The translations under genes were made by a program, and so were the position numbers. The notes under the pieces were generated by a model. That model saw nothing but the letters and a program-made list of their open reading frames with translations. It made no database searches and was not told the origin of the DNA. From the IMG/VR virus record IMGVR_UViG_3300030117_007501, positions 1 through 64,000 of that record: a stretch of 64,000 nt of DNA. One strand, given 5' to 3'. Positions 1 to 64,000 of the stretch are shown in pieces. Source of the DNA: a virus. Positions within the stretch are counted from its first letter, which is position 1, and every line of letters begins with the position of its first letter.

Positions 1-19
1 TAAGCAATATTAGGAGAAA

Positions 20-1150
20 ATGGTGGCAAAAATAACCAAAATCAAGACTGGTAAAGTTTCGTTTGAGCAAATGAAGTCTCTTGTCAACAAGAGAGCAGGC
101 TCCACTGTTGCTTATAGTCTTAAAGAAGATAATCCAACCGAGGTAAAGGAGTGGATTCCAACTGGCTCACGCTGGCTGGATTCAATCACGTGTAAAGGTA
201 AGTTGGCAGGTATTCCAGTAGGGAAGATATCAGAAATTGCAGGATTGGAGTCGACTGGTAAGAGCTTTATGGCAGCTCAGGTAGCAGCGAATGCTCAAAA
301 GATGGGAATTGACGTTGTGTACTTTGATTCTGAATCTGCAATCGATCCAGACTTTTTGGAACGCGCTGGCTGTGATTTAGAAAGGCTTCTATATACACAG
401 GCTCAGTCTGTTGAATTCGTACTGGAAACCATCGAAGATTTGTTGTCGACTGGCAATAAACTTTTATTCATCTGGGACTCGCTGGCGTTAACGCCATCAG
501 TATCAGATATTGCAGGGGACTTCAATCCCAATGCGGAAGTTGGCAAGAAAGCAAGGATTTTGTCTAAAGGCATGTCTAAGTTGGTTGTGCCCATTGCTAA
601 TGCGGATGCGACATTGCTAGTTCTTAATCAGTTAAAAACTAACATTACTCGCTCACCCACTGAGGCGCTGACAACGCCTTATATGACGCCTGGCGGCAAG
701 TCTTTACCATATTCCTATTCTTTAAGAATTTGGCTGACTGGCAGAAAGGCAAAAGCGTCCTTTGTGAAGGATGAAAACGGGTTTCGCATCGGCTCAGAGG
801 TGAAGGCAAAGATTGAAAAATCTCGTTTCGGCACCGCTGGAAGAATGTGCAACTTTAAGATTTTGTGGGGAGATAGTGGAGAAATCGGAGTCCAAGATAA
901 GGAAAGCTGGTTTGACGCCATCCAGATATCGGAAAATCTTAAGCAATCGGGTGCCTGGTTCGCCCTCGTTCATGAAGACGGAACTGAAGAGAAGTTTCAA
1001 CGCAAAGGTTGGCTAAGTAAGTTGGAAGACGAGAGGTTTTCCAACAGAGTTTTGCAGATAATTGATGAAGACGTCATTAAGAAGTTTTCTGATAGAACTG
1101 GCAAGGCTTCTGACTTTTATGAAACTGAAGAAACTGAGGTTAAGGACTGA
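20..1150 (+). CDS. recA: RecA/UvsX-like recombinase
   Basis: Walker A GLESTGKS, Walker B FIWDS, LNQL and TPGG motifs typical of RecA. Confidence 0.93.
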   Translation: MVAKITKIKTGKVSFEQMKSLVNKRAGSTVAYSLKEDNPTEVKEWIPTGSRWLDSITCKGKLAGIPVGKISEIAGLESTGKSFMAAQVAANAQKMGIDVVYFDSESAIDPDFLERAGCDLERLLYTQAQSVEFVLETIEDLLSTGNKLLFIWDSLALTPSVSDIAGDFNPNAEVGKKARILSKGMSKLVVPIANADATLLVLNQLKTNITRSPTEALTTPYMTPGGKSLPYSYSLRIWLTGRKAKASFVKDENGFRIGSEVKAKIEKSRFGTAGRMCNFKILWGDSGEIGVQDKESWFDAIQISENLKQSGAWFALVHEDGTEEKFQRKGWLSKLEDERFSNRVLQIIDEDVIKKFSDRTGKASDFYETEETEVKD

Positions 1151-1168
1151 TAATCCCGCTTAAAGTCC

Positions 1169-1197
1169 TTGACTTTTCCAGCCACCTCTGGTATTCT
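1169..1197 (+). promoter_or_regulatory. sigma70-type promoter
   Basis: TTGACT-N17-TATTCT upstream of the 1224 gene. Confidence 0.6.
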
Positions 1198-1217
1198 GCC
1201 AGAGGTGGCTTTATTTT
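1180..1217 (+). terminator. intrinsic terminator after recA
   Basis: perfect 12-bp stem AGCCACCTCTGG/CCAGAGGTGGCT, 7-nt loop, followed by TTATTTT. Confidence 0.7.
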
Positions 1218-1223
1218 AGGAGT

Positions 1224-2195
1224 ATGAATATGAGAGTAATGATAGTAGACGCATTGAATCAATTTTTGAGATCTTACATTGTTGATCCAAGCATGTCATC
1301 GAATGGACAGCCTATCGGTGGTTCAAAGGGGTTTCTCAAAATCCTCAATAAGTTGACAAGGGAAATTAAGCCAGATAAGATATTCGTCGTATGGGACGGA
1401 GAAGGCGGCTCGACGAGAAGAAAGGCTGTCAATAAGAACTATAAAGCTGGAAGAAAGCCTCTTCGTTTAAACCGTGATATTAGAAATATGACGGAACAAG
1501 AAGAGGAAGAAAACAAAACCTGGCAACAAGTCAGGGTGCTGGAGTATCTGAATCAAACACCAGTGATTCAGTTTTTAGAGCCTCGCGTAGAAGCGGACGA
1601 TGTTATTGCGGCAATTGTACAACACCCATCTATGCAGGAGCACCAAAAGGTGATTGTATCTTCCGACAAGGACTTTATTCAACTGTTGGATGACAAGACA
1701 GTCCTTTATCGCCCCACTCAGAAACAAGTTCTGAACAAGAATGCCGTTATCGAGGAATACGGGATTCATCCAACTAATTTTGCTTTAGCTAGGGCAATCG
1801 TCGGCGATTCGAGCGACAACCTTGCGGGACTTAAAGGTGTTGGCTTGGGTACGGTAGCAAAAAGGTTTCCCTTCTTGTCAGAGGATAAGACATATTTCTT
1901 GAATGACTTGGTTGAGAGCTGCCAAGAGCAAGAGTCACCCCTAAAGGTGCATCACTCTATTGTGGCAGAGCAAAAACTAATCGAACAAAACTATAAGCTT
2001 ATGCAGCTTTATTCTCCTTCTCTGCCGGTGCAAACGCACAACAAAATTAGAGAAGTGATGGAAGAGTTTGAACCAGAGTTCAATAAGAGTGGTTTAAGAG
2101 CGGAAATGCACAAGGATGGTATCGGAGAGGTATCTCTGAATGACTTGTTCGTGGCATTTAATAGATTTGTTTCAGATTTTAAAAAAAACACTTGA
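1224..2195 (+). CDS. 5'-3' exonuclease / flap endonuclease (PolI N-terminal or T4 RNase H-like)
   Basis: IVDALN, YKAGR, EADD, SSDKDF, GDSSDNL..LKGVG motifs. Confidence 0.92.
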   Translation: MNMRVMIVDALNQFLRSYIVDPSMSSNGQPIGGSKGFLKILNKLTREIKPDKIFVVWDGEGGSTRRKAVNKNYKAGRKPLRLNRDIRNMTEQEEEENKTWQQVRVLEYLNQTPVIQFLEPRVEADDVIAAIVQHPSMQEHQKVIVSSDKDFIQLLDDKTVLYRPTQKQVLNKNAVIEEYGIHPTNFALARAIVGDSSDNLAGLKGVGLGTVAKRFPFLSEDKTYFLNDLVESCQEQESPLKVHHSIVAEQKLIEQNYKLMQLYSPSLPVQTHNKIREVMEEFEPEFNKSGLRAEMHKDGIGEVSLNDLFVAFNRFVSDFKKNT

Positions 2196-2220
2196 ATTGT
2201 TCTGCAATCTAGGTTAGAAT
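2192..2220 (+). promoter_or_regulatory. sigma70-type promoter
   Basis: TTGAAT-N17-TAGAAT. Confidence 0.55.
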
Positions 2221-2244
2221 AAGATATTCAATTAAGGAAAAATC

Positions 2245-3618
2245 ATGAAGAATGAGCGGGAAGACTTCTCCAGATTTGGAAAGTCATTTCAAGAGGACTT
2301 GTGTCAGTTGATGCTGACAGATCGCCCTTTTGCAGATCAGATGTTTGAGGTGTTTGACACAAATTTTTTAGAGCTTAAATACCTCCGGACATTTGTGGAA
2401 CTCATTCGAAACTATAGGAACAAATATAACGTTCAGCCAACGCAAAAGATAATGTTGTCTCTTTTGCGCACTGAGCTTAAAGAAGAGCCTGAGCCAATTC
2501 GAATCCGTATTCGAGATTATTACACTAGGGTTATTTCGACTCGCCTGGAAGTCGAGGGCTCTGAGTACATCAAGGACCAGGCTCTTGATTTCTGCAGAAA
2601 GCAGAAGCTTAAAGAGGCAATGATTAAGTCGGTTAGTCTTATAAAGCGCTCCTCTTTTGAGGAGATAAGCAAGGTAATTAATGACGCCATTAAGCTTGGG
2701 AGTGACAATAACTTCGGGTATGACTACTTTTTAGATTTCGAGAAACGTTTCGAATTAAAGGTAAGAAATCCAGTTTCTTTTGGCTGGAAAGAGATGGATG
2801 ACATCACTAAGGGTGGACTAGGAAAGGGTGAGTTGGGTGTTGTCATTGCTCCAACTGGCGCCGGAAAGAGTATGGTTCTTGTTCATTTGGGGGCGCAAGC
2901 CCTCAAGCAAGGAAAGAATGTTATTCACTATACTTTAGAGCTGGCTGACACGGTTGTTGCGAACAGGTACGATAGTGCCATCACGGGAATAGGGCTTTCG
3001 GACTTGAGAGCGTTTAAGGAGAAGGTATACGAAGAGATACAAGACATCGAGGGAAAACTGATAGTGAAGGAGTATCCCACACGCTCAGCATCCATTCAAA
3101 CAATAAAAAATCATCTAGAAAAAATGAAGCTTAGAGGCTTTGAGCCGGACATGATAATCGTTGATTACGGAGACTTAATAAAACCAGCTTCTTCGTCGAA
3201 AGATGAGAAAAGACATCAGTTGGAAACTATTTATGAAGAGTTACGAGGTTTAGCGCAGATTTATGAGTGCCCCATTTGGACAGCTTCCCAAACCAATCGT
3301 TCCGGACTTAACGCCGAAGTTATAACTATGGAATCAATCTCCGAAGCATTTAATAAATGCTTCGTTGCTGATTTTATATTTACTGTTTCTAGAACGATAA
3401 AGGATAAGGGCACTAACGGTGGTAGGATTTTTGTAGCAAAAAATAGAAATGGTCCAGATGGAATTATACATCCAATATTTATGGACACTAGTAACGTAAA
3501 AATTAAGGTTTTACCACCTACAGACGAGACAGTGAACGACATTGTTGAAAAAGCTGCTAAACACCAGATGGAATTGTTAAAAGAAAAATATAAGGACTTT
3601 AAGAAGGGAGGAACGTGA
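2245..3618 (+). CDS. DnaB-like (T4 gp41-like) replicative helicase
   Basis: APTGAGKS Walker A, IIVDY, TASQTNR, KNRNG motifs. Confidence 0.92.
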   Translation: MKNEREDFSRFGKSFQEDLCQLMLTDRPFADQMFEVFDTNFLELKYLRTFVELIRNYRNKYNVQPTQKIMLSLLRTELKEEPEPIRIRIRDYYTRVISTRLEVEGSEYIKDQALDFCRKQKLKEAMIKSVSLIKRSSFEEISKVINDAIKLGSDNNFGYDYFLDFEKRFELKVRNPVSFGWKEMDDITKGGLGKGELGVVIAPTGAGKSMVLVHLGAQALKQGKNVIHYTLELADTVVANRYDSAITGIGLSDLRAFKEKVYEEIQDIEGKLIVKEYPTRSASIQTIKNHLEKMKLRGFEPDMIIVDYGDLIKPASSSKDEKRHQLETIYEELRGLAQIYECPIWTASQTNRSGLNAEVITMESISEAFNKCFVADFIFTVSRTIKDKGTNGGRIFVAKNRNGPDGIIHPIFMDTSNVKIKVLPPTDETVNDIVEKAAKHQMELLKEKYKDFKKGGT

Positions 3619-3622
3619 GAAA

Positions 3623-5491
3623 ATGAAAGAACTATCTAATGAAATATTATCCGACATTACCGTGCACATGAAGTATGCAAGGTTTTTGCCTGCAGAGAAT
3701 AGAAGAGAAACTTGGAACGAGCTGGTGACTAGAAACATGAATATGCACCTGAAAAAGTATCCAGGGTTAGAACTACAGATTCGCAAGGCATACAAGTTGG
3801 TATATGATAAGAAAGTTCTTCCTTCCATGCGTTCGATGCAATTTGGTGGAAAGCCGATTGAAATTAATCCATCTCGAATTTTTAATTGCGCCTTTGTTGC
3901 TCTCGACGACTATAGGGCATTTAGCGAGTCGATGTTTTTGCTTCTCGGCGGCACAGGGGTTGGTTTTTCAGTTCAGAGGCACCACGTTGAAAAGCTGCCG
4001 GAAATAAGAAAGCCCACTTCAAGCAGAACCTACAGGTACCTCATTCAGGACAGTATTGAGGGCTGGGCAGACGCTGTTAAAGTGTTGATGGAAACTTACT
4101 ATGGATATCGCAATAGTCATATTCGGTTCGATTACGGAGACATCAGACAAAAGGGCGAAAGATTAGTTACTTCCGGAGGAAAGGCTCCTGGCCCTCAGCC
4201 GCTCAAAGAGTGTCTCCTAAAAATCAAAGGCATTCTGGAAAGCAAAGAAGACGGACAACAGCTTGAGACTATTGAAGCTCATGACATCATGTGCCATATC
4301 GCCGACGCTGTACTGGCGGGAGGAATTCGCAGAGCGGCAATGATTTCGCTTTTCTCAGCTGATGATAGTGAGATGATATCTGCAAAAACCGGTAGTTGGT
4401 GGGAGAAGAATCCACAAAGAGGCAGAGCAAACAATTCTGTAGTCATAATGAGACATAGGATAACGAAGGACACTTTTCTAGAGTTGTGGGAGAGGATACG
4501 TGCCTCTGGAGCCGGTGAACCAGGGTTTTCGTTCACTAACGACAAAGAACGAGGATTTAACCCGTGTCATGAAATTTCCTTAAGATCTTGTCAGTTTTGC
4601 AACTTGACGGAGATTAACGTTAGCGATATAGAAGATCAGAAGGACTTTGAAGAACGTGCACGTGTTGCTTCTTTTATAGGGACTTTGCAGGCAGGTTATA
4701 CGGACTTTCACTATTTGCGACCAGTTTGGCAAACAAACACGGACAAGGACGCACTTTTGGGAGTTAGCATGACTGGTATTGCCTCCGGTACGGTGTTGGA
4801 GCTTGACATGAAGGCTGCAGCAGCAATAGTAAAGAAGGAGAACGCTAGGGTGGCAGAGCTTATTGATATCTCACCAGCCGCGAGAACTACGTGCGTTAAG
4901 CCTGCAGGTACGACTTCTTTGGTGCTTGGTACATCGAGCGGAATTCACGCCTGGCATAACGACTATTATGTTAGAAGAATCAGAGTAGGGAAGAATGAGC
5001 CGATATATTCGTTTTTGGCTAAAAGCCATCCGGAACTAGTAGAAGACGAATATTTTCGTCCACACGATACGGCAGTGATTTCAGTCCCCCAAAAAGCGCC
5101 GGAGGGAGCTATCCTGAGAACAGAGTCTGCATTGCAGTTGCTGAAGAGGGTGAAGCACGTCACGGAGAATTGGGTTTTTCCCGGCGGCGGAAAGGGCCCA
5201 AACAACCATAATGTTTCTGCAACAATATCTCTCAAGGATTCTGAGTGGACAGACGTAGGCGAATGGATGTGGGAAAACAGAGAATCTTACACGGGACTTT
5301 CGGTACTTCCGTACGATGGTGGAAGCTATAAGCAGGCACCATTTGAGGACTGCTCCAGAGAGAGGTATGAGGCTCTTATGTCTTCGTTAAAAAACGTAGA
5401 TCTAACGAAGGTTTCAGAGTCGGAAGATAATACTGATTTGACTGGCGAAGCAGCTTGTGCTGGTGGAAGTTGTGAAATAAAGTTTCTATAG
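3623..5491 (+). CDS. nrdJ: class II (adenosylcobalamin-dependent) ribonucleotide reductase
   Basis: FNC, NPCHEI, CNLTE, TCVKPAGT, C-terminal CAGGSC; no beta subunit in the window. Confidence 0.88.
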   Translation: MKELSNEILSDITVHMKYARFLPAENRRETWNELVTRNMNMHLKKYPGLELQIRKAYKLVYDKKVLPSMRSMQFGGKPIEINPSRIFNCAFVALDDYRAFSESMFLLLGGTGVGFSVQRHHVEKLPEIRKPTSSRTYRYLIQDSIEGWADAVKVLMETYYGYRNSHIRFDYGDIRQKGERLVTSGGKAPGPQPLKECLLKIKGILESKEDGQQLETIEAHDIMCHIADAVLAGGIRRAAMISLFSADDSEMISAKTGSWWEKNPQRGRANNSVVIMRHRITKDTFLELWERIRASGAGEPGFSFTNDKERGFNPCHEISLRSCQFCNLTEINVSDIEDQKDFEERARVASFIGTLQAGYTDFHYLRPVWQTNTDKDALLGVSMTGIASGTVLELDMKAAAAIVKKENARVAELIDISPAARTTCVKPAGTTSLVLGTSSGIHAWHNDYYVRRIRVGKNEPIYSFLAKSHPELVEDEYFRPHDTAVISVPQKAPEGAILRTESALQLLKRVKHVTENWVFPGGGKGPNNHNVSATISLKDSEWTDVGEWMWENRESYTGLSVLPYDGGSYKQAPFEDCSRERYEALMSSLKNVDLTKVSESEDNTDLTGEAACAGGSCEIKFL

Positions 5492-5504
5492 AGGTAGTTA
5501 TAGT

Positions 5505-6056
5505 ATGAAGAGAATATACAGGGAATGGAAGAAGTATTTGCTCAAGGAAGAGCTGGAGAAATACGTTGAAGGTGGAATGATAGAGTTGTTTCGTTTTTCA
5601 GCTCGAGATATGGACAAGATCCCTCTAGATCCAGAAAAGTTTCGAAGTGCTCGCATGTCTTATAGCAAGAATGATTACAATGTTTCTTCTTTCCCTAGAG
5701 TTTTCTTCTATTTGGATCCCTCACATCTGGAAACAGTCGTAGCAGGAGCTAAAAAAAACCTCTATTCTGTCAAAGTGTCGGCTTCTGACATATATGACTT
5801 AGTAGAGGATCCAGAAGACTTGTTGCACAAGTCGAAAAAGGCTTCGGGCATGGTAGTGCCTAATTTGGATAAAGTGTTGAAGTCCCTAGCTAAAGAAGAC
5901 AAGCCAGGGCTTTATCCAGAGTATTTCACCCCTATAAGGGATGAGGACGCACAAAGATATAAAGGTGTCTATTACCGAATAAACCAAGGAACAAAAGATA
6001 TTGTTATCTGGTTTGATAAAATAGAAGCAACAAGAGTAGAAAGAGAAGAAATATGA
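5505..6056 (+). CDS. hypothetical protein with W-type N-terminal leader (candidate virion-internal protein)
   Basis: 183-aa ORF starting MKRIYREWKKYLLKEE; GTAGTTAT immediately upstream. Confidence 0.6.
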   Translation: MKRIYREWKKYLLKEELEKYVEGGMIELFRFSARDMDKIPLDPEKFRSARMSYSKNDYNVSSFPRVFFYLDPSHLETVVAGAKKNLYSVKVSASDIYDLVEDPEDLLHKSKKASGMVVPNLDKVLKSLAKEDKPGLYPEYFTPIRDEDAQRYKGVYYRINQGTKDIVIWFDKIEATRVEREEI

Positions 6057-6352
6057 AAATTGGTGATGTAGTATATAATGAGTGGCACGGAATTAGAAGA
6101 TATGGTGTTGTGCAGTCGCTGAGCGTTAAGGAAGAGGGCTTGAATGTTCCTTGGGCATACGCTAGAGTTAAGTGGTTTGATGATGAACCTTACGAGAAGG
6201 TTGTGGAGAACACGAACCTCTTGAGGAATGACGGCACAGATATCTATAAAGACGAGTATAGAATTGATAAAATAACTAATATCAATTTGGATAGAGAGGT
6301 GTCGACATTGACTAAGATTAAGGAATATATTGAGCTGGAGGAGCTATATTAA
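6053..6352 (+). CDS. small SH3/KOW-like beta-barrel protein
   Basis: MKIGDVV...YGVV...ARVKWFD pattern. Confidence 0.55.
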   Translation: MKIGDVVYNEWHGIRRYGVVQSLSVKEEGLNVPWAYARVKWFDDEPYEKVVENTNLLRNDGTDIYKDEYRIDKITNINLDREVSTLTKIKEYIELEELY

Positions 6353-6353
6353 G

Positions 6354-6980
6354 ATGATGGAAGAAGTTATAGGAATATGGAGAAAATTTATTTCTGAGTC
6401 TTCTTTGTCTAGAGTTCACAGGCACATGGAACAGCGTGAAACAGCAGTGATAACAGCGTTCCGAGGAGACATACAGGATTCCAGCAAGTGCACAGAGCGC
6501 GCCGACACTCCTTCTGAGGGAGATGATAATCTTTCTAGAAATAGAGACTTAAAGGCGGCATTGTTATCTCTCGGTTACGGAGTCACGAAGGCAAAGGGCT
6601 CTTATATAGAGAACTTCAATACACCTGAAGCTTTCGAAGTTAGCGAAGACAGCATGTTTGTGGTGAACCTCGAAGATGATCCAAGCTTTGTCGATTCTAT
6701 AACTACTTTGGGTGAGAAATATTGTCAGGATTCTGTACTAATAATACCGAAGGGCGCCGAAGGCGCCTATCTGATGGGAACCAACAATTCTGAGTTTCCT
6801 GGGTATGGAAACAAGATAGAAGTCGGCGAGAGAGATTTCGGAAGAGAAAAAGAGTTTATGACCAAGGTTAGAAACCGCCCCTTCACGTTCGGAGAAGGGC
6901 TCGAAACTTATAAGAAGCTTTCTAGAAATGAGAGGATGGCAGTTAAGGCAATTGCCAAGAAAGTTTTAAAAAACACTTGA
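6354..6980 (+). CDS. phage protein with W-type leader, possible SAM lyase-like fold
   Basis: GGAGGAG RBS before ATG 6354; ITAFRG, GSYIE, EDS, QDSVL motifs. Confidence 0.45.
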   Translation: MMEEVIGIWRKFISESSLSRVHRHMEQRETAVITAFRGDIQDSSKCTERADTPSEGDDNLSRNRDLKAALLSLGYGVTKAKGSYIENFNTPEAFEVSEDSMFVVNLEDDPSFVDSITTLGEKYCQDSVLIIPKGAEGAYLMGTNNSEFPGYGNKIEVGERDFGREKEFMTKVRNRPFTFGEGLETYKKLSRNERMAVKAIAKKVLKNT

Positions 6981-7005
6981 TTTTTATATAAATTAGTGTT
7001 AATAT
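6977..7005 (+). promoter_or_regulatory. sigma70-type promoter
   Basis: TTGATT-N17-TAATAT. Confidence 0.5.
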
Positions 7006-7041
7006 AATATTACAAAACAAAACAACTAAAGGAGTTTTAAC

Positions 7042-7335
7042 ATGGGTGCGAATTTGTCTATTGTGAGCAACAGCGATACAACCACTATGAGCGTGGAGCA
7101 AAAGGAGACTCACATCACGAGCTATATTAAGAATATGGCTGCAATTGAGGATGCTATGGAGCCGTACAAGGAGTCTAAGAGAGATCTTAAGACTAATTTT
7201 ATTGAAAATGGTTGGCTCACCAAGGAAGAGATTTCAATGGCTGTAAAAGCATACAGAATGATGAAAAGCAATACTGACATTGAGCAGCTGCTGGATTTTT
7301 ACCAGCACGTCAAGAAGACTATCGAGGTGAAGTGA
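7042..7335 (+). CDS. small helical DNA-binding protein (T4 DsbA/GapR-like)
   Basis: strong AAGGAG RBS; helical pattern ITSYIKNM..IE...KE..RDLK. Confidence 0.4.
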   Translation: MGANLSIVSNSDTTTMSVEQKETHITSYIKNMAAIEDAMEPYKESKRDLKTNFIENGWLTKEEISMAVKAYRMMKSNTDIEQLLDFYQHVKKTIEVK

Positions 7336-7655
7336 TGATTCCTCCCTCTCTTAAGCCTGTTAATCGTCATTTGTTGATTGTTCCTCACTTTAAGGGAGAG
7401 GAACCGAATGAGAGCGGCATTCTTCTTCCTGAAGACTACAAGCCACAAGAAGAAAGGTACATTGTCGCAACTGTGGTTGATGTGGCACCAGATTGCGCTG
7501 AGCCATTTCAGAAGTTGCGGAGAGGCACCTTTTCTGACAAGACTGTTGTTGTCGATAAGTCAATGATTGAAGAGGTGAACGTAAAGGATAAGACTAATCA
7601 CCTTATCTTGGAGAATTATGTTGTAGGGCTATTGCGAGGATTAAATGAGGATTGA
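7332..7655 (+). CDS. groES: GroES-like co-chaperonin
   Basis: LKPVNRHLLIVP, ESGILLPE mobile-loop motif, ATVVDVA, LILENYVVG. Confidence 0.7.
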   Translation: MMIPPSLKPVNRHLLIVPHFKGEEPNESGILLPEDYKPQEERYIVATVVDVAPDCAEPFQKLRRGTFSDKTVVVDKSMIEEVNVKDKTNHLILENYVVGLLRGLNED

Positions 7656-8358
7656 ATTGTTCGATGACGGCATCGGAGCCGTCGAGTATGTGTCTCACAT
7701 GGGCAGCGATTTAACTGTTGTTAACGCTGCTAGGGTTTCGTTTGGAGCTAACAAAGAGGAGTTGGACGAAAAGGATGTAAAGCTTATTAAGTATCTTATA
7801 AAGCACAACCACACTAGTCCGTTCGAGCACTGTAGTTTAACAATGAGGTTTACAGTGCCTCTCTTCATAAGAAGTCAGCACCACCGTCATCGAACTTGGG
7901 CATATAATGAGATTAGCAGGAGATATACTTCTGTTGATATGGAATTCTATGAACCAAGCGAGTTTAGAACTCAGCATAAGTCTAACAGACAAGCCAGTAA
8001 CGACGAGCTGATTAATCCTAATATCAGCCAAGTGGGTGGAAATAGGATATATCCATCGAGTGCTTATTATGCGTCAGAAGCGATAAAAAACCATCATACT
8101 AATAGCTTAAAGCTTTATGAGTCTCTTATCGGTTCTGGCGTATGTAGAGAGCAAGCAAGAGGAGTCCTTCCTCAAAATCTGTATACTCAGTATTATGGAA
8201 CTGTCAATCTTCACAATTTGTTGAAGTTCATTGGGCTACGCGTCCACAAGGGCGCTCAGTGGGAAATTCAGAAAGTTGCGCTCGCCTGCCTAGACATCGC
8301 GGGAAATTTTTTCCCAGAAGCTGTAGAGGCATATAGGGAAACATACACGGAGAAATAA
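7645..8358 (+). CDS. thyX: flavin-dependent thymidylate synthase
   Basis: AARVS, HTSPFEH, RHRTWAYNEISRRY, AQWEI. Confidence 0.96.
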   Translation: MRIELFDDGIGAVEYVSHMGSDLTVVNAARVSFGANKEELDEKDVKLIKYLIKHNHTSPFEHCSLTMRFTVPLFIRSQHHRHRTWAYNEISRRYTSVDMEFYEPSEFRTQHKSNRQASNDELINPNISQVGGNRIYPSSAYYASEAIKNHHTNSLKLYESLIGSGVCREQARGVLPQNLYTQYYGTVNLHNLLKFIGLRVHKGAQWEIQKVALACLDIAGNFFPEAVEAYRETYTEK

Positions 8359-10601
8359 TGAAAAACTTTTTATTTTTATTGATGGCAGTATCTCTGCTAG
8401 CATGCGAAGACTCGGCAAAGACGTCAGACAAGGGAAGACTTGGAGATGCCGGCAATACATTCGGAAGCAGCAATAACTCTGATTCTCGACTGAGAATCGA
8501 GGATGCATACATCGAACCAGACATTTACATAAGGCTGATAGATGCCCGCCCGATAGTTGATGCTGTCATCGACGCGGCACCTCCACCTATTGTCTGTGAG
8601 AGGTACGGACTGCGAGAATCGTGTGATCTTCCGGCTTTTCTTGGACCCTGTGCGCAGGGAGAGAGAATTTGCCATTCAACTAGTTGGACTCAATGTACGC
8701 AAGTTAACTTCCCTAGGATGGAGGTGTGCGATGACATCGACAATGATTGTGATGGAAACGTAAATGAATCCCCGCAACAACTTGGTGGTGGCGCACAATC
8801 CCCTATTCTGTTTAGAAGTTGTTACGAGGGCAGACAAGGTTCTTCGAAAAATGGAGTCTGCAGGCCTGGCATTTCTGTTTGCCAGCAGCTCGCGAGGGAG
8901 ACAGACGCAGGAATAGAGTTCTTTTATGGTTATGGTGAGTGTGAAAACCAAGTATTGCCAACAGAGGAAGAGTGCGATAGCTTGGACAACGACTGCGACA
9001 ACAGTACGGACGAAGGGGTGCTAAATATTTGTCAGCAATGCGGCCCAGATCCCGTCGAGGTGTGCGACGGTATTGATAACGATTGTGACGAAGGTGTCGA
9101 TGAAAACTTGTTGAATTCTTGTGGTGAATGTGGAGTCGATCCAATTGAGGAGTGCGACGGCATCGATAATGACTGCGACGGCGCAACTGATGAATTGTTG
9201 CTGAATGCTTGCGGTGCTTGCGGAGATGTCCCTCGGGAGCTTTGTGATTTTGTAGATAACGATTGTGATGGCGCTATTGATGAGGACTTTGAACCAGGCA
9301 GTTGTGACTGTGAACACCCCGATTATGTCCCACAGCCAGAAGTTTGCAATGGGGTAGATGAAGATTGTGATGGGTTTGTTGATGAAGGACCAGGGGGTGG
9401 CCCGTTAACGATGCTTTGCTCTACTGATATACCCACTGGAGAAGTCATTCTTTATGAAAGAAGAGAGGATGGTCCTCAGTACGTTGCCGGAGATTGTAGA
9501 CTGGGTGCAGCGTTCTGCGAATCCAGAAGAGACGAGAACGGCGCACTTGAATATGGTTTTTTTGAGTGCTTGCAGGAAGTTCGCCCCGGTATCGAGCGGT
9601 GCAACGAAGAAGACGATGACTGCGATGGAGATATCGACGAGGACTTCGAACAGGGAATGGTGGCTGTCATGATGGTTATCGATGTCTCTGGTTCGATGCA
9701 GCAAGGTGAGTTGTGGGCAGCGTTCGACGCTACCAGAAATACAGTAGAGCGACTTTTTAATGACGGTGTAGCGGATGTTTGTTATATGCTGGCTGTTGTG
9801 GGCAATGATGATATGTTTGATCCCTACCTATATGCCCCGGCCGACAATTGCGTCCCCGGAGTTGAAGATCCTCCAGTTGTTCCGGTTGAAGATATGCGAG
9901 CTGCAATTGATGGACTTAGAGGTGCGATTAATGCGGGCATAGTTAACAGGGGTGGTGGCACGGAAAACACGCTAGATGCAATCGGCATGTTCCTAACAGA
10001 CGACTTAATCGACTGGGATAACGACGGAAACCCTGATGAGGTGCTGTGGAGCACGAACCGTCCAGACGCTCAATTGAGGGGAATCGAAGACTCTTGGACT
10101 GTAGACTTGAGCAGGTATAATCATCGTATTGTGGTTGTGTTGGGAGATGAGCGAGCCCAGGGAGTGAATTTTGATGCGTTCGCAGTTCAGCACGCAATGT
10201 TTATGGCAGGTGGGATGGTGTTCATCATCGGCCCTGATAATATTTTCGTCAGGCAAAGTTATGATCCTCTCTACGATGCCGGAGGGCAATATAGGAACGC
10301 AAGAGTCGGTGGCCCTCCTGGGCAGAACGAACAGGAAGTTCAGGATGCCGTGGTAGAGGCAATAGAGGAAGCAGCATGTATACAGGGAAGGCAGCAGCGT
10401 GATAATCCTGACGCAGGAGTGGAAGATGCAGGAGTTCAGGACGCAGGCGTTCCAGACGCCGCCCTTCCAAACGATGTAGGCGTTGACGCAGGTGCCGATT
10501 CGGGAATGGCATGTTACGAGCCAAAAAAAAAAGAAACATTCTTATGCGAAGGTTTTTACACGGTGGCTATGAATTGGCATCATATGAGGATGTGCTTCTA
10601 A
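8358..10601 (+). CDS. lipoprotein with MopE-like Cys/Asp repeats, vWA domain and DAG linkers
   Basis: lipobox LLAC; about 7 repeats of ExCDxxDNDCDGxxDE; MIDAS DVSGS; C-terminal PDAGVEDAGVQDAGVPDA. Confidence 0.85.
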   Translation: MKNFLFLLMAVSLLACEDSAKTSDKGRLGDAGNTFGSSNNSDSRLRIEDAYIEPDIYIRLIDARPIVDAVIDAAPPPIVCERYGLRESCDLPAFLGPCAQGERICHSTSWTQCTQVNFPRMEVCDDIDNDCDGNVNESPQQLGGGAQSPILFRSCYEGRQGSSKNGVCRPGISVCQQLARETDAGIEFFYGYGECENQVLPTEEECDSLDNDCDNSTDEGVLNICQQCGPDPVEVCDGIDNDCDEGVDENLLNSCGECGVDPIEECDGIDNDCDGATDELLLNACGACGDVPRELCDFVDNDCDGAIDEDFEPGSCDCEHPDYVPQPEVCNGVDEDCDGFVDEGPGGGPLTMLCSTDIPTGEVILYERREDGPQYVAGDCRLGAAFCESRRDENGALEYGFFECLQEVRPGIERCNEEDDDCDGDIDEDFEQGMVAVMMVIDVSGSMQQGELWAAFDATRNTVERLFNDGVADVCYMLAVVGNDDMFDPYLYAPADNCVPGVEDPPVVPVEDMRAAIDGLRGAINAGIVNRGGGTENTLDAIGMFLTDDLIDWDNDGNPDEVLWSTNRPDAQLRGIEDSWTVDLSRYNHRIVVVLGDERAQGVNFDAFAVQHAMFMAGGMVFIIGPDNIFVRQSYDPLYDAGGQYRNARVGGPPGQNEQEVQDAVVEAIEEAACIQGRQQRDNPDAGVEDAGVQDAGVPDAALPNDVGVDAGADSGMACYEPKKKETFLCEGFYTVAMNWHHMRMCF

Positions 10602-10602
10602 A

Positions 10603-11859
10603 ATGAGAAAGATAATCATACTTTTAACACTTTTTATTGCATGTGAGGATAATGCGGTGCCTACAACGCCTGTGGAGCTTGATAGTAGAGTGAGAGATGT
10701 TTCGGCTCAACCAGTTGATGTGTTTGTTGTGCCTGTTCCATTCATTGATATGCTTGTTAGCAATGTCGATATGGCGTCCCAAGTATGCTCTGAAGAGCTG
10801 TGTGATGCTCTTGATAATGACTGTGACGGAAAGCAGGATGAGGGCACATTTAATTGCAATACGGCATGTGGAGCTGGGGTGGCTCAATGTAGTGGGGGTA
10901 CGCTTGTCGATTGTACTGCGCCACCAGTATTTGAAGAATCATGCAATCTTGTCGACGATGACTGCGACGGAACGGTAGACGAGCTTTTAGTTAGGTTTTG
11001 TTATTCAGGACCCCTCAAAGCTGCTGGCGTCGGAAATTGCTCTGAGGGAGAACAGGTTTGTGAAAATGGCACTTGGGGAAACTTCGAAAATGACGCTTGG
11101 GTGCAAGACTTGTGCTTAGGCGAAGTGCACCCTTCTGCAGAAGTTTGCGATGGATTGGATAATGACTGCGACGGCGTGGTGGATTTCGGGGAAGGCATCC
11201 GTAACACAGATATTCTTTTTATCGTTGATTGGTCGAGTTCGATGGGTGTGCGGGTAAGCGCCACTCTCGAGGCATTGCAGAGGTTCTCAACGGAGTTCGC
11301 AGACGAGCAGGTAATTCAGTGGGGGTTGATAGTGGGCCCAATACCTGTGTTTGACGAGGAGAACCCTAGAGACAGGTATGAGATGTTGAGGTTGGTTTCC
11401 GATATTTCTCCCTTCAATGACTTCCTTAATCGCTTTCTTGAGCTTGAAAGAATCCATACGGGCGGAGTTGAGATGCTTTTAGACGCTGTATATCTATCTC
11501 TGAGAAACGTTAGTCAGGTTCAGGTTCACGATTTAAATCAATCTAGGTGGACTGGTGGTGCCGTATCTTCGCCTCTGTTGTCTGAGTTTTTCGTTAATTG
11601 GAGGAATGGTGCTGATAAGATTATAGTTTTATTTTCAGACGAGCCAGAGAGAACTTATATGAATCCGCCAAACACAATACATGTTGTGGGCCCAGCGCTC
11701 ATGTCAGCTGAGAGGTTAAAGATGCACACTTTTGCACTGGGGTTTTATGGATGGGACGAGTTGGCTATAGCCACTGGGGGAAGAAACTTCGAATTGTCAA
11801 GTGATGCAGACAGTATGTATGACAACCTCATGACTATCGTTTCAGGAGCGTGCCAATGA
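10603..11859 (+). CDS. paralogous lipoprotein with MopE-like repeats and vWA domain
   Basis: lipobox FIAC; 3 ExCxxxDxDCDG repeats; MIDAS DWSSS; FSDE. Confidence 0.85.
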   Translation: MRKIIILLTLFIACEDNAVPTTPVELDSRVRDVSAQPVDVFVVPVPFIDMLVSNVDMASQVCSEELCDALDNDCDGKQDEGTFNCNTACGAGVAQCSGGTLVDCTAPPVFEESCNLVDDDCDGTVDELLVRFCYSGPLKAAGVGNCSEGEQVCENGTWGNFENDAWVQDLCLGEVHPSAEVCDGLDNDCDGVVDFGEGIRNTDILFIVDWSSSMGVRVSATLEALQRFSTEFADEQVIQWGLIVGPIPVFDEENPRDRYEMLRLVSDISPFNDFLNRFLELERIHTGGVEMLLDAVYLSLRNVSQVQVHDLNQSRWTGGAVSSPLLSEFFVNWRNGADKIIVLFSDEPERTYMNPPNTIHVVGPALMSAERLKMHTFALGFYGWDELAIATGGRNFELSSDADSMYDNLMTIVSGACQ

Positions 11860-12644
11860 GAAATCACAAGTATGGTTTTGAAGATATAGTGGTAGGGCAC
11901 AGTCTTACTGCCGTGCGGTATGCGTACGAAAACAACATTCCCCTAATATTGAACTCTAGAAGAAAGCCGTTTCCTTTCGATGAGGTGGAAGAAGTTGAAA
12001 TCCCAGAACTAAAACTTAAGACAACAAACGCCGAGACTGCTTGGTCATTTATAGTGTTAGAGCATGCCATGGCTGGAATGGTTCCTTTTGGTACCTCGAT
12101 AGATAACGTGAGAATCGGAAAAGGTAAGCTGTCAATATCTTTGGGAGGAGCGTTCAGTGTTCATGCTGATTTTAAAAAGTGCTTCTTGTTTGATAACGAA
12201 AATGTCGTCATCGAAGATGACGCAACTCAGGGTGATAGGGAAGAATATAGAGTTTTTGATTGGTTTAATGTTCGGAGCGGAGCTAAGCATGACATTGGAC
12301 TACTGGAGACTTCCGAAAGGTTTGTTAACAAGATTCATTTTTATAAGTCCGAGAGAGTGGACGGAAGTAAAAATGTCAGGGACTGCGTTTCAGAGTCATT
12401 CATGACTAGTGAAGAGTTGAACAGTTTCGATTCCTCTCCAACTGTTGTGAGATTTAAGGTGGAGAAGATGATGAAGGAGAGCGGGATTAGGGGCGCTAAG
12501 TGCGGCACAACTCTTTCCGGAAAGCAGAAGCACCTATCGATAAAGATAGAGCCCACCCGTCGTGAAAAGAGAGCCATAGGCAAGATAAGGTTTGAGGGCA
12601 ACAAATATATAGAAGTTATGAATTCGTCAGAAAGAGGGGCATAG
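11856..12644 (+). CDS. hypothetical protein with degenerate Rossmann-like N-terminus
   Basis: DIVVGHSLTAV; ATGA overlap with upstream gene. Confidence 0.45.
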   Translation: MRNHKYGFEDIVVGHSLTAVRYAYENNIPLILNSRRKPFPFDEVEEVEIPELKLKTTNAETAWSFIVLEHAMAGMVPFGTSIDNVRIGKGKLSISLGGAFSVHADFKKCFLFDNENVVIEDDATQGDREEYRVFDWFNVRSGAKHDIGLLETSERFVNKIHFYKSERVDGSKNVRDCVSESFMTSEELNSFDSSPTVVRFKVEKMMKESGIRGAKCGTTLSGKQKHLSIKIEPTRREKRAIGKIRFEGNKYIEVMNSSERGA

Positions 12645-12976
12645 TGGAAACGTATAATAAGCTTGTAAGGGATAAAGTGCCTGGAATCATAGACAGGGAT
12701 GGAAGATTTTGTAAATTTAAGATATTAGAAGATGATGAAGAGTACCTAGAACACTTAAAGTTTAAATTACTGGAGGAAGCTCAAGAGTTCGTTGATGATC
12801 CTAGTATTGAGGAGCTAGTGGACGTTTACGAGGTAATCGTCGCATTACTAGCTTATTCAAAGGTTTCACTTAGGGACATGTTTGAGTTGGCAGTTAGGAA
12901 GAGAAAGTACGCAGGAGGTTTTACGGCGAGAGTTTTTTTGGAAGAGGTGGACGTTGGAGACGGGAAGCAATCTTAA
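12644..12976 (+). CDS. MazG/HisE-like nucleoside triphosphate pyrophosphohydrolase
   Basis: YNKLVRDKVP, KLLEEAQE, EELVDVYEV, GGF. Confidence 0.85.
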   Translation: METYNKLVRDKVPGIIDRDGRFCKFKILEDDEEYLEHLKFKLLEEAQEFVDDPSIEELVDVYEVIVALLAYSKVSLRDMFELAVRKRKYAGGFTARVFLEEVDVGDGKQS

Positions 12977-13841
12977 AAACAACTTTCATCTTGCCGGCAT
13001 AGTTCCTGTCGCAAACTCTAACGTAGACTACGGATTGCCATGGGATAGTTCCTTGCAGATGATTGGGGAGTCGTATCTGGCAGTCGAAAGATCAGTCGTG
13101 GAGTGTGCATATGCCGGATGCGAAACAATATGGCTTGTCTGCAATGATGATGTTCAGCCTCTGATTAAGAAGAGGCTCGGAGACTACATCGAAGATCCTC
13201 TAAAGCTTAACAAGCACTTCTATGTCAAGTACCCTTCAGAACACAGAAGACAGATACCTATATTTTATACTCCGATTCACCCAAAAGACAGAGAAAGAAG
13301 GGACAGTTATGGATTCAGTGTTTTGCACGGCGCCTTAACTGCGTTCATAGTTTCTGACAAGATTAGTAAGTGGTTGACTCCTAGTAGGTATTTCGTGTCT
13401 TTTCCGTACGGGGTGCACGATCCATCTGTTGTGGCAAAATATAGGAGAGAGATATCTTCGACAAAGCCCTTCTTCTTGTCTTATCAGAACAAGACTGTTA
13501 GAGAAGGTATGCAGTTGCCATTTACGATGAATGCTAAAGAATATAATGAGTACCTTTGGAATATGAAAAACAAATGTACTGGTGGCAACTCATCGCTAGA
13601 TTATAAAAAAAGATGGAGTTCAAAGCATTTTTTACTTGACGAAATCTATAATTGTGCTAGAATAGAAGAATCAAAAGTAGTTGATTTGGATTGGCACTAC
13701 AACATTGAGGCTTGGGACAGTTATGCGGACTATATAGCGTCCGAGGAGTTTCGAAACTTAAAGCACCCTGGGGACAAAATGTTCAAGTATCACGAATATA
13801 GCAAGTTATTATTTAAAGGAGAAGAAAGTGGAAGAGATTAG
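12954..13841 (+). CDS. nucleotidyltransferase (GT-A-like) fold protein, divergent
   Basis: LAGIVPVA, ECAYAGCETIWLV; start taken at TTG 12954 after GAGGTG. Confidence 0.5.
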   Translation: METGSNLKNNFHLAGIVPVANSNVDYGLPWDSSLQMIGESYLAVERSVVECAYAGCETIWLVCNDDVQPLIKKRLGDYIEDPLKLNKHFYVKYPSEHRRQIPIFYTPIHPKDRERRDSYGFSVLHGALTAFIVSDKISKWLTPSRYFVSFPYGVHDPSVVAKYRREISSTKPFFLSYQNKTVREGMQLPFTMNAKEYNEYLWNMKNKCTGGNSSLDYKKRWSSKHFLLDEIYNCARIEESKVVDLDWHYNIEAWDSYADYIASEEFRNLKHPGDKMFKYHEYSKLLFKGEESGRD

Positions 13842-14055
13842 AAACCTATACGATGAAATCCCGTATCATGTGAAAGATTCAGCAGGAATGGCATACACGT
13901 TTGATAGCCTGACTAACGATAAGCAATTCCTATTGCAAGAAATCTATAATATGGCCCGCTCACCTGAGTCCTTTTCTCGCGGAGAAGAACTGATTGAAGA
14001 GTTAACCGCTATTGCAGCTGAACTGGAGAACGTAATTGCCGACATCAGAAACTAG
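13828..14055 (+). CDS. hypothetical protein
   Basis: 75-aa ORF with AGGAG RBS filling the gap before dnaE. Confidence 0.55.
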   Translation: MEEIRNLYDEIPYHVKDSAGMAYTFDSLTNDKQFLLQEIYNMARSPESFSRGEELIEELTAIAAELENVIADIRN

Positions 14056-17000
14056 AATCAAGCCAGAAATCCCTTTTGTTGGGCTTCACGCACATTCGGT
14101 AGCGGGAAGTATTTTTGATGCATTGGGTTACCCCCAAGAGCACATGGATTTTGCGTATGAGAATGGGATGGATGCCCTTGCCCTTACGGATCACGGAAAC
14201 GCCAATGGGTTGGCGTATCAGGTTTTGCATGCCAAAAAGATGCATGCAGAAGGAAAGAACTTTAAGCCTATTTTCGGGTGTGAGGCATATTTTATTCCGT
14301 CTATTGCAAATTGGAAGGAAGAGTATGAAAAGTCCAAGCTTGAAAAGAAGCGAGGCAAGAAGGAAGATCTGCAGAGTGGCACAACTGTTGAGAACGAGGA
14401 GTCCAAGAAGAAGATTAAGTCTATCCTAAATAGGAGAAGGCATTTGATACTCTTGGCTCAAAATCAAGAAGGGCTCAAGAACATCTTCAAGATGATTTCG
14501 ACGTCATACGATTCGGATCATTTTTATCGATATCCTCGCGTCGACTATGCTATGCTAAAGAAGCATAACGAGGGAGTAATCGCGGCATCGGCATGCTTGG
14601 GTGGAGTGTACGCTGGAAACTATTGGGAAAATAGAGAAACCGGTGCAGATGCTGTTCTTGATGCAATGAGAACTACAACGCAAAAGATGCAATCTATTTT
14701 CGGTGATAGGTGGTATGGGGAGCTGCAGTGGAACAACGTGCCAGAGCAGCATGACTTAAACCAGTATATTATTCAGATGCATCATGAGTTCGGAATCCCC
14801 CTCATCTCTACTGCTGACAGTCACTATCCAAACGCAGAAGCCTGGAAAGATAGAGAGCTGTATAAACGACTAGGATGGCTCGGAAAAGGCTCACCAGAGT
14901 GGTTAAGCATGGAGCTTCCTGTGGAGGTTGACGAGATTGGATACGAGCTATACCCCAAAAACGGGGATGAGATGTGGGAAGCCTACAACAAGTACTCCAA
15001 GGAGTGCGGTGTTGAATATGATGACGATTTGGTGCTAAACTCTATTACAGAGTCTTATCGCATCGCGCATGATAGGATTGAAACGTTCCTGCCAGACAAC
15101 ACAGTCAGGTTGCCGGACTTCGTGGTACCAGACGGGCTTAGTGCAACCGACGCGCTGGCAAAGCTTTGCATGGAGGGCGCCCGAACTCTAGGTTTCGGAG
15201 ACGAGCAGGAATATATCGACAGGCTTGACAGGGAAATTGAAGTCATCGATAGTAGAGGGTTCAGCAAGTACTTTCTCACGATGAAGGCTATAGCAGATAG
15301 GGCAACAAAGAGCCAGCTCGTAGGCGCAGGAAGAGGTTCTGCAGCCGGCGCACTGGTATCTTATGCTCTGGGTATTACACAGGTAGATCCAATTAAGTAC
15401 GGGTTACAGTTTGAGAGATTCTTGACAAAGGGGGGTTCGGGTTATCCGGATATCGATTACGATGTGAGTTCTCCGATGGATTTGAAGGAAGAGCTGATTA
15501 CTGAGTGGGGCGATGATACAGTTGTTCCAATTACAAACTGGAACACCCTGCAGTTGCGCTCTCTAATTAAAGATATTTCTAAGTTCTATGAGGTGCCATT
15601 CACTGAGGTTAACAATGTTACGGGCAAGATGCTCTTTGAGGCAACTCCCTTAGCAAAGAAAAAGCACGGCATCACTGCTGGGGTGTATGTTCCCACATTT
15701 GAAGAAGTAATGGAATTTTCGGAAACGCTGAAAAAATTCTTAGTAAAATATCCGAGAATTAAGACTCACGTAGAGTCGCTCTATGGGCAAGTCCGTTCGG
15801 CTAGTCGACACGCAGGAGGTGTTGTTATCGGAGAGAATCTGGACGAGTGGATGCCCATGATTAACAGTGGAGGTGTCCGACAGACACCATGGAGTGAAGG
15901 ACAAAATGTACGACATTTGGAACCAATGGGTTTTATTAAATTTGATATACTGGGACTTGCTTCTCTCAGGATGATAGAGGGGGCTGTACGCCATATCTTG
16001 CAAAGACACGAGGGGATTGAAAATCCCACATTTGAAGACGTGAAGGGATTTTACGAAAAGAATCTGCACCCGGAAGTCATTGACTTGGACGACAAGCAGG
16101 TATGGGACAATATCTTTCACGATGGTAAGTGGGTTGGCATCTTCCAGTTTACTGAAAACGGAGCCCAGTCTTTTTGCAAGAGAGCGACACCAAACAACAT
16201 CATTGAGCTTGCAGCCATCACCTCAATCTATCGCCCCGGCCCTCTCGGTGCTGGCGTAGATAAGAAGTTTATTGCAGCAAAGAACGCTCCCGATGAAGTC
16301 GAATATGCTAATGACATTGTGAGAGAAGTGACTGAAGAGACATTCGGATTTCTTATCTTTCAGGAGCAGATTGCTATGTTGGCTCACCGTCTTGGTAAGG
16401 ACTTATCTCTTGATGAGGGTAACAAGCTTCGCAAACTATTGACAAAGAAGGGTACGGGAGAGGTACAGGAACAGAAGGACAAGATATATTCTAAGTTTCT
16501 GGATGGCTGTTTGGAGAAGGGACTTGAGAAGTGGCAAGCAAAAGAGCTGTGGGACACTTTTGAGTATTTTTCCGGATACGGCTTTAACAAATCTCATGCT
16601 GTGTCATATTGCGTTCTATCCTTTCAGTGCGCCTGGCTCATGAACTACTATCCTGCAGAGTGGATGGCAGCATTTCTTGATAAGGAGCCGGAAACAAGGA
16701 AGGAAAAAGCTATTAATGTGGCTAAGGCACACGGGTTTAGTATCGAGCCACTGAATGTCAATACCTCGGGTTCAGTTTGGGAGATTTCAGAAGATGGAAA
16801 GACTTTGATTCAACCTCTGACATCTATCAAGGGACTGGGCGAGAAAGCAATTGAGCAGATTATTGACAATCGTCCGTTTAATACTGTTGAGGATTTTCTT
16901 TTCAATGAGAACATTGTCTATTCTAAGCTAAACAAGAAAGCGCTAGATGTTCTTTCCCGCTCAGGTGCTCTTAAGCCATTGGTGGACGAAAGATTTGAGG

Positions 17001-17479
17001 GTACCAAGCACTTTTGGAGTGCGGTGGCTGTTGATCGCCCACGAAAGGAAAAGCACCTGCTAGAGAACATTGAGAAGTACGCACCAGAGGGCGACTTCAC
17101 TGAGGAGGAGGAGATTCAATATCTTGTTGACTTAACTGGGGTGTTCCCGTTTAACTTGGTGTTGTCTGATCATATTGTGAGTAGCCTGGAAAAGAACTAC
17201 ATTCCACCTATCTCAGAGTACGATCCTCAGTTGTCTGCTGGTGTTGTGTGGTTCGTGCCACGCGAGGTTATCAAGAAGAAGACGCGCAACGGTAAGGACT
17301 ATTATCTGATTCGCGTCATTGATAGCAACAGCGAGACGAACACTATCAAGTGTTGGGGCGTTCGCCCAGACAAGGACGTGGTTAGGGTTAATCGCCCTTA
17401 TTTGGCAAAGCTTCAATGGGACGCTCAGTGGGGCTTCTCGACAAGAAGCATCGGAAGAACCTTCAGGATGTTGGCGTGA
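14036..17479 (+). CDS. dnaE: DNA polymerase III alpha subunit (family C)
   Basis: PHP domain LHAHS, TDHGN, GCEAY; GRGSAAG; PDIDYD; KFDILGL; YGFNKSHA. Confidence 0.97.
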   Translation: MPTSETRIKPEIPFVGLHAHSVAGSIFDALGYPQEHMDFAYENGMDALALTDHGNANGLAYQVLHAKKMHAEGKNFKPIFGCEAYFIPSIANWKEEYEKSKLEKKRGKKEDLQSGTTVENEESKKKIKSILNRRRHLILLAQNQEGLKNIFKMISTSYDSDHFYRYPRVDYAMLKKHNEGVIAASACLGGVYAGNYWENRETGADAVLDAMRTTTQKMQSIFGDRWYGELQWNNVPEQHDLNQYIIQMHHEFGIPLISTADSHYPNAEAWKDRELYKRLGWLGKGSPEWLSMELPVEVDEIGYELYPKNGDEMWEAYNKYSKECGVEYDDDLVLNSITESYRIAHDRIETFLPDNTVRLPDFVVPDGLSATDALAKLCMEGARTLGFGDEQEYIDRLDREIEVIDSRGFSKYFLTMKAIADRATKSQLVGAGRGSAAGALVSYALGITQVDPIKYGLQFERFLTKGGSGYPDIDYDVSSPMDLKEELITEWGDDTVVPITNWNTLQLRSLIKDISKFYEVPFTEVNNVTGKMLFEATPLAKKKHGITAGVYVPTFEEVMEFSETLKKFLVKYPRIKTHVESLYGQVRSASRHAGGVVIGENLDEWMPMINSGGVRQTPWSEGQNVRHLEPMGFIKFDILGLASLRMIEGAVRHILQRHEGIENPTFEDVKGFYEKNLHPEVIDLDDKQVWDNIFHDGKWVGIFQFTENGAQSFCKRATPNNIIELAAITSIYRPGPLGAGVDKKFIAAKNAPDEVEYANDIVREVTEETFGFLIFQEQIAMLAHRLGKDLSLDEGNKLRKLLTKKGTGEVQEQKDKIYSKFLDGCLEKGLEKWQAKELWDTFEYFSGYGFNKSHAVSYCVLSFQCAWLMNYYPAEWMAAFLDKEPETRKEKAINVAKAHGFSIEPLNVNTSGSVWEISEDGKTLIQPLTSIKGLGEKAIEQIIDNRPFNTVEDFLFNENIVYSKLNKKALDVLSRSGALKPLVDERFEGTKHFWSAVAVDRPRKEKHLLENIEKYAPEGDFTEEEEIQYLVDLTGVFPFNLVLSDHIVSSLEKNYIPPISEYDPQLSAGVVWFVPREVIKKKTRNGKDYYLIRVIDSNSETNTIKCWGVRPDKDVVRVNRPYLAKLQWDAQWGFSTRSIGRTFRMLA

Positions 17480-17495
17480 GAGGGGCACAAGTACA

Positions 17496-18116
17496 ATGGC
17501 TAAATTAACTGGATTACCAGCCAAGTTGATGGCTCAGCGGTATAAAGCTGCCCTAGAGGAGAAAGGCTACGCTTTTTTTGAAAGTGGAGATTTTAACCTA
17601 AACATAGTGGGTGTTAGAAATGACTCAGGTAGTGCAGATAAGTTTGACGACTTTATCGCACTTGTATATAAAGTATCAGGCGACTGGGTTTGTGATATAT
17701 ATAACGCGACAACAGAGCCAGGCACAAGAATACTGCGCAAGCCCATAAACCCTAAAGGAACTGCCATCTTGGTGCCGAACCAATATCGTTCGACATATAA
17801 GATAGACACTCATGGTGCTAAAAGAAGATATACAGCCCTATGTCAGAGGAGTGGCAAAGTTAGTGTCTGGAGAGATGGAAACAAGGATTCAACACCAGAT
17901 TATGTTGGTGTAGAAGACGAAGGTATGTACGGAATCAACATTCATCGCCACTGGGGTTCGGATGAAAGAGAATACACAGATGGTGTTTCTGCGGGGTGTC
18001 AGGTGTTTCAGGACAGTAAGGACTTTTATGAATTCATGGACACTTGCAATCGCGCAGCTGACAGGTGGGGTAATTCTTTTACGTACACTCTCATCAAAGA
18101 GGGTGATTTGGCATGA
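17496..18116 (+). CDS. YkuD/L,D-peptidase-like protein, possible peptidoglycan hydrolase
   Basis: GINIHR...SAGCQV catalytic-type motif; true start likely ATG 17496. Confidence 0.55.
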   Translation: MAKLTGLPAKLMAQRYKAALEEKGYAFFESGDFNLNIVGVRNDSGSADKFDDFIALVYKVSGDWVCDIYNATTEPGTRILRKPINPKGTAILVPNQYRSTYKIDTHGAKRRYTALCQRSGKVSVWRDGNKDSTPDYVGVEDEGMYGINIHRHWGSDEREYTDGVSAGCQVFQDSKDFYEFMDTCNRAADRWGNSFTYTLIKEGDLA

Positions 18117-18685
18117 CTGAGGCGCAAAATACGACAAAGGAATTTCTAATCGAAAGCAAGACACATGGCACTCATAAGGTACTCATAGACGCAGAGGATT
18201 GGGAAAGAGTACGCCAATACAAGTGGAACGTCAACAGAAACGTGAGAAACAAGCATAAAAAAGCCTACTACGTTGTGTCAAATTGCAACAAAGCAGTGTC
18301 GGATATGAAAAGAGGAATAAAGCTACACAGATTTATAACTGGGTGTCCAGATAGCCTGGTAATTGATCACGTAAATGGAGACACCCTAGACAACAGAAAA
18401 GCTAATTTGCGTATCGTCTCAAGGAGAGAAAATAAACAGAATCGAGACATCCTCAGTAGCAACACTAGTGGATTCGTAGGAGTTGTTAAAGTTAAGGGAG
18501 GAAGGTGGCGCGCTCAAATTGGAGTCGGCCGTTCGGAGAATAGGTATATTGGTACATACAATACGAAAGAAGAGGCAGCAGTTGCCCGCGACAAAGAAGT
18601 CGTCCGGACTAGGAAAATTGCAAACCCCGAAAGGCAATTGAATTTTCCGGAAAAACTAAACGAATATTTAAAAGGAGTTGAATAG
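18113..18685 (+). mobile_element. free-standing HNH-AP2 homing endonuclease
   Basis: LHRFI, DHVNGDTLDNRKANLR, NTSGFVGV, WRAQI, IGTY..KEEAA.ARD. Confidence 0.88.
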
Positions 18686-19134
18686 TGAAACTTAAAGTTT
18701 ACAAAGTTAGAGAGAATGCAAAGCTCCCAGCGAGAGCACACACGACAGATGCAGGAGCAGACGTCTTTTATTGCCCAGAAGTAGAGGAGCCGCTCACAAT
18801 CGAACAGAATGAGAGCAGGCTTATTTCGACTGGATTAAAGGTTGGGGTACCAGAGGGATACATGCTGGAGATTAAGAACAAGTCAGGGGTGGCGTTTAAG
18901 CGATCGCTGGTAGTGGGAGCATGTGTTGTCGACAGTGGATACAATGGGGAAGTGTTTGTGAACCTTCATAACATTGGGGGAACACCACAAACCATTCTAC
19001 CAGGCGAGAAGGTAGCACAAGCAGTGCTAGTGGCAGTTGCAACTCCAGAGTTCGAAGAGATTCAGAATGATGATGTTTACGGCGCAACGACAACAAGAGG
19101 CTCGGGCGCTCTTGGTTCGACGGGTGATTTCTGA
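18685..19134 (+). CDS. dut: dUTPase
   Basis: AGADV, KSG, VDSGYNGE, AQ, RGSGALGSTG. Confidence 0.95.
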   Translation: MKLKVYKVRENAKLPARAHTTDAGADVFYCPEVEEPLTIEQNESRLISTGLKVGVPEGYMLEIKNKSGVAFKRSLVVGACVVDSGYNGEVFVNLHNIGGTPQTILPGEKVAQAVLVAVATPEFEEIQNDDVYGATTTRGSGALGSTGDF

Positions 19135-19409
19135 TGGGCTCGTTTGAAAGGAAACTGAAACGCAAGCAGAAGCGCAAAGAGCAAAAGGCGTTTGAAGACG
19201 GCATTGACATGATGGTAGACAAGATCCCAGAAGAGTGCAACGCTTGTCAGGCTGCTTTCGATAGAACAAACGTTGATCAACTAACAACCTGGCGGGTTGT
19301 AGTTCGAAAGAAGCAGAAAAAGGTTAACCTCTATTGTCCCCCGTGTTGGGATGGAGCAATTGAGACAATTAAAGAAATAGAAAAGGATTTGGAGAACAAA
19401 GATGTTTAG
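19134..19409 (+). CDS. small zinc-binding protein
   Basis: CNAC and CPPC pairs. Confidence 0.5.
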   Translation: MGSFERKLKRKQKRKEQKAFEDGIDMMVDKIPEECNACQAAFDRTNVDQLTTWRVVVRKKQKKVNLYCPPCWDGAIETIKEIEKDLENKDV

Positions 19410-20466
19410 TGATACTTTGTCGTTTGACGATGTGCTTTTGGTGCCTCAAAAGAGCGATATTGAGAGTAGGAAAGAGATAGATACAAGCTCAGTGTTGAAC
19501 GGTACAAGCTTTAGCTTGCCGATTATCTCAAGTCCGATGGATACCGTGACTGAGCTGGACATGATGTCAGCTCTTGCGACTGCGGGAGGTTTTGGCATCT
19601 TGCATAGATACAATTATATTGCCGAGCAGGTAAAAACAGTAAAGGCAGCAAAGCAGTTTGGGGCTACGAGTGTCGCTGCAGCAGTTGGCGTCACCGCTGA
19701 TTTCGAAGTGAGGGCGAAAGAGCTTGTTGACGCAGGAGCAAACATTATATGTATCGACGTCGCTCATGGGCACCACACCAACGTAGAGAGAGCGTTAAAA
19801 ACCCTTAAGGATGCTTTCGGTGACACGGTTACTATTATCGCAGGCAATATTGCAACAGACGATGGATATGCTGACTTATGCAGATGGGGAGCAGATGCAG
19901 TCAGGGTTGGCATCGGAGGAGGGAGTATCTGCTCAACGAGAATTCAGACAGGGCACGGATTAAGTACGTTTCAGTCAATTATGGCGTGCAGCATGGCTAG
20001 GACAGCTGCGGCTTCTCCGTTTCATTCTTCAGAGAAGTATGATTTCGATCCAAAGCCCATCATCGCTGATGGGGGGATTCGATCATCTGGAGACATCGTG
20101 AAAGCTATAGCTGCAGGTGCAGACTTTGTTATACTGGGTTCGATGTTGGCAGGAACATCAGAAGCGCCGGGCACTGTGTTTACCAATGGTTCCGGAAAGT
20201 CGTATAAGGCATACAGAGGAATGGCGTCTAGAGAGGCACAGGAGGACTGGAGAGGGACTGCTAGCTCTCTTGAGGGTGTAGCTACCACCATACCCTATAA
20301 AGGCAGCGTGAAGCCAATACTGGAAGATATCCACCAGAATATCCGAAGCGGCTTTTCGTATAGCGGTGCAAGAAATATCAAAGAGTTGAGAGATAACGCA
20401 AGGTTTGTGCTACAAACCGTAAGTTCTCAAACAGAAAGCGGAACACACATTCTCAATGTCAGGTAA
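19402..20466 (+). CDS. IMP dehydrogenase / GMP reductase family (no CBS domains)
   Basis: [36 protein letters not shown]. Confidence 0.92.
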
Positions 20467-20797
20467 GAAGATATACAGTTATGGGATGGAGGGGAAAGCG
20501 ATAGTCTTCGTCGATGATGACAAGCGCCATGCTGATTTGAGAATAAGGCTCCGACATGATGGGCTAACTCAAACAGAATTCTTTCAGAGCATGATAACTG
20601 GATATTTGAACAACGACGAGAGAATAATAGAATATATAACATCAGTTAAGTATGAACTGGCAAAGCAAGGTAAGAGAAGAATTATGAAGTCAAAGAAAAT
20701 GTTAGATAAGGGCAAAGAGCTGTTGAAAGACTACTCGTTCTCAGATGAGGAGAGGGATGAGCTATTCGATATGATAGCGGAGGAGTTGATTGAATGA
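20456..20797 (+). CDS. ribbon-helix-helix-like protein
   Basis: KAIVF...HADLRIRLRHDGLTQTEFF pattern. Confidence 0.4.
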   Translation: MSGKKIYSYGMEGKAIVFVDDDKRHADLRIRLRHDGLTQTEFFQSMITGYLNNDERIIEYITSVKYELAKQGKRRIMKSKKMLDKGKELLKDYSFSDEERDELFDMIAEELIE

Positions 20798-21042
20798 AAC
20801 AGTGTTCTCGCGAGTGTATGGAGAGAAATTATGGATGTGAACAGACAGAGTGCAGAATGTGGATGGACTTCGAAGAGGACTTTAATTGCTCATTGATAGC
20901 TGTATATAAGCACGGAGAGATGACATTGGAACAGGTAGGGGAAAGGCTCGGAGTTAGCTTCGTGCGTATCCGACAAATAGAACAACAAGCACTTCAGAAA
21001 GTTAGAAAGAGGGCAGGCGAATTGTCTATTAAAAAAACCTGA
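20794..21042 (+). CDS. stand-alone sigma70 region 4 HTH protein with Cys-rich N-terminus
   Basis: MTLEQVGERLGVSFVRIRQIEQQALQK; five Cys in the first 32 aa. Confidence 0.8.
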   Translation: MKQCSRECMERNYGCEQTECRMWMDFEEDFNCSLIAVYKHGEMTLEQVGERLGVSFVRIRQIEQQALQKVRKRAGELSIKKT

Positions 21043-21059
21043 CTTTTGTTGATATGAAA

Positions 21060-21068
21060 ACTATTTAC
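21060..21068 (+). promoter_or_regulatory. candidate phage late promoter ACTANTTA
   Basis: ACTATTTAC; same motif recurs upstream of other late-type genes. Confidence 0.5.
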
Positions 21069-21129
21069 TGTAAGAAAATTTGTTTCTTTAATTGCAATTA
21101 AAAAGAACTAAACAAAGGAGAAAGTCATT

Positions 21130-21717
21130 ATGAGCAAGAAACTACTCTCGGAGGCAACTATTCGTAGATTTATGAAGTTGGCTTCCATCGATACCCTCGG
21201 AGGTAACAAGTTTTTGAAGGAGTCGGATACCGACACTGAGGAGACAGTAACCGAGGAAGAGGAAATTAATGAGATGGGCGCACCAGCATATGCGCGCGAC
21301 GAGGAGGAGCTTGAGCCAGCTGCCGAAGACGAGCTTGGCGATGAGCCTGCTCTTGATGACGAGCCTGCTCTTGATGACGAGCCTGCTCTTGATGCACCCG
21401 CAGAAGAGGGCGAAATGGTGTTGAGTGATGACGAGGCAGAGATTCTTGTTGCTCTCGGCGACAGGCTCCGCGCTGCAGGCGCAGGAGAGGGAGAAGACGA
21501 GATGGGAGCGGAAGAGGAGCCCCTCGAAGCAGATATGGAGATGGGCGAGCTTCCACCAGAAGGTGAGATTCCAGCAGAAGAGCCTGCTGAAGACGACGAG
21601 CTTCTTGAGGACGTCGATGTCGTCACCAACAAGGACTTCGACAACATGGTTAATGAGATTTTGAAGCGCGTGACTAAGAGAATACTACGAGAGAGTATGA
21701 ACACTTCTAAAAAGTAG
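21130..21717 (+). CDS. very acidic protein, possible prohead scaffold/core protein
   Basis: LLSEATIRRFMKLA N-terminus, D/E-rich body, many L/I/V-x-E sites. Confidence 0.5.
   Translation: MSKKLLSEATIRRFMKLASIDTLGGNKFLKESDTDTEETVTEEEEINEMGAPAYARDEEELEPAAEDELGDEPALDDEPALDDEPALDAPAEEGEMVLSDDEAEILVALGDRLRAAGAGEGEDEMGAEEEPLEADMEMGELPPEGEIPAEEPAEDDELLEDVDVVTNKDFDNMVNEILKRVTKRILRESMNTSKK
21343..21394 (+). repeat. 18-bp in-frame tandem repeat (about 2.9 copies)
   Basis: GAGCCTGCTCTTGATGAC encoding EPALDD. Confidence 0.9.
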
Positions 21718-21741
21718 TACTTGTGACGGCTTCTTGTAAAT

Positions 21742-21779
21742 CCCCCTTTTTCTTTAAAACAGAGAAGGGGGTTTTTTTT
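21742..21779 (+). terminator. intrinsic terminator
   Basis: CCCCCTTTTTCT...AGAGAAGGGGG stem followed by T8. Confidence 0.8.
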
Positions 21780-21780
21780 G

Positions 21781-21808
21781 TTGACAATTTGATGAAAGTT
21801 GGTATAAT
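21781..21808 (+). promoter_or_regulatory. sigma70-type promoter
   Basis: TTGACA-N16-TATAAT, very close to the 21815 ATG (possibly leaderless). Confidence 0.7.
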
Positions 21809-21814
21809 TTAGTT

Positions 21815-22219
21815 ATGGATTTTTGGATTGCAGCTGGACTTTTTTTTGCAGGCGTAGCCTCGCACAAGTTTATATCATATTGTTTAAACCTGGGCTATGG
21901 CTCTGTAGCATATAGAAAGCTCGAAGATGCTATGCTAGATATGCTTATGGCACTAGACGTAGACATGAGAATAGCGCTGGAAAAGAAATACAAACACCTA
22001 GAAGAGTCAGGAATATCCCCAGAAGAAATAAAAAAGCGTAAATTACTCGATTCAGAGATAATTGTTAAGTGGAGAGATGCCGTCATTGCAAACGTCGTTG
22101 TCTCTCTGCCAGAATCATTCTATAGGTATGTCAATTATACGACATGGGATGAGGCAGTGCAATACGCAAGAAAGAGAAATAGAAAAAGCAAAGGGAGGAC
22201 AGAAGATGGCAGAAATTGA
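21815..22219 (+). CDS. hypothetical membrane-anchored protein
   Basis: hydrophobic N-terminus, 134 aa. Confidence 0.55.
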   Translation: MDFWIAAGLFFAGVASHKFISYCLNLGYGSVAYRKLEDAMLDMLMALDVDMRIALEKKYKHLEESGISPEEIKKRKLLDSEIIVKWRDAVIANVVVSLPESFYRYVNYTTWDEAVQYARKRNRKSKGRTEDGRN

Positions 22220-22502
22220 AGCAGTTATGTGGAAGGTTAGCAAAGAAAGCGATACTTATGTTTTTCAACTAACCTCTGGTAGTCAGAGACTTCTCAAGAA
22301 AGCAATTAAGGAAGTTGGGGGTAGAGAGTCTGGAAACGGATATGACGCTTTGCGAAACAAAAAGATAGTTTTATTGCAAAGGGACTTTGAAGACAAAGAA
22401 TCTCTAAAGGAGTTTGCAAATGGGCTATCCTTTAATTTATCAGAAATATCTAAAACCGGCAAAGAAAGGATCATCAATGCCAAAAGAAAAAAGAAAAACT
22501 AA
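22206..22502 (+). CDS. hypothetical protein
   Basis: GGAGG RBS before ATG 22206. Confidence 0.55.
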   Translation: MAEIEAVMWKVSKESDTYVFQLTSGSQRLLKKAIKEVGGRESGNGYDALRNKKIVLLQRDFEDKESLKEFANGLSFNLSEISKTGKERIINAKRKKKN

Positions 22503-23178
22503 GAAGAAAGAGAAAAAGGAAGTAGAGTTGAAGGAGCAGGAGGTTGTAGTTGAGGATCCGGAAGAGGAGTTTCTGGATTCAGAAGAGAGATTCATCATAA
22601 TCAACAATATTGAACAGCCAACAAGCGATGGTTCGAGCTTAATTAGGAGCATTTCCTTGTACGGCGACTTGACAGAGGACAACGCCTCTGACATTGTACA
22701 ATCTTTTATGTTTTTGAGGGAGTTGTCGCACAGGCTCCAACTTAGTGGTGATGAAGAGGAGTGCAAGCCTATTGAGTTCCTTATTTCATCACACGGCGGC
22801 GTCGCCGCTGAAATGTTCGCCATCTATGATACCATGAGGATGGTACGTCAGTCTTGTGAGGTGAGTACCATTGGGATGGGGAAGGTTATGTCCGCTGGTG
22901 TTGTCCTGTTGGCAGCAGGAACAAAGGGAAAGAGAAAGATTGGAGCCAACTGCAGAGTTATGATACACAGTGTTAATGGCGGATATCACGGAAACCTAAC
23001 AAACATGGAAAATGAAATCGAAGAAGTTAGATGGATTCAGGAAAGGTACGTAGAGTGTCTTGCCGCTGAGTCGAACATGACAGAGAGAGAAATTAAGAAA
23101 TACCTCAAAAAGCACGTGGACGTTTATCTATCGGCAGAAGAGGCTGTCGAGCTGGGAATTGCGGACATTATTGTTTAA
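22477..23178 (+). CDS. clpP: ClpP-like protease
   Basis: ISSHGG, AIYDTM, VMSAG (Ser), VMIH (His), DVYLSAEEAVELGIAD. Confidence 0.92.
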   Translation: MPKEKRKTKKKEKKEVELKEQEVVVEDPEEEFLDSEERFIIINNIEQPTSDGSSLIRSISLYGDLTEDNASDIVQSFMFLRELSHRLQLSGDEEECKPIEFLISSHGGVAAEMFAIYDTMRMVRQSCEVSTIGMGKVMSAGVVLLAAGTKGKRKIGANCRVMIHSVNGGYHGNLTNMENEIEEVRWIQERYVECLAAESNMTEREIKKYLKKHVDVYLSAEEAVELGIADIIV

Positions 23179-23183
23179 AAGAG

Positions 23184-23192
23184 ACTAATTAT
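23184..23192 (+). promoter_or_regulatory. candidate phage late promoter ACTANTTA
   Basis: ACTAATTAT in the clpP-23209 gap. Confidence 0.5.
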
Positions 23193-23208
23193 ATACTGAG
23201 GTACGTGC

Positions 23209-24210
23209 ATGTCCAGAGTAGATGAAATAATCAACAAAGCAAAGAAAAAACCGTTTGACGTAGGAAGCTTAATAGATTTGGTGGAGAGCGTCTTGGCTAC
23301 TCCAATTTCGTTGTCTGAGGACGCTGGTGAGGCGTCCTCGACTGACGAGGTTTGCTTGTTAATACCTGATTTCCGTATTGATCCAAGTTGGATGTCTGTC
23401 GACGAGGGAAATTATGATACCGAAAGAGCCAAACTAGCCAAAGCAATAGAGGCAGTAAGGCTACCTAGAGAAATAACAAACCTTGAAGGATTTATTACGG
23501 GAATCAATGGGATACTCTCAGAAAGAAACGTGGATGTGTCAGATCATGCCGCCGCAATTTCTAGAATTCAATTGCTGAGAATATTTTACAACCTTGCAAC
23601 TGCGCCCGACGAGACGATATCAGGCTTCCTGTTTGAATCTCTCATGGCGATGGTGTTTGGGGGCGTGAGGATTCCGACTGATGATAGAGAGAACGGAGTT
23701 GTTGACGTGGCTTTTCCGGGCGTCCCGGTTTCATTAAAGTTTATAAGAAGCAAGAGAACGAACATAAAGGGCTCCCTCGACAAGCTTCAGTTAGCTCTTC
23801 GGACATATCCTGCCGGTATAAAGTATATCATAGCAGACAAGCAGGGCGACGCAATTGAGTTTTATGAGTTCGACATCGACAACGATCAGGACTCCCCCAA
23901 TTATTGGGGCTTGTTGCCGACTTATAAGACGCAGTTTAGTGTTAGTCTTAAGAAGTTGAGAACAGAAAGGGAAGTTAGAAAGCTTACAACCCTGCGGTTC
24001 TCGGGCATAGAGAGGAAAACTCAAAAAATACTGGACGCACTGAACGCAAAATTTGAAAACCTACTTTCAACATTAAATGACTTGAACTTACAGGTAACTG
24101 ATTTGTTGTATGTCACAACGGAACCAAAAAAGACAAAGAGGCTCGCTGGCAAGACAGCAAGAAAGGCTCAGAAAACTAAGAAGTCTGCAGAAAAAGTTCA
24201 AAATAAATAA
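23209..24210 (+). CDS. PD-(D/E)xK-like nuclease-fold protein
   Basis: GFLFESLMA...VVDV...VSLK arrangement. Confidence 0.45.
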   Translation: MSRVDEIINKAKKKPFDVGSLIDLVESVLATPISLSEDAGEASSTDEVCLLIPDFRIDPSWMSVDEGNYDTERAKLAKAIEAVRLPREITNLEGFITGINGILSERNVDVSDHAAAISRIQLLRIFYNLATAPDETISGFLFESLMAMVFGGVRIPTDDRENGVVDVAFPGVPVSLKFIRSKRTNIKGSLDKLQLALRTYPAGIKYIIADKQGDAIEFYEFDIDNDQDSPNYWGLLPTYKTQFSVSLKKLRTEREVRKLTTLRFSGIERKTQKILDALNAKFENLLSTLNDLNLQVTDLLYVTTEPKKTKRLAGKTARKAQKTKKSAEKVQNK

Positions 24211-24284
24211 CGAATCCCCTTTACAACACACCAAAATGTGTTTATAATATAATATATCGTTTTAACAATCAACGAGAGGAAAAC

Positions 24285-25862
24285 ATGTCTAAAAAATTTG
24301 CATCCGGAGCTAATCTCCGACAGAAGATACTTGATGGAGTTAATGTCCTGGCGGACAACGTAGCTTCAACACTAGGACCACGTGGCAGGAATGTGATAAT
24401 TCACGAAAAAGGAAAACGCCCCGTGATCACGAAGGATGGAGTCACTGTGGCTAAGTTTATTGAATTCGAAGACGAGTTCATGAACGCTGGCGCCCAAGTG
24501 GTTAAGCAGGCTGCAGCCAAGACTAATGTCGACGCTGGCGACGGCACAACCACATCTACAGTTCTTGCGCGTGCAATATTCAATGCAGCTTCTGATCATA
24601 TTGTGGACGGCTCTTCAGCACCCATTGAGATTAAGAGAGGGATTGATAAAGCTGTGAACGCAGTTAACGAGCTGCTGTTGGAATCAGCCCGCCCAATTCA
24701 AAGCGCGGATGATGTTGCCCATATCGCAACCATCTCCGCTAATGGCGATGAAGATATCGGGAACTTAGTAGCTCTCGCTGTTGATAAGGTGGGCAAGGAC
24801 GGTTCTATCACCATTGAAGAAGCGCGATCGGTGGATACAAGTTTGGACTTAATGGAAGGCTTCAGGTTTGATTCGGGGTACGCAGCTACAGCATTTATTA
24901 CTGATGATAGGAGGGGCGTGGTTCGCTACGAGGATCCCATCTTTCTCATTACTGATGAAAAGATTGAAACTGTAGATCAGATATTGCCAGCCCTTGAGGT
25001 AGCGGCTCGCGAGTCTCGCCCCTTTGTCATTGTTGCTGACGACATCGAAGGACAGGCATTGGCGGCACTCATCATGAACTCCATGAGGGGCACCATGAAA
25101 GTTGCGGCAGTTAAGGCTCCAAGGTATGGTGAAGAGCGTCGAGGCATTATGAGCGACTTAGCAATTTCGGTTGGTGCAAAGTACTTCCGACGCTCCGCCG
25201 GAGACAAACTTAAAGAAGCAAACCTCACAGACTTCGGCTCAGCGAAGACAGTAGAGATTGAAAAGGGCACAACCACTGTAGTCGGAGGTAACGGAAATCT
25301 TGAAGAGGTGGAAAACAGGATTGATGCACTGAAGGCGGAAATTGAACAAACAGACTCCCTGCACCAAGCGGAGCGAGTACAGGACAGGGTTACCCGCCTA
25401 GCCTCCGGCGTCGCTGTTATTAGGGTTGGGGCTGCAACGGAGATTGAGATGATAGAGAAGAAGCATAGAATCGAAGACGCACTAGAGGCTGTCCGGTCGG
25501 CTCAACTTGAGGGGGTTATTTCTGGTGGTGGCACGGCGCTATTAATGTCGTCAACAAAGCTTGTGGTAGACACTGAAAACGAACACCAGGAATCTGGTGT
25601 GGATATCGTCCGACGTGCACTACAGGAACCTATTCGTCAAATGGCGAGTAATTGTGGCATGGATGTAGAAGACACACTGCAAACTATCACCGAAGCTTCG
25701 AACGGGATGGGAATTAATTTTGCAACCGGAGAGCTTGTCAACATGTTTGATGTAGGTATCATCGATCCAGTAAAAGTGACAAGGAGTGCCTTGCGAAATG
25801 CTGCCTCTGTAGCCGGAACTCTTTTGACAACTAACCATGCTATTATAGAATTGGAAGACTAG
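24285..25862 (+). CDS. groEL: chaperonin GroEL
   Basis: TLGPRGRNV, TKDGVTVA, GDGTTT, KAPRYGE, GIIDPVKV. Confidence 0.97.
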   Translation: MSKKFASGANLRQKILDGVNVLADNVASTLGPRGRNVIIHEKGKRPVITKDGVTVAKFIEFEDEFMNAGAQVVKQAAAKTNVDAGDGTTTSTVLARAIFNAASDHIVDGSSAPIEIKRGIDKAVNAVNELLLESARPIQSADDVAHIATISANGDEDIGNLVALAVDKVGKDGSITIEEARSVDTSLDLMEGFRFDSGYAATAFITDDRRGVVRYEDPIFLITDEKIETVDQILPALEVAARESRPFVIVADDIEGQALAALIMNSMRGTMKVAAVKAPRYGEERRGIMSDLAISVGAKYFRRSAGDKLKEANLTDFGSAKTVEIEKGTTTVVGGNGNLEEVENRIDALKAEIEQTDSLHQAERVQDRVTRLASGVAVIRVGAATEIEMIEKKHRIEDALEAVRSAQLEGVISGGGTALLMSSTKLVVDTENEHQESGVDIVRRALQEPIRQMASNCGMDVEDTLQTITEASNGMGINFATGELVNMFDVGIIDPVKVTRSALRNAASVAGTLLTTNHAIIELED

Positions 25863-25899
25863 TTAGTCTGTCTTGTCCTATATTCAGGAGGAATTTACC

Positions 25900-26181
25900 A
25901 TGTCTACAGACAGAGAGAGTTGCAGTAGAGAATTTGAAGCGCGTCTTGATTTGAAGTTAAGTCAGTTGGTGAATGATATAAGTGCCTCGCGAGAAAAGCA
26001 GCACGAGATGCACGAAGACATAGCAGAGATAAAGAACGCTGTGTACCACCCCGACGAAGGATTGTACGCCCGACTCAGAGAGCTTGAGGCGTGGAAGTCC
26101 ACATCTGCAAGGATGATGTGGATAATGTTCACAAGTTTCGCTGGCACTATCGGCGCAGTTGTATTATCTAAATTTGGATAA
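25900..26181 (+). CDS. coiled-coil protein with C-terminal TM helix (XhlA/holin-like architecture)
   Basis: AGGAGG RBS; C-terminal hydrophobic helix; ACTAGTTAG upstream at 25858. Confidence 0.45.
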   Translation: MSTDRESCSREFEARLDLKLSQLVNDISASREKQHEMHEDIAEIKNAVYHPDEGLYARLRELEAWKSTSARMMWIMFTSFAGTIGAVVLSKFG

Positions 26182-26186
26182 AACAC

Positions 26187-26215
26187 TTGACTTTTAAAAG
26201 ATTTGGTGATATACT
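26187..26215 (+). promoter_or_regulatory. sigma70-type promoter
   Basis: TTGACT-N17-TATACT. Confidence 0.65.
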
Positions 26216-26221
26216 TTTAAT

Positions 26222-26551
26222 ATGAAAACAGTTCAACAGAGTATTAGAATCTTAGAGAGCTTCCTCCACAACGAATATGGAGTGGAAGTATATTACGGTA
26301 AGGACGGCGATAACGCTTTCTTTGCAGACGCCGGAATAGTAGAAATCAACACTTCCTCTCCAGAAGAGGAGCAATACCACACATTGTTGCACGAAGCTTC
26401 TCATGCAGTTCTGTATCCAGATACAAGCGAGTCTGCAGCGTGGAGCATGGCAGAGAGCATGGCAGAGTCTTTAGATTTGACTCCTTTAAGTGGGGCTTTT
26501 TTCAAGTTGAGAGAGGATTGTTTACGAGAATATAGGGAAGCATCATCATGA
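26222..26551 (+). CDS. small HExxH metallopeptidase-like protein
   Basis: LLHEASHA then E..AW. Confidence 0.6.
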   Translation: MKTVQQSIRILESFLHNEYGVEVYYGKDGDNAFFADAGIVEINTSSPEEEQYHTLLHEASHAVLYPDTSESAAWSMAESMAESLDLTPLSGAFFKLREDCLREYREASS

Positions 26552-26820
26552 AAGTAAAGTTACAATACACGGTAGACATGGAAGACATTCCCGACGAGCT
26601 AGAGTGTTTGGTGAAAAAGGCGCTCTGTCATTTGGCAGAAGCTTCGGACGCAGCAAGCAACCTAGACGCCGCAGGGAATGCGTCCAAGTTCGTAGAATCA
26701 GCAAACAATGCAAGGGAGAAGATGCTAAAGGCGGATCTTCTTCTAGCAGACTGTACGAAAATTATGTCAGATTATGCCGCAACCATTCACGGCGGAGAGG
26801 GGTTGGTAGATGAGGGGTAG
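26548..26820 (+). CDS. hypothetical protein
   Basis: ORF in co-directional operon, ATGA overlap. Confidence 0.55.
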   Translation: MKVKLQYTVDMEDIPDELECLVKKALCHLAEASDAASNLDAAGNASKFVESANNAREKMLKADLLLADCTKIMSDYAATIHGGEGLVDEG

Positions 26821-27025
26821 AGATAGGAGTGATTTAATATACGTTCCTTCTGCCACTGTCTTGCTAAACGGAGACAATCCAACAGACGTAAAGAAACTTA
26901 AGGAGCCGGGAGTGTTTCTGATAGTGTCGGATACAGATTCGTCTTACAGTATTCTTTATGAAGGCTCTCGGTGGCTAGTTAATAAGAGACAGGCTTATAT
27001 AGTAGAAGAAGGGATGAGATTATGA
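26810..27025 (+). CDS. hypothetical protein
   Basis: ORF in operon. Confidence 0.5.
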   Translation: MRGRDRSDLIYVPSATVLLNGDNPTDVKKLKEPGVFLIVSDTDSSYSILYEGSRWLVNKRQAYIVEEGMRL

Positions 27026-27318
27026 TAGTTAAGCTTAAGGAGGTATATAGGAATGTTTCTCCTACCGCATCTCCGATAAACAAGATGAAGTATACGTTAA
27101 GAGATATTTTTATAAACCCAGAGCATGTAATATACATTAGGCAAAACCCCTCCATGTCGAAGAGGTTGGCAGAAGGCATGATTGATGGTATCAGCACTGT
27201 GGAGGAGTTTTGTACAATCTCTCTATCAAGAGGGCAGTCTGGCACTGATATTATAGTTGTTGGCAATGTCGAAGAGGTTAATGATATGTTGGCAGGAAAG
27301 GCATTGTTACATGGATAA
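27022..27318 (+). CDS. hypothetical protein
   Basis: ORF in operon, IFINPEHV motif. Confidence 0.55.
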   Translation: MIVKLKEVYRNVSPTASPINKMKYTLRDIFINPEHVIYIRQNPSMSKRLAEGMIDGISTVEEFCTISLSRGQSGTDIIVVGNVEEVNDMLAGKALLHG

Positions 27319-27562
27319 CAGTAGATATATAATTTATGGAACGTCTAGGTGTCCATTTTGCATCAACGCTGTGCGCCTACTGCAATCGGAAAACATCGAT
27401 TACGTGTTCTTGAACATGGAAGAAGATAGAGAAGGTTTGGAAGAGGCAAAGCAGTATTACAACCACCATACTGTGCCCATCGTATTGAAAAATGATAAGT
27501 TCAGTGGGAAGACTAGTTTCGTGGGAGGCTACGACGATTTATCGGGGTTGATAGATGTCTGA
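27311..27562 (+). CDS. glutaredoxin
   Basis: CPFC, TVP, VGGYDDL. Confidence 0.9.
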   Translation: MDNSRYIIYGTSRCPFCINAVRLLQSENIDYVFLNMEEDREGLEEAKQYYNHHTVPIVLKNDKFSGKTSFVGGYDDLSGLIDV

Positions 27563-27965
27563 CATTAATGAAATTGAATGTGAGTTACGGGAAATCCCAG
27601 AGCACTTTTTTGACACCAAGTCAACAAAGCTGAAGAGAGGAAAGTATCACGGTTCTAATTTTTGGGATGTTCCTAACTTCGGCACCAAGCAGTGGGTGGT
27701 TGCAGCCAGGATTGATATGGACTTCGATGCTTACGAGGATGCCTCTGTGACAATTGAAGAGTTGGCGCAAGCATGCGTCAATTATCTCAACAAGCCTCCC
27801 CCTAGGAGGAAATATGCCAAGAGACAACCAAAGCCTAAGTACGGAGTGCTTGAACTCTACCGTGCAAAGATAGTGGAGAGAGGGGACGACAAGTATATTG
27901 ATGCGTACCTTATTGTTAAAAACAGAAAAGAGAAGCACTTTTGGGGGAAGGGAAGGGTGATGTGA
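27555..27965 (+). CDS. hypothetical protein
   Basis: 136-aa ORF in operon. Confidence 0.55.
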   Translation: MSDINEIECELREIPEHFFDTKSTKLKRGKYHGSNFWDVPNFGTKQWVVAARIDMDFDAYEDASVTIEELAQACVNYLNKPPPRRKYAKRQPKPKYGVLELYRAKIVERGDDKYIDAYLIVKNRKEKHFWGKGRVM

Positions 27966-28306
27966 TGAGCAAGGCTCCAAAGCCCGGAAAAGTGACTCTG
28001 AGCAGGGGAGACATCTTAGCTTTCTACAAGGACGTGGATAATGTCTTTGCCCGCGTCGACAGCCTCCTAGAAGACAACTATGTAAAGAGGATATCGTGTT
28101 CTCCCTATACTGTGAGGTGTCTCTGTGAGTTGTTTATAAACGCCAGCGTGCTAGAAGAGTACTTGAACAAGGTGTTTCCAGACTTGTCGCACGAGAGGTA
28201 TCAGGTAGATGCTGATTTCGTATTGAAGCTAACCAAGGTGGCAATGCTGTTGCACGAAGTAAAGACAGATTTAAAGTTGTCAAACATATCCCTGGACGTA
28301 CATTAG
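27965..28306 (+). CDS. hypothetical protein
   Basis: ORF in operon. Confidence 0.5.
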   Translation: MSKAPKPGKVTLSRGDILAFYKDVDNVFARVDSLLEDNYVKRISCSPYTVRCLCELFINASVLEEYLNKVFPDLSHERYQVDADFVLKLTKVAMLLHEVKTDLKLSNISLDVH

Positions 28307-28654
28307 ATGAGCAAAGGCATAATCCTCGCAGCTCTCTTGTTTGTAGCTGCGCACATATTAAGCTGGCTTCAGTTGAATATGCAATTTTTGAGTGAGTGGT
28401 GGCAAGGTAGGGGATTGCTGTCGGTAATTGTCTTTGGGATACCTTGTGGGCTTTTGTTCTGGTATGCGTGGGGACAAGCCACAGAGTCCCTTGACAAGTC
28501 TTTGTGGGGCGCTAGATTTTTGAGCTTTGGTTTGTCGTACTTGACATTTCCAATCATGACTCACTATTTTTTGGGAGAAAGCATGTTCACTCCCAAGACA
28601 ATGATATGCGTATTTTTGTCATTTGTCATAATGTTTGTACAAATTTATGCATGA
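28307..28654 (+). CDS. small 4-TM membrane protein (SMR/DMT-like size)
   Basis: four hydrophobic helices, LGESM motif. Confidence 0.6.
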   Translation: MSKGIILAALLFVAAHILSWLQLNMQFLSEWWQGRGLLSVIVFGIPCGLLFWYAWGQATESLDKSLWGARFLSFGLSYLTFPIMTHYFLGESMFTPKTMICVFLSFVIMFVQIYA

Positions 28655-28708
28655 CAAAGAAGAAATAATTTACTATTTATTACAGAAGTTGGGTAGGGAC
28701 AAAAAACA

Positions 28709-29083
28709 ATGGAAACAGAAATAAAGAAATACTTCGAAAAGATATCAGAAGAAAGGGGCAGAAGCCGCCAGCGAGGAATTTATAAATTCTATTGCATGAT
28801 AGGATACACAATTGAGGGCGGCGAGAAGCAGCGCGGACTGGACGATATTTTGGCAGATATAAGAGCGCTTCCTCACGTCACCATCGTGACAGTTGTGGTG
28901 GGCAATGAGCCAATAGCAGAAAAGAGGTACGTTGCGGGCTTGAGTGTTAAGTTCATTCCCAGTATTCAGGGAGAGTTTCAAACTCCCGAAAATGTAAAAA
29001 TTGATATTCTAAGATCAATGAAGAAGACAAAGAACGTCCAGAGAATATTCAAAGTTTCGCCTTCCTTGGAACGTGTGGAGTGA
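28709..29083 (+). CDS. hypothetical protein (late-type)
   Basis: ACTATTTAT at 28672; DILADIRALPHVTIV motif. Confidence 0.55.
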   Translation: METEIKKYFEKISEERGRSRQRGIYKFYCMIGYTIEGGEKQRGLDDILADIRALPHVTIVTVVVGNEPIAEKRYVAGLSVKFIPSIQGEFQTPENVKIDILRSMKKTKNVQRIFKVSPSLERVE

Positions 29084-29679
29084 TGTCGGCACGGACACGT
29101 CCAGAAGAAGTAAAGAAAGAACACATAAAGAAAATTTTTAGAGAGATATTGTTATCGGATGTGTACACTATGGCTCCGGAATCGATATCCGTAAAAGAAT
29201 CTATAGACAAAGGCACCTCAGAAATCACCTGTTCTTATGTGAGTGGTGGAAGAAAGAAAAAACTAAAGTACTCGGGCAATGGAGTAGTAGACGCACTCTT
29301 CACAGGATTGTGTTTAACAAATGTTCAGAAATACAAGTCTTTGAAAAGAATACGATTCAGTAATTTTGTAGTCAAGGCAGACTTTGATACAAAGGAGAGG
29401 CAGTCTGGCTCCGATTCCGATGTTCTGGTGGTGTTGGAGACTGTTAATGAGAAGGGGCAAAAGATGATATTTCGCCACCTTGGAAAGTCTGTTAATTTTT
29501 CCTCCACAAGAGCAGTCTTTGAGGCTGTCGAGTTTTATGTAAACTGCGAACTTTGCTTTAAGAAGCTGGTGTCGTTAACTGAGGAAGCTCGCGAGAGGGG
29601 GAGGCATGATGTTGCCTCCATGTATGTGGGAAAGTTGGTGGACATCATAAGCGTTATGACATATGAAGAAGATAGTTGA
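29080..29679 (+). CDS. LeuA/CimA regulatory (dimerisation) domain-like protein
   Basis: GNGVVDALF motif and following beta pattern. Confidence 0.45.
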   Translation: MMSARTRPEEVKKEHIKKIFREILLSDVYTMAPESISVKESIDKGTSEITCSYVSGGRKKKLKYSGNGVVDALFTGLCLTNVQKYKSLKRIRFSNFVVKADFDTKERQSGSDSDVLVVLETVNEKGQKMIFRHLGKSVNFSSTRAVFEAVEFYVNCELCFKKLVSLTEEARERGRHDVASMYVGKLVDIISVMTYEEDS

Positions 29680-29934
29680 ACACTTTAAAAGAAACATCTT
29701 TGCGCATGTGATGGCAGCAATATTAACAGCTACTATCTTCGCTGTTAAGTACATGTGTATCGTGAAATGAAGTGATAAATATTGGCTAAACGACATGTGG
29801 GGGAGATAATTAATAGGTGGGCAACAAGTTTATGAATTCGGTTCTTGTCTTGTGGATCATCGCTTGGATGTGTCTAGGTATTTTAGTTTTAGTTAACGAC
29901 AGCAACTCTAGTACAACACAGGTGCAAAAGAAAG

Positions 29935-30219
29935 ATGCCTCATATATGGAAAAAGAACGGTGTAGAGATAGAAGTGGGAGACATTGTGAATCACGTTCTT
30001 TACGGTAGAGAGTGGATAGGTATAGTAGTAAAAATAGACAGTATCGACGGCGGATTCCAAAAGAATAGAAAGAGGGCGCTAGTGTGCATGGTGCCTGGCT
30101 CAGAATACGAACATTATTTTGAAAAAGCATTTTCGAAAAAAGAAGGTACGAGAAGAGGGTGGGTTACAACAAATTGGCTGATCCGCCACGACGCAATCAA
30201 CAAAAACCTTGAAAAATAA
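29935..30219 (+). CDS. small SH3/KOW-like protein
   Basis: IEVGDIV...WIGIVV. Confidence 0.5.
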   Translation: MPHIWKKNGVEIEVGDIVNHVLYGREWIGIVVKIDSIDGGFQKNRKRALVCMVPGSEYEHYFEKAFSKKEGTRRGWVTTNWLIRHDAINKNLEK

Positions 30220-30315
30220 TATAAAATCTGATATATTTTAAAAAAAGCCTTGCATGCAAGAAATGCGTGCTTATATTATATAAAGTCCGGGAACACGAAA
30301 AGGAGAAACTTGAAA

Positions 30316-32205
30316 ATGTCAAAAGTTATCGGAATTGATTTGGGAACAACAAATAGCGCCGTCGCCGTAATGGAGAGCGGAAGTCCAAAAATAATCACAA
30401 ACGAGGAAGGAGCTAGAACTACTCCATCGGTGGTTGGGTATCTGGAAAGTGGAGAAAGAGTGGTAGGCAATCCAGCCAGAAGGCAGGCTGTCACGAACGC
30501 TAAAAACACCGTTTACTCTGCGAAAAGGTTTATGGGAATGAATTACGAGGACGTAACGAAAGAGGCGTCCGAGATGCCATATGATATAGTAAAATCTCAG
30601 TCAGGATCCTGTGAGATTGTGTTGAATGGAAAAGGACACGCACCTCAAGAAATCAGCGCCCAGGTTCTCATCAAGCTTAAGGCAGCGGCAGAATCTTATC
30701 TGGGGGAGGAAGTAAAAGAGGCAGTCATTACGGTGCCCGCTTACTTCAACGATGCTCAGAGGCAAGCTACTCGCGACGCTGGACAGATTGCGGGACTTGT
30801 GGTTAAGAGAATCATCAACGAACCAACAGCAGCAGCGCTAGCATATGGTTTGGACAAGCAGGAAGAGAAGAAAGTTGTTGTTTATGATTTGGGTGGTGGC
30901 ACTTTTGACGTATCTGTTTTGGAGATTGCCGATGGTGTAGTTGAAGTTCTGAGTACAAACGGAGACACGCACTTAGGTGGCGATGATGTCGATAGGGTTT
31001 TGATTGATTGGATCGTCGACGAGTTTAAGAAAGACTCGGGCATCGATGTATCCAAAGATTCGATGGTGATGCAGAGGCTGAGAGAAGCGGCAGAAAAAGC
31101 TAAGATAGAACTGTCGAGCACACAGCAAACGGATGTAAACCTTCCGTTTATTACTGCAGATGCCTCAGGTCCTAAGCACTTACAGCTTACTCTTGGGCGC
31201 CCAAAGTTTGAACAAATGATAGATGAACTAGTCAGAAAGACTATCGAACCAGTCAAGAACGCGCTAGAGGATGCTGGCATGTCATCGTCAGAAATAGATG
31301 AAGTTATTTTAGTTGGCGGCTCTACTAGAATCCCGTGCGTGCGAAAGGCAGTAGAGGACTTTTTCGGAAAGCAGGCAAACTCCTCTGTAAATCCGGATGA
31401 GGTTGTTGCTCTTGGAGCAGGAGTCCAGGGCGGCGTGTTTACGGGCGAGGTTAAGGACTTGCTTCTCTTGGACGTGACGCCCCTGTCTTTGGGTATCGAG
31501 ACTATGGGTGGTGTCATGACGAGGCTTATTGATAGAAACACTACGATTCCATGTTCTAAGTCGCAAGTGTTCACAACTGCCGCCGATAATCAGCCTGCCG
31601 TCGACATTAAGGTTCTTCAAGGCGAGAGAGAGTTTGCAGCGGACAACAAAGTCCTAGGAGTATTTAAGCTTGACGGTATTCCGCCTCTCCCTAGGGGAGT
31701 TCCGCAAATCGATGTCAAGTTCGATATTGACGCTAATGGGATTGTAAGCGTGATAGCCACTGACAAGGCTACGAACAAAGAGCAGAGAATTATCATTGAA
31801 AAGTCAGGAGGATCCCTGTCTAAGGGCGAGGTAGATAGGATGGTTGCCGAGGCGAAAGCTAACGAATCGAAAGACAAAGAGCGCCGTCAGCAGGTAGAAG
31901 ACAGAAATAACCTTGAATCTACTGCGTTTCAAGCTGAAAAGCTTCTTAAGGAAAACCCAGACAAGATTTCAGAGGCTACCGCTGCCAACGTGCAGAGAGC
32001 TATCGACTCTGCAAAAGCTTGCCTGACTCAAGAAAGCACTCCGGAACTGATAAAGAAGGAGCTTGGTGCCTTAACTCAGGCAATGCAGGCAGCAGGGAAA
32101 GAGATGTATGAATCAGCAGCGCAAAGCCAACAACCCCCAACAGAGGAGCCAAAGAATTCAAGTGAGGACGACGACGTTGTGGACGCTGAGTTTAAGGAAG
32201 TTTAG
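30316..32205 (+). CDS. dnaK: Hsp70 chaperone DnaK
   Basis: [34 protein letters not shown]-terminal DVVDAEF; true start ATG 30316 after AGGAG. Confidence 0.98.
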
Positions 32206-32211
32206 AAGCAG

Positions 32212-32445
32212 GTGAAGCTCAAGACGTTGGACTTGCACAGGGTAAGGCATGCCGATGTCGAAAATCTTGTTTGCAATTTTCTAAATTGGACTGAGCCTCC
32301 ATGCAGGATTATTACTGGCAACTCTGAAAAAATGAAAGCAATTGTCAAAGAAATTATTAAAAAATATAAGTATTCTTGCTATAATGAGAGCATGTACAAT
32401 CATGGAAGTTTGATTGTTGTGGAGGAATCTGAATATGATTTTTAG
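32212..32445 (+). CDS. stand-alone Smr-like domain protein
   Basis: TLDLH...RIITGNS...NHGSLIV. Confidence 0.65.
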   Translation: MKLKTLDLHRVRHADVENLVCNFLNWTEPPCRIITGNSEKMKAIVKEIIKKYKYSCYNESMYNHGSLIVVEESEYDF

Positions 32446-32722
32446 TAAGAAGTGTTGCGCATTGCTATTTATGCTTGTTTTGGCATGTGGGCAGGTTGAA
32501 GGTGAAGTGGAGCATGTCCATACCTTCTCGGAGCCCGCAAGCGAGGAAGATACAGGCTGTGGTATGCCGGAGGTTCACGGGGCGGACGCATCCTTTCCGT
32601 GTGAGGATAATTGGATATGTCACAGCCCCAGTACAAAGATGCACAATCAGGTGTGTACGTCAGAGTGTATGGTGCCTGGAGATAGTAGAACATACTGTTG
32701 GCTTAAAGAGTGCCACAGATAA
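32435..32722 (+). CDS. small Cys-rich lipoprotein
   Basis: lipobox VLAC; several Cys. Confidence 0.55.
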   Translation: MIFSKKCCALLFMLVLACGQVEGEVEHVHTFSEPASEEDTGCGMPEVHGADASFPCEDNWICHSPSTKMHNQVCTSECMVPGDSRTYCWLKECHR

Positions 32723-32737
32723 GAAAGGAGATGAAAA

Positions 32738-32923
32738 ATGGAAAAAGATATTAAAGTTCACGCAGAGCCGAGAGAGGATGTCAAGAGGAGCAATAGCCCG
32801 ACTGATGCTCTGATGAGTACGTCATGTTTAGATATGTATAAATCCTTGACTTTGCCGCAAAAGTTTGCGTTCAGGGTTAAGCAAGTTTTGCGTCCACGCG
32901 ACAGCTATGTTGAGAGGGTTTAA
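32738..32923 (+). CDS. hypothetical protein
   Basis: AAGGAG RBS. Confidence 0.45.
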   Translation: MEKDIKVHAEPREDVKRSNSPTDALMSTSCLDMYKSLTLPQKFAFRVKQVLRPRDSYVERV

Positions 32924-32925
32924 GA

Positions 32926-33195
32926 ATGGCATTGAGTCGTCAGAAAAAAAGAAAGCTGGAGTTCTTGATGAACACTGTCACAATTGTGCTTCTCTTGGGG
33001 CTGGTTGGAGTTAGTTTTATGATAATGAAAACTACTGCGGAGTCCAATTCGCTTTCTATAGACGTAACAAACATGAGAAGCAAAAAGGAATCAAAGGTTG
33101 TTCAAGAGATGAGACTGATGACGTTGCAGATGAAAAACCTACAAAAAGATATTGAAGAGATAAGAGATAGAGTAGAAAATCAAAATAATAATTGA
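32926..33195 (+). CDS. hypothetical TM + coiled-coil protein
   Basis: single TM helix then heptad pattern. Confidence 0.5.
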   Translation: MALSRQKKRKLEFLMNTVTIVLLLGLVGVSFMIMKTTAESNSLSIDVTNMRSKKESKVVQEMRLMTLQMKNLQKDIEEIRDRVENQNNN

Positions 33196-33269
33196 TTTTT
33201 TAAAAACAATATGTTATTATATACAAGCAAAATTCGACATTAGGCTGTCGAACACTATAAGGAGCAAAA

Positions 33270-33707
33270 GTGAGTAATAAAACAGTAGAGACAGGAAACA
33301 AGGTTAAGGTACACTACAAGGGAACTTTCAACGACGGCACTGTGTTTGACAGTTCGTACGACAGAGGTACCCCTATTGACGTTGAAGTCGGCGCCGGACA
33401 GGTTATTGCAGGTTTCGATGAGGCTCTTGCCGGTATGAAGACTGGAGACACAAAGACTATCAACCTAACGCCCGACAAGGCGTATGGAGAGAGAAATCTT
33501 GAAGCAATCGTCGAAGTGTCAAAGTCTAACTTTCCAGAAAACTTTGTTTTCACTGAGGGTGAAGTTGTACAGGGTACTAACGAGGCAGGCTTTCCACTAG
33601 TTGGAACACTTCAGGAAGATAAGGGCGAAGCAGTCGTGGTTGACTTCAATCATCCCATGGCAGGAAAAACCCTAAATTTTGATATTGAGGTGGTTGACAT
33701 CGAGTAA
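33270..33707 (+). CDS. FKBP-type peptidyl-prolyl isomerase (SlyD/SlpA-like)
   Basis: VHYKG, FDSS, VIAGFDEAL, AYG, DFNHPMAGKTLNF. Confidence 0.93.
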   Translation: MSNKTVETGNKVKVHYKGTFNDGTVFDSSYDRGTPIDVEVGAGQVIAGFDEALAGMKTGDTKTINLTPDKAYGERNLEAIVEVSKSNFPENFVFTEGEVVQGTNEAGFPLVGTLQEDKGEAVVVDFNHPMAGKTLNFDIEVVDIE

Positions 33708-33721
33708 AACTACTTACTAAT

Positions 33722-33940
33722 ATGAAAGTAGGAGACTTGGTTAAAGTGCCAGGGGTGTCCCTTCAAACCTATGCACTCTTTAATAATTTGGGGTTTGTTT
33801 GCTCTGAAGAAAACGAGGTTGGCATTGTAGGAGTTTGGATAATGGGCGCCCGGCACTTTTTATTTAAATCAGACATAGAACTCATAAGCTCTATAGATAA
33901 GAGATACAATGGGAACAAATCATTATGGCAGAAGAAATAG
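33722..33940 (+). CDS. small SH3/KOW-like protein
   Basis: MKVGDLVKV. Confidence 0.55.
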   Translation: MKVGDLVKVPGVSLQTYALFNNLGFVCSEENEVGIVGVWIMGARHFLFKSDIELISSIDKRYNGNKSLWQKK

Positions 33941-34149
33941 AAGAAAGCCAACCTAGTAGCTCGGAAGAACCCCCGGGCCCGCGCAAAGACTTAGTAAAAA
34001 TGATAGGGAGGTACGGCATCGAAAATGTGTTACAATCCTTCATTGATTACACTCAGCCGACAGAGCATCAAGAAAAGCATATTGCAGATCTTCACGCGCG
34101 GCTAGTTATGGCTCTTAAGACATATCAAAAAAGCTACGACAAGGACTGA
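33925..34149 (+). CDS. hypothetical protein
   Basis: ORF in operon. Confidence 0.45.
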   Translation: MAEEIEESQPSSSEEPPGPRKDLVKMIGRYGIENVLQSFIDYTQPTEHQEKHIADLHARLVMALKTYQKSYDKD

Positions 34150-34158
34150 GTTTGTACT

Positions 34159-34389
34159 GTGACTTACCAATCGATTGTAAAAGGTTCGTTGGTGAGGAAG
34201 TACATGTATGCCAATTTAAAAGATGTAAATCTTTACGGGATTGTGTTGGGATACGCGCTATCAGAGTCATACGGTGGGGACATATGCGTTAGAGTGTATT
34301 GGTTTAAGTCGGATAGCGACATACTAAGAAAAGTCCCCCATGTTCAGCTTGAGTTCGTCAGCATGCTCAATAAAGTAGAAATGGAATGA
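34159..34389 (+). CDS. small SH3/KOW-like protein
   Basis: VKGSLVR...YGIVL...VRVYW. Confidence 0.45.
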   Translation: MTYQSIVKGSLVRKYMYANLKDVNLYGIVLGYALSESYGGDICVRVYWFKSDSDILRKVPHVQLEFVSMLNKVEME

Positions 34390-34549
34390 ACATTAGGAAA
34401 TACGTCTTGTTTCCTCTGCCGCCTCGCAGGGTTGAAAAGATAAGAAAAATATCTGACAAAAAAGACAGAAATGAAGAAAAAAAGCACTTGAAAAATTAAA
34501 AATGATGTGATATCATAAAATATATGATTCACAGAGTAGTTATTAAGAA

Positions 34550-35104
34550 GTGTTAAGAGTTTTGTTAATAATGTTGATGTCTCCCGCCCTCGCGTACGGC
34601 TCTAGCCCATTGGGACTCCCATGGGGAAAAGAAATTCCCAATTCTTACAGCGAATATAAGGACTACAAGTACCTTTGGGGAGACACCAGCTGGGGAGCAA
34701 TGAGGTTCCTAGGCTGGCTGGGTGAAGATTTCCGTTCAGAAGTTCTTTTGACGTTTACAGGCAAAAAGATAGGAAAAGCATATCTCCTTTTGGGGCCCGA
34801 GGGCATCACTGACAGCAACTGCTTTAAGCAATATAGAAAAATAGTCAACGGACTTAATAAGAAGTACGGACAGTACTATCGAAGAAACTTAACTAAAGAG
34901 TCAATCATTGAAGACTTAGTGTTTGTTAATGAGTGTTACGCCATGCGAGTCGGCGTTGCTGAGATAGAAACAAAGTGGAGGATTGACAATTTTGAAATTA
35001 ACGCTTTCATGTTTTCTGACGAAAATGAATTGTATATAGAAGTGGAATACATTTATTTGCCTTTAAACAAAATACAGACAGAAAACATACACGAACATTT
35101 ATAG
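34550..35104 (+). CDS. exported hypothetical protein
   Basis: signal peptide, LGLPWG motif. Confidence 0.55.
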   Translation: MLRVLLIMLMSPALAYGSSPLGLPWGKEIPNSYSEYKDYKYLWGDTSWGAMRFLGWLGEDFRSEVLLTFTGKKIGKAYLLLGPEGITDSNCFKQYRKIVNGLNKKYGQYYRRNLTKESIIEDLVFVNECYAMRVGVAEIETKWRIDNFEINAFMFSDENELYIEVEYIYLPLNKIQTENIHEHL

Positions 35105-35114
35105 GAGAAATTAA

Positions 35115-35327
35115 TTGTTTAGTAACGCAAAGAGCCTCTATATTGAAAGCGCCAGTGGGGACGTAGAGGCTGTAGAAATTTATGAACATCACGGAAAAAT
35201 CATGGTAGAAATCGGGGATAGCTTTCGCATCTCCATTGATCCAGACGATGCTTTTGATATCGCTGATGCTCTGACGTTGGTTGCGAATGGAACTCAATCA
35301 CATGTTGGAGGGGAGTGGAATGTCTAG
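35115..35327 (+). CDS. hypothetical protein
   Basis: AGGAG RBS. Confidence 0.5.
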   Translation: MFSNAKSLYIESASGDVEAVEIYEHHGKIMVEIGDSFRISIDPDDAFDIADALTLVANGTQSHVGGEWNV

Positions 35328-35517
35328 AATGTACCTTTCAGGCCCGAAGGGTATGGAGCGTATAGCTCACTTTCCAACAGAAAAAATCAAGAACATAACA
35401 AAAGAGGAAGTATTCAAAAGGGTTAAGTGTCTGTTGGAGGACAACATAGACTTGACTTCTGGAAACGAATCTGATATAATTACAATTGCCAACGAAATCG
35501 CAGACATGTTTGAATAA
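35320..35517 (+). CDS. hypothetical protein
   Basis: GGAG RBS before ATG 35320. Confidence 0.45.
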   Translation: MSRMYLSGPKGMERIAHFPTEKIKNITKEEVFKRVKCLLEDNIDLTSGNESDIITIANEIADMFE

Positions 35518-35537
35518 AACATAAGAAAGGTTTTAAA

Positions 35538-36293
35538 ATGAAGACTTATAATCAACTTGTTTCGTTTATGAGGACGAAGCAGTTTGCCATCGACGTGATG
35601 GCTTTGGTGGAGAGCGTTGTGGGTGATAACTTCAAGTCCCTTCGAAGGCTCGAACCGTCCATTAAGACTCTGAATGACTATGTTCAGCACGTGGAAGAGA
35701 ACAAGGGGCAGCAGACTGTCTTCCTGACTGTACGCTCGGCGTACGAATTCGAGTACGCCATTAAGAGGGTTTTGTCAGACAATGGTTTTGATACCGTGTC
35801 GAAGCTTCACAACGCACAAGAGCAGAAAAACGATTTCGGCGTCCGCGTGAGGGATAGGAGAGATGTCGTCTACTTTGAGGTGAAGACTAGCCAAAGTGAT
35901 AATGGCTGGACGGGCTCATCTCATTCGGAGGGCAGCGGAAAGATTGACAACTATGTTCTTGTCAACTATGAACTGGATAAGGATATGGACTTGCCGCCTC
36001 TGTCGACATCTGCAATACATGGGATGTTTAAGTCAGCTCACTTCTCAGTAGTTGATAGTTTTGATGTGGGATGGAAAGGGGAGGCAACAGACAAGAGCAG
36101 CTTCACCACAGCAAAGATTCACAAGTCACAGATACCAACTTATTCTAGCTATATTTCTCTCGGATCCGTGGAGCCTAAGAAGAAGTGGTGCAAGATTGTC
36201 AAAGAGTCTCTTGACAAGTATCGTGACAACAACAATAAGCTAATGAAAACCAATAACACAAACAAGGAGAAAATTAATGTCATTGCCGCTTAA
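35538..36293 (+). CDS. putative PD-(D/E)xK endonuclease
   Basis: YEFE...NDF...YFEVKTS; overlaps the methyltransferase start. Confidence 0.5.
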   Translation: MKTYNQLVSFMRTKQFAIDVMALVESVVGDNFKSLRRLEPSIKTLNDYVQHVEENKGQQTVFLTVRSAYEFEYAIKRVLSDNGFDTVSKLHNAQEQKNDFGVRVRDRRDVVYFEVKTSQSDNGWTGSSHSEGSGKIDNYVLVNYELDKDMDLPPLSTSAIHGMFKSAHFSVVDSFDVGWKGEATDKSSFTTAKIHKSQIPTYSSYISLGSVEPKKKWCKIVKESLDKYRDNNNKLMKTNNTNKEKINVIAA

Positions 36294-37536
36294 TAGTATT
36301 TTATGTGGAAACTCAGTTGAAAAGCTCAAGCTTCTGCCTGACGGCAGTGTCGACTTAACTGTTACTTCTCCACCCTATGACGACATTAGATTTTATTCAG
36401 ATGAGTTCACCGCTGCATTTAACAAGTCTGTTGACGACTTTGAAAATGAAAAAGAATACAAGAGGGCACTCTCTGCCTTCAAGAGGGAGAGGATTGCAGA
36501 AAAACTCACAGAGAATAATGGATATTCGTTTCCGTTCGAGGACATTGCAGACGAGCTTCATAGGGTGACTAAACCTGGAGGAGTTGTTGTCTGGGTTGTC
36601 GGCGACGCAGTTGACAAGGGCAGTGAGTCTGGGAGTTCTTTCCGACAAGCTTTGTATTTCAAGGACATTGGATTCAACATTCACGACACTATGATATACG
36701 AGAAGAATGGTACGGCTTTTCCGGCTAGAAGGGACGGAAATAGATACTCTCAGATTTTTGAGTACATGTTTGTTTTCACAAAGGGGAAGCCAAAGACTCA
36801 TAAGCTTGTGTGCGATAAGCCCAACAAGTGGACTGGATGGGGAAGCTTTAACGATAAGTTTAACTTTGACTCCATCGATGAAAGCCATACAGAGAAGGAG
36901 AAGGAGGAGTTGTATGGACTCATTCGGAAAGCTCTTAAGTCAATGGGGTACAAGGAGACGCAAGACGGAGTGACAATCGACGACGATGGTTTCGATTTTA
37001 GAAAAGTAGATTATTCTAAGTTGGGGCTCGGCATCTCCTCAATGAGGGGTAAGGACGGAAAACTAAAAAGCAGAGTACAAAAGCCAGTGCCAGAATTCTC
37101 ACCAAGAAACAACATCTGGAAGTACAACACGGGAAAGAACTTCTCAACAAAGGATAAGATTGCGTTCGAACACCCGGCAATCTACCCAGAAAAGTTGGTT
37201 GAGGATCACGTCCTAACTTGGACTGAGCCTGGAGACGTCGTGTTGGATCCTTTCGTGGGCTCTGGTACAACTACGAAGATGGCTCACTTGAATGGTAGAG
37301 ACTGGATTGGGATTGATATCTCTCAAAAGTATGCTGAACTGGCAAGAGAGAGAATGAAGATTGCAGAGAAGCTTAAGCAAGAAGGGTATGTGAGAGAGAT
37401 TGTCACCAGTAGTCAAGAAACGATTACCAGTGATGGAAAGCTATCTCACAAGGAAATCAGTTCAATGAACAAAAAGACAATGGTTGAGACAATGCTTAAG
37501 TGGCAAGATGAAATAGCCAATCTTAAAAAGAAATGA
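36277..37536 (+). CDS. beta-class N4-C/N6-A DNA methyltransferase
   Basis: TSPPY, HPAIYP, VLDPFVGSGTT. Confidence 0.92.
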   Translation: MSLPLNSILCGNSVEKLKLLPDGSVDLTVTSPPYDDIRFYSDEFTAAFNKSVDDFENEKEYKRALSAFKRERIAEKLTENNGYSFPFEDIADELHRVTKPGGVVVWVVGDAVDKGSESGSSFRQALYFKDIGFNIHDTMIYEKNGTAFPARRDGNRYSQIFEYMFVFTKGKPKTHKLVCDKPNKWTGWGSFNDKFNFDSIDESHTEKEKEELYGLIRKALKSMGYKETQDGVTIDDDGFDFRKVDYSKLGLGISSMRGKDGKLKSRVQKPVPEFSPRNNIWKYNTGKNFSTKDKIAFEHPAIYPEKLVEDHVLTWTEPGDVVLDPFVGSGTTTKMAHLNGRDWIGIDISQKYAELARERMKIAEKLKQEGYVREIVTSSQETITSDGKLSHKEISSMNKKTMVETMLKWQDEIANLKKK

Positions 37537-37616
37537 CTCTTGATGACTACATTAGTGCTCTGGTGGTGGTTTCTTTAATATTGTTTCTGTATAGTTTTAG
37601 TGGGAGGATGTAGAAA

Positions 37617-38180
37617 ATGAGGCGCTGCCGAACAGAGGAAATGTGGAACGCGATAACGCACTCTTTTGGTTTAGGCATGTGCCTGTCTTTCTTCATGGTG
37701 GGAGACATCCAGACAAGAGTCATTACATCGATGCTATGTCTTACGTATTTGTTTTCGGTGTTGTATCACGGCACAGAGAAACAGTCAATAAAAAATACAT
37801 TTAGAATGATGGACATGGCTTCGATACATGCCACCATAGCATGCACTTCTGTCTCATATCTGATTATTGGCGACGCTGGTATCTTTCCGGCGATAGTGTG
37901 CCTTGTAGCCGGCGCAGCTGGAAGCCAGTTCGTAATAGCGAGCTATGGAACTACTTTCTTGGAAAGGACTGCCGTATTTTCGTTTGTAGCAAATGGTGTC
38001 TTGTGCTTGATGCTGATTGTCTTTTGTACATCATCGTTGTCTCCATACTTTGTTGTTGGATCCGTAGTGTACCTGTTGGGTTTGCGATTCTATGTACATG
38101 ATTACATAAGATTCTACCATACTGTGTGGCATGTTTTTGTATTGGTTGCGTCACTTATACATGTGCTCGGTACTATGTAA
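37617..38180 (+). CDS. hemolysin III / PAQR family membrane protein
   Basis: EEMWNAITH, SVLYH, D..SI, HTVWHVFV. Confidence 0.85.
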   Translation: MRRCRTEEMWNAITHSFGLGMCLSFFMVGDIQTRVITSMLCLTYLFSVLYHGTEKQSIKNTFRMMDMASIHATIACTSVSYLIIGDAGIFPAIVCLVAGAAGSQFVIASYGTTFLERTAVFSFVANGVLCLMLIVFCTSSLSPYFVVGSVVYLLGLRFYVHDYIRFYHTVWHVFVLVASLIHVLGTM

Positions 38181-38183
38181 TGT

Positions 38184-38381
38184 ATGGAAGAGTACGAAAT
38201 AGGGGATTTGGTAGTCTCGTATCTGTTCAACACGTCTATGCTTGAACCGGAGCTGTTGCAGTTTGGAGTCATAGTCAACGTCAATAGAAATCTCAGAGAC
38301 ATTATGGTTCTTGACAATGCTGGATACAAGAGATGGTACCCCTGTAGACGCTGGCGCATCTTAAGGAAGAAGAACACGTGA
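38184..38381 (+). CDS. small SH3/KOW-like protein
   Basis: YEIGDLV...FGVIV. Confidence 0.5.
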   Translation: MEEYEIGDLVVSYLFNTSMLEPELLQFGVIVNVNRNLRDIMVLDNAGYKRWYPCRRWRILRKKNT

Positions 38382-38463
38382 TGGATTTTTTGATATCGTA
38401 CGGACTGACGTTAGCTTTGTTAGTTCTGCTCGGAGAACTCTTTTTTGGTGTGTCAAAAAAGTC

Positions 38464-38492
38464 TTGACAATTTAAAAAAAATCATTTAAGAT
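38464..38492 (+). promoter_or_regulatory. sigma70-type promoter
   Basis: TTGACA-N17-TAAGAT. Confidence 0.7.
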
Positions 38493-38516
38493 AATAAAAA
38501 AGTTTGGAGATTTCAT

Positions 38517-48604: not shown

Positions 48605-48760
48605 TGCGCCGGAAAGTCTTATATTATATAAAATGTGGAGCGTATGCCTAAACCGCGCCAAAATGAACCTCGCAAGGCTCTTGCGAGAGCGAAGTAAATT
48701 AGATTAGGCTGGTGGTGGCTTCCCGGCGAGGACAGGGATGCCGTCTTTCCGGCGCATTTT
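48605..48760 (+). ncRNA. candidate structured non-coding RNA
   Basis: 12-bp terminal inverted repeat plus nested stems, ending in T4. Confidence 0.35.
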
Positions 48761-48958
48761 TAACAAGAGGGGTGTTTATGTTTTTTGCGAAAGTTAGAGA
48801 GGTGGTGTCTAGACTACCTGCCGAAAAGAGGATAGCTCTTCATAATATGCTCGCACTGCCGCTGATTACTATCGGCAGCACTTTCTTAGCAGGGGGTAGG
48901 CTAATATATGAGCCGACTAGCAGAACCAAGAGGATTGGTTTCCGTTCGGAGCAGACGA

Positions 48959-49195
48959 ATGATTGAATATGCCCGAGGCATGATTGTGGAAATCACAGAA
49001 GACTATGATGTTTTCGGGCAAAATGCTAGAGGCATGAGAGGAGAGATTCTACGCCCCTATAGCATAGACAGGACAGAGAAAAATAAACATGAAACGGTGA
49101 GAGTAGTAAAGCACCTAATTTACATCGAGGAGATTGATGCGTACTGCGAACCGCGTGAGGAATGGCTCATAATCATAGACAGGGATGTGCCCTAG
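48959..49195 (+). CDS. small SH3/KOW-like protein
   Basis: ARGMIVEI...RGEIL. Confidence 0.45.
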   Translation: MIEYARGMIVEITEDYDVFGQNARGMRGEILRPYSIDRTEKNKHETVRVVKHLIYIEEIDAYCEPREEWLIIIDRDVP

Positions 49196-49296
49196 TGCGC
49201 CAGTATTGACGTCTAACGAGAGTTTCTATGGTGATTCGTCTCTAGGTATGCACTCTGGGCAACAAAGCCTTAAAAGCATCAAATTTCATTTTTTTC

Positions 49297-49325
49297 TTGA
49301 TTTTTAAAAAAAAGAAATATATAAT
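49297..49325 (+). promoter_or_regulatory. sigma70-type promoter driving array 2
   Basis: TTGATT-N17-TATAAT. Confidence 0.7.
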
Positions 49326-49350
49326 TGTTTTAATGGTTGAGGGGGCAAGG

Positions 49351-50411
49351 ATGAAAGTTGGTGACTTGGTTCAATGGAGCGACACCAGCATTGCCTGGCA
49401 CCTCGCTAAAGGTTACCCTGTGCAGGATTTTCTTCACCATCGTCAACGAGGGATAATTTTCAGCGAGAACAAGAAGTATGTTTTCGTGTATTGGGGCGAC
49501 GGAGAAAGAATGGCAGAAGAGCGGGATTGGCTGGAGGTTGTCAGTGAAAGTAGGTGATTTGGTGAGACACAAGCGTAGAAACTGGAACGCTCTTATCGTG
49601 ACTGTTGATCAGCCTCGAAGACACATTAAGATTCTCGATGAGGAGGGCAGTGTGTTCTGGGAAAGAATGAGAGATTACGAGGTTATCAGTGAAAGTCGGT
49701 GATTTAGTTATAACTAAGGCATCTATCGGAGACGGGAATCGTCGGCTTGCGCTGCGAGAAGGCGTAGGCGTCTTGTTTCAAGCTGATTACAACCTAATGA
49801 TACTCTGGCCAAATGGCTTCATAGAGAACTCATGCGTCTATTTTGAGCACGAATTGGAGGTTGTCAGTGAAAGTCGGCGATTTAGTAAAATACAGGATGT
49901 ATCATAACAACCTACAGTCACTCTTGGGAATTGTTTTGCGCACGAGTAGGGACAAAGAGAGAGTAAGAGTTCTTTGGAATCGAATCGACAGAAATGATGA
50001 CGTGATGGATTGGGTAGAAGATTTGGAGGTTGTCAGTGCAAGTCGGTGATTTGGTTAAGTGGACTGATGGACATGGCGAAGAGTTTTACGCCCTAGTGGT
50101 TAAACGTGATGGCTGGGCGACACTAATAAAGTGGACTTCTTCCGGCGAAGTAGAAGACGCTGACTACTATATCGAAAGCGACGTCGCAGAGAATGAAGTA
50201 TGGGAGGTAATCAGTGAAGCTCGGTGATATGGTTCAGCCGCTTGGCTCATGCTCTGGCATGCTCGGCGCTGTTCGGTGCAAACTAGCACTGGTTGTGGAG
50301 AAGGTTAACCCACACCATGATCAGGTTAAGATTGCCTGCCTATGTGGTTCTAAGTGGGCAATGAAACATAATGTACGCTCTATAGAAAAAAGAGAGGATA
50401 TCTGGGAATGA
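49351..50411 (+). CDS. array 2 of MKVGD mini-genes (49351-49557, 49544-49702, 49689-49907, 49867-50049, 50036-50227, 50214-50411)
   Basis: each starts M(K/Q)(V/L)GD(L/M)V; the first five carry EV(V/I)S(E/A)(S/A)R at the junction. Confidence 0.8.
49533..50233 (+). repeat. junction repeat, array 2
   Basis: GGAGGTWRTCAGTGAAAGTCGGTGATTTRGT-like copies at about 49533, 49679, 49856, 50025 and 50203. Confidence 0.92.
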
Positions 50412-50617
50412 GTCGTAAAGAAACTGTAGATTATGATAGGCTATTGGTTGTCGCAGAAAAGGCTGAGTTAGCGTTCTGGGAGGTTGTGGGAAAAAGCTAC
50501 CCAGAGGCTACGTACGGATGCTTTCCCTTTGATGCTCAATTTGAATTCAGCATGGCATTAGAGACAGCAATTGAAATTTGGGTGGACGCGAACGTGCCCC
50601 CTGCGCGGGAGGACTAG
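50408..50617 (+). CDS. hypothetical protein
   Basis: ATGA overlap; AFWEVV...YPE motif. Confidence 0.5.
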   Translation: MSRKETVDYDRLLVVAEKAELAFWEVVGKSYPEATYGCFPFDAQFEFSMALETAIEIWVDANVPPARED

Positions 50618-50618
50618 T

Positions 50619-50897
50619 ATGTACGACATTGAAGTACCAACAGAAAAAGAATTACGCCGCAACGTGCTCGGGCAAGGTGTGAAAATCCTTCATGCCCTGA
50701 TGCGACACTACAGTTCGGGTTCTATCGAAGTGCCTGAGCACAACGATGTGTTCATGGGACTAATGGTTCTGCTGTGCGAGGGCAAAATCAAGGGAGAGTA
50801 CACCGACGATGGTGAGGTTCGGTGGGTAATGACAGAGAAAAAGGAAGCCAACTACGGAAACGTAATCAGGTTTCCACTAACCAAAGGGGTAGAGTGA
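50619..50897 (+). CDS. hypothetical protein
   Basis: GGAGG RBS before ATG 50619; C-terminal NVIRFP. Confidence 0.5.
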   Translation: MYDIEVPTEKELRRNVLGQGVKILHALMRHYSSGSIEVPEHNDVFMGLMVLLCEGKIKGEYTDDGEVRWVMTEKKEANYGNVIRFPLTKGVE

Positions 50898-51166
50898 TGG
50901 ATAGTTTTATTGGTACCGTTCTAGCAATTGCGCTCGGCTTGTTCTTGGGGCAGAAGCTCACTGAATGGTGGAACAAGAATTGACAAAAGAAGAACTTGAG
51001 GCTTTCAACGAGACGTGGGGCATCGGAGCAGCCCCACAGAAAAAAGATTCGTCTGTGCTCCCCTTCGCGGGAGCAATAAGAAAGTATATCAGAGAGAAAA
51101 TTGAAAAATTGAAAAAAACTTCTTGATTTTTTGATTTATATTTCTTATAATAGGTGAAGAAATCAA

Positions 51167-51238
51167 GGAGCGCTGGCGCAATGGTAGCGCATCGGACTTT
51201 TAATCCGCTGGTTCAGGGTTCGAGTCCCTGGCGCTCCA
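51167..51238 (+). tRNA. tRNA-Lys (UUU)
   Basis: GGAGCGC/GCGCTCC acceptor stem; CGGA-CTTTTAA-TCCG; GTTCGAGTC; promoter TTGATT(51123)-N17-TATAAT. Confidence 0.93.
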
Positions 51239-51425
51239 CATACACGAGGAGAATGGTGAATGGGGCTTTCGAGCGTAGCTAGTGTGAGGAGATTGGCGAA
51301 CATGTGGGTTGATTTATCACCCAAGAGACAAGACGAACTCTTAAGCGAACTTGATGCCCCACTGAGAGAATCAGTTGTAGAGAGAATGAGAGAGATAAAG
51401 AATGAAAGAAAGAGGAGCAGCAAAG

Positions 51426-51638
51426 ATGATGCCTAGTGTAGATGATATCATCCGTTACGAGAACGGAGAGATGGGAGAGGACGAAGTTATCGACTTCTTT
51501 CAGGACTTGGTTGATACCGGCATGGCGTGGAGACTACAGGGTTCTTACGGTAGAACCGCGAAGACTCTCATCGAGTACGGATGGGTGAAGACGCCACATG
51601 AGGAGATTTTCGGAGATGATAAAGAATATCTTGATTAG
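51426..51638 (+). CDS. conserved phage hypothetical protein
   Basis: FQDLVDTGMAWRLQGSYGRTA motif. Confidence 0.6.
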   Translation: MMPSVDDIIRYENGEMGEDEVIDFFQDLVDTGMAWRLQGSYGRTAKTLIEYGWVKTPHEEIFGDDKEYLD

Positions 51639-51788
51639 AGGCGCGTGCCTCGGTGCTGGGCTCGGTTTGGTTGCTTTGGTGATTGCGCTCCCGTATATTG
51701 TGAGAGAAAAAAAGAACTAAATTTAATTTTTTCTTGACTTCTTGAAAATCATTTCATATAATGGTTACACAAGATGAGGAGAAAGCAA

Positions 51789-51938
51789 GTGAGCCGCACT
51801 AGAAAAAAGATTCCTGTGCGTAACCCGTACGCAACCGCCCTGCAAAAACGACACGGTGGAGGCGTCAAGGTACACAGGGATAAGAAGCGCTACACACGCA
51901 AAGTAAAGCACAGGGGGAAAAATGATGAGCAGTTGTAA
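51789..51938 (+). CDS. small basic protein with ArfA-like C-terminal motif
   Basis: 49 aa, missing from the track; GAGGAG RBS; own promoter TTGACT(51734)-N17-TATAAT; RNPYA...HRDKKRYTRKVKH. Confidence 0.55.
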   Translation: MSRTRKKIPVRNPYATALQKRHGGGVKVHRDKKRYTRKVKHRGKNDEQL

Positions 51939-52161
51939 TCTTTCGCCTGGTGACATGGTGCATCTGAAAATTGATTGTCCTGCGTCCTGGTGGCGCGACA
52001 AGATGGGTATCGTCGCCTCGGTTGGTGAGCCACGAGGCACCGAGCTGGAGCGCGAAAATTACCCGATAGAGTTGGCAGTGATTGACGGCGGCACAGTCCG
52101 CACCCTATACAGTTGCTCAGTCTACCTTAAGGACTGCGCAGTAATCAAGAGGAGCAAGTGA
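51922..52161 (+). CDS. small SH3/KOW-like protein
   Basis: LSPGDMV...MGIV. Confidence 0.45.
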   Translation: MMSSCNLSPGDMVHLKIDCPASWWRDKMGIVASVGEPRGTELERENYPIELAVIDGGTVRTLYSCSVYLKDCAVIKRSK

Positions 52162-52415
52162 GAATGAGAGTATCAAACAGAGAAGTGCCCCGGTGTTGGG
52201 CTCACGGTGTCGAAGCGTCTTCACACACCGGCAATTTTTGGACGGATGGAGAGAAGCTTTATTCGTATAACCTTTGTATCGGCGACACGTCGAACAAGCT
52301 CGGTAAGGTTCTTCGCGACTACACCGCTGGTTCGGACAAGTACAGCTATTACTCACAGACAACCTCTTGTCACGTAGGACAGGCGCGACAGTGGGCGGAC
52401 ATCATCGACGGTTAA
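52158..52415 (+). CDS. conserved phage hypothetical protein
   Basis: LYSY..CIG, YSQTTSCH motif. Confidence 0.55.
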   Translation: MRMRVSNREVPRCWAHGVEASSHTGNFWTDGEKLYSYNLCIGDTSNKLGKVLRDYTAGSDKYSYYSQTTSCHVGQARQWADIIDG

Positions 52416-52486
52416 AAAGCGCTTGACATCCCGTCCCCCGTTTGTTACATTATATATACAAACAAACCCAACGAAGGGGGGACGCG

Positions 52487-52675
52487 ATGACAGAGCGAAT
52501 CAGAGTCGGTGACAAGGTTCTTTACAGGGCACCTCGTATCGTAGACAGGAAACGAGACACTCAGCCGGTATACACGATTCGCCGTCTTTACTATGGCGGC
52601 ACGATGGCAGAGGTTGAGAGTCCAGCCGGCTACGTTTACAAGGGGTACATCGTGGCTAGAATGACGAAGGTTTAA
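52487..52675 (+). CDS. small SH3/KOW-like protein
   Basis: IRVGDKV; promoter TTGACA(52423)-N17-TACATT. Confidence 0.55.
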   Translation: MTERIRVGDKVLYRAPRIVDRKRDTQPVYTIRRLYYGGTMAEVESPAGYVYKGYIVARMTKV

Positions 52676-52704
52676 AACTTTTTTAACTTTTTTTTAAAAA
52701 CCTC

Positions 52705-52821
52705 TTGACTTGTTGAATTCTATTTTATATAATGGGTTCACAAGTTGAGGGGAGCGAGTTCGGCGCGATTTTTTTCAACCGAATTTTTTTTCTTGACAAA
52801 CACATTTCGCCTTGATATTAT
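52705..52821 (+). promoter_or_regulatory. two tandem sigma70-type promoters
   Basis: TTGACT(52705)-N17-TATAAT and TTGACA(52793)-N17-TATTAT. Confidence 0.7.
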
Positions 52822-52875
52822 AGAGGCACAATCAAGAACGGTGCAGACAACGCACCACAACACGAAGGGGACATC

Positions 52876-53163
52876 ATGTCCAAGAAGAACACCGCAGCAA
52901 CCGCAACCAATAACAACGACGCTATTCTTTCGCGACTCGCTGAGCTTGAAGCGCAGCAGGCTGAACTCAAGGCGCTGCGCGAGCAGGCTAAGAACATGGT
53001 GCGTCTGGGCATCACGAAGAACGGGCACCTTGCGATTTATGGTGTGCGCAAGTTCCCCATTACCTTTAAGACTGAGGAGCTGCCGAAGGTGTCCGAGATG
53101 TTCACCTCTGGCAAGGTTGCCGAGTTCGTCGCCGCTAACGCCTCCAAGCTGACGCGGGCATAG
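52876..53163 (+). CDS. coiled-coil + beta-domain early protein
   Basis: GC-rich codons; LAIYGVRKFPITF motif. Confidence 0.65.
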   Translation: MSKKNTAATATNNNDAILSRLAELEAQQAELKALREQAKNMVRLGITKNGHLAIYGVRKFPITFKTEELPKVSEMFTSGKVAEFVAANASKLTRA

Positions 53164-53227
53164 TCCGCCCGCGATGTTCTTGCGGCATCTGTCCCGCCCG
53201 TCGCAAGTGGAGACGCACAGCGTCATT

Positions 53228-53261
53228 GATATCGCAGAGGTTGGGGCGATATCGCTTTTTT
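53228..53261 (+). terminator. intrinsic terminator
   Basis: GATATCGC/GCGATATC stem followed by a T-run. Confidence 0.55.
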
Positions 53262-53433
53262 ACTTGACAGAGGAGAGATATTTTGAAAGACTTGTTTGAT
53301 ATGTTCAGTGATGATGACTACAGTCGGATTCGCTCATATACTGATGATGATGAATGCGCGACAGTCGACGTCGACGACAGTGAAGAGCTGGACATCACGC
53401 AACTTGAAGAACTAGACACGGAGGGCATGAGCG

Positions 53434-53655
53434 ATGAAGGCTAGCCAGTACGCGGACACGCTCGACATGACGCCCGATTCTGTGCGCATGCATGCAGCGT
53501 TTGAGCTGACACAGTTCATTGATTATCTTATTGACAACAACCGACAAGCCGGGCGCTCGATCGAGACGATGGTGGCAGTCGAGAACACGTTGCGCCAGGT
53601 TCAGCACGAGTTGAACGATATCGATGCATATTATGCGGACGGGGGTTCGCTATGA
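53434..53655 (+). CDS. hypothetical protein
   Basis: ORF with GGAGG upstream. Confidence 0.45.
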   Translation: MKASQYADTLDMTPDSVRMHAAFELTQFIDYLIDNNRQAGRSIETMVAVENTLRQVQHELNDIDAYYADGGSL

Positions 53656-53926
53656 GTCGACGCAAGAAGCGAGCGAGTTTGTCGAAGGTATGGAAGAAAA
53701 CAAAGAAGGGATAAGCCGCATGATGCACCGTCACGAGCCCGCCATGAACCCGATTAATGATGTTCCCGCTGAGTATACATCACGCGAACAGGTGAAGGCA
53801 TGGAAACGCGCGAGAGTAAGAAGTTTTATCAATCGTGAAAGAAACCACTTGACAAGGACTGTGCGCCTTTGATATAGTGTGTATAGAGGTTGAGGGAACA
53901 GGAACAATAAACAAGAAAGGTTCAGC

Positions 53927-54184
53927 ATGAACAACCCCTATACAGCACGATGCGGATGTGTCACACCTTGCGCTATTACAAAGGAGCAAAGGCGATACGC
54001 TAAGCGCTCCCTTACGATGGCTTACAGCATGCGAGACTTTAACGCAGTCTCTAAGATTAAGGACGCATTGCGCGGATGCCCCTCGATGCATCGTTCAAAC
54101 GGACAAGCATCGGCGGCACTTTCTAAGACTGCCGAAGCTATCATCACATGGGCAGAAGGTAACGGCGCGAAGGTTGTGCGCTAA
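53927..54184 (+). CDS. hypothetical protein
   Basis: promoter TTGACA(53849)-N18-TATAGT; AAGG RBS. Confidence 0.5.
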   Translation: MNNPYTARCGCVTPCAITKEQRRYAKRSLTMAYSMRDFNAVSKIKDALRGCPSMHRSNGQASAALSKTAEAIITWAEGNGAKVVR

Positions 54185-54366
54185 TGCCCTTGGTGGTTCA
54201 GTTGTTTTTCCTTGTGGGCTTTATTGTCTGCGCTTGGCTGTTCTTCTGGCTTGTCTTCTCTGTTTTGAAGTTCACCGTTGAACATGGGTTCTTTTTTATT
54301 CTTTTCGCGGTTGGTTGTGTTTTTTACTGGACATTCCGCGATGAGCTTGCTATAATGTTTTTATGA
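54184..54366 (+). CDS. small 2-TM membrane protein
   Basis: two hydrophobic helices. Confidence 0.45.
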   Translation: MPLVVQLFFLVGFIVCAWLFFWLVFSVLKFTVEHGFFFILFAVGCVFYWTFRDELAIMFL

Positions 54367-54646
54367 AGTGAGCGGTACGGTGGTTGACACTGAATGTCCT
54401 TATACACCACCGCATCACACTTGGCAACACTTAAATCAAGCGTTAACTTTCTAACGCCGCGATGTAAAGGGGAATCAATGCGAGGGAGTGACGAGATATT
54501 CCGAGCGATTGAGGTTGTGTGTCTGTCGATTATTGCCGGCACTGTTCCCCTTTTGCTCTTATTGGCTATCGTTGACTATTTCAATTGACATGCGCGAGTG
54601 CTCTGCGACTAATGTGAGCGCACAACTTAACACGAGAGGATGAGAG

Positions 54647-54949
54647 ATGGAGTTTATCAAGGGACTGCAAAGAATCCGAGACAAGGAAGAAAGAATAAAA
54701 GAAGTTTATTCAGTACGCAATGATTTCTTTCTGTCCGGGTTAGACGAGGACATCAACCCCATTGATGAGGGTTTAGCTTTCCCTGTAGTAGAGGAGAGCG
54801 AACCAGTAACGCTAGAGCATGACGACGCCCCTGATTATGACATCGCGCGAGGTGATGCGAGCGTTGCATGTCCTCAAACGTATACGTCCAAACCTACCAG
54901 CGAGCCAAGCGATCCACACGCTGCGCTACTCAAGGCGCTAGGGCTTTAA
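54647..54949 (+). CDS. hypothetical acidic protein
   Basis: GAGG RBS. Confidence 0.5.
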   Translation: MEFIKGLQRIRDKEERIKEVYSVRNDFFLSGLDEDINPIDEGLAFPVVEESEPVTLEHDDAPDYDIARGDASVACPQTYTSKPTSEPSDPHAALLKALGL

Positions 54950-54980
54950 ATCATTTTTCTGTGAGCGTTCAAGAGACGCA

Positions 54981-55020
54981 CCCCCCTCCCCCCCCGTACC
55001 CGGAATATAAGTCCCACCCG
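54981..55020. other. C-tract at compositional boundary
   Basis: C6-T-C8-GTACCCGGAATATAAGTCCCACCCG in intergenic DNA. Confidence 0.6.
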
Positions 55021-55096
55021 TGCCTATAGCGCTTCTGAGCGCGCTAAGGACATGTTCAATAGCGCTGAGAAATTTTGAGATTTAAGAAACAGGTAA

Positions 55097-55105
55097 ACTA
55101 GTTAT
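55097..55105 (+). promoter_or_regulatory. candidate phage late promoter ACTANTTA
   Basis: ACTAGTTAT; same motif at 56647, 58028, 59223 and 61101. Confidence 0.55.
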
Positions 55106-55127
55106 AATACCAATATTGGGAGCCGGT

Positions 55128-56204
55128 ATGAAAATCACAAAGAAAAACTTAATGAATATGATTAAAGCACAACTTGAAGAGGTGCTTAGCGACGATGATA
55201 GATTTAGAGATTTGCCAGGATATGAAGAGTATACAGATGGCGAGAAATTGAAAAGAAGACGCAAGAAAAAGCCGGCAGATGATAATCCAGACGAAAGATG
55301 GCGCGAAGACGATCCGATATTCCGGAGCCACCTAGAAGAAGAGCTAACATCGGAAGGTTGGATAGATTCAGTTAAAAGCGCCATGGGATTCGGAAGCCCC
55401 AAGAAAGGAAAAAGCCTAGAAGAGCTAATGCAGGAAACAATCGAGGCAGCAGAGCCGCTCGAGCCAGTAGGCAGAGAACGAATGGATCCAGCAGGGTACC
55501 CAGGATTTAACGCTATAGCATCAGCGTTTGGCAGAGGAGCATATGCCGGAGCGGGACATGATGCAGTACTAGAGCTAGATACAAAGATTCTAACTATAGC
55601 CGGCATGGTAGAGGGCGTATACGCAGCTGCAGCCGGTGCGCAAAAGGAAGCTGTCGCGGCAGGAGCTAGTGAAGAAGACGCTCAGCGCGCATACCAAGAG
55701 GCATGGGCAAACATATCAAACGACGTACGTACAAAGTTCATGCACGTCGAATTGAGTGTTAAGACATACGAGATGGTATACCGAAACCAGTACATAATCC
55801 CTTATATAAAAAAGAATTCTCCTGACGGCATTAAGAAAGCCGCAAAGGAAAGAGAAAAAGCCAGAAGAACGTTCGAGATAAACGCCGCATGGATATCAAA
55901 CTTAGAGTTGGGCAAATCTTTAAGATTGGGCGCTGCAGCGCGCGGACAAAAATTAGAGGAAAATATCATGAAAATTTCGAAAAACAAGCTTAAGAATATG
56001 ATTAAAGAAGAATTGGAAGAAGCTATGGCGCAACCTTCCCTAAGAGACGTGGCAGCTAGCTTGCAAGACGCAGCTGCAATATTGGTAACCGGCAAAGTAC
56101 TCGAGGCACTGCAATCCAGCGGTAACATGGAAGAGTACCTCGAGGCAGATATGATATTCAGAAAACTGCTAGACTTAAAAGATGCGGTAAGGAATAAAGA
56201 ATGA
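55128..56204 (+). CDS. MKIT-leader protein with a second internal leader
   Basis: MKITKKNLMNMIKAQLEE at 55128 and MKISKNKLKNMIKEELEE at 55968. Confidence 0.65.
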   Translation: MKITKKNLMNMIKAQLEEVLSDDDRFRDLPGYEEYTDGEKLKRRRKKKPADDNPDERWREDDPIFRSHLEEELTSEGWIDSVKSAMGFGSPKKGKSLEELMQETIEAAEPLEPVGRERMDPAGYPGFNAIASAFGRGAYAGAGHDAVLELDTKILTIAGMVEGVYAAAAGAQKEAVAAGASEEDAQRAYQEAWANISNDVRTKFMHVELSVKTYEMVYRNQYIIPYIKKNSPDGIKKAAKEREKARRTFEINAAWISNLELGKSLRLGAAARGQKLEENIMKISKNKLKNMIKEELEEAMAQPSLRDVAASLQDAAAILVTGKVLEALQSSGNMEEYLEADMIFRKLLDLKDAVRNKE

Positions 56205-56647
56205 GAGCATTGATTGCAGCATTAGTTATAATCATGATGGCTGCTGCAACAGTAATTAGCTGCTCTTCTGCTCCCCCAACACCTAGAAATGCCGAATTAA
56301 CAGTTACATACTACGGCAAAGAAATCAAAAAAGAAAAACCCACATGGACAAATGAATCACGTTTAAGAGAAGTGCTTAAAAAACCCGGAAAAAAATTTCT
56401 GGTTTTTGGAGCTGATTGGTGTGACGCATGCAAGTTTTTGCGCCGCGCATTGCGCGAGGGAAATCTCCACAGCGCAGTCGAAAACCTGAATATCGATGTA
56501 CGCTGGGTTAATGCTATAGCAAGTATATACGGAATTAAATCAGTACCTACACTGCTAGCCTTAGACTCAAATAACAATATTGTTGCTGTTCGCGAAGGCG
56601 CCGGCCCAATAACTGTTTATCTTTTATTGAATATCGACATTAAATAA
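56201..56647 (+). CDS. thioredoxin-like lipoprotein
   Basis: lipobox VISC; FGADWCDAC; SVPT. Confidence 0.8.
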   Translation: MRALIAALVIIMMAAATVISCSSAPPTPRNAELTVTYYGKEIKKEKPTWTNESRLREVLKKPGKKFLVFGADWCDACKFLRRALREGNLHSAVENLNIDVRWVNAIASIYGIKSVPTLLALDSNNNIVAVREGAGPITVYLLLNIDIK

Positions 56648-56682
56648 CTACTTATACTGTACGCTTAAGGAGCTTAACTATC

Positions 56683-56886
56683 ATGAAAATCACAGAATCA
56701 AAACTGCGCTCTATCATTAACGAAGAAATCAAAAAAGCGCTGGTTAAAAATATCGAAGAAGGAAGCTTTGATCCCGGACATCTTAAGACTGTCCCTTCGG
56801 GCGTTGATCCCGCCGTTGGCGAGTGGGTTATCGACGAGCTTAACCTTATATGGAGTAAAATAAAGGAGCTGCAAAGCAGAGCTTAA
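56683..56886 (+). CDS. MKIT-leader protein
   Basis: MKITESKLRSIINEE. Confidence 0.65.
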   Translation: MKITESKLRSIINEEIKKALVKNIEEGSFDPGHLKTVPSGVDPAVGEWVIDELNLIWSKIKELQSRA

Positions 56887-56888
56887 TT

Positions 56889-57218
56889 ATGAAAATTAAA
56901 AAAGAACAACTAGATCAAATTATTGCTGAAGAAATCAATAGTGTTGTCGAAGAGAGTGAAAACCTCGAAGAAGGCTTTTTTAGTACTATCGCCGGGCTTG
57001 GCTTGGCTTATTGGCTTGTCAAAACTTTACTGGGTAAAAGAATCGCTGCGCAGATAGAAGAAGATCCTGAACTTCGAGACGCTGTTGATCAAGGCAACAA
57101 AGAAATTGAAAATGCAATGAACCAAATTTCATCTCCTGAGTCTCGTCAACGCCTTAAAGACGATGTTTCCGGTTTGTTGAGTGATATTGCCGCTGCAATC
57201 AAGAAGAGGCTCGGCTAA
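56889..57218 (+). CDS. MKIT-leader protein with hydrophobic helix
   Basis: MKIKKEQLDQIIAEE...LEEGFFSTIAGLGLAYWLV. Confidence 0.65.
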   Translation: MKIKKEQLDQIIAEEINSVVEESENLEEGFFSTIAGLGLAYWLVKTLLGKRIAAQIEEDPELRDAVDQGNKEIENAMNQISSPESRQRLKDDVSGLLSDIAAAIKKRLG

Positions 57219-57219
57219 G

Positions 57220-57582
57220 ATGACGTCATCGCGACTTCAAGCTATAATTGAGGAAGAAATCGGCAAGTATCTCATTGAAGCCGGTGCTTCTCAACTTATC
57301 GGCGATTACAATATCGATGTTATAACTGAAGACAAAGAATGCATATACGCATTAAACGTTGTCAAGAAGTATGTCGATCGACGCGGAGGATGGCAGTTTA
57401 GTGAACCTGAATACGCTCAAATAGGTAATATATTATCTGAGGCTATCTCTCTCATCAAAACTATAATCGACAAAAAGGAGGCTGCTAAGCCTCCTGTTTC
57501 CCCTCCACCTTTAAGGATGCCTGCTGATCCTGATGCGCAGGTGGCTCCTCTGCGTCTGACGCGTTCAACGAAATTCGCTTAA
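57220..57582 (+). CDS. leader-bearing hypothetical protein
   Basis: MTSSRLQAIIEEE. Confidence 0.55.
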   Translation: MTSSRLQAIIEEEIGKYLIEAGASQLIGDYNIDVITEDKECIYALNVVKKYVDRRGGWQFSEPEYAQIGNILSEAISLIKTIIDKKEAAKPPVSPPPLRMPADPDAQVAPLRLTRSTKFA

Positions 57583-57610
57583 TTAATTTAATTAACTTAT
57601 AGTTATTTCC

Positions 57611-57829
57611 ATGTCAACATTGCTAATAATTATTAACTGTGCTATAATGTCCATATGGACTGCTTGCTTGGTATACACACACATCAAGCTTGTCAATAGC
57701 GCTATTAAGCAATTCGAAGAGCAAAACAACAATCTAACTAAAGAACTTGAAAAGCAAAGAAAAACAAAAACATTCAACATGCGTAATACAACTATTGCCG
57801 AACCTGAAGGCAAAGAGTTTTATTATTAA
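57611..57829 (+). CDS. small TM + coiled-coil protein
   Basis: N-terminal TM helix. Confidence 0.45.
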   Translation: MSTLLIIINCAIMSIWTACLVYTHIKLVNSAIKQFEEQNNNLTKELEKQRKTKTFNMRNTTIAEPEGKEFYY

Positions 57830-57840
57830 GGAAGCACACC

Positions 57841-58032
57841 ATGAAGATTGAAATTGGTACCCTCATAACCATCATCACCCTAAGCATTGCTATCGGTGGA
57901 GCATATTATTCAATGTCTGATAATATCTCTGATCTCGAGACTAAAGTCGCCATTTTGGAAAAAACAATCAAAAAGTGCAAATGTGGGCATAAAAAAATTT
58001 CCCCGCGAAAAAAATCAAAATTTCGCGACTAA
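57841..58032 (+). CDS. small TM + coiled-coil protein
   Basis: N-terminal TM helix, LETKVAILE. Confidence 0.5.
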   Translation: MKIEIGTLITIITLSIAIGGAYYSMSDNISDLETKVAILEKTIKKCKCGHKKISPRKKSKFRD

Positions 58033-58059
58033 TTACAACATAACTTAAGGAACTCATTA

Positions 58060-58491
58060 ATGAAACTCAAAACTTCATATATTAAAAAAATTATCCGCGA
58101 AGAAATCGATTCGAATCTTCCCGACTCCAACAGGTGGCGAGACTTTTGGCTAAATGGGCCGGGTGGGCAATTTGCTGATTCTGATGATACCACCCGGCGC
58201 ATTGTCGAGCTTTTTGTTCAAGACTTGCGCAAAATGACTGCGCATGCGGATGCTGTTATTGAGAAGTCTGAGTGGAGTAGCGGGCCCGACAATGCTGCTT
58301 TCTTTCGCATGCGTGAGTTTATGAGAAGCAAGTGGTTTGGCAAAACGGGGATTCTGTCCACCAACATGCCACCCCGCTCTTCGGAGTTTCTCCAGAACTA
58401 TAAAGATTGGGGCATGCCATCGTGGGGAGAGAGTCGTTCCGCAGCTCAGTGGGCTCAGACAGACTTTTTTCACAATTGGTTGGGAGAATAA
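58060..58491 (+). CDS. MKIT-leader protein
   Basis: MKLKTSYIKKIIREE. Confidence 0.6.
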   Translation: MKLKTSYIKKIIREEIDSNLPDSNRWRDFWLNGPGGQFADSDDTTRRIVELFVQDLRKMTAHADAVIEKSEWSSGPDNAAFFRMREFMRSKWFGKTGILSTNMPPRSSEFLQNYKDWGMPSWGESRSAAQWAQTDFFHNWLGE

Positions 58492-58492
58492 C

Positions 58493-58654
58493 ATGTGCAT
58501 TATATGTATTGAGCTTGAAAAAGACAAACTCACAGCTTCAGAGGCGTTTCGAAACTTTTGGGAAATGAAGGACTCAATTGAAGAAGAGCATATCGAGGAA
58601 GTTACCGAAGCTATACTTACAGCATTTCACGAAGAACTTGGAGAAGAACAATGA
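58493..58654 (+). CDS. small CxxC protein
   Basis: GGAG RBS; MCIICIE...KLTASEAFRN..EM. Confidence 0.55.
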   Translation: MCIICIELEKDKLTASEAFRNFWEMKDSIEEEHIEEVTEAILTAFHEELGEEQ

Positions 58655-58941
58655 AAAAAGAAGATATAATTAAAATGATTCAAGAGGAAGTAACTCAAAT
58701 TTTGAATGAACATTCTCCTGATGACTTCTCAGATCTGGAAGGGCGAGAGGAGACTAGCTGGGAACCAGATGAGGTTGGTGATGTTATACAAGCTGGAGTG
58801 ACTGCTGTTGTTGAAGCTCTTTACTCATATGATCCAAGCCAGGATGCTCTCGATGCATTAGAATTACAGGTTAAAGAAGCTTTGTCATCCATTAGGGGCG
58901 GAGTTATCGAAGACATTGTGTCAGGTAAAGCGAGGATATGA
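58651..58941 (+). CDS. leader-bearing hypothetical protein
   Basis: MKKEDIIKMIQEE..ILNE. Confidence 0.55.
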   Translation: MKKEDIIKMIQEEVTQILNEHSPDDFSDLEGREETSWEPDEVGDVIQAGVTAVVEALYSYDPSQDALDALELQVKEALSSIRGGVIEDIVSGKARI

Positions 58942-59192
58942 AGTGGGGCGTTAAAATATTAACGCTTTTATTTATTTTCTCCTTCCTGCCTATCTCTGCG
59001 TCTGCTCAAAATAAAGATGCAAAAACAAAATTTTATAACTTCGACGACTTACTTATCGACGGTAAAGTGCAGAAACCAAAAGTACTTTGGGTGGATGCAC
59101 GCCAGAAAGTCAAATTCGAAAAGCTTTTAAAGCTAAAAAAAGATTTCATGCCCAAGCTCTTAGGCACAAGAAAAGACATGTCTCTTCGATAG
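58938..59192 (+). CDS. CglF/GltF-like secreted small protein
   Basis: signal peptide ASA-Q; FYNFDDLLIDGKVQKP...ARQKVKFEKLLKLKKDFMPKL. Confidence 0.6.
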   Translation: MKWGVKILTLLFIFSFLPISASAQNKDAKTKFYNFDDLLIDGKVQKPKVLWVDARQKVKFEKLLKLKKDFMPKLLGTRKDMSLR

Positions 59193-59263
59193 CCGATTTT
59201 ATTCAAGATTACAGAAAAACAAACTAGTTATTATATTAATATTGAAAAGGAGTTCATAATATT

Positions 59264-59731
59264 ATGAAAATTACCAAGAAAACACTTGAGAAAATGATAA
59301 GAGAGTCTCTCGAGGATAGATTTAATGTAAGCGAAGAAGCAGCACCTGACGTGGTTGACATGTCTTCTTCCTCGCTTCCCGGAGAAGTTAAGAGAGTCCT
59401 CAATATACCGAGAGCAGACGAGATACTTGCTTCGCTAGCAGATGCCATTGAAGCTCAAAAGTCTCCTCAAATAAAGGCAAACGTATACACTCTTATATTA
59501 CAAGCCATCGGATTGGATACTGTAGACGAACTGCAGGCATTTCGCAGTCTCATCCAAACCCGACTAGCTAAGGCAGAAAGCGAAGGCGCGAAAGAATCAG
59601 AACTAGCACAAGCAGAGACGTCAGCACCACCACCGGTTGATAGCGCAGCAGACTTAGAAGAGAATAAGCAATTTGCCGCCGTACTCAAAAAACTAGTGCA
59701 GCAGGAAATTAAAAACACTACTAGAAAGTAA
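59264..59731 (+). CDS. MKIT-leader protein
   Basis: MKITKKTLEKMIRESLE. Confidence 0.65.
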   Translation: MKITKKTLEKMIRESLEDRFNVSEEAAPDVVDMSSSSLPGEVKRVLNIPRADEILASLADAIEAQKSPQIKANVYTLILQAIGLDTVDELQAFRSLIQTRLAKAESEGAKESELAQAETSAPPPVDSAADLEENKQFAAVLKKLVQQEIKNTTRK

Positions 59732-59745
59732 TCGGAGATATAACA

Positions 59746-60078
59746 GTGAATATAACAAAAAACACGTTAAAGTATCTGATAAAAGAAACAATGTACGATA
59801 TGGTTAATGCTAAGACTCCCGATTCCTCATCGTACATAGAAGACGAAGTTTCCAAAGAAGCTGAACGAGAAATCTCTTGGGGGAAAGTTCTGGACTCCCT
59901 TAACCCCCAAAGAGAAGAAAATAGCGAGCATTTTAGAAACATTGTCCTTAAAGCTATGACTCTCGCAGCTGAAGAAAATTCAGAATTTTTGTTGGACATG
60001 ATGGAAGATATCACAGATGATTCTGAGGTTAGAAATATACTAATGAATCATATCGAAAAGATATTTAAAAATGAATAA
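59746..60078 (+). CDS. MKIT-leader protein
   Basis: MNITKNTLKYLIKE. Confidence 0.6.
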   Translation: MNITKNTLKYLIKETMYDMVNAKTPDSSSYIEDEVSKEAEREISWGKVLDSLNPQREENSEHFRNIVLKAMTLAAEENSEFLLDMMEDITDDSEVRNILMNHIEKIFKNE

Positions 60079-60099
60079 ATTTAATGTAATATAACACTT

Positions 60100-60588
60100 A
60101 TGTTGCATGCTCTCGAACAATTTAAGTGGCACACTGGTTCCGATAAAGATACTACGTTCGATGAGATTATTAAAAAAGCAAAAGCATGTATATCTGACGG
60201 CGGCAAACTCTTTGTTGGATCCGATTCTTTTATATCCAAAAATAAAGTTAATTTCGCCACAGCCATATGTCTCTATGGTGATGGCAAGGGAGGTAGATAT
60301 TTCTTTCATAAGGAATGTTTGCCAAAAAAGAAATTCAATGTTCTCGTGTATCGAATAACAGAGGAGGTTCGTCGCTCTGTTGAGATAGGCGAATACTTCA
60401 TGAATACGCACAACATCGAACCATCTAATATAGAATTGCATATTGACGTTTCTCCGTTTCACGCAAAAGCTGCTACGTCTAGCTTTGCTGACATGTTGAG
60501 TGGCTATGTAACCGGCGCAGGCTTTGAATGCAAGATTAAACCCGACAGTTGGGCTGCTCAATCTGTAGCCGACAAACATTCTAAATAA
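60100..60588 (+). CDS. RNase H-like YkuK family protein
   Basis: VGSDS, FATAI, GGRYF, EVRRS, LHIDV, KPDSWAAQSVAD. Confidence 0.85.
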   Translation: MLHALEQFKWHTGSDKDTTFDEIIKKAKACISDGGKLFVGSDSFISKNKVNFATAICLYGDGKGGRYFFHKECLPKKKFNVLVYRITEEVRRSVEIGEYFMNTHNIEPSNIELHIDVSPFHAKAATSSFADMLSGYVTGAGFECKIKPDSWAAQSVADKHSK

Positions 60589-60597
60589 GAGAGTAAC

Positions 60598-60912
60598 ATG
60601 GACGCACCAAACAAAATAATGCACTTATCTTATACCGTCAGTCAGCACGACTTGGTGCAAACTTGGCTGGATATGATGCATCCAGGCGAAAACATAGTCG
60701 TTATGCATGATCCAGGAAAACACGTAAAGATGCTTGAAAAGATGGGATTTGCTTTACCCGACGAAGAAATGTGGGAAAGTAAAATATTGGTTATTCAGGT
60801 TTCAGAGATAGATGAAGCGTTATGGATAATTAAAAATGTCAGCCATGAGGTTGGGCCATACTGCCAGGCTTGGATCAATGGTAGATATATAACAGACAAT
60901 ATAGATTGTTGA
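60598..60912 (+). CDS. hypothetical protein
   Basis: 104-aa ORF. Confidence 0.5.
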   Translation: MDAPNKIMHLSYTVSQHDLVQTWLDMMHPGENIVVMHDPGKHVKMLEKMGFALPDEEMWESKILVIQVSEIDEALWIIKNVSHEVGPYCQAWINGRYITDNIDC

Positions 60913-60921
60913 GGGGGTACC

Positions 60922-61098
60922 ATGATAGACATTATTGACATTTTGATACGAAGCATCAAGCAGAAAATAAAGAAAAGAGAAGAGGAAACGCCCCGAGAAC
61001 AACCGAGAATAGAACCTCCGCCTCCCCCGCCTCCAAAAACCAAAACACCAAACACAGAAAAGAAGCCAGAGAAAAGAGTTATTATAATAGACATTTAA
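60922..61098 (+). CDS. small Pro-rich protein ending RVIIIDI
   Basis: 58 aa translated by hand; GAGGGGG RBS. Confidence 0.55.
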   Translation: MIDIIDILIRSIKQKIKKREEETPREQPRIEPPPPPPPKTKTPNTEKKPEKRVIIIDI

Positions 61099-61112
61099 AT
61101 ACTATTTATTGT

Positions 61113-61523
61113 ATGAAACTTATTATGAAAGGCTGGAGACTTTTTGTGAATGAGAGCAAGGATAGTAAGATAGTGGCAAAGATTGTTCTTATTGACGAAG
61201 ATAACAAGGTATTGTTTCTTAAGAGAACAAACTATGTGAAGAAATATGCCGGAAAGTGGGATTTGCCTGGTGGACATGTGCACGAAAACGAAGCCGTAAT
61301 TGATGGACTTCGAAGGGAAGTGAAGGAAGAGACAGGACTTGACATAAAAAACGTCGAAAAAATAAAAGATGTGGGAAACCACAAGTACTTCAAGGCTACT
61401 TTACCCAAAGGTGAAGTTAAATTAAGCTCTGAACATTCGGAATCTAAGATGAGAGACGTAAAAAACATCAAAAATCCTAACAAATATGAAAAAATAGTAC
61501 AGGAAATTTTCGAAAATGACTGA
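61113..61523 (+). CDS. Nudix hydrolase with W-type leader
   Basis: WDLPGG...E......RREVKEETGL Nudix box. Confidence 0.9.
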   Translation: MKLIMKGWRLFVNESKDSKIVAKIVLIDEDNKVLFLKRTNYVKKYAGKWDLPGGHVHENEAVIDGLRREVKEETGLDIKNVEKIKDVGNHKYFKATLPKGEVKLSSEHSESKMRDVKNIKNPNKYEKIVQEIFEND

Positions 61524-62352
61524 TTTTAAAAACAAGTGGAACAAATATCTCACCGAACAAGAGTTCGATGCTTCAAAATTGACTATCAAGGATAAACTTA
61601 ATTCAAAATTTTGGAACAGAGGTAGGCTTGAGCCCGAAGTAAGAGGCAGATTGGCTGAAATAGCAGAAGAATTTTACTCTTCCGTGCAGGAATCTGCTCC
61701 GAGTGCTCCAAATTTCGAAGATATAACGTTCACAGGCTCTCTCGCCAGCTACAATTATCACGGCGCTAGCGATATAGACTTGCATTTGTTGGTAGACTTT
61801 AGCGAAATAGGAGAAACTGAAGAAATTTTATCGGAATTTTTCGCCCTTAAGAGAATACAATGGAACAATAGCCACAATATTCGAATATTTGGACACGAAG
61901 TTGAGATTTATATACAAGATATAAACGAAGAGCACTTTTCAAACGGGGTTTATTCAGTCCTTCTCGGCGAGTGGCTTGAGATGCCAGTCAGAGAAGAGAT
62001 AGATATTGATTTCGAAACTACAAAAAAGAAGTACGAAGCATTATCTCTTGAAATTTCTCAACTTTCGAAACTTTTCCAAAAGAAAGAGTACAAAAAAGTC
62101 TATGATCATGCCTCTAAACTAAAGGAAAAGATTAAAAACATGCGCGTAGCAGGATTAGAGGATGAAGGTGTCTATTCTGCGGAGAATTTGGCGTTTAAAA
62201 TGTTAAGAAACAATGATGAAATCAAAGATTTGATGTCTTTGAGGACAACCTCATATGATATGATGATGTCAATGAGTAAAGAAGAGACAAAAAAAATAAA
62301 CATATCTGAAAATTGGAAACTATTTCGTAAAGGAGGCTTGGTAAATGGATGA
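61516..62352 (+). CDS. pol-beta-like nucleotidyltransferase with W-type leader
   Basis: TGSLASYNY...SDIDLH...EVEIY. Confidence 0.75.
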   Translation: MTDFKNKWNKYLTEQEFDASKLTIKDKLNSKFWNRGRLEPEVRGRLAEIAEEFYSSVQESAPSAPNFEDITFTGSLASYNYHGASDIDLHLLVDFSEIGETEEILSEFFALKRIQWNNSHNIRIFGHEVEIYIQDINEEHFSNGVYSVLLGEWLEMPVREEIDIDFETTKKKYEALSLEISQLSKLFQKKEYKKVYDHASKLKEKIKNMRVAGLEDEGVYSAENLAFKMLRNNDEIKDLMSLRTTSYDMMMSMSKEETKKINISENWKLFRKGGLVNG

Positions 62353-62680
62353 TTCAATGAAAAAATGGAAAAATTTTCTTTTAAAAGAGGAAAATGAGTT
62401 GGATGTAGTCGACAAAAGCCCCGTAGTAGATGCGAGAAGAGGAGATTCGGAAATTCTTGGCGAATATTTGCAAGAAATTCAAAACATGGCAATGAGAATT
62501 TTAGAAATGGAGAAAGAAATTAAAGAAAAAGAGCTTTCTTATTATCCTGGGTATGAATTTCGAAATGCCGCAAAGCAACTAGCTGACGCTGACGAGTTTG
62601 GTAGCCTCGCCAACAGACTCAGTAGGTGGATATCCAACGAAACTAGGATGAAAACCCTCCGTCACGAACTCGAAAAGTAA
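62345..62680 (+). CDS. W-type leader protein
   Basis: MKKWKNFLLKEE. Confidence 0.55.
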   Translation: MDDSMKKWKNFLLKEENELDVVDKSPVVDARRGDSEILGEYLQEIQNMAMRILEMEKEIKEKELSYYPGYEFRNAAKQLADADEFGSLANRLSRWISNETRMKTLRHELEK

Positions 62681-62682
62681 AA

Positions 62683-63024
62683 ATGACTAAATATAAGGCA
62701 AAACTAATCCGGATTGTCGACGGAGACACCATCGATGCAGAAATCGATGTAGGTTTTGACGTATTTGTTAGAAAAAGGATTCGTTTATGGGGAATTAACG
62801 CCCCTGAGACGCGTTCTACGGATAAAGATGAGGTTAAGGCTGGGGAGATGACTTTACGTCGCCTGAGCGAGATTCTAGCCCTCTCAAATGGCGAATTTGA
62901 GCTGATAACTCATGGTGATGGCAAGTTCGGCAGGTGTTTGGGGGAAATATTCGTAAAAGATCATAAGGAAAGCGTGAATCAGGTACTAATTAATGAAGGA
63001 TTCGCTACGGAGTACGAAAAATGA
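62683..63024 (+). CDS. thermonuclease (SNase-like)
   Basis: VDGDTID, RIRLWGINAPE, GKFGRCL. Confidence 0.88.
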   Translation: MTKYKAKLIRIVDGDTIDAEIDVGFDVFVRKRIRLWGINAPETRSTDKDEVKAGEMTLRRLSEILALSNGEFELITHGDGKFGRCLGEIFVKDHKESVNQVLINEGFATEYEK

Positions 63025-63329
63025 AAAAGCTTTTTGAAAATTGGTATGGGTACCTCGAAGATCACCCGGATGCACCAACACCAGGGGAGATTGCAGATGA
63101 AAAAAGATATAACGAGAGGATTGGAAAGCTACAAGACATGGTTATGCAAATCGCGCCCGATATTGTTGCCCGTTTAATAGGGCTTAAGAGCCCCGGACAG
63201 TTTATAGACTCTGAAGATTTCGCCGCTGACGTTGCCTTTCAAGCGGAAGGTAACAACCTTGACGAATTGTGCGAATGGCTACTAGAAGAATTTAACGTCG
63301 ATATATCAGATGTAGACGAAGAGGGGTAG
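63021..63329 (+). CDS. W-type leader protein
   Basis: MKKLFENWYGYLE. Confidence 0.55.
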   Translation: MKKLFENWYGYLEDHPDAPTPGEIADEKRYNERIGKLQDMVMQIAPDIVARLIGLKSPGQFIDSEDFAADVAFQAEGNNLDELCEWLLEEFNVDISDVDEEG

Positions 63330-63333
63330 TCGC

Positions 63334-64000
63334 GTGCCAAATTCGTTTCATAAAATTTGGAAACAGTTCCGAACAGATCCAGCACTACTCCTAGAAGCAA
63401 GAATAAAGGACATAAAAGCAAAATACCCCGATTTAGATCTATCTGGTTTCATAAATTACGGCCGCGATCAAATACAGAGCGAACTTGGGCCCAAGGGAGT
63501 TTCGAAATATCTCTTATGGTTTGCCCGTGAAATGCACAATAATTTTAAAGACGACATAGAGGAAGATCAATATTGGCACTCGAATGCTCGTTTCGACGAA
63601 GACGTTTTCGCTGTCGCGCGAGAAATACTAAGCACTATTGAATTGTTTCATATTAGACATCAAAGGTTAGAAGATAAAGATATTTACAACTATAACTCGG
63701 CAGAAATTCTTTCTATGCTCGAAAAAATGGGCCCGTCTGAGAGAGAGAAGAGACAGCGCAAGAAAGAAGAAGCGATGGAAGGATCTGAAGTCGTGTATGA
63801 TGATAATAATATATTTGCAATTCGCCCATATACAAAAGAGGCTTCTTGCTTTTATGGCAAAAACACCAGATGGTGCATATCCGCTACTGAATCTCGAAAC
63901 TATTTTCAACAATACACTTCAGAATATCAAGCATTTGTGATGGCGAGATTTGATAATATCCCTACTACCAACGAGCTTCACAAGCTTGCTCTTGTTTATA
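63334..64000 (+). CDS. partial ORF running off the window, W-type leader
   Basis: missing from the track; MPNSFHKIWKQFR...LLLE...SCFYGKNTRWCIS; no stop seen. Confidence 0.65.
   Translation, partial: MPNSFHKIWKQFRTDPALLLEARIKDIKAKYPDLDLSGFINYGRDQIQSELGPKGVSKYLLWFAREMHNNFKDDIEEDQYWHSNARFDEDVFAVAREILSTIELFHIRHQRLEDKDIYNYNSAEILSMLEKMGPSEREKRQRKKEEAMEGSEVVYDDNNIFAIRPYTKEASCFYGKNTRWCISATESRNYFQQYTSEYQAFVMARFDNIPTTNELHKLALVY

Follow-up and report, generated by a model that had tools for sequence, protein, structure and literature searches.

An N-terminal tag on unrelated proteins of an uncultured marine T4-like phage, a candidate variant of the T4 capsid-targeting propeptide

Tagged genes and their neighbours in the window

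The window, by which we mean the whole 64,000-nt stretch of DNA that was analysed, holds a series of genes whose products begin with a similar peptide (consensus MKLIMENWRKFVNE), which the first-pass annotation had described as a second leader family fused to enzymes and closer in form to the T4 sequence. All seven of the N-termini that it named are present, as is the similar C-terminal motif that it saw in the 61516 protein. The features are listed below.

5505..5549, + strand: tag MKRIYREWKKYLLKE, heading a 183-aa protein (gene 5505-6056), with W8 and an L-K-E end
6357..6398, + strand: tag MEEVIGIWRKFISE, heading an S-AdoMet-lyase-family protein (gene 6357-6980); a start from the other ATG, at 6354, would give (M)MEEVIGIWRKFISE
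55116..60078, + strand: cluster with leaders of the other type (MKITKKxLxxIIxE), adjoining the tagged cluster and with a register common to the Trp-type tag (W-tag)
61113..61154, + strand: tag MKLIMKGWRLFVNE, heading a NUDIX hydrolase (gene 61113-61523; PF00293 at residues 21-94)
61516..61557, + strand: tag MTDFKNKWNKYLTE, heading an NTase-like protein (gene 61516-62352; phrog_36119)
62302..62325, + strand: tag-like ISENWKLF, residues 263-270 of 278 in the 61516 protein, near its C-terminus and past the end of the homologue alignment (248)
62345..62389, + strand: tag MDDSMKKWKNFLLKE, heading a 111-aa protein (gene 62345-62680), with W8 from this start and GGAGG 8 nt upstream
62683..63024, + strand: untagged staphylococcal-nuclease-like gene (PF00565, phrog_452) within the tagged cluster; N-terminus MTKYKAKLIRIV
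63021..63059, + strand: tag MKKLFENWYGYLE, heading a 102-aa protein (gene 63021-63329), with Glu one residue nearer than in the consensus
63334..64000, + strand: weakest tag, VPNSFHKIWKQFRTD...LLLE, on the 5' part of an 820-aa gene that ends at 65796 in the genome

Pfam and PHROG searches placed the 5505 protein in no family, and a family search found none for the 63334 protein, whose tag has W at residue 9, Asp in place of Glu at +6, and L-L-E at residues 19-21 (V1 numbering). The 6357 protein matches PF23780 at 40.4 bits (cut-off 28) with T3 SAM lyase as its top fold matches, and across 42 aligned homologues of this SAM-lyase-like family E14 is invariant and W8 is more than 90% conserved. 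The match of the 61516 protein to 2rff is weak (E = 0.03) and covers a GS...DxD motif; its phage homologues align only past the tag, from approximately residue 12-24 to 248. Two related tagged NTase-like proteins show no C-terminal motif of the ISENWKLF type; in the 61516 protein this motif is probably left over from the start of a downstream cassette that was lost, or it may be a C-terminal propeptide. We also observed that TGGAGA, the Trp-Arg codons of the tag, mimics a Shine-Dalgarno site and led a gene caller astray; gene callers may therefore skip the tag.

One register across unrelated bodies

In the 158-kb genome of this uncultured marine T4-like phage (a record that is ~87% complete and stops ahead of the capsid gene), the consensus forms the N-terminus of at least 13 unrelated proteins, with further members past the window end at 73663, 74187, 74477, 76410, 76852 and 77516. 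The consensus register is W8, F/Y11, [LIV]12 and E14; genome-wide, Trp is residue 8 in 12 of the 13 tagged proteins, and three members (63334, 74477 and 76852) deviate from the consensus. The core pattern W..[FY][ILV].{0,2}E matched 8-9 times inside the first 13 residues and once in ~47,000 internal positions, that one match falling inside a doubtful minus-strand ORF, and this N-terminal enrichment indicates that the motif exceeds chance. With a generic pattern, 11 of 16 N-terminal matches begin at residue 8. A literature search with the motif string ENWRKF returned no match.

The bodies behind the tag span 94 to 820 aa, and most are acidic, with a pI of 4.1-6.0 for 9 of 12. We rejected the idea that they are paralogues, since the 13 showed no related pair (best E = 0.18). 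Fusion to enzymes held for three of them (the NUDIX protein, the PF23780 member of the S-AdoMet-lyase family and the weak NTase-like match) and failed for the other 10 of 13. Across IMG/VR, 213 tagged proteins fell into 109 body clusters, and conservation stops at E14.

The tag as a peptide outside the folds

In AlphaFold models, pLDDT is below 50 at residues 1-13 of the NUDIX protein, whose fold begins at 17, and below 50 exactly at residues 1-14 of the SAM-lyase-like protein, whose domain begins at 16; the idea that the motif is an integral helix of each fold was thus not borne out. NUDIX homologues keep a fixed body start (KDSxxVAKIVL) behind tags that vary or are absent, and the Pfam NUDIX domain begins at residue 21, in agreement with the earlier view of the leader as an add-on. 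The tag is a portable N-terminal add-on that these models place outside the folds, and as a helix it would be strongly amphipathic, with a hydrophobic moment of 1.6.

The similarity could instead lie in the DNA, as a recombination joint or a translation-initiation signal to which the peptide is incidental. Tags could promote cassette exchange, which has been proposed at T-even internal-protein loci (Repoila et al. 1994, as cited in PMC9026906), and both the probable tag relic that ends the 61516 protein and the resemblance of TGGAGA to a ribosome-binding site would fit such an element. However, the tag codons vary synonymously (AGA/CGA, CTT/CTC, ATT/ATA, TTT/TTC) and no conserved DNA was found upstream of the tags, which together argue for selection at the peptide level and led us to reject a DNA repeat; distant homologues, moreover, hold the peptide pattern with different residues. 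We consider a DNA-level element extremely improbable.

A peptide leader recognised by a modifying enzyme (of the radical-SAM/SPASM type) has an equally slim prospect. No single conserved gene stands beside all three tagged clusters, and PF04055 is absent from the genome in its 87%-complete record, while a control search recovered PF04055 from all 14 reference genomes; the absence of such a gene led us to reject a radical-SAM leader.

The adjoining leaders share the register

In the MKITKK-type leaders at 56683, 56889, 58060, 59264 and 59746, positions 8, 11 and 12 are hydrophobic and position 14 is Glu. Orthologues of the SAM-lyase-like protein differ in what they bear at the same junction: some have a W-tag, some the MKITKK-type leader and some a T4-type tag (MKTFSEFLGE). 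Among 120 homologues, every tag closes with [LIV]-x-E directly ahead of the body. Because the two leaders share a register and swap at the same orthologue junction, they look from their sequences like two flavours of one design, and the proposal of two separate addressing routes into the head was not supported.

Distribution and the S77 prohead protease

We found no match to the consensus in 596 Gb of prokaryote genomes; viral contigs gave 16 exact matches and more than 120 looser ones. The tag was confined to large T4-like phages with a gene for an S77 prohead protease. In this genome a Peptidase_S77 (gp21-type) gene lies at 153803-154234 (108.8 bits), and the protease is encoded in 7 of 7 tagged genomes that are at least 90% complete. 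In a complete relative (G004) a W-tagged 288-aa gene lies directly downstream of the protease gene, and in other relatives this slot is held by the other leader type. Beside the protease the clade also has proteins of 139 and 970 aa, which, with a 275-aa protein that follows the portal, we took as its scaffold and core proteins. The negative control for the protease link failed, as phages whose homologues lack the tag (Lak (Lak-C1), Molly and LR756504) also carry weak S77-like domains, inside larger ORFs. A tblastn search of cultured phages with a 22-residue tag query gave no meaningful match, and the W-tag clade seems to be uncultured.

Several candidate links to the head were set aside. The N-terminus of the protease, MKLIREYFELCE, has a tag-like look but is off register and was dropped as evidence. 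The Pfam Gp23 model detected no major capsid protein (MCP), its controls being silent too, and the MCP propeptides of relatives (…LLSKWERTGLLEG…) bear only a loose resemblance to the tag; the idea that the tag mimics the capsid protein was demoted to a side remark.

We also weighed the possibility that the tag marks its proteins for degradation from the N-terminus, by ClpXP for instance, and would so limit their lifetime in infection. The peptide is exposed and disordered, and MKLIMENWRKF matches Met-basic-hydrophobic(3)-X5-hydrophobic, which is reportedly an N-terminal recognition class of ClpX (Flynn et al. 2003). A signal for a host protease would, however, be expected on host substrates, and the consensus is absent from the prokaryotic genomes searched; neither would degradation need the conserved Glu14 junction, or explain the links to the S77 protease and to T4-type tags. 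We therefore think this reading very unlikely.

Promoter context and timing

In the block of small genes that is rich in sigma70 promoters, 0 of 64 genes carry the tag vs. 12 of 117 elsewhere (p = 0.009), an absence that we counted in favour of capsid targeting. The T4 late promoter TATAAATA, used as a timing marker, occurs in only four copies, none of them informative. CTAATTA is strand-biased (17 on the + strand vs. 3 on the - strand) and precedes baseplate-wedge genes, but it also stands ahead of an ATPase gene and is therefore only a candidate late promoter; two tagged genes have it, and one copy, at 62986, is 35 nt upstream of the 63021 gene. The 5505 and 6357 genes lie in a replication/nucleotide-metabolism module, directly behind a ribonucleotide-reductase-like gene, a placement that suggests early or middle expression and that we counted against a capsid-targeting role.

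That placement of two tagged genes fits a further reading, in which the tag would be a helix that binds something else than the prohead core (a chaperone of phage or host origin, the membrane, or a hub for replication or assembly) and would localise or regulate its protein without encapsidation or cleavage. A tag that is disordered alone and amphipathic if helical is typical of partner-induced helices, the acidic bodies include metabolic-type enzymes, and GroEL- and DnaK-like proteins are, by eye, apparently encoded. Such docking leaves unexplained why an invariant Glu ends the tag precisely where the body begins, why the spacing is identical to that of the T4 capsid targeting sequence (CTS), why orthologues have T4-type tags in its stead, and why a W-tagged gene stands beside the protease in G004; we regard it as rather unlikely.

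Capsid targeting as the probable explanation

We favour, with moderate confidence, the interpretation that the tag is a lineage-specific variant of the T4 capsid-targeting propeptide, and our analysis suggests that the phage probably carries an assortment of proteins in its head that would be injected together with the DNA. The 14-residue N-terminal peptide, disordered alone and amphipathic if helical, would tether its protein, through Trp8 and Phe/Tyr11, to the scaffolding core as the prohead assembles; aliphatic residue 12 and Glu14 would form an [LIV]-x-Glu site at which the gp21-type (Peptidase_S77) protease may cut after shell closure; and the freed body would remain in the head and reach the host cell together with the DNA. 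In T4, Asp in place of the Glu abolishes processing while targeting is retained. Many unrelated bodies have received the tag, and a few of these are enzymes (NUDIX, SAM-lyase-like and NTase-like).

Several observations count against capsid targeting or fit it imperfectly. Glu is missing in the 76852 (...FIDAGG) and 63334 (...FRTD) proteins; the large cargo diversity and the acidic bodies weigh on the same side; and in relatives S, T or Q sometimes follows WRKF where an aliphatic residue is expected, so that a strict L/I-x-E is not always present.

More tentatively, we propose that a clade of ~150-190-kb marine T4-like phages may use a programmable loading code, in which two to three interchangeable tag flavours (Trp, aliphatic MKITKK and T4) in one register would load more than 100 protein families for co-injection, including likely counter-defence or nucleotide-modifying enzymes (SAM-lyase-like, NUDIX, NTase-like and kinase-like). 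The flavours might set copy number, core position or release order. If the tag does act in capsid targeting, the load-then-clip mechanism of T4 would be a general and evolvable delivery system of the T4 superfamily rather than something confined to T-even coliphages and their three small internal proteins, and marine phages would inject large and varied protein sets, enzymes included, at the first moment of infection. A tag on a 'hypothetical' marine myovirus gene would then predict a virion-delivered protein, tags would flag candidate first-strike counter-defence factors, and new natural targeting peptides would become available for protein packaging in phage capsids.

Comparison with known systems

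The T4 CTS is MKTYQEFIAE (PMC8442874), and in T4 IPIII targeting depends on CTS residues 4 and 7, processing on residues 8 and 10 (PMC9026906). The W-tag has the identical spacing of aromatic (i), hydrophobic (i+3), aliphatic (i+4) and Glu (i+6) residues, as the first-pass annotation had sensed in calling the leader T4-like in form, and like the T4 CTS it is N-terminal, starts with Met-Lys, ends with [LIV]-x-Glu and is portable on unrelated bodies; as in T4, a gp21-type S77 protease is encoded and the tagged genes are clustered. Unlike the T4 CTS, the tag has 14 residues rather than 10, with an extra LIME ahead of the aromatic residue and Trp for Tyr, and it lacks sequence similarity to the 10-residue CTS; since only the spacing pattern is common, we refer to it as a variant and not as the same tag. 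The scale also differs: this genome has ~13 cargo proteins, and the more than 100 body families of the clade far exceed what is documented for T4. The bodies here are mostly acidic and include enzyme domains, whereas the T4 internal proteins (IPI-III) are small and highly basic.

Paraglaciecola Antarctic GD virus 1 (PANV1, GD1; MW805361) offers a parallel: at least 13 of its unrelated proteins start with MK[ST][FY]xx[FY][ILVM]xE, and it has an S77 protease whose gene is flanked by two tagged genes. Its gp48, in which MKTFSEFLGE is followed by SGLSR, is the orthologue of the protein in the window in which MEEVIGIWRKFISE is followed by SSLSR, with the same junction. The 10-residue GD1 tag is nearly the T4 sequence, unlike the 14-residue W-tag, and the function is a predicted one in both; the GD1 genome paper (PMC9239159) does not discuss the tags. 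In the giant phages phiKZ and SPN3US, ejection and inner-body proteins carry long N-terminal propeptides that an S80 protease cuts at S/A/G-x-Glu (PMC5694885). Like the W-tag, these propeptides are N-terminal, and, as is proposed for it, they are thought to be prohead-targeting and are removed after Glu by a gp21-related protease; at 80-130 residues, they differ from the short peptide shared by the proteins described here.

An N-terminal tag shared by unrelated proteins

All seven N-termini listed by the first-pass annotation were found in the sequence, and a genome-wide scan revealed at least 13 motif-bearing proteins with the consensus MKLIMENWRKFVNE, in which residue 8 is Trp (or Phe) in 12 of 13 (hereafter the W-tag; weakest member, 63334; genes are named by start coordinate). 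Six additional tagged genes lie just past the window (73663, 74187, 74477, 76410, 76852, and 77516). The pattern W..[FY][ILV].{0,2}E matched 8–9 times within the first 13 residues vs. once in ~47,000 internal positions, and this lone internal match sits in a doubtful antisense ORF.

We found that the tag is a portable add-on, shared at the peptide level. The 13 bodies (the protein remaining after Glu14) are mutually unrelated (best pairwise E-value, 0.18), and a DNA-level element was rejected, as the tag codons vary synonymously among members and the DNA 5' of the tagged genes shows no conservation. The proposed fusion to enzymes held for three bodies, one of them weakly matched; the others have no recognisable domain.

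Tagged bodies with recognisable domains
61113 protein: NUDIX, PF00293, from residue 21
6357 protein: S-AdoMet-lyase family, PF23780, 40 bits
61516 protein: NTase-like, weak match

In NUDIX homologues, the body always starts at KDSxxVAKIVL; the segment in front is one of many W-tag variants, is another sequence altogether (MIRVKIV..ND), or is missing. In 120 SAM-lyase-like homologues, the stretch in front of the conserved start of the body consists entirely of a tag with a terminal [LIV]-x-Glu, mostly a W-tag and sometimes the other leader type (MDIKELKKLV...LLTE). AlphaFold models placed a low-confidence segment on the tag in both the NUDIX protein (pLDDT 88; segment, residues 1–13; domain from residue 17) and the SAM-lyase-like protein (pLDDT 73; segment, residues 1–14; domain from residue 16), the latter having T3 SAM lyase structures as top fold matches with modest scores. 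The fixed body starts, together with low confidence restricted to the tag, indicate that the motif stands apart from these folds and does not form one of their helices, in line with the first-pass view of an appended leader.

At window 61113–61150, the public call for the NUDIX gene begins at Val12 GTG, omitting the tag. TGGAGA, the Trp-Arg codons of the tag, imitates a Shine-Dalgarno site, and annotations may systematically truncate W-type tags. The motif-like ISENWKLF reported at the C-terminus of the 61516 protein is indeed present (62302–62325) and falls past the end of homologue alignments; we read it as the leftover of a lost cassette start, though a C-terminal propeptide, as T4 Alt has (PMC5694885), is conceivable by analogy. 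Amid the tagged cluster lies an untagged staphylococcal-nuclease-like gene (window 62683–63024), which may lack a tag because an encapsidated active nuclease would endanger packaged DNA.

Probably one design in two flavours

The other leader type (MKITKKxLxxIIxE; the first family of the first-pass annotation), carried by genes at 55–60 kb, has hydrophobic side chains at positions 8, 11, and 12 and a Glu at position 14. A generic pattern common to both families was 3.5-fold enriched at N-termini, where 11 of 16 matches, from both families, begin at residue 8. The common register and the mutual exchange in orthologues argue for one design in two flavours at the sequence level, and do not support the two addressing routes into the head proposed earlier.

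Genomic setting and expression timing

The 158,282-bp record (87% complete; the window is its first 64 kb) carries nearly all genes on the + strand. The phage is a distant T4 superfamily member with genes for a terminase, a portal, and, at 153.8 kb, a gp21-type prohead protease (Peptidase_S77), whose nearest cultured relatives are those of cyanomyoviruses and Flavobacterium phages (identity <50%). By eye, N-termini at window 24285–25862 and 30250–32205 resemble GroEL-type and DnaK-type chaperones. A tRNA-like sequence (…GGCGTAGCTCAATTGG…GGTTCGAGTC…) occupies window ~39700–39830, just 5' of the gene at 39838, with others near genome 75.6 kb and 80.5 kb.

Sigma70-like promoters (TTGAC-N17-TATAAT; TCTTGACTT-N17-TATAAT) cluster at 21–53 kb, 5' of small genes, a block that is probably the early region. 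CTAATTA is strand biased (17 on + vs. 3 on –) and lies 12–47 nt 5' of baseplate-wedge (gp25-like, gp6-like) and other structural-region genes, as well as 5' of two tagged genes (63021 and 76410), three genes of the other leader type, and an ATPase gene. It is a candidate late promoter in place of T4's TATAAATA, which is nearly absent from the genome.

Promoter-type motifs
Window 21781, 33694, 35452, 38464, 40824, 44196, 51734, 52705: sigma70-type promoters
Window 23185, 45969, 58029, 62986: CTAATTA
Window 55098, 59224: CTAGTTA
Genome 67865, 71181, 76398, 82818, 115126, 115542, 129368, 139544, 151824, 157881: CTAATTA-type motif outside the window

Tagged genes made up 0 of 64 in the sigma70-promoter block vs. 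12 of 117 elsewhere (p=0.009), which hints that the motif does not occur equally often on early genes; equal frequency there was the outcome that the first-pass annotation had named as counting against its reading. The replication module contains two of the tagged genes.

Distribution

Sixteen IMG/VR contigs carried the exact consensus MKxIMENWRKF, and more than 120 (a lower bound) matched a looser pattern; across bacterial and archaeal genomes totalling 596 Gb, the consensus had 0 matches, and no W-tag was detectable in the cultured phages searched. Among the matches listed, at least 213 distinct tagged proteins fell into at least 109 body clusters, including NTase-like and NUDIX sequences and, judged by eye, P-loop kinase-like, HAD-like, and 2H-like ones; conservation ends immediately past Glu14. 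Also among the matches listed, 7 of 7 tagged records ≥90% complete encode an S77 protease, and completeness estimates imply parent genomes of ~180–190 kb for all tagged fragments.

A capsid-targeting reading and comparison with T4

The best-supported reading, which we hold with moderate confidence, is that the tag would be a T4-like capsid-targeting propeptide. A radical-SAM modification leader is not supported, no such enzyme being encoded in the 87% complete record. A degron or a docking helix for a non-capsid partner is conceivable; neither accounts for the Glu conserved at the junction, for the T4-type counterparts, or for the placement in the head module. Counting against capsid targeting are the acidic cargo, the aliphatic or Glu positions missing in some members and relatives, the unprecedented number of cargo families, and S77-like domains in control phages whose homologues have no tag.

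The protein after the portal gene (genome 151914–152741) is clade-conserved and contains ...NTAFVYEALIRE; its residues 15–21, YEALIRE, match the spacing of the T4 capsid targeting sequence (CTS), making it a possible core protein of the prohead whose cleavage site is internal or used late. Directly 3' of the protease gene is a 970-aa protein of no known function (genome 154323–157235), at a position that tagged genes of much smaller size occupy in relatives; it may be a scaffold or core protein that has expanded. In the complete relative G004, the gene at this position is a W-tagged 288-aa gene, and in G001 and G002 it bears the other leader type.

The T4 CTS, MKTYQEFIAE, is cut once, after Glu (PMC8442874); amber-suppressor mapping assigned residues 4 and 7 to targeting and 8 and 10 to processing, and Asp at 10 stops cleavage while leaving targeting intact (PMC9026906). 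W8, F/Y11, [LIV]12, and E14 of the tag share its i, i+3, i+4, i+6 spacing; unlike the CTS, the tag carries four extra residues in front. Orthologues of the 6357 protein in T4-type phages have their own versions.

Tag versions in T4-type phage orthologues
Mel-JY01: MQFKQYILGE
Cr30: MRKFSQLLED
DSL-LC02: MNLQEFVD

The cultured Antarctic Paraglaciecola phage GD1 (PANV1) has an S77 protease and at least 13 proteins beginning MK[ST][FY]xx[FY][ILVM]xE (tagged genes at 6388, 7805, 20162–28014, 53022, and 54516), two of which flank the protease gene. Its gp48 (MKTFSEFLGE|SGLSR...) is orthologous to the window 6357 protein (MEEVIGIWRKFISE|SSLSR...). The GD1 tags, the orthologue junctions, and the protease-adjacent tagged gene in G004 indicate, by sequence comparison, that the link to the T4 CTS is more than resemblance. 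Internal proteins are not mentioned in the GD1 genome paper; with a tag that is a near-copy of the T4 CTS, GD1 would offer a tractable system for multi-cargo capsid loading.

Follow-up and report, generated by a model that had tools for sequence, protein, structure and literature searches.

Why should six small genes of a T4-type phage, lying in tandem behind a single promoter-like site, be joined to one another by almost the same short stretch of DNA? The sequence-only reading of this locus took that stretch for a recombination handle, shared with a second array, through which whole genes could be exchanged, with expression perhaps set by position relative to the promoter as in integrons. Its underlying observation is confirmed: a promoter-like site, six genes, five repeats and a read-through copy are all present. 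The window analysed here is the first 64 kb (64,000 nt) of a 158,282-bp virus contig that is 87% complete; its terminase, portal and prohead protease genes match phrog_2, phrog_213 and phrog_207, and a DNA polymerase gene is also present in the genome. Its relatives measure 185-203 kb and come mostly from marine metagenomes, going by those record names that give a source. A DNA search of 50,697 GenBank phage records returned no match and no cultured relative, and in the search for cultured relatives the best match to the phage's RecA was 34%. Below, L-numbers denote related loci, G000 the phage's own genome and G001 the genome of a relative. The features concerned are as follows.

20 to 1150, plus strand: RecA/UvsX-like recombinase gene of the phage
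41656 to 42747, plus strand: array 1, six genes of the same kind, with four full junctions and one ATGA half-site
48956 to 49195, plus strand: left flanking gene, conserved, which anchors the site (82% in L119, 62% in L121)
49286 to 49325, plus strand: sigma70-type (early) promoter-like site with a 5' T-tract, of a repeated promoter family; the same site is conserved in L119
49339 to 49371, plus strand: 5' half-site (ribosome-binding site and MKVGDLV codons of gene 1), with no upstream gene overlapping
49351 to 49557, plus strand: cassette gene 1, 68 aa, an SH3-like barrel into which a helix is inserted; its family has 12 members, found in first, middle and last positions
49532 to 49564, plus strand: junction 1, with ribosome-binding site, GTG start, upstream stop at +11 and 14-nt overlap
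49544 to 49702, plus strand: cassette gene 2, 52 aa, 88.7% identical in DNA to an L022 cassette that has other neighbours
49677 to 49709, plus strand: junction 2
49689 to 49907, plus strand: cassette gene 3, 72 aa, ending in a read-through tail of 10 residues; no near relative was detected
49855 to 49887, plus strand: junction 3, the read-through variant (upstream TGA changed to CGA)
49867 to 50049, plus strand: cassette gene 4, 60 aa, with one relative at 44% identity (L126)
50024 to 50056, plus strand: junction 4
50036 to 50227, plus strand: cassette gene 5, 63 aa, an SH3/Tudor-like barrel of five strands that belongs to a family of 13
50202 to 50234, plus strand: junction 5, with two mismatches to the consensus
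50214 to 50411, plus strand: cassette gene 6, 65 aa, cysteine-rich, with no 3' junction and an ATGA overlap with the next gene
50408 to 50617 and 50619 to 50897, plus strand: two right flanking genes, conserved

The proposed promoter (49297-49325) reads TTGATT-17-TATAAT and matches the consensus at 10 of 12 positions; about 15-20 similar AT-rich sigma70-type promoter-like sites head small-gene modules between 30198 and 53878. Behind it run the six ORFs that had been counted, of 52-72 aa and spanning 49351 to 50411. Their starts are of the MKVGD type in general, the exceptions being genes 5 and 6, which begin MQVGD and MKLGD. The five repeats start at 49534, 49679, 49857, 50026 and 50204 (spacing 145, 178, 169 and 178), and array 1, which lies 6982 bp away where about 7 kb had been estimated, holds four more (41824, 42196, 42362 and 42552). 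When searched with a 24-nt pattern at up to 3 mismatches, the window gives these nine matches, as compared with 0 in each of 100 shuffles, and no further copy was found elsewhere in the 158-kb genome.

Each junction is about 33 nt of coding DNA, running from -12 to +21 of a gene start, and contains the Shine-Dalgarno sequence GGAGG, a GTG or ATG start and the MKVGDLV codons, while its -1 frame encodes E-V-I/V-S-E-S-R and the stop of the upstream gene, with an overlap of 14 nt. The same junction is present about 1,700 times in 332 related loci, which were sampled by the junction pattern and are all metagenome assemblies. Of 1,978 starts that were picked by protein sequence alone from the 332 loci and the window, 1,433 are overlapped by an upstream gene, with the upstream stop exactly at +11 in 1,398. 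The repeat does normally supply the stop, as had been supposed from the single copy that reads CGGCGA. In that copy, at 49857, the upstream TGA is indeed lost while the downstream change is silent (Gly GGT to GGC), and ORF3 reads on for ten more residues, so that the overlap there grows to 41 nt. Such read-through variants make up 35 of the 1,433 overlapped junctions. The final residues are dispensable, since relatives of gene 1 terminate at differing points past the last strand. We found no description of the junction in the literature, our coverage of which is incomplete.

The junction is conserved at the DNA level beyond what the proteins need, even where no upstream frame overlaps it. GTC encodes the third residue, Val3, at 83% of overlapped starts and at 60-64% of those without overlap, but valine in gene bodies at only 21% and Val7 at 5-7%; similarly, glycine is encoded by GGT at a frequency of 0.68-0.74 at starts without upstream overlap, against 0.30 in bodies. 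A separate ribosome-binding site (-7 to -12 kcal/mol) is present in each junction, and no promoter was found within the junctions, the only one standing at the head of the array. A promoter-like site lies upstream of fewer than 1% of internal genes, and free-standing chain heads have one within 110 nt in only about 12% of cases. As regards the suggested gradient of expression with position, these features, like the spread of the large families over first, middle and last places, are neutral for an array of 1.1 kb. The predicted folding of the 100 nt that precede the promoter is no more stable than that of shuffled sequences (z +1.3). A candidate internal terminator at 49745-49769 was rejected, such structures occurring at chance level (19 found, 12.5 +/- 3.9 expected).

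Is the repeat used as a handle? One line of evidence comes from the neighbours of closely related genes. In pairs that are not identical and whose downstream genes share at least 95% identity, the upstream gene is unrelated in 44 of 62 at junctions and in 2 of 23 at ordinary boundaries; at 90% identity the counts are 88 of 120 and 4 of 40. The ordinary boundaries were taken from the same loci, and the pairs compared are not independent. In 94 + 88 pairs, the switch of identity between the two neighbours falls within the junction itself, and cassette families are found beside many different neighbours. Near-identical genomes bear out the proposal that whole genes are exchanged at the repeat. 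G001 and record 3300025131_000047 have a backbone that is more than 99% identical, and yet array 1 differs between them by at least three replacements and array 2 by a replacement and a reordering, all with breaks at junctions or half-sites. L071 and L075 differ by the insertion or deletion of a single cassette, L069 and L108 by an adjacent swap, and L199 carries an X-Y-X duplicate whose copies are 98.7% identical. Related phages thus gain, lose, replace and reorder whole genes at the junction, as judged by comparison of their sequences.

Exchange between arrays, which had been predicted, is seen as a cassette pair of 83% identity split across the two arrays of G001. Similarly, the expectation that the same cassettes would turn up in different arrays of related phages is borne out: relatives of genes 1 and 2 share arrays with relatives of array-1 genes, and in L022 the 88.7% relative of gene 2 precedes a relative of an array-1 gene. 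The description of the second array as independent therefore stands for transcription only, because both arrays draw on one cassette pool. Homogenisation between the two arrays was not borne out. Identity at variable sites is 0.583 within an array, 0.545 between arrays of one locus and 0.545 between loci; junctions are slightly more alike within an array, which points to one clade-wide consensus with no special pairing of the two. The cassettes are not fixed in place, large families being found at first, middle and last positions. Nor are the bodies recent tandem duplicates, their DNA identity being 0.45 against 0.42 +/- 0.045 for shuffled sequences.

Since every sequence is a metagenome assembly, the apparent shuffling might be chimerism, created when assemblers join mixed genomes at a short repeat. 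We consider this very improbable. The same arrays were recovered from separate samples (L083/L084, L100/L114, L040/L063, L065/L103 and L080/L110), an imperfect repeat of 33 nt is far below read length, and the moved cassettes bear point differences of their own, with a dN/dS of 0.17.

A second alternative accepts the exchanges but regards them as incidental and unfavoured, the repeat being a by-product of old tandem duplication held in place by the constraints of protein, ribosome-binding site and overlap. Two reading frames and the Shine-Dalgarno sequence do explain most junction bases, mutual information is confined to within codons, and some silent sites (-5, +20) vary freely. However, neighbour swaps are in eightfold excess over ordinary boundaries, other silent sites are fixed by position without a second frame, and near-identical genomes are reordered. 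This account covers the origin of the junction rather than its use, and conflicts with our preferred explanation only on whether shuffling is selected; we judge it unlikely.

The site can be compared in two relatives. The flanks of L119 are 78% (left) and 72-87% (right) identical to those of the window, and its site holds three genes, namely two unrelated cassettes and a last gene that is 34% identical to gene 6. Homology between L119 and the window ends with the final base of gene 1's MKVGDLV codons, where the half-site at 49339..49371 also ends. In L121 the flanking genes adjoin and the array is absent. Two near-identical promoters bracket the array of L119 (L119:4104-4160 and 4719-4775), and since the second of them follows the array, an exchange between promoters, as in PeSLs (promoter-early stem-loops), may have founded it. 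The paired promoters are possibly a second, PeSL-like handle.

What, then, carries out the exchange? An integron-type machine, which the likeness to integrons would suggest, finds no support: we detected no tyrosine or serine recombinase, no covariation of a hairpin and no fixed crossover. The tyrosine recombinase family PF00589 is absent from the phage's own genome (0/1, 87% complete) and from all complete relatives (0/5), with 14 of 14 control genomes positive, and the serine recombinase family PF00239 is absent from five genomes, comprising the phage's own and four complete relatives. A weak inverted arm in the consensus had made an attC-like or start-codon-hiding hairpin a candidate, but among 417 non-redundant junctions no covariation was found and pairing equals expectation; as DNA, the five copies fold at 0 to -2.9 kcal/mol and inconsistently among themselves. 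A model with one fixed crossover fits worse than a spread by 58 log units, a value that did not exceed -40 in fixed-point simulations. The spread is also narrower than uniform (58 observed, against 102-204 in uniform-spread simulations). Hence crossovers are concentrated on the most conserved central bases and tail off around them, the distribution expected of recombination over short homologies. The same pattern may also reflect a preferred crossover near +4 to +6 that later events have blurred.

RecA is present in 5 of 5 genomes, and the phage's own genome carries RuvC-like and SbcC-like genes. With these present and recombinases and hairpin absent, the array is not an integron, and the RecA/UvsX-like protein is the likely catalyst of exchange. 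In searches that covered the tyrosine, serine and ERF types, no ERF protein was found in the phage's own genome or in four complete relatives. An imperfect homology of about 30 nt is short for RecA-type exchange. T4 recombination is cited as needing patches of under 50 bp (PMC2839356). Identity is 91-98% in the moved cassettes and 99% in their flanks. Because the cassettes diverge more than their flanks, most exchanges would take place between co-infecting genomes, with cassettes imported from other lineages.

Part of this evidence could also be read as the work of an unrecognised, dedicated phage recombinase or targeting protein that acts on the junction core in a programmed, integron-like way, possibly through circular single-gene intermediates. 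Crossovers cluster near +4 to +6 more tightly than under a uniform spread, the silent sites of the core 14-mer are conserved at non-overlapped starts as well, and turnover is fast in relation to backbone divergence. On the other hand, besides the absence of both recombinase families from the complete relatives, of a covarying or consistent fold and of a fixed crossover point, no gene constantly adjoins the arrays, whose flanks change among loci, and the greater divergence of moved cassettes fits import rather than excision and re-insertion in place. We regard such an enzyme as improbable. Its fullest form, in which an unrecognised protein would target the core for an integrase-free, programmed sampling of more than 1,000 SH3-like counter-defence or host-takeover proteins, appears improbable to the same degree.

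We conclude that the locus is probably a recombinase-independent gene-cassette array of SH3-like barrel genes, which has a coding handle and is shuffled by general phage recombination. The first strand (MKVGDLV) and the last (E-V-I/V) are constant throughout the very diverse barrel family, and these gene ends, lying in overlapping frames, form the junction of about 33 nt that gives ribosome-binding site, start and upstream stop. In the proposed mechanism, RecA/UvsX, with an SbcCD-like nuclease and a RuvC-like resolvase, would cross over at any two junctions, since all are alike, and mostly in the conserved central 14-20 nt. The breakpoints are observed, and the enzymes are putative. Each crossover would leave whole genes with start and stop signals intact, and because the junction encodes the first and last strands, each barrel would stay whole. 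Unequal crossing-over would presumably yield gains, losses and X-Y-X duplicates. The array would be co-transcribed early from the host sigma70-type promoter, with its genes translationally coupled.

Integrons consist of an IntI integrase, an attI site, attC sites and a cassette array behind a Pc promoter. The array resembles them in its promoterless single-gene units, which lie in tandem behind one promoter with a common site between units, and in a large open pool whose order changes between genomes. It differs in that neither IntI nor any other tyrosine recombinase was found, in the absence of an attC-like hairpin and of a fixed crossover, and in that cassettes show no sign of entering preferentially at the first position, the site is coding and there are several arrays per genome. 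The layout is thus integron-like, but the array fails three tests that define an integron.

The PeSLs of T4-type phages come closer, and their authors likewise drew the integron analogy (PMC2839356; PMC4122927). There too a repeated handle lies in variable early regions, single ORFans are inserted, deleted or replaced at it, and general recombination was proposed, no integrase having been found (PMC2839356; PMC4122927). The same is seen here, where the ORFan gains, losses and replacements of close relatives break at the handle in a T4-type phage without an integrase. A PeSL, however, is an intergenic promoter and terminator of about 100 bp, making one transcription unit of each cassette, with unrelated cargo (PMC2839356; PMC4122927), whereas the handle of the array is about 33 nt, lies wholly inside two overlapping frames and has neither promoter nor stem-loop, and the genes it joins form a polycistronic chain and belong to one fold family. 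In addition, mini-circles have been shown for PeSLs (PMC2839356; PMC4122927). The array therefore works like PeSL shuffling but is not a PeSL, its handle being without promoter and stem-loop. The T-even IP loci and the Botstein-Campbell 'linker' are also alike, in that small variable genes are swapped via short conserved flanks that preserve expression signals (PMC2839356). IP elements are promoter-based and their proteins are packaged (PMC2839356); in contrast, the array is linked by a start/stop overlap that codes in two frames, and its proteins showed no capsid-targeting signal.

The proteins are more readily placed by fold than by family. Genes 1 and 5 are predicted by AF2 (pLDDT 88) to form SH3-like barrels of five strands each, and their best structure matches are NdhS, the Mib repeat, KOW, YorP (2HEQ) and Tudor, at middling Z scores of 6-7 (best 7.0), which are uninformative as to function, and sequence identities below 25%; the other matches are viral proteins without names. 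No named family was found for the array proteins in Pfam, PHROG, PADLOC or the ESM Atlas, with KOW, Tudor and Phage_tudor considered and only sub-threshold Pfam matches (e.g. YccV-like, 17.5 bits against a cut-off of 22.8). The likeness to the KOW (NusG/Spt5), Tudor, NdhS and YorP barrels thus lies in the five strands and the Z of 6-7, while the array barrels differ in being stand-alone proteins of 50-75 aa with about 1,000 families in one phage clade. They are under purifying selection (dN/dS 0.17 over 151 pairs), and grouping of 1,956 proteins yields 1,028 families, of which 731 are singletons, without reaching saturation. Since the genes sit in a variable region that is rich in sigma70-type promoters, their likeliest role is in binding host targets early in infection; we give about even weight to the proteins being small early binders of host proteins or nucleic acids that serve host takeover or counter-defence, which is the weakest step of the explanation. 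T4 MotB, an early protein with a predicted KOW domain that acts on the host (PMC7827196), may be a loose precedent by analogy.

The array is an unusually clean case of modular evolution in phages. As the handle consists of the genes' own overlapping ends, each crossover gives intact, expressed genes, and every new gene carries in a new handle. Two 99%-identical genomes differ in several cassettes, so the turnover of accessory genes can be measured in marine metagenomes. The pool amounts to a large natural library built on a single small fold and kept under purifying selection, which could readily be screened for host-takeover or anti-defence activities.

Several further observations concern the surroundings of the arrays. 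Free-standing genes of the same kind lie near array 1 (39443-41473 and 42901); about a dozen genes with an xKxGDxV N-terminus and no junction stand around it (38184-43110), and others of this type occur at 6053, 29968, 33722, 51940 and 52499. They are possibly stranded older cassettes. Directly after array 1, the ORF at 42744-42896 opens with an MKVGD half-site followed by a predicted helical, charged sequence unlike the barrels, and is perhaps an unrelated gene captured by the handle. Genes for a haemolysin-III-related membrane protein and a UvdE UV-endonuclease lie 5' of array 1 (37617-39443), and between the arrays an AAA ATPase (AAA_5) is paired with a DUF2201 metallopeptidase/VWA gene (45992-48595), kept in most relatives. 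An Rfam scan of 39-52 kb detected three tRNAs only; tRNAs (tRNA-Arg, -Thr and -Lys) lie near the variable region, at 39674-39825 and 51167-51239, and a tmRNA at G000:C1:75359-75662. L119 has no tRNA at the position of the window's 51167, other DNA being inserted there instead.

As regards the host, two lipoproteins with cysteine-aspartate repeats are encoded at 8358-11859, with PF11617 confirmed in the first (8358-10601). We take PF11617 and such repeats to be typical of myxobacteria, which would hint at a host among the Myxococcota. The junction also occurs in seven GTDB genome records of unrelated taxa (L206-L212; Deltaproteobacteria, Flavobacteriales, Legionellales, WOR-3 and others), which are probably phage contigs binned into MAGs rather than hosts. 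Elsewhere, at 55116-59786 and at 73-78 kb of the genome, many unrelated proteins begin alike, with MKITKxxLxxMI-type or MKLIMENW-type tags that may be capsid-targeting leaders. Finally, nearly every gene of the phage lies on one strand, and GC skew is positive over the full 158 kb.
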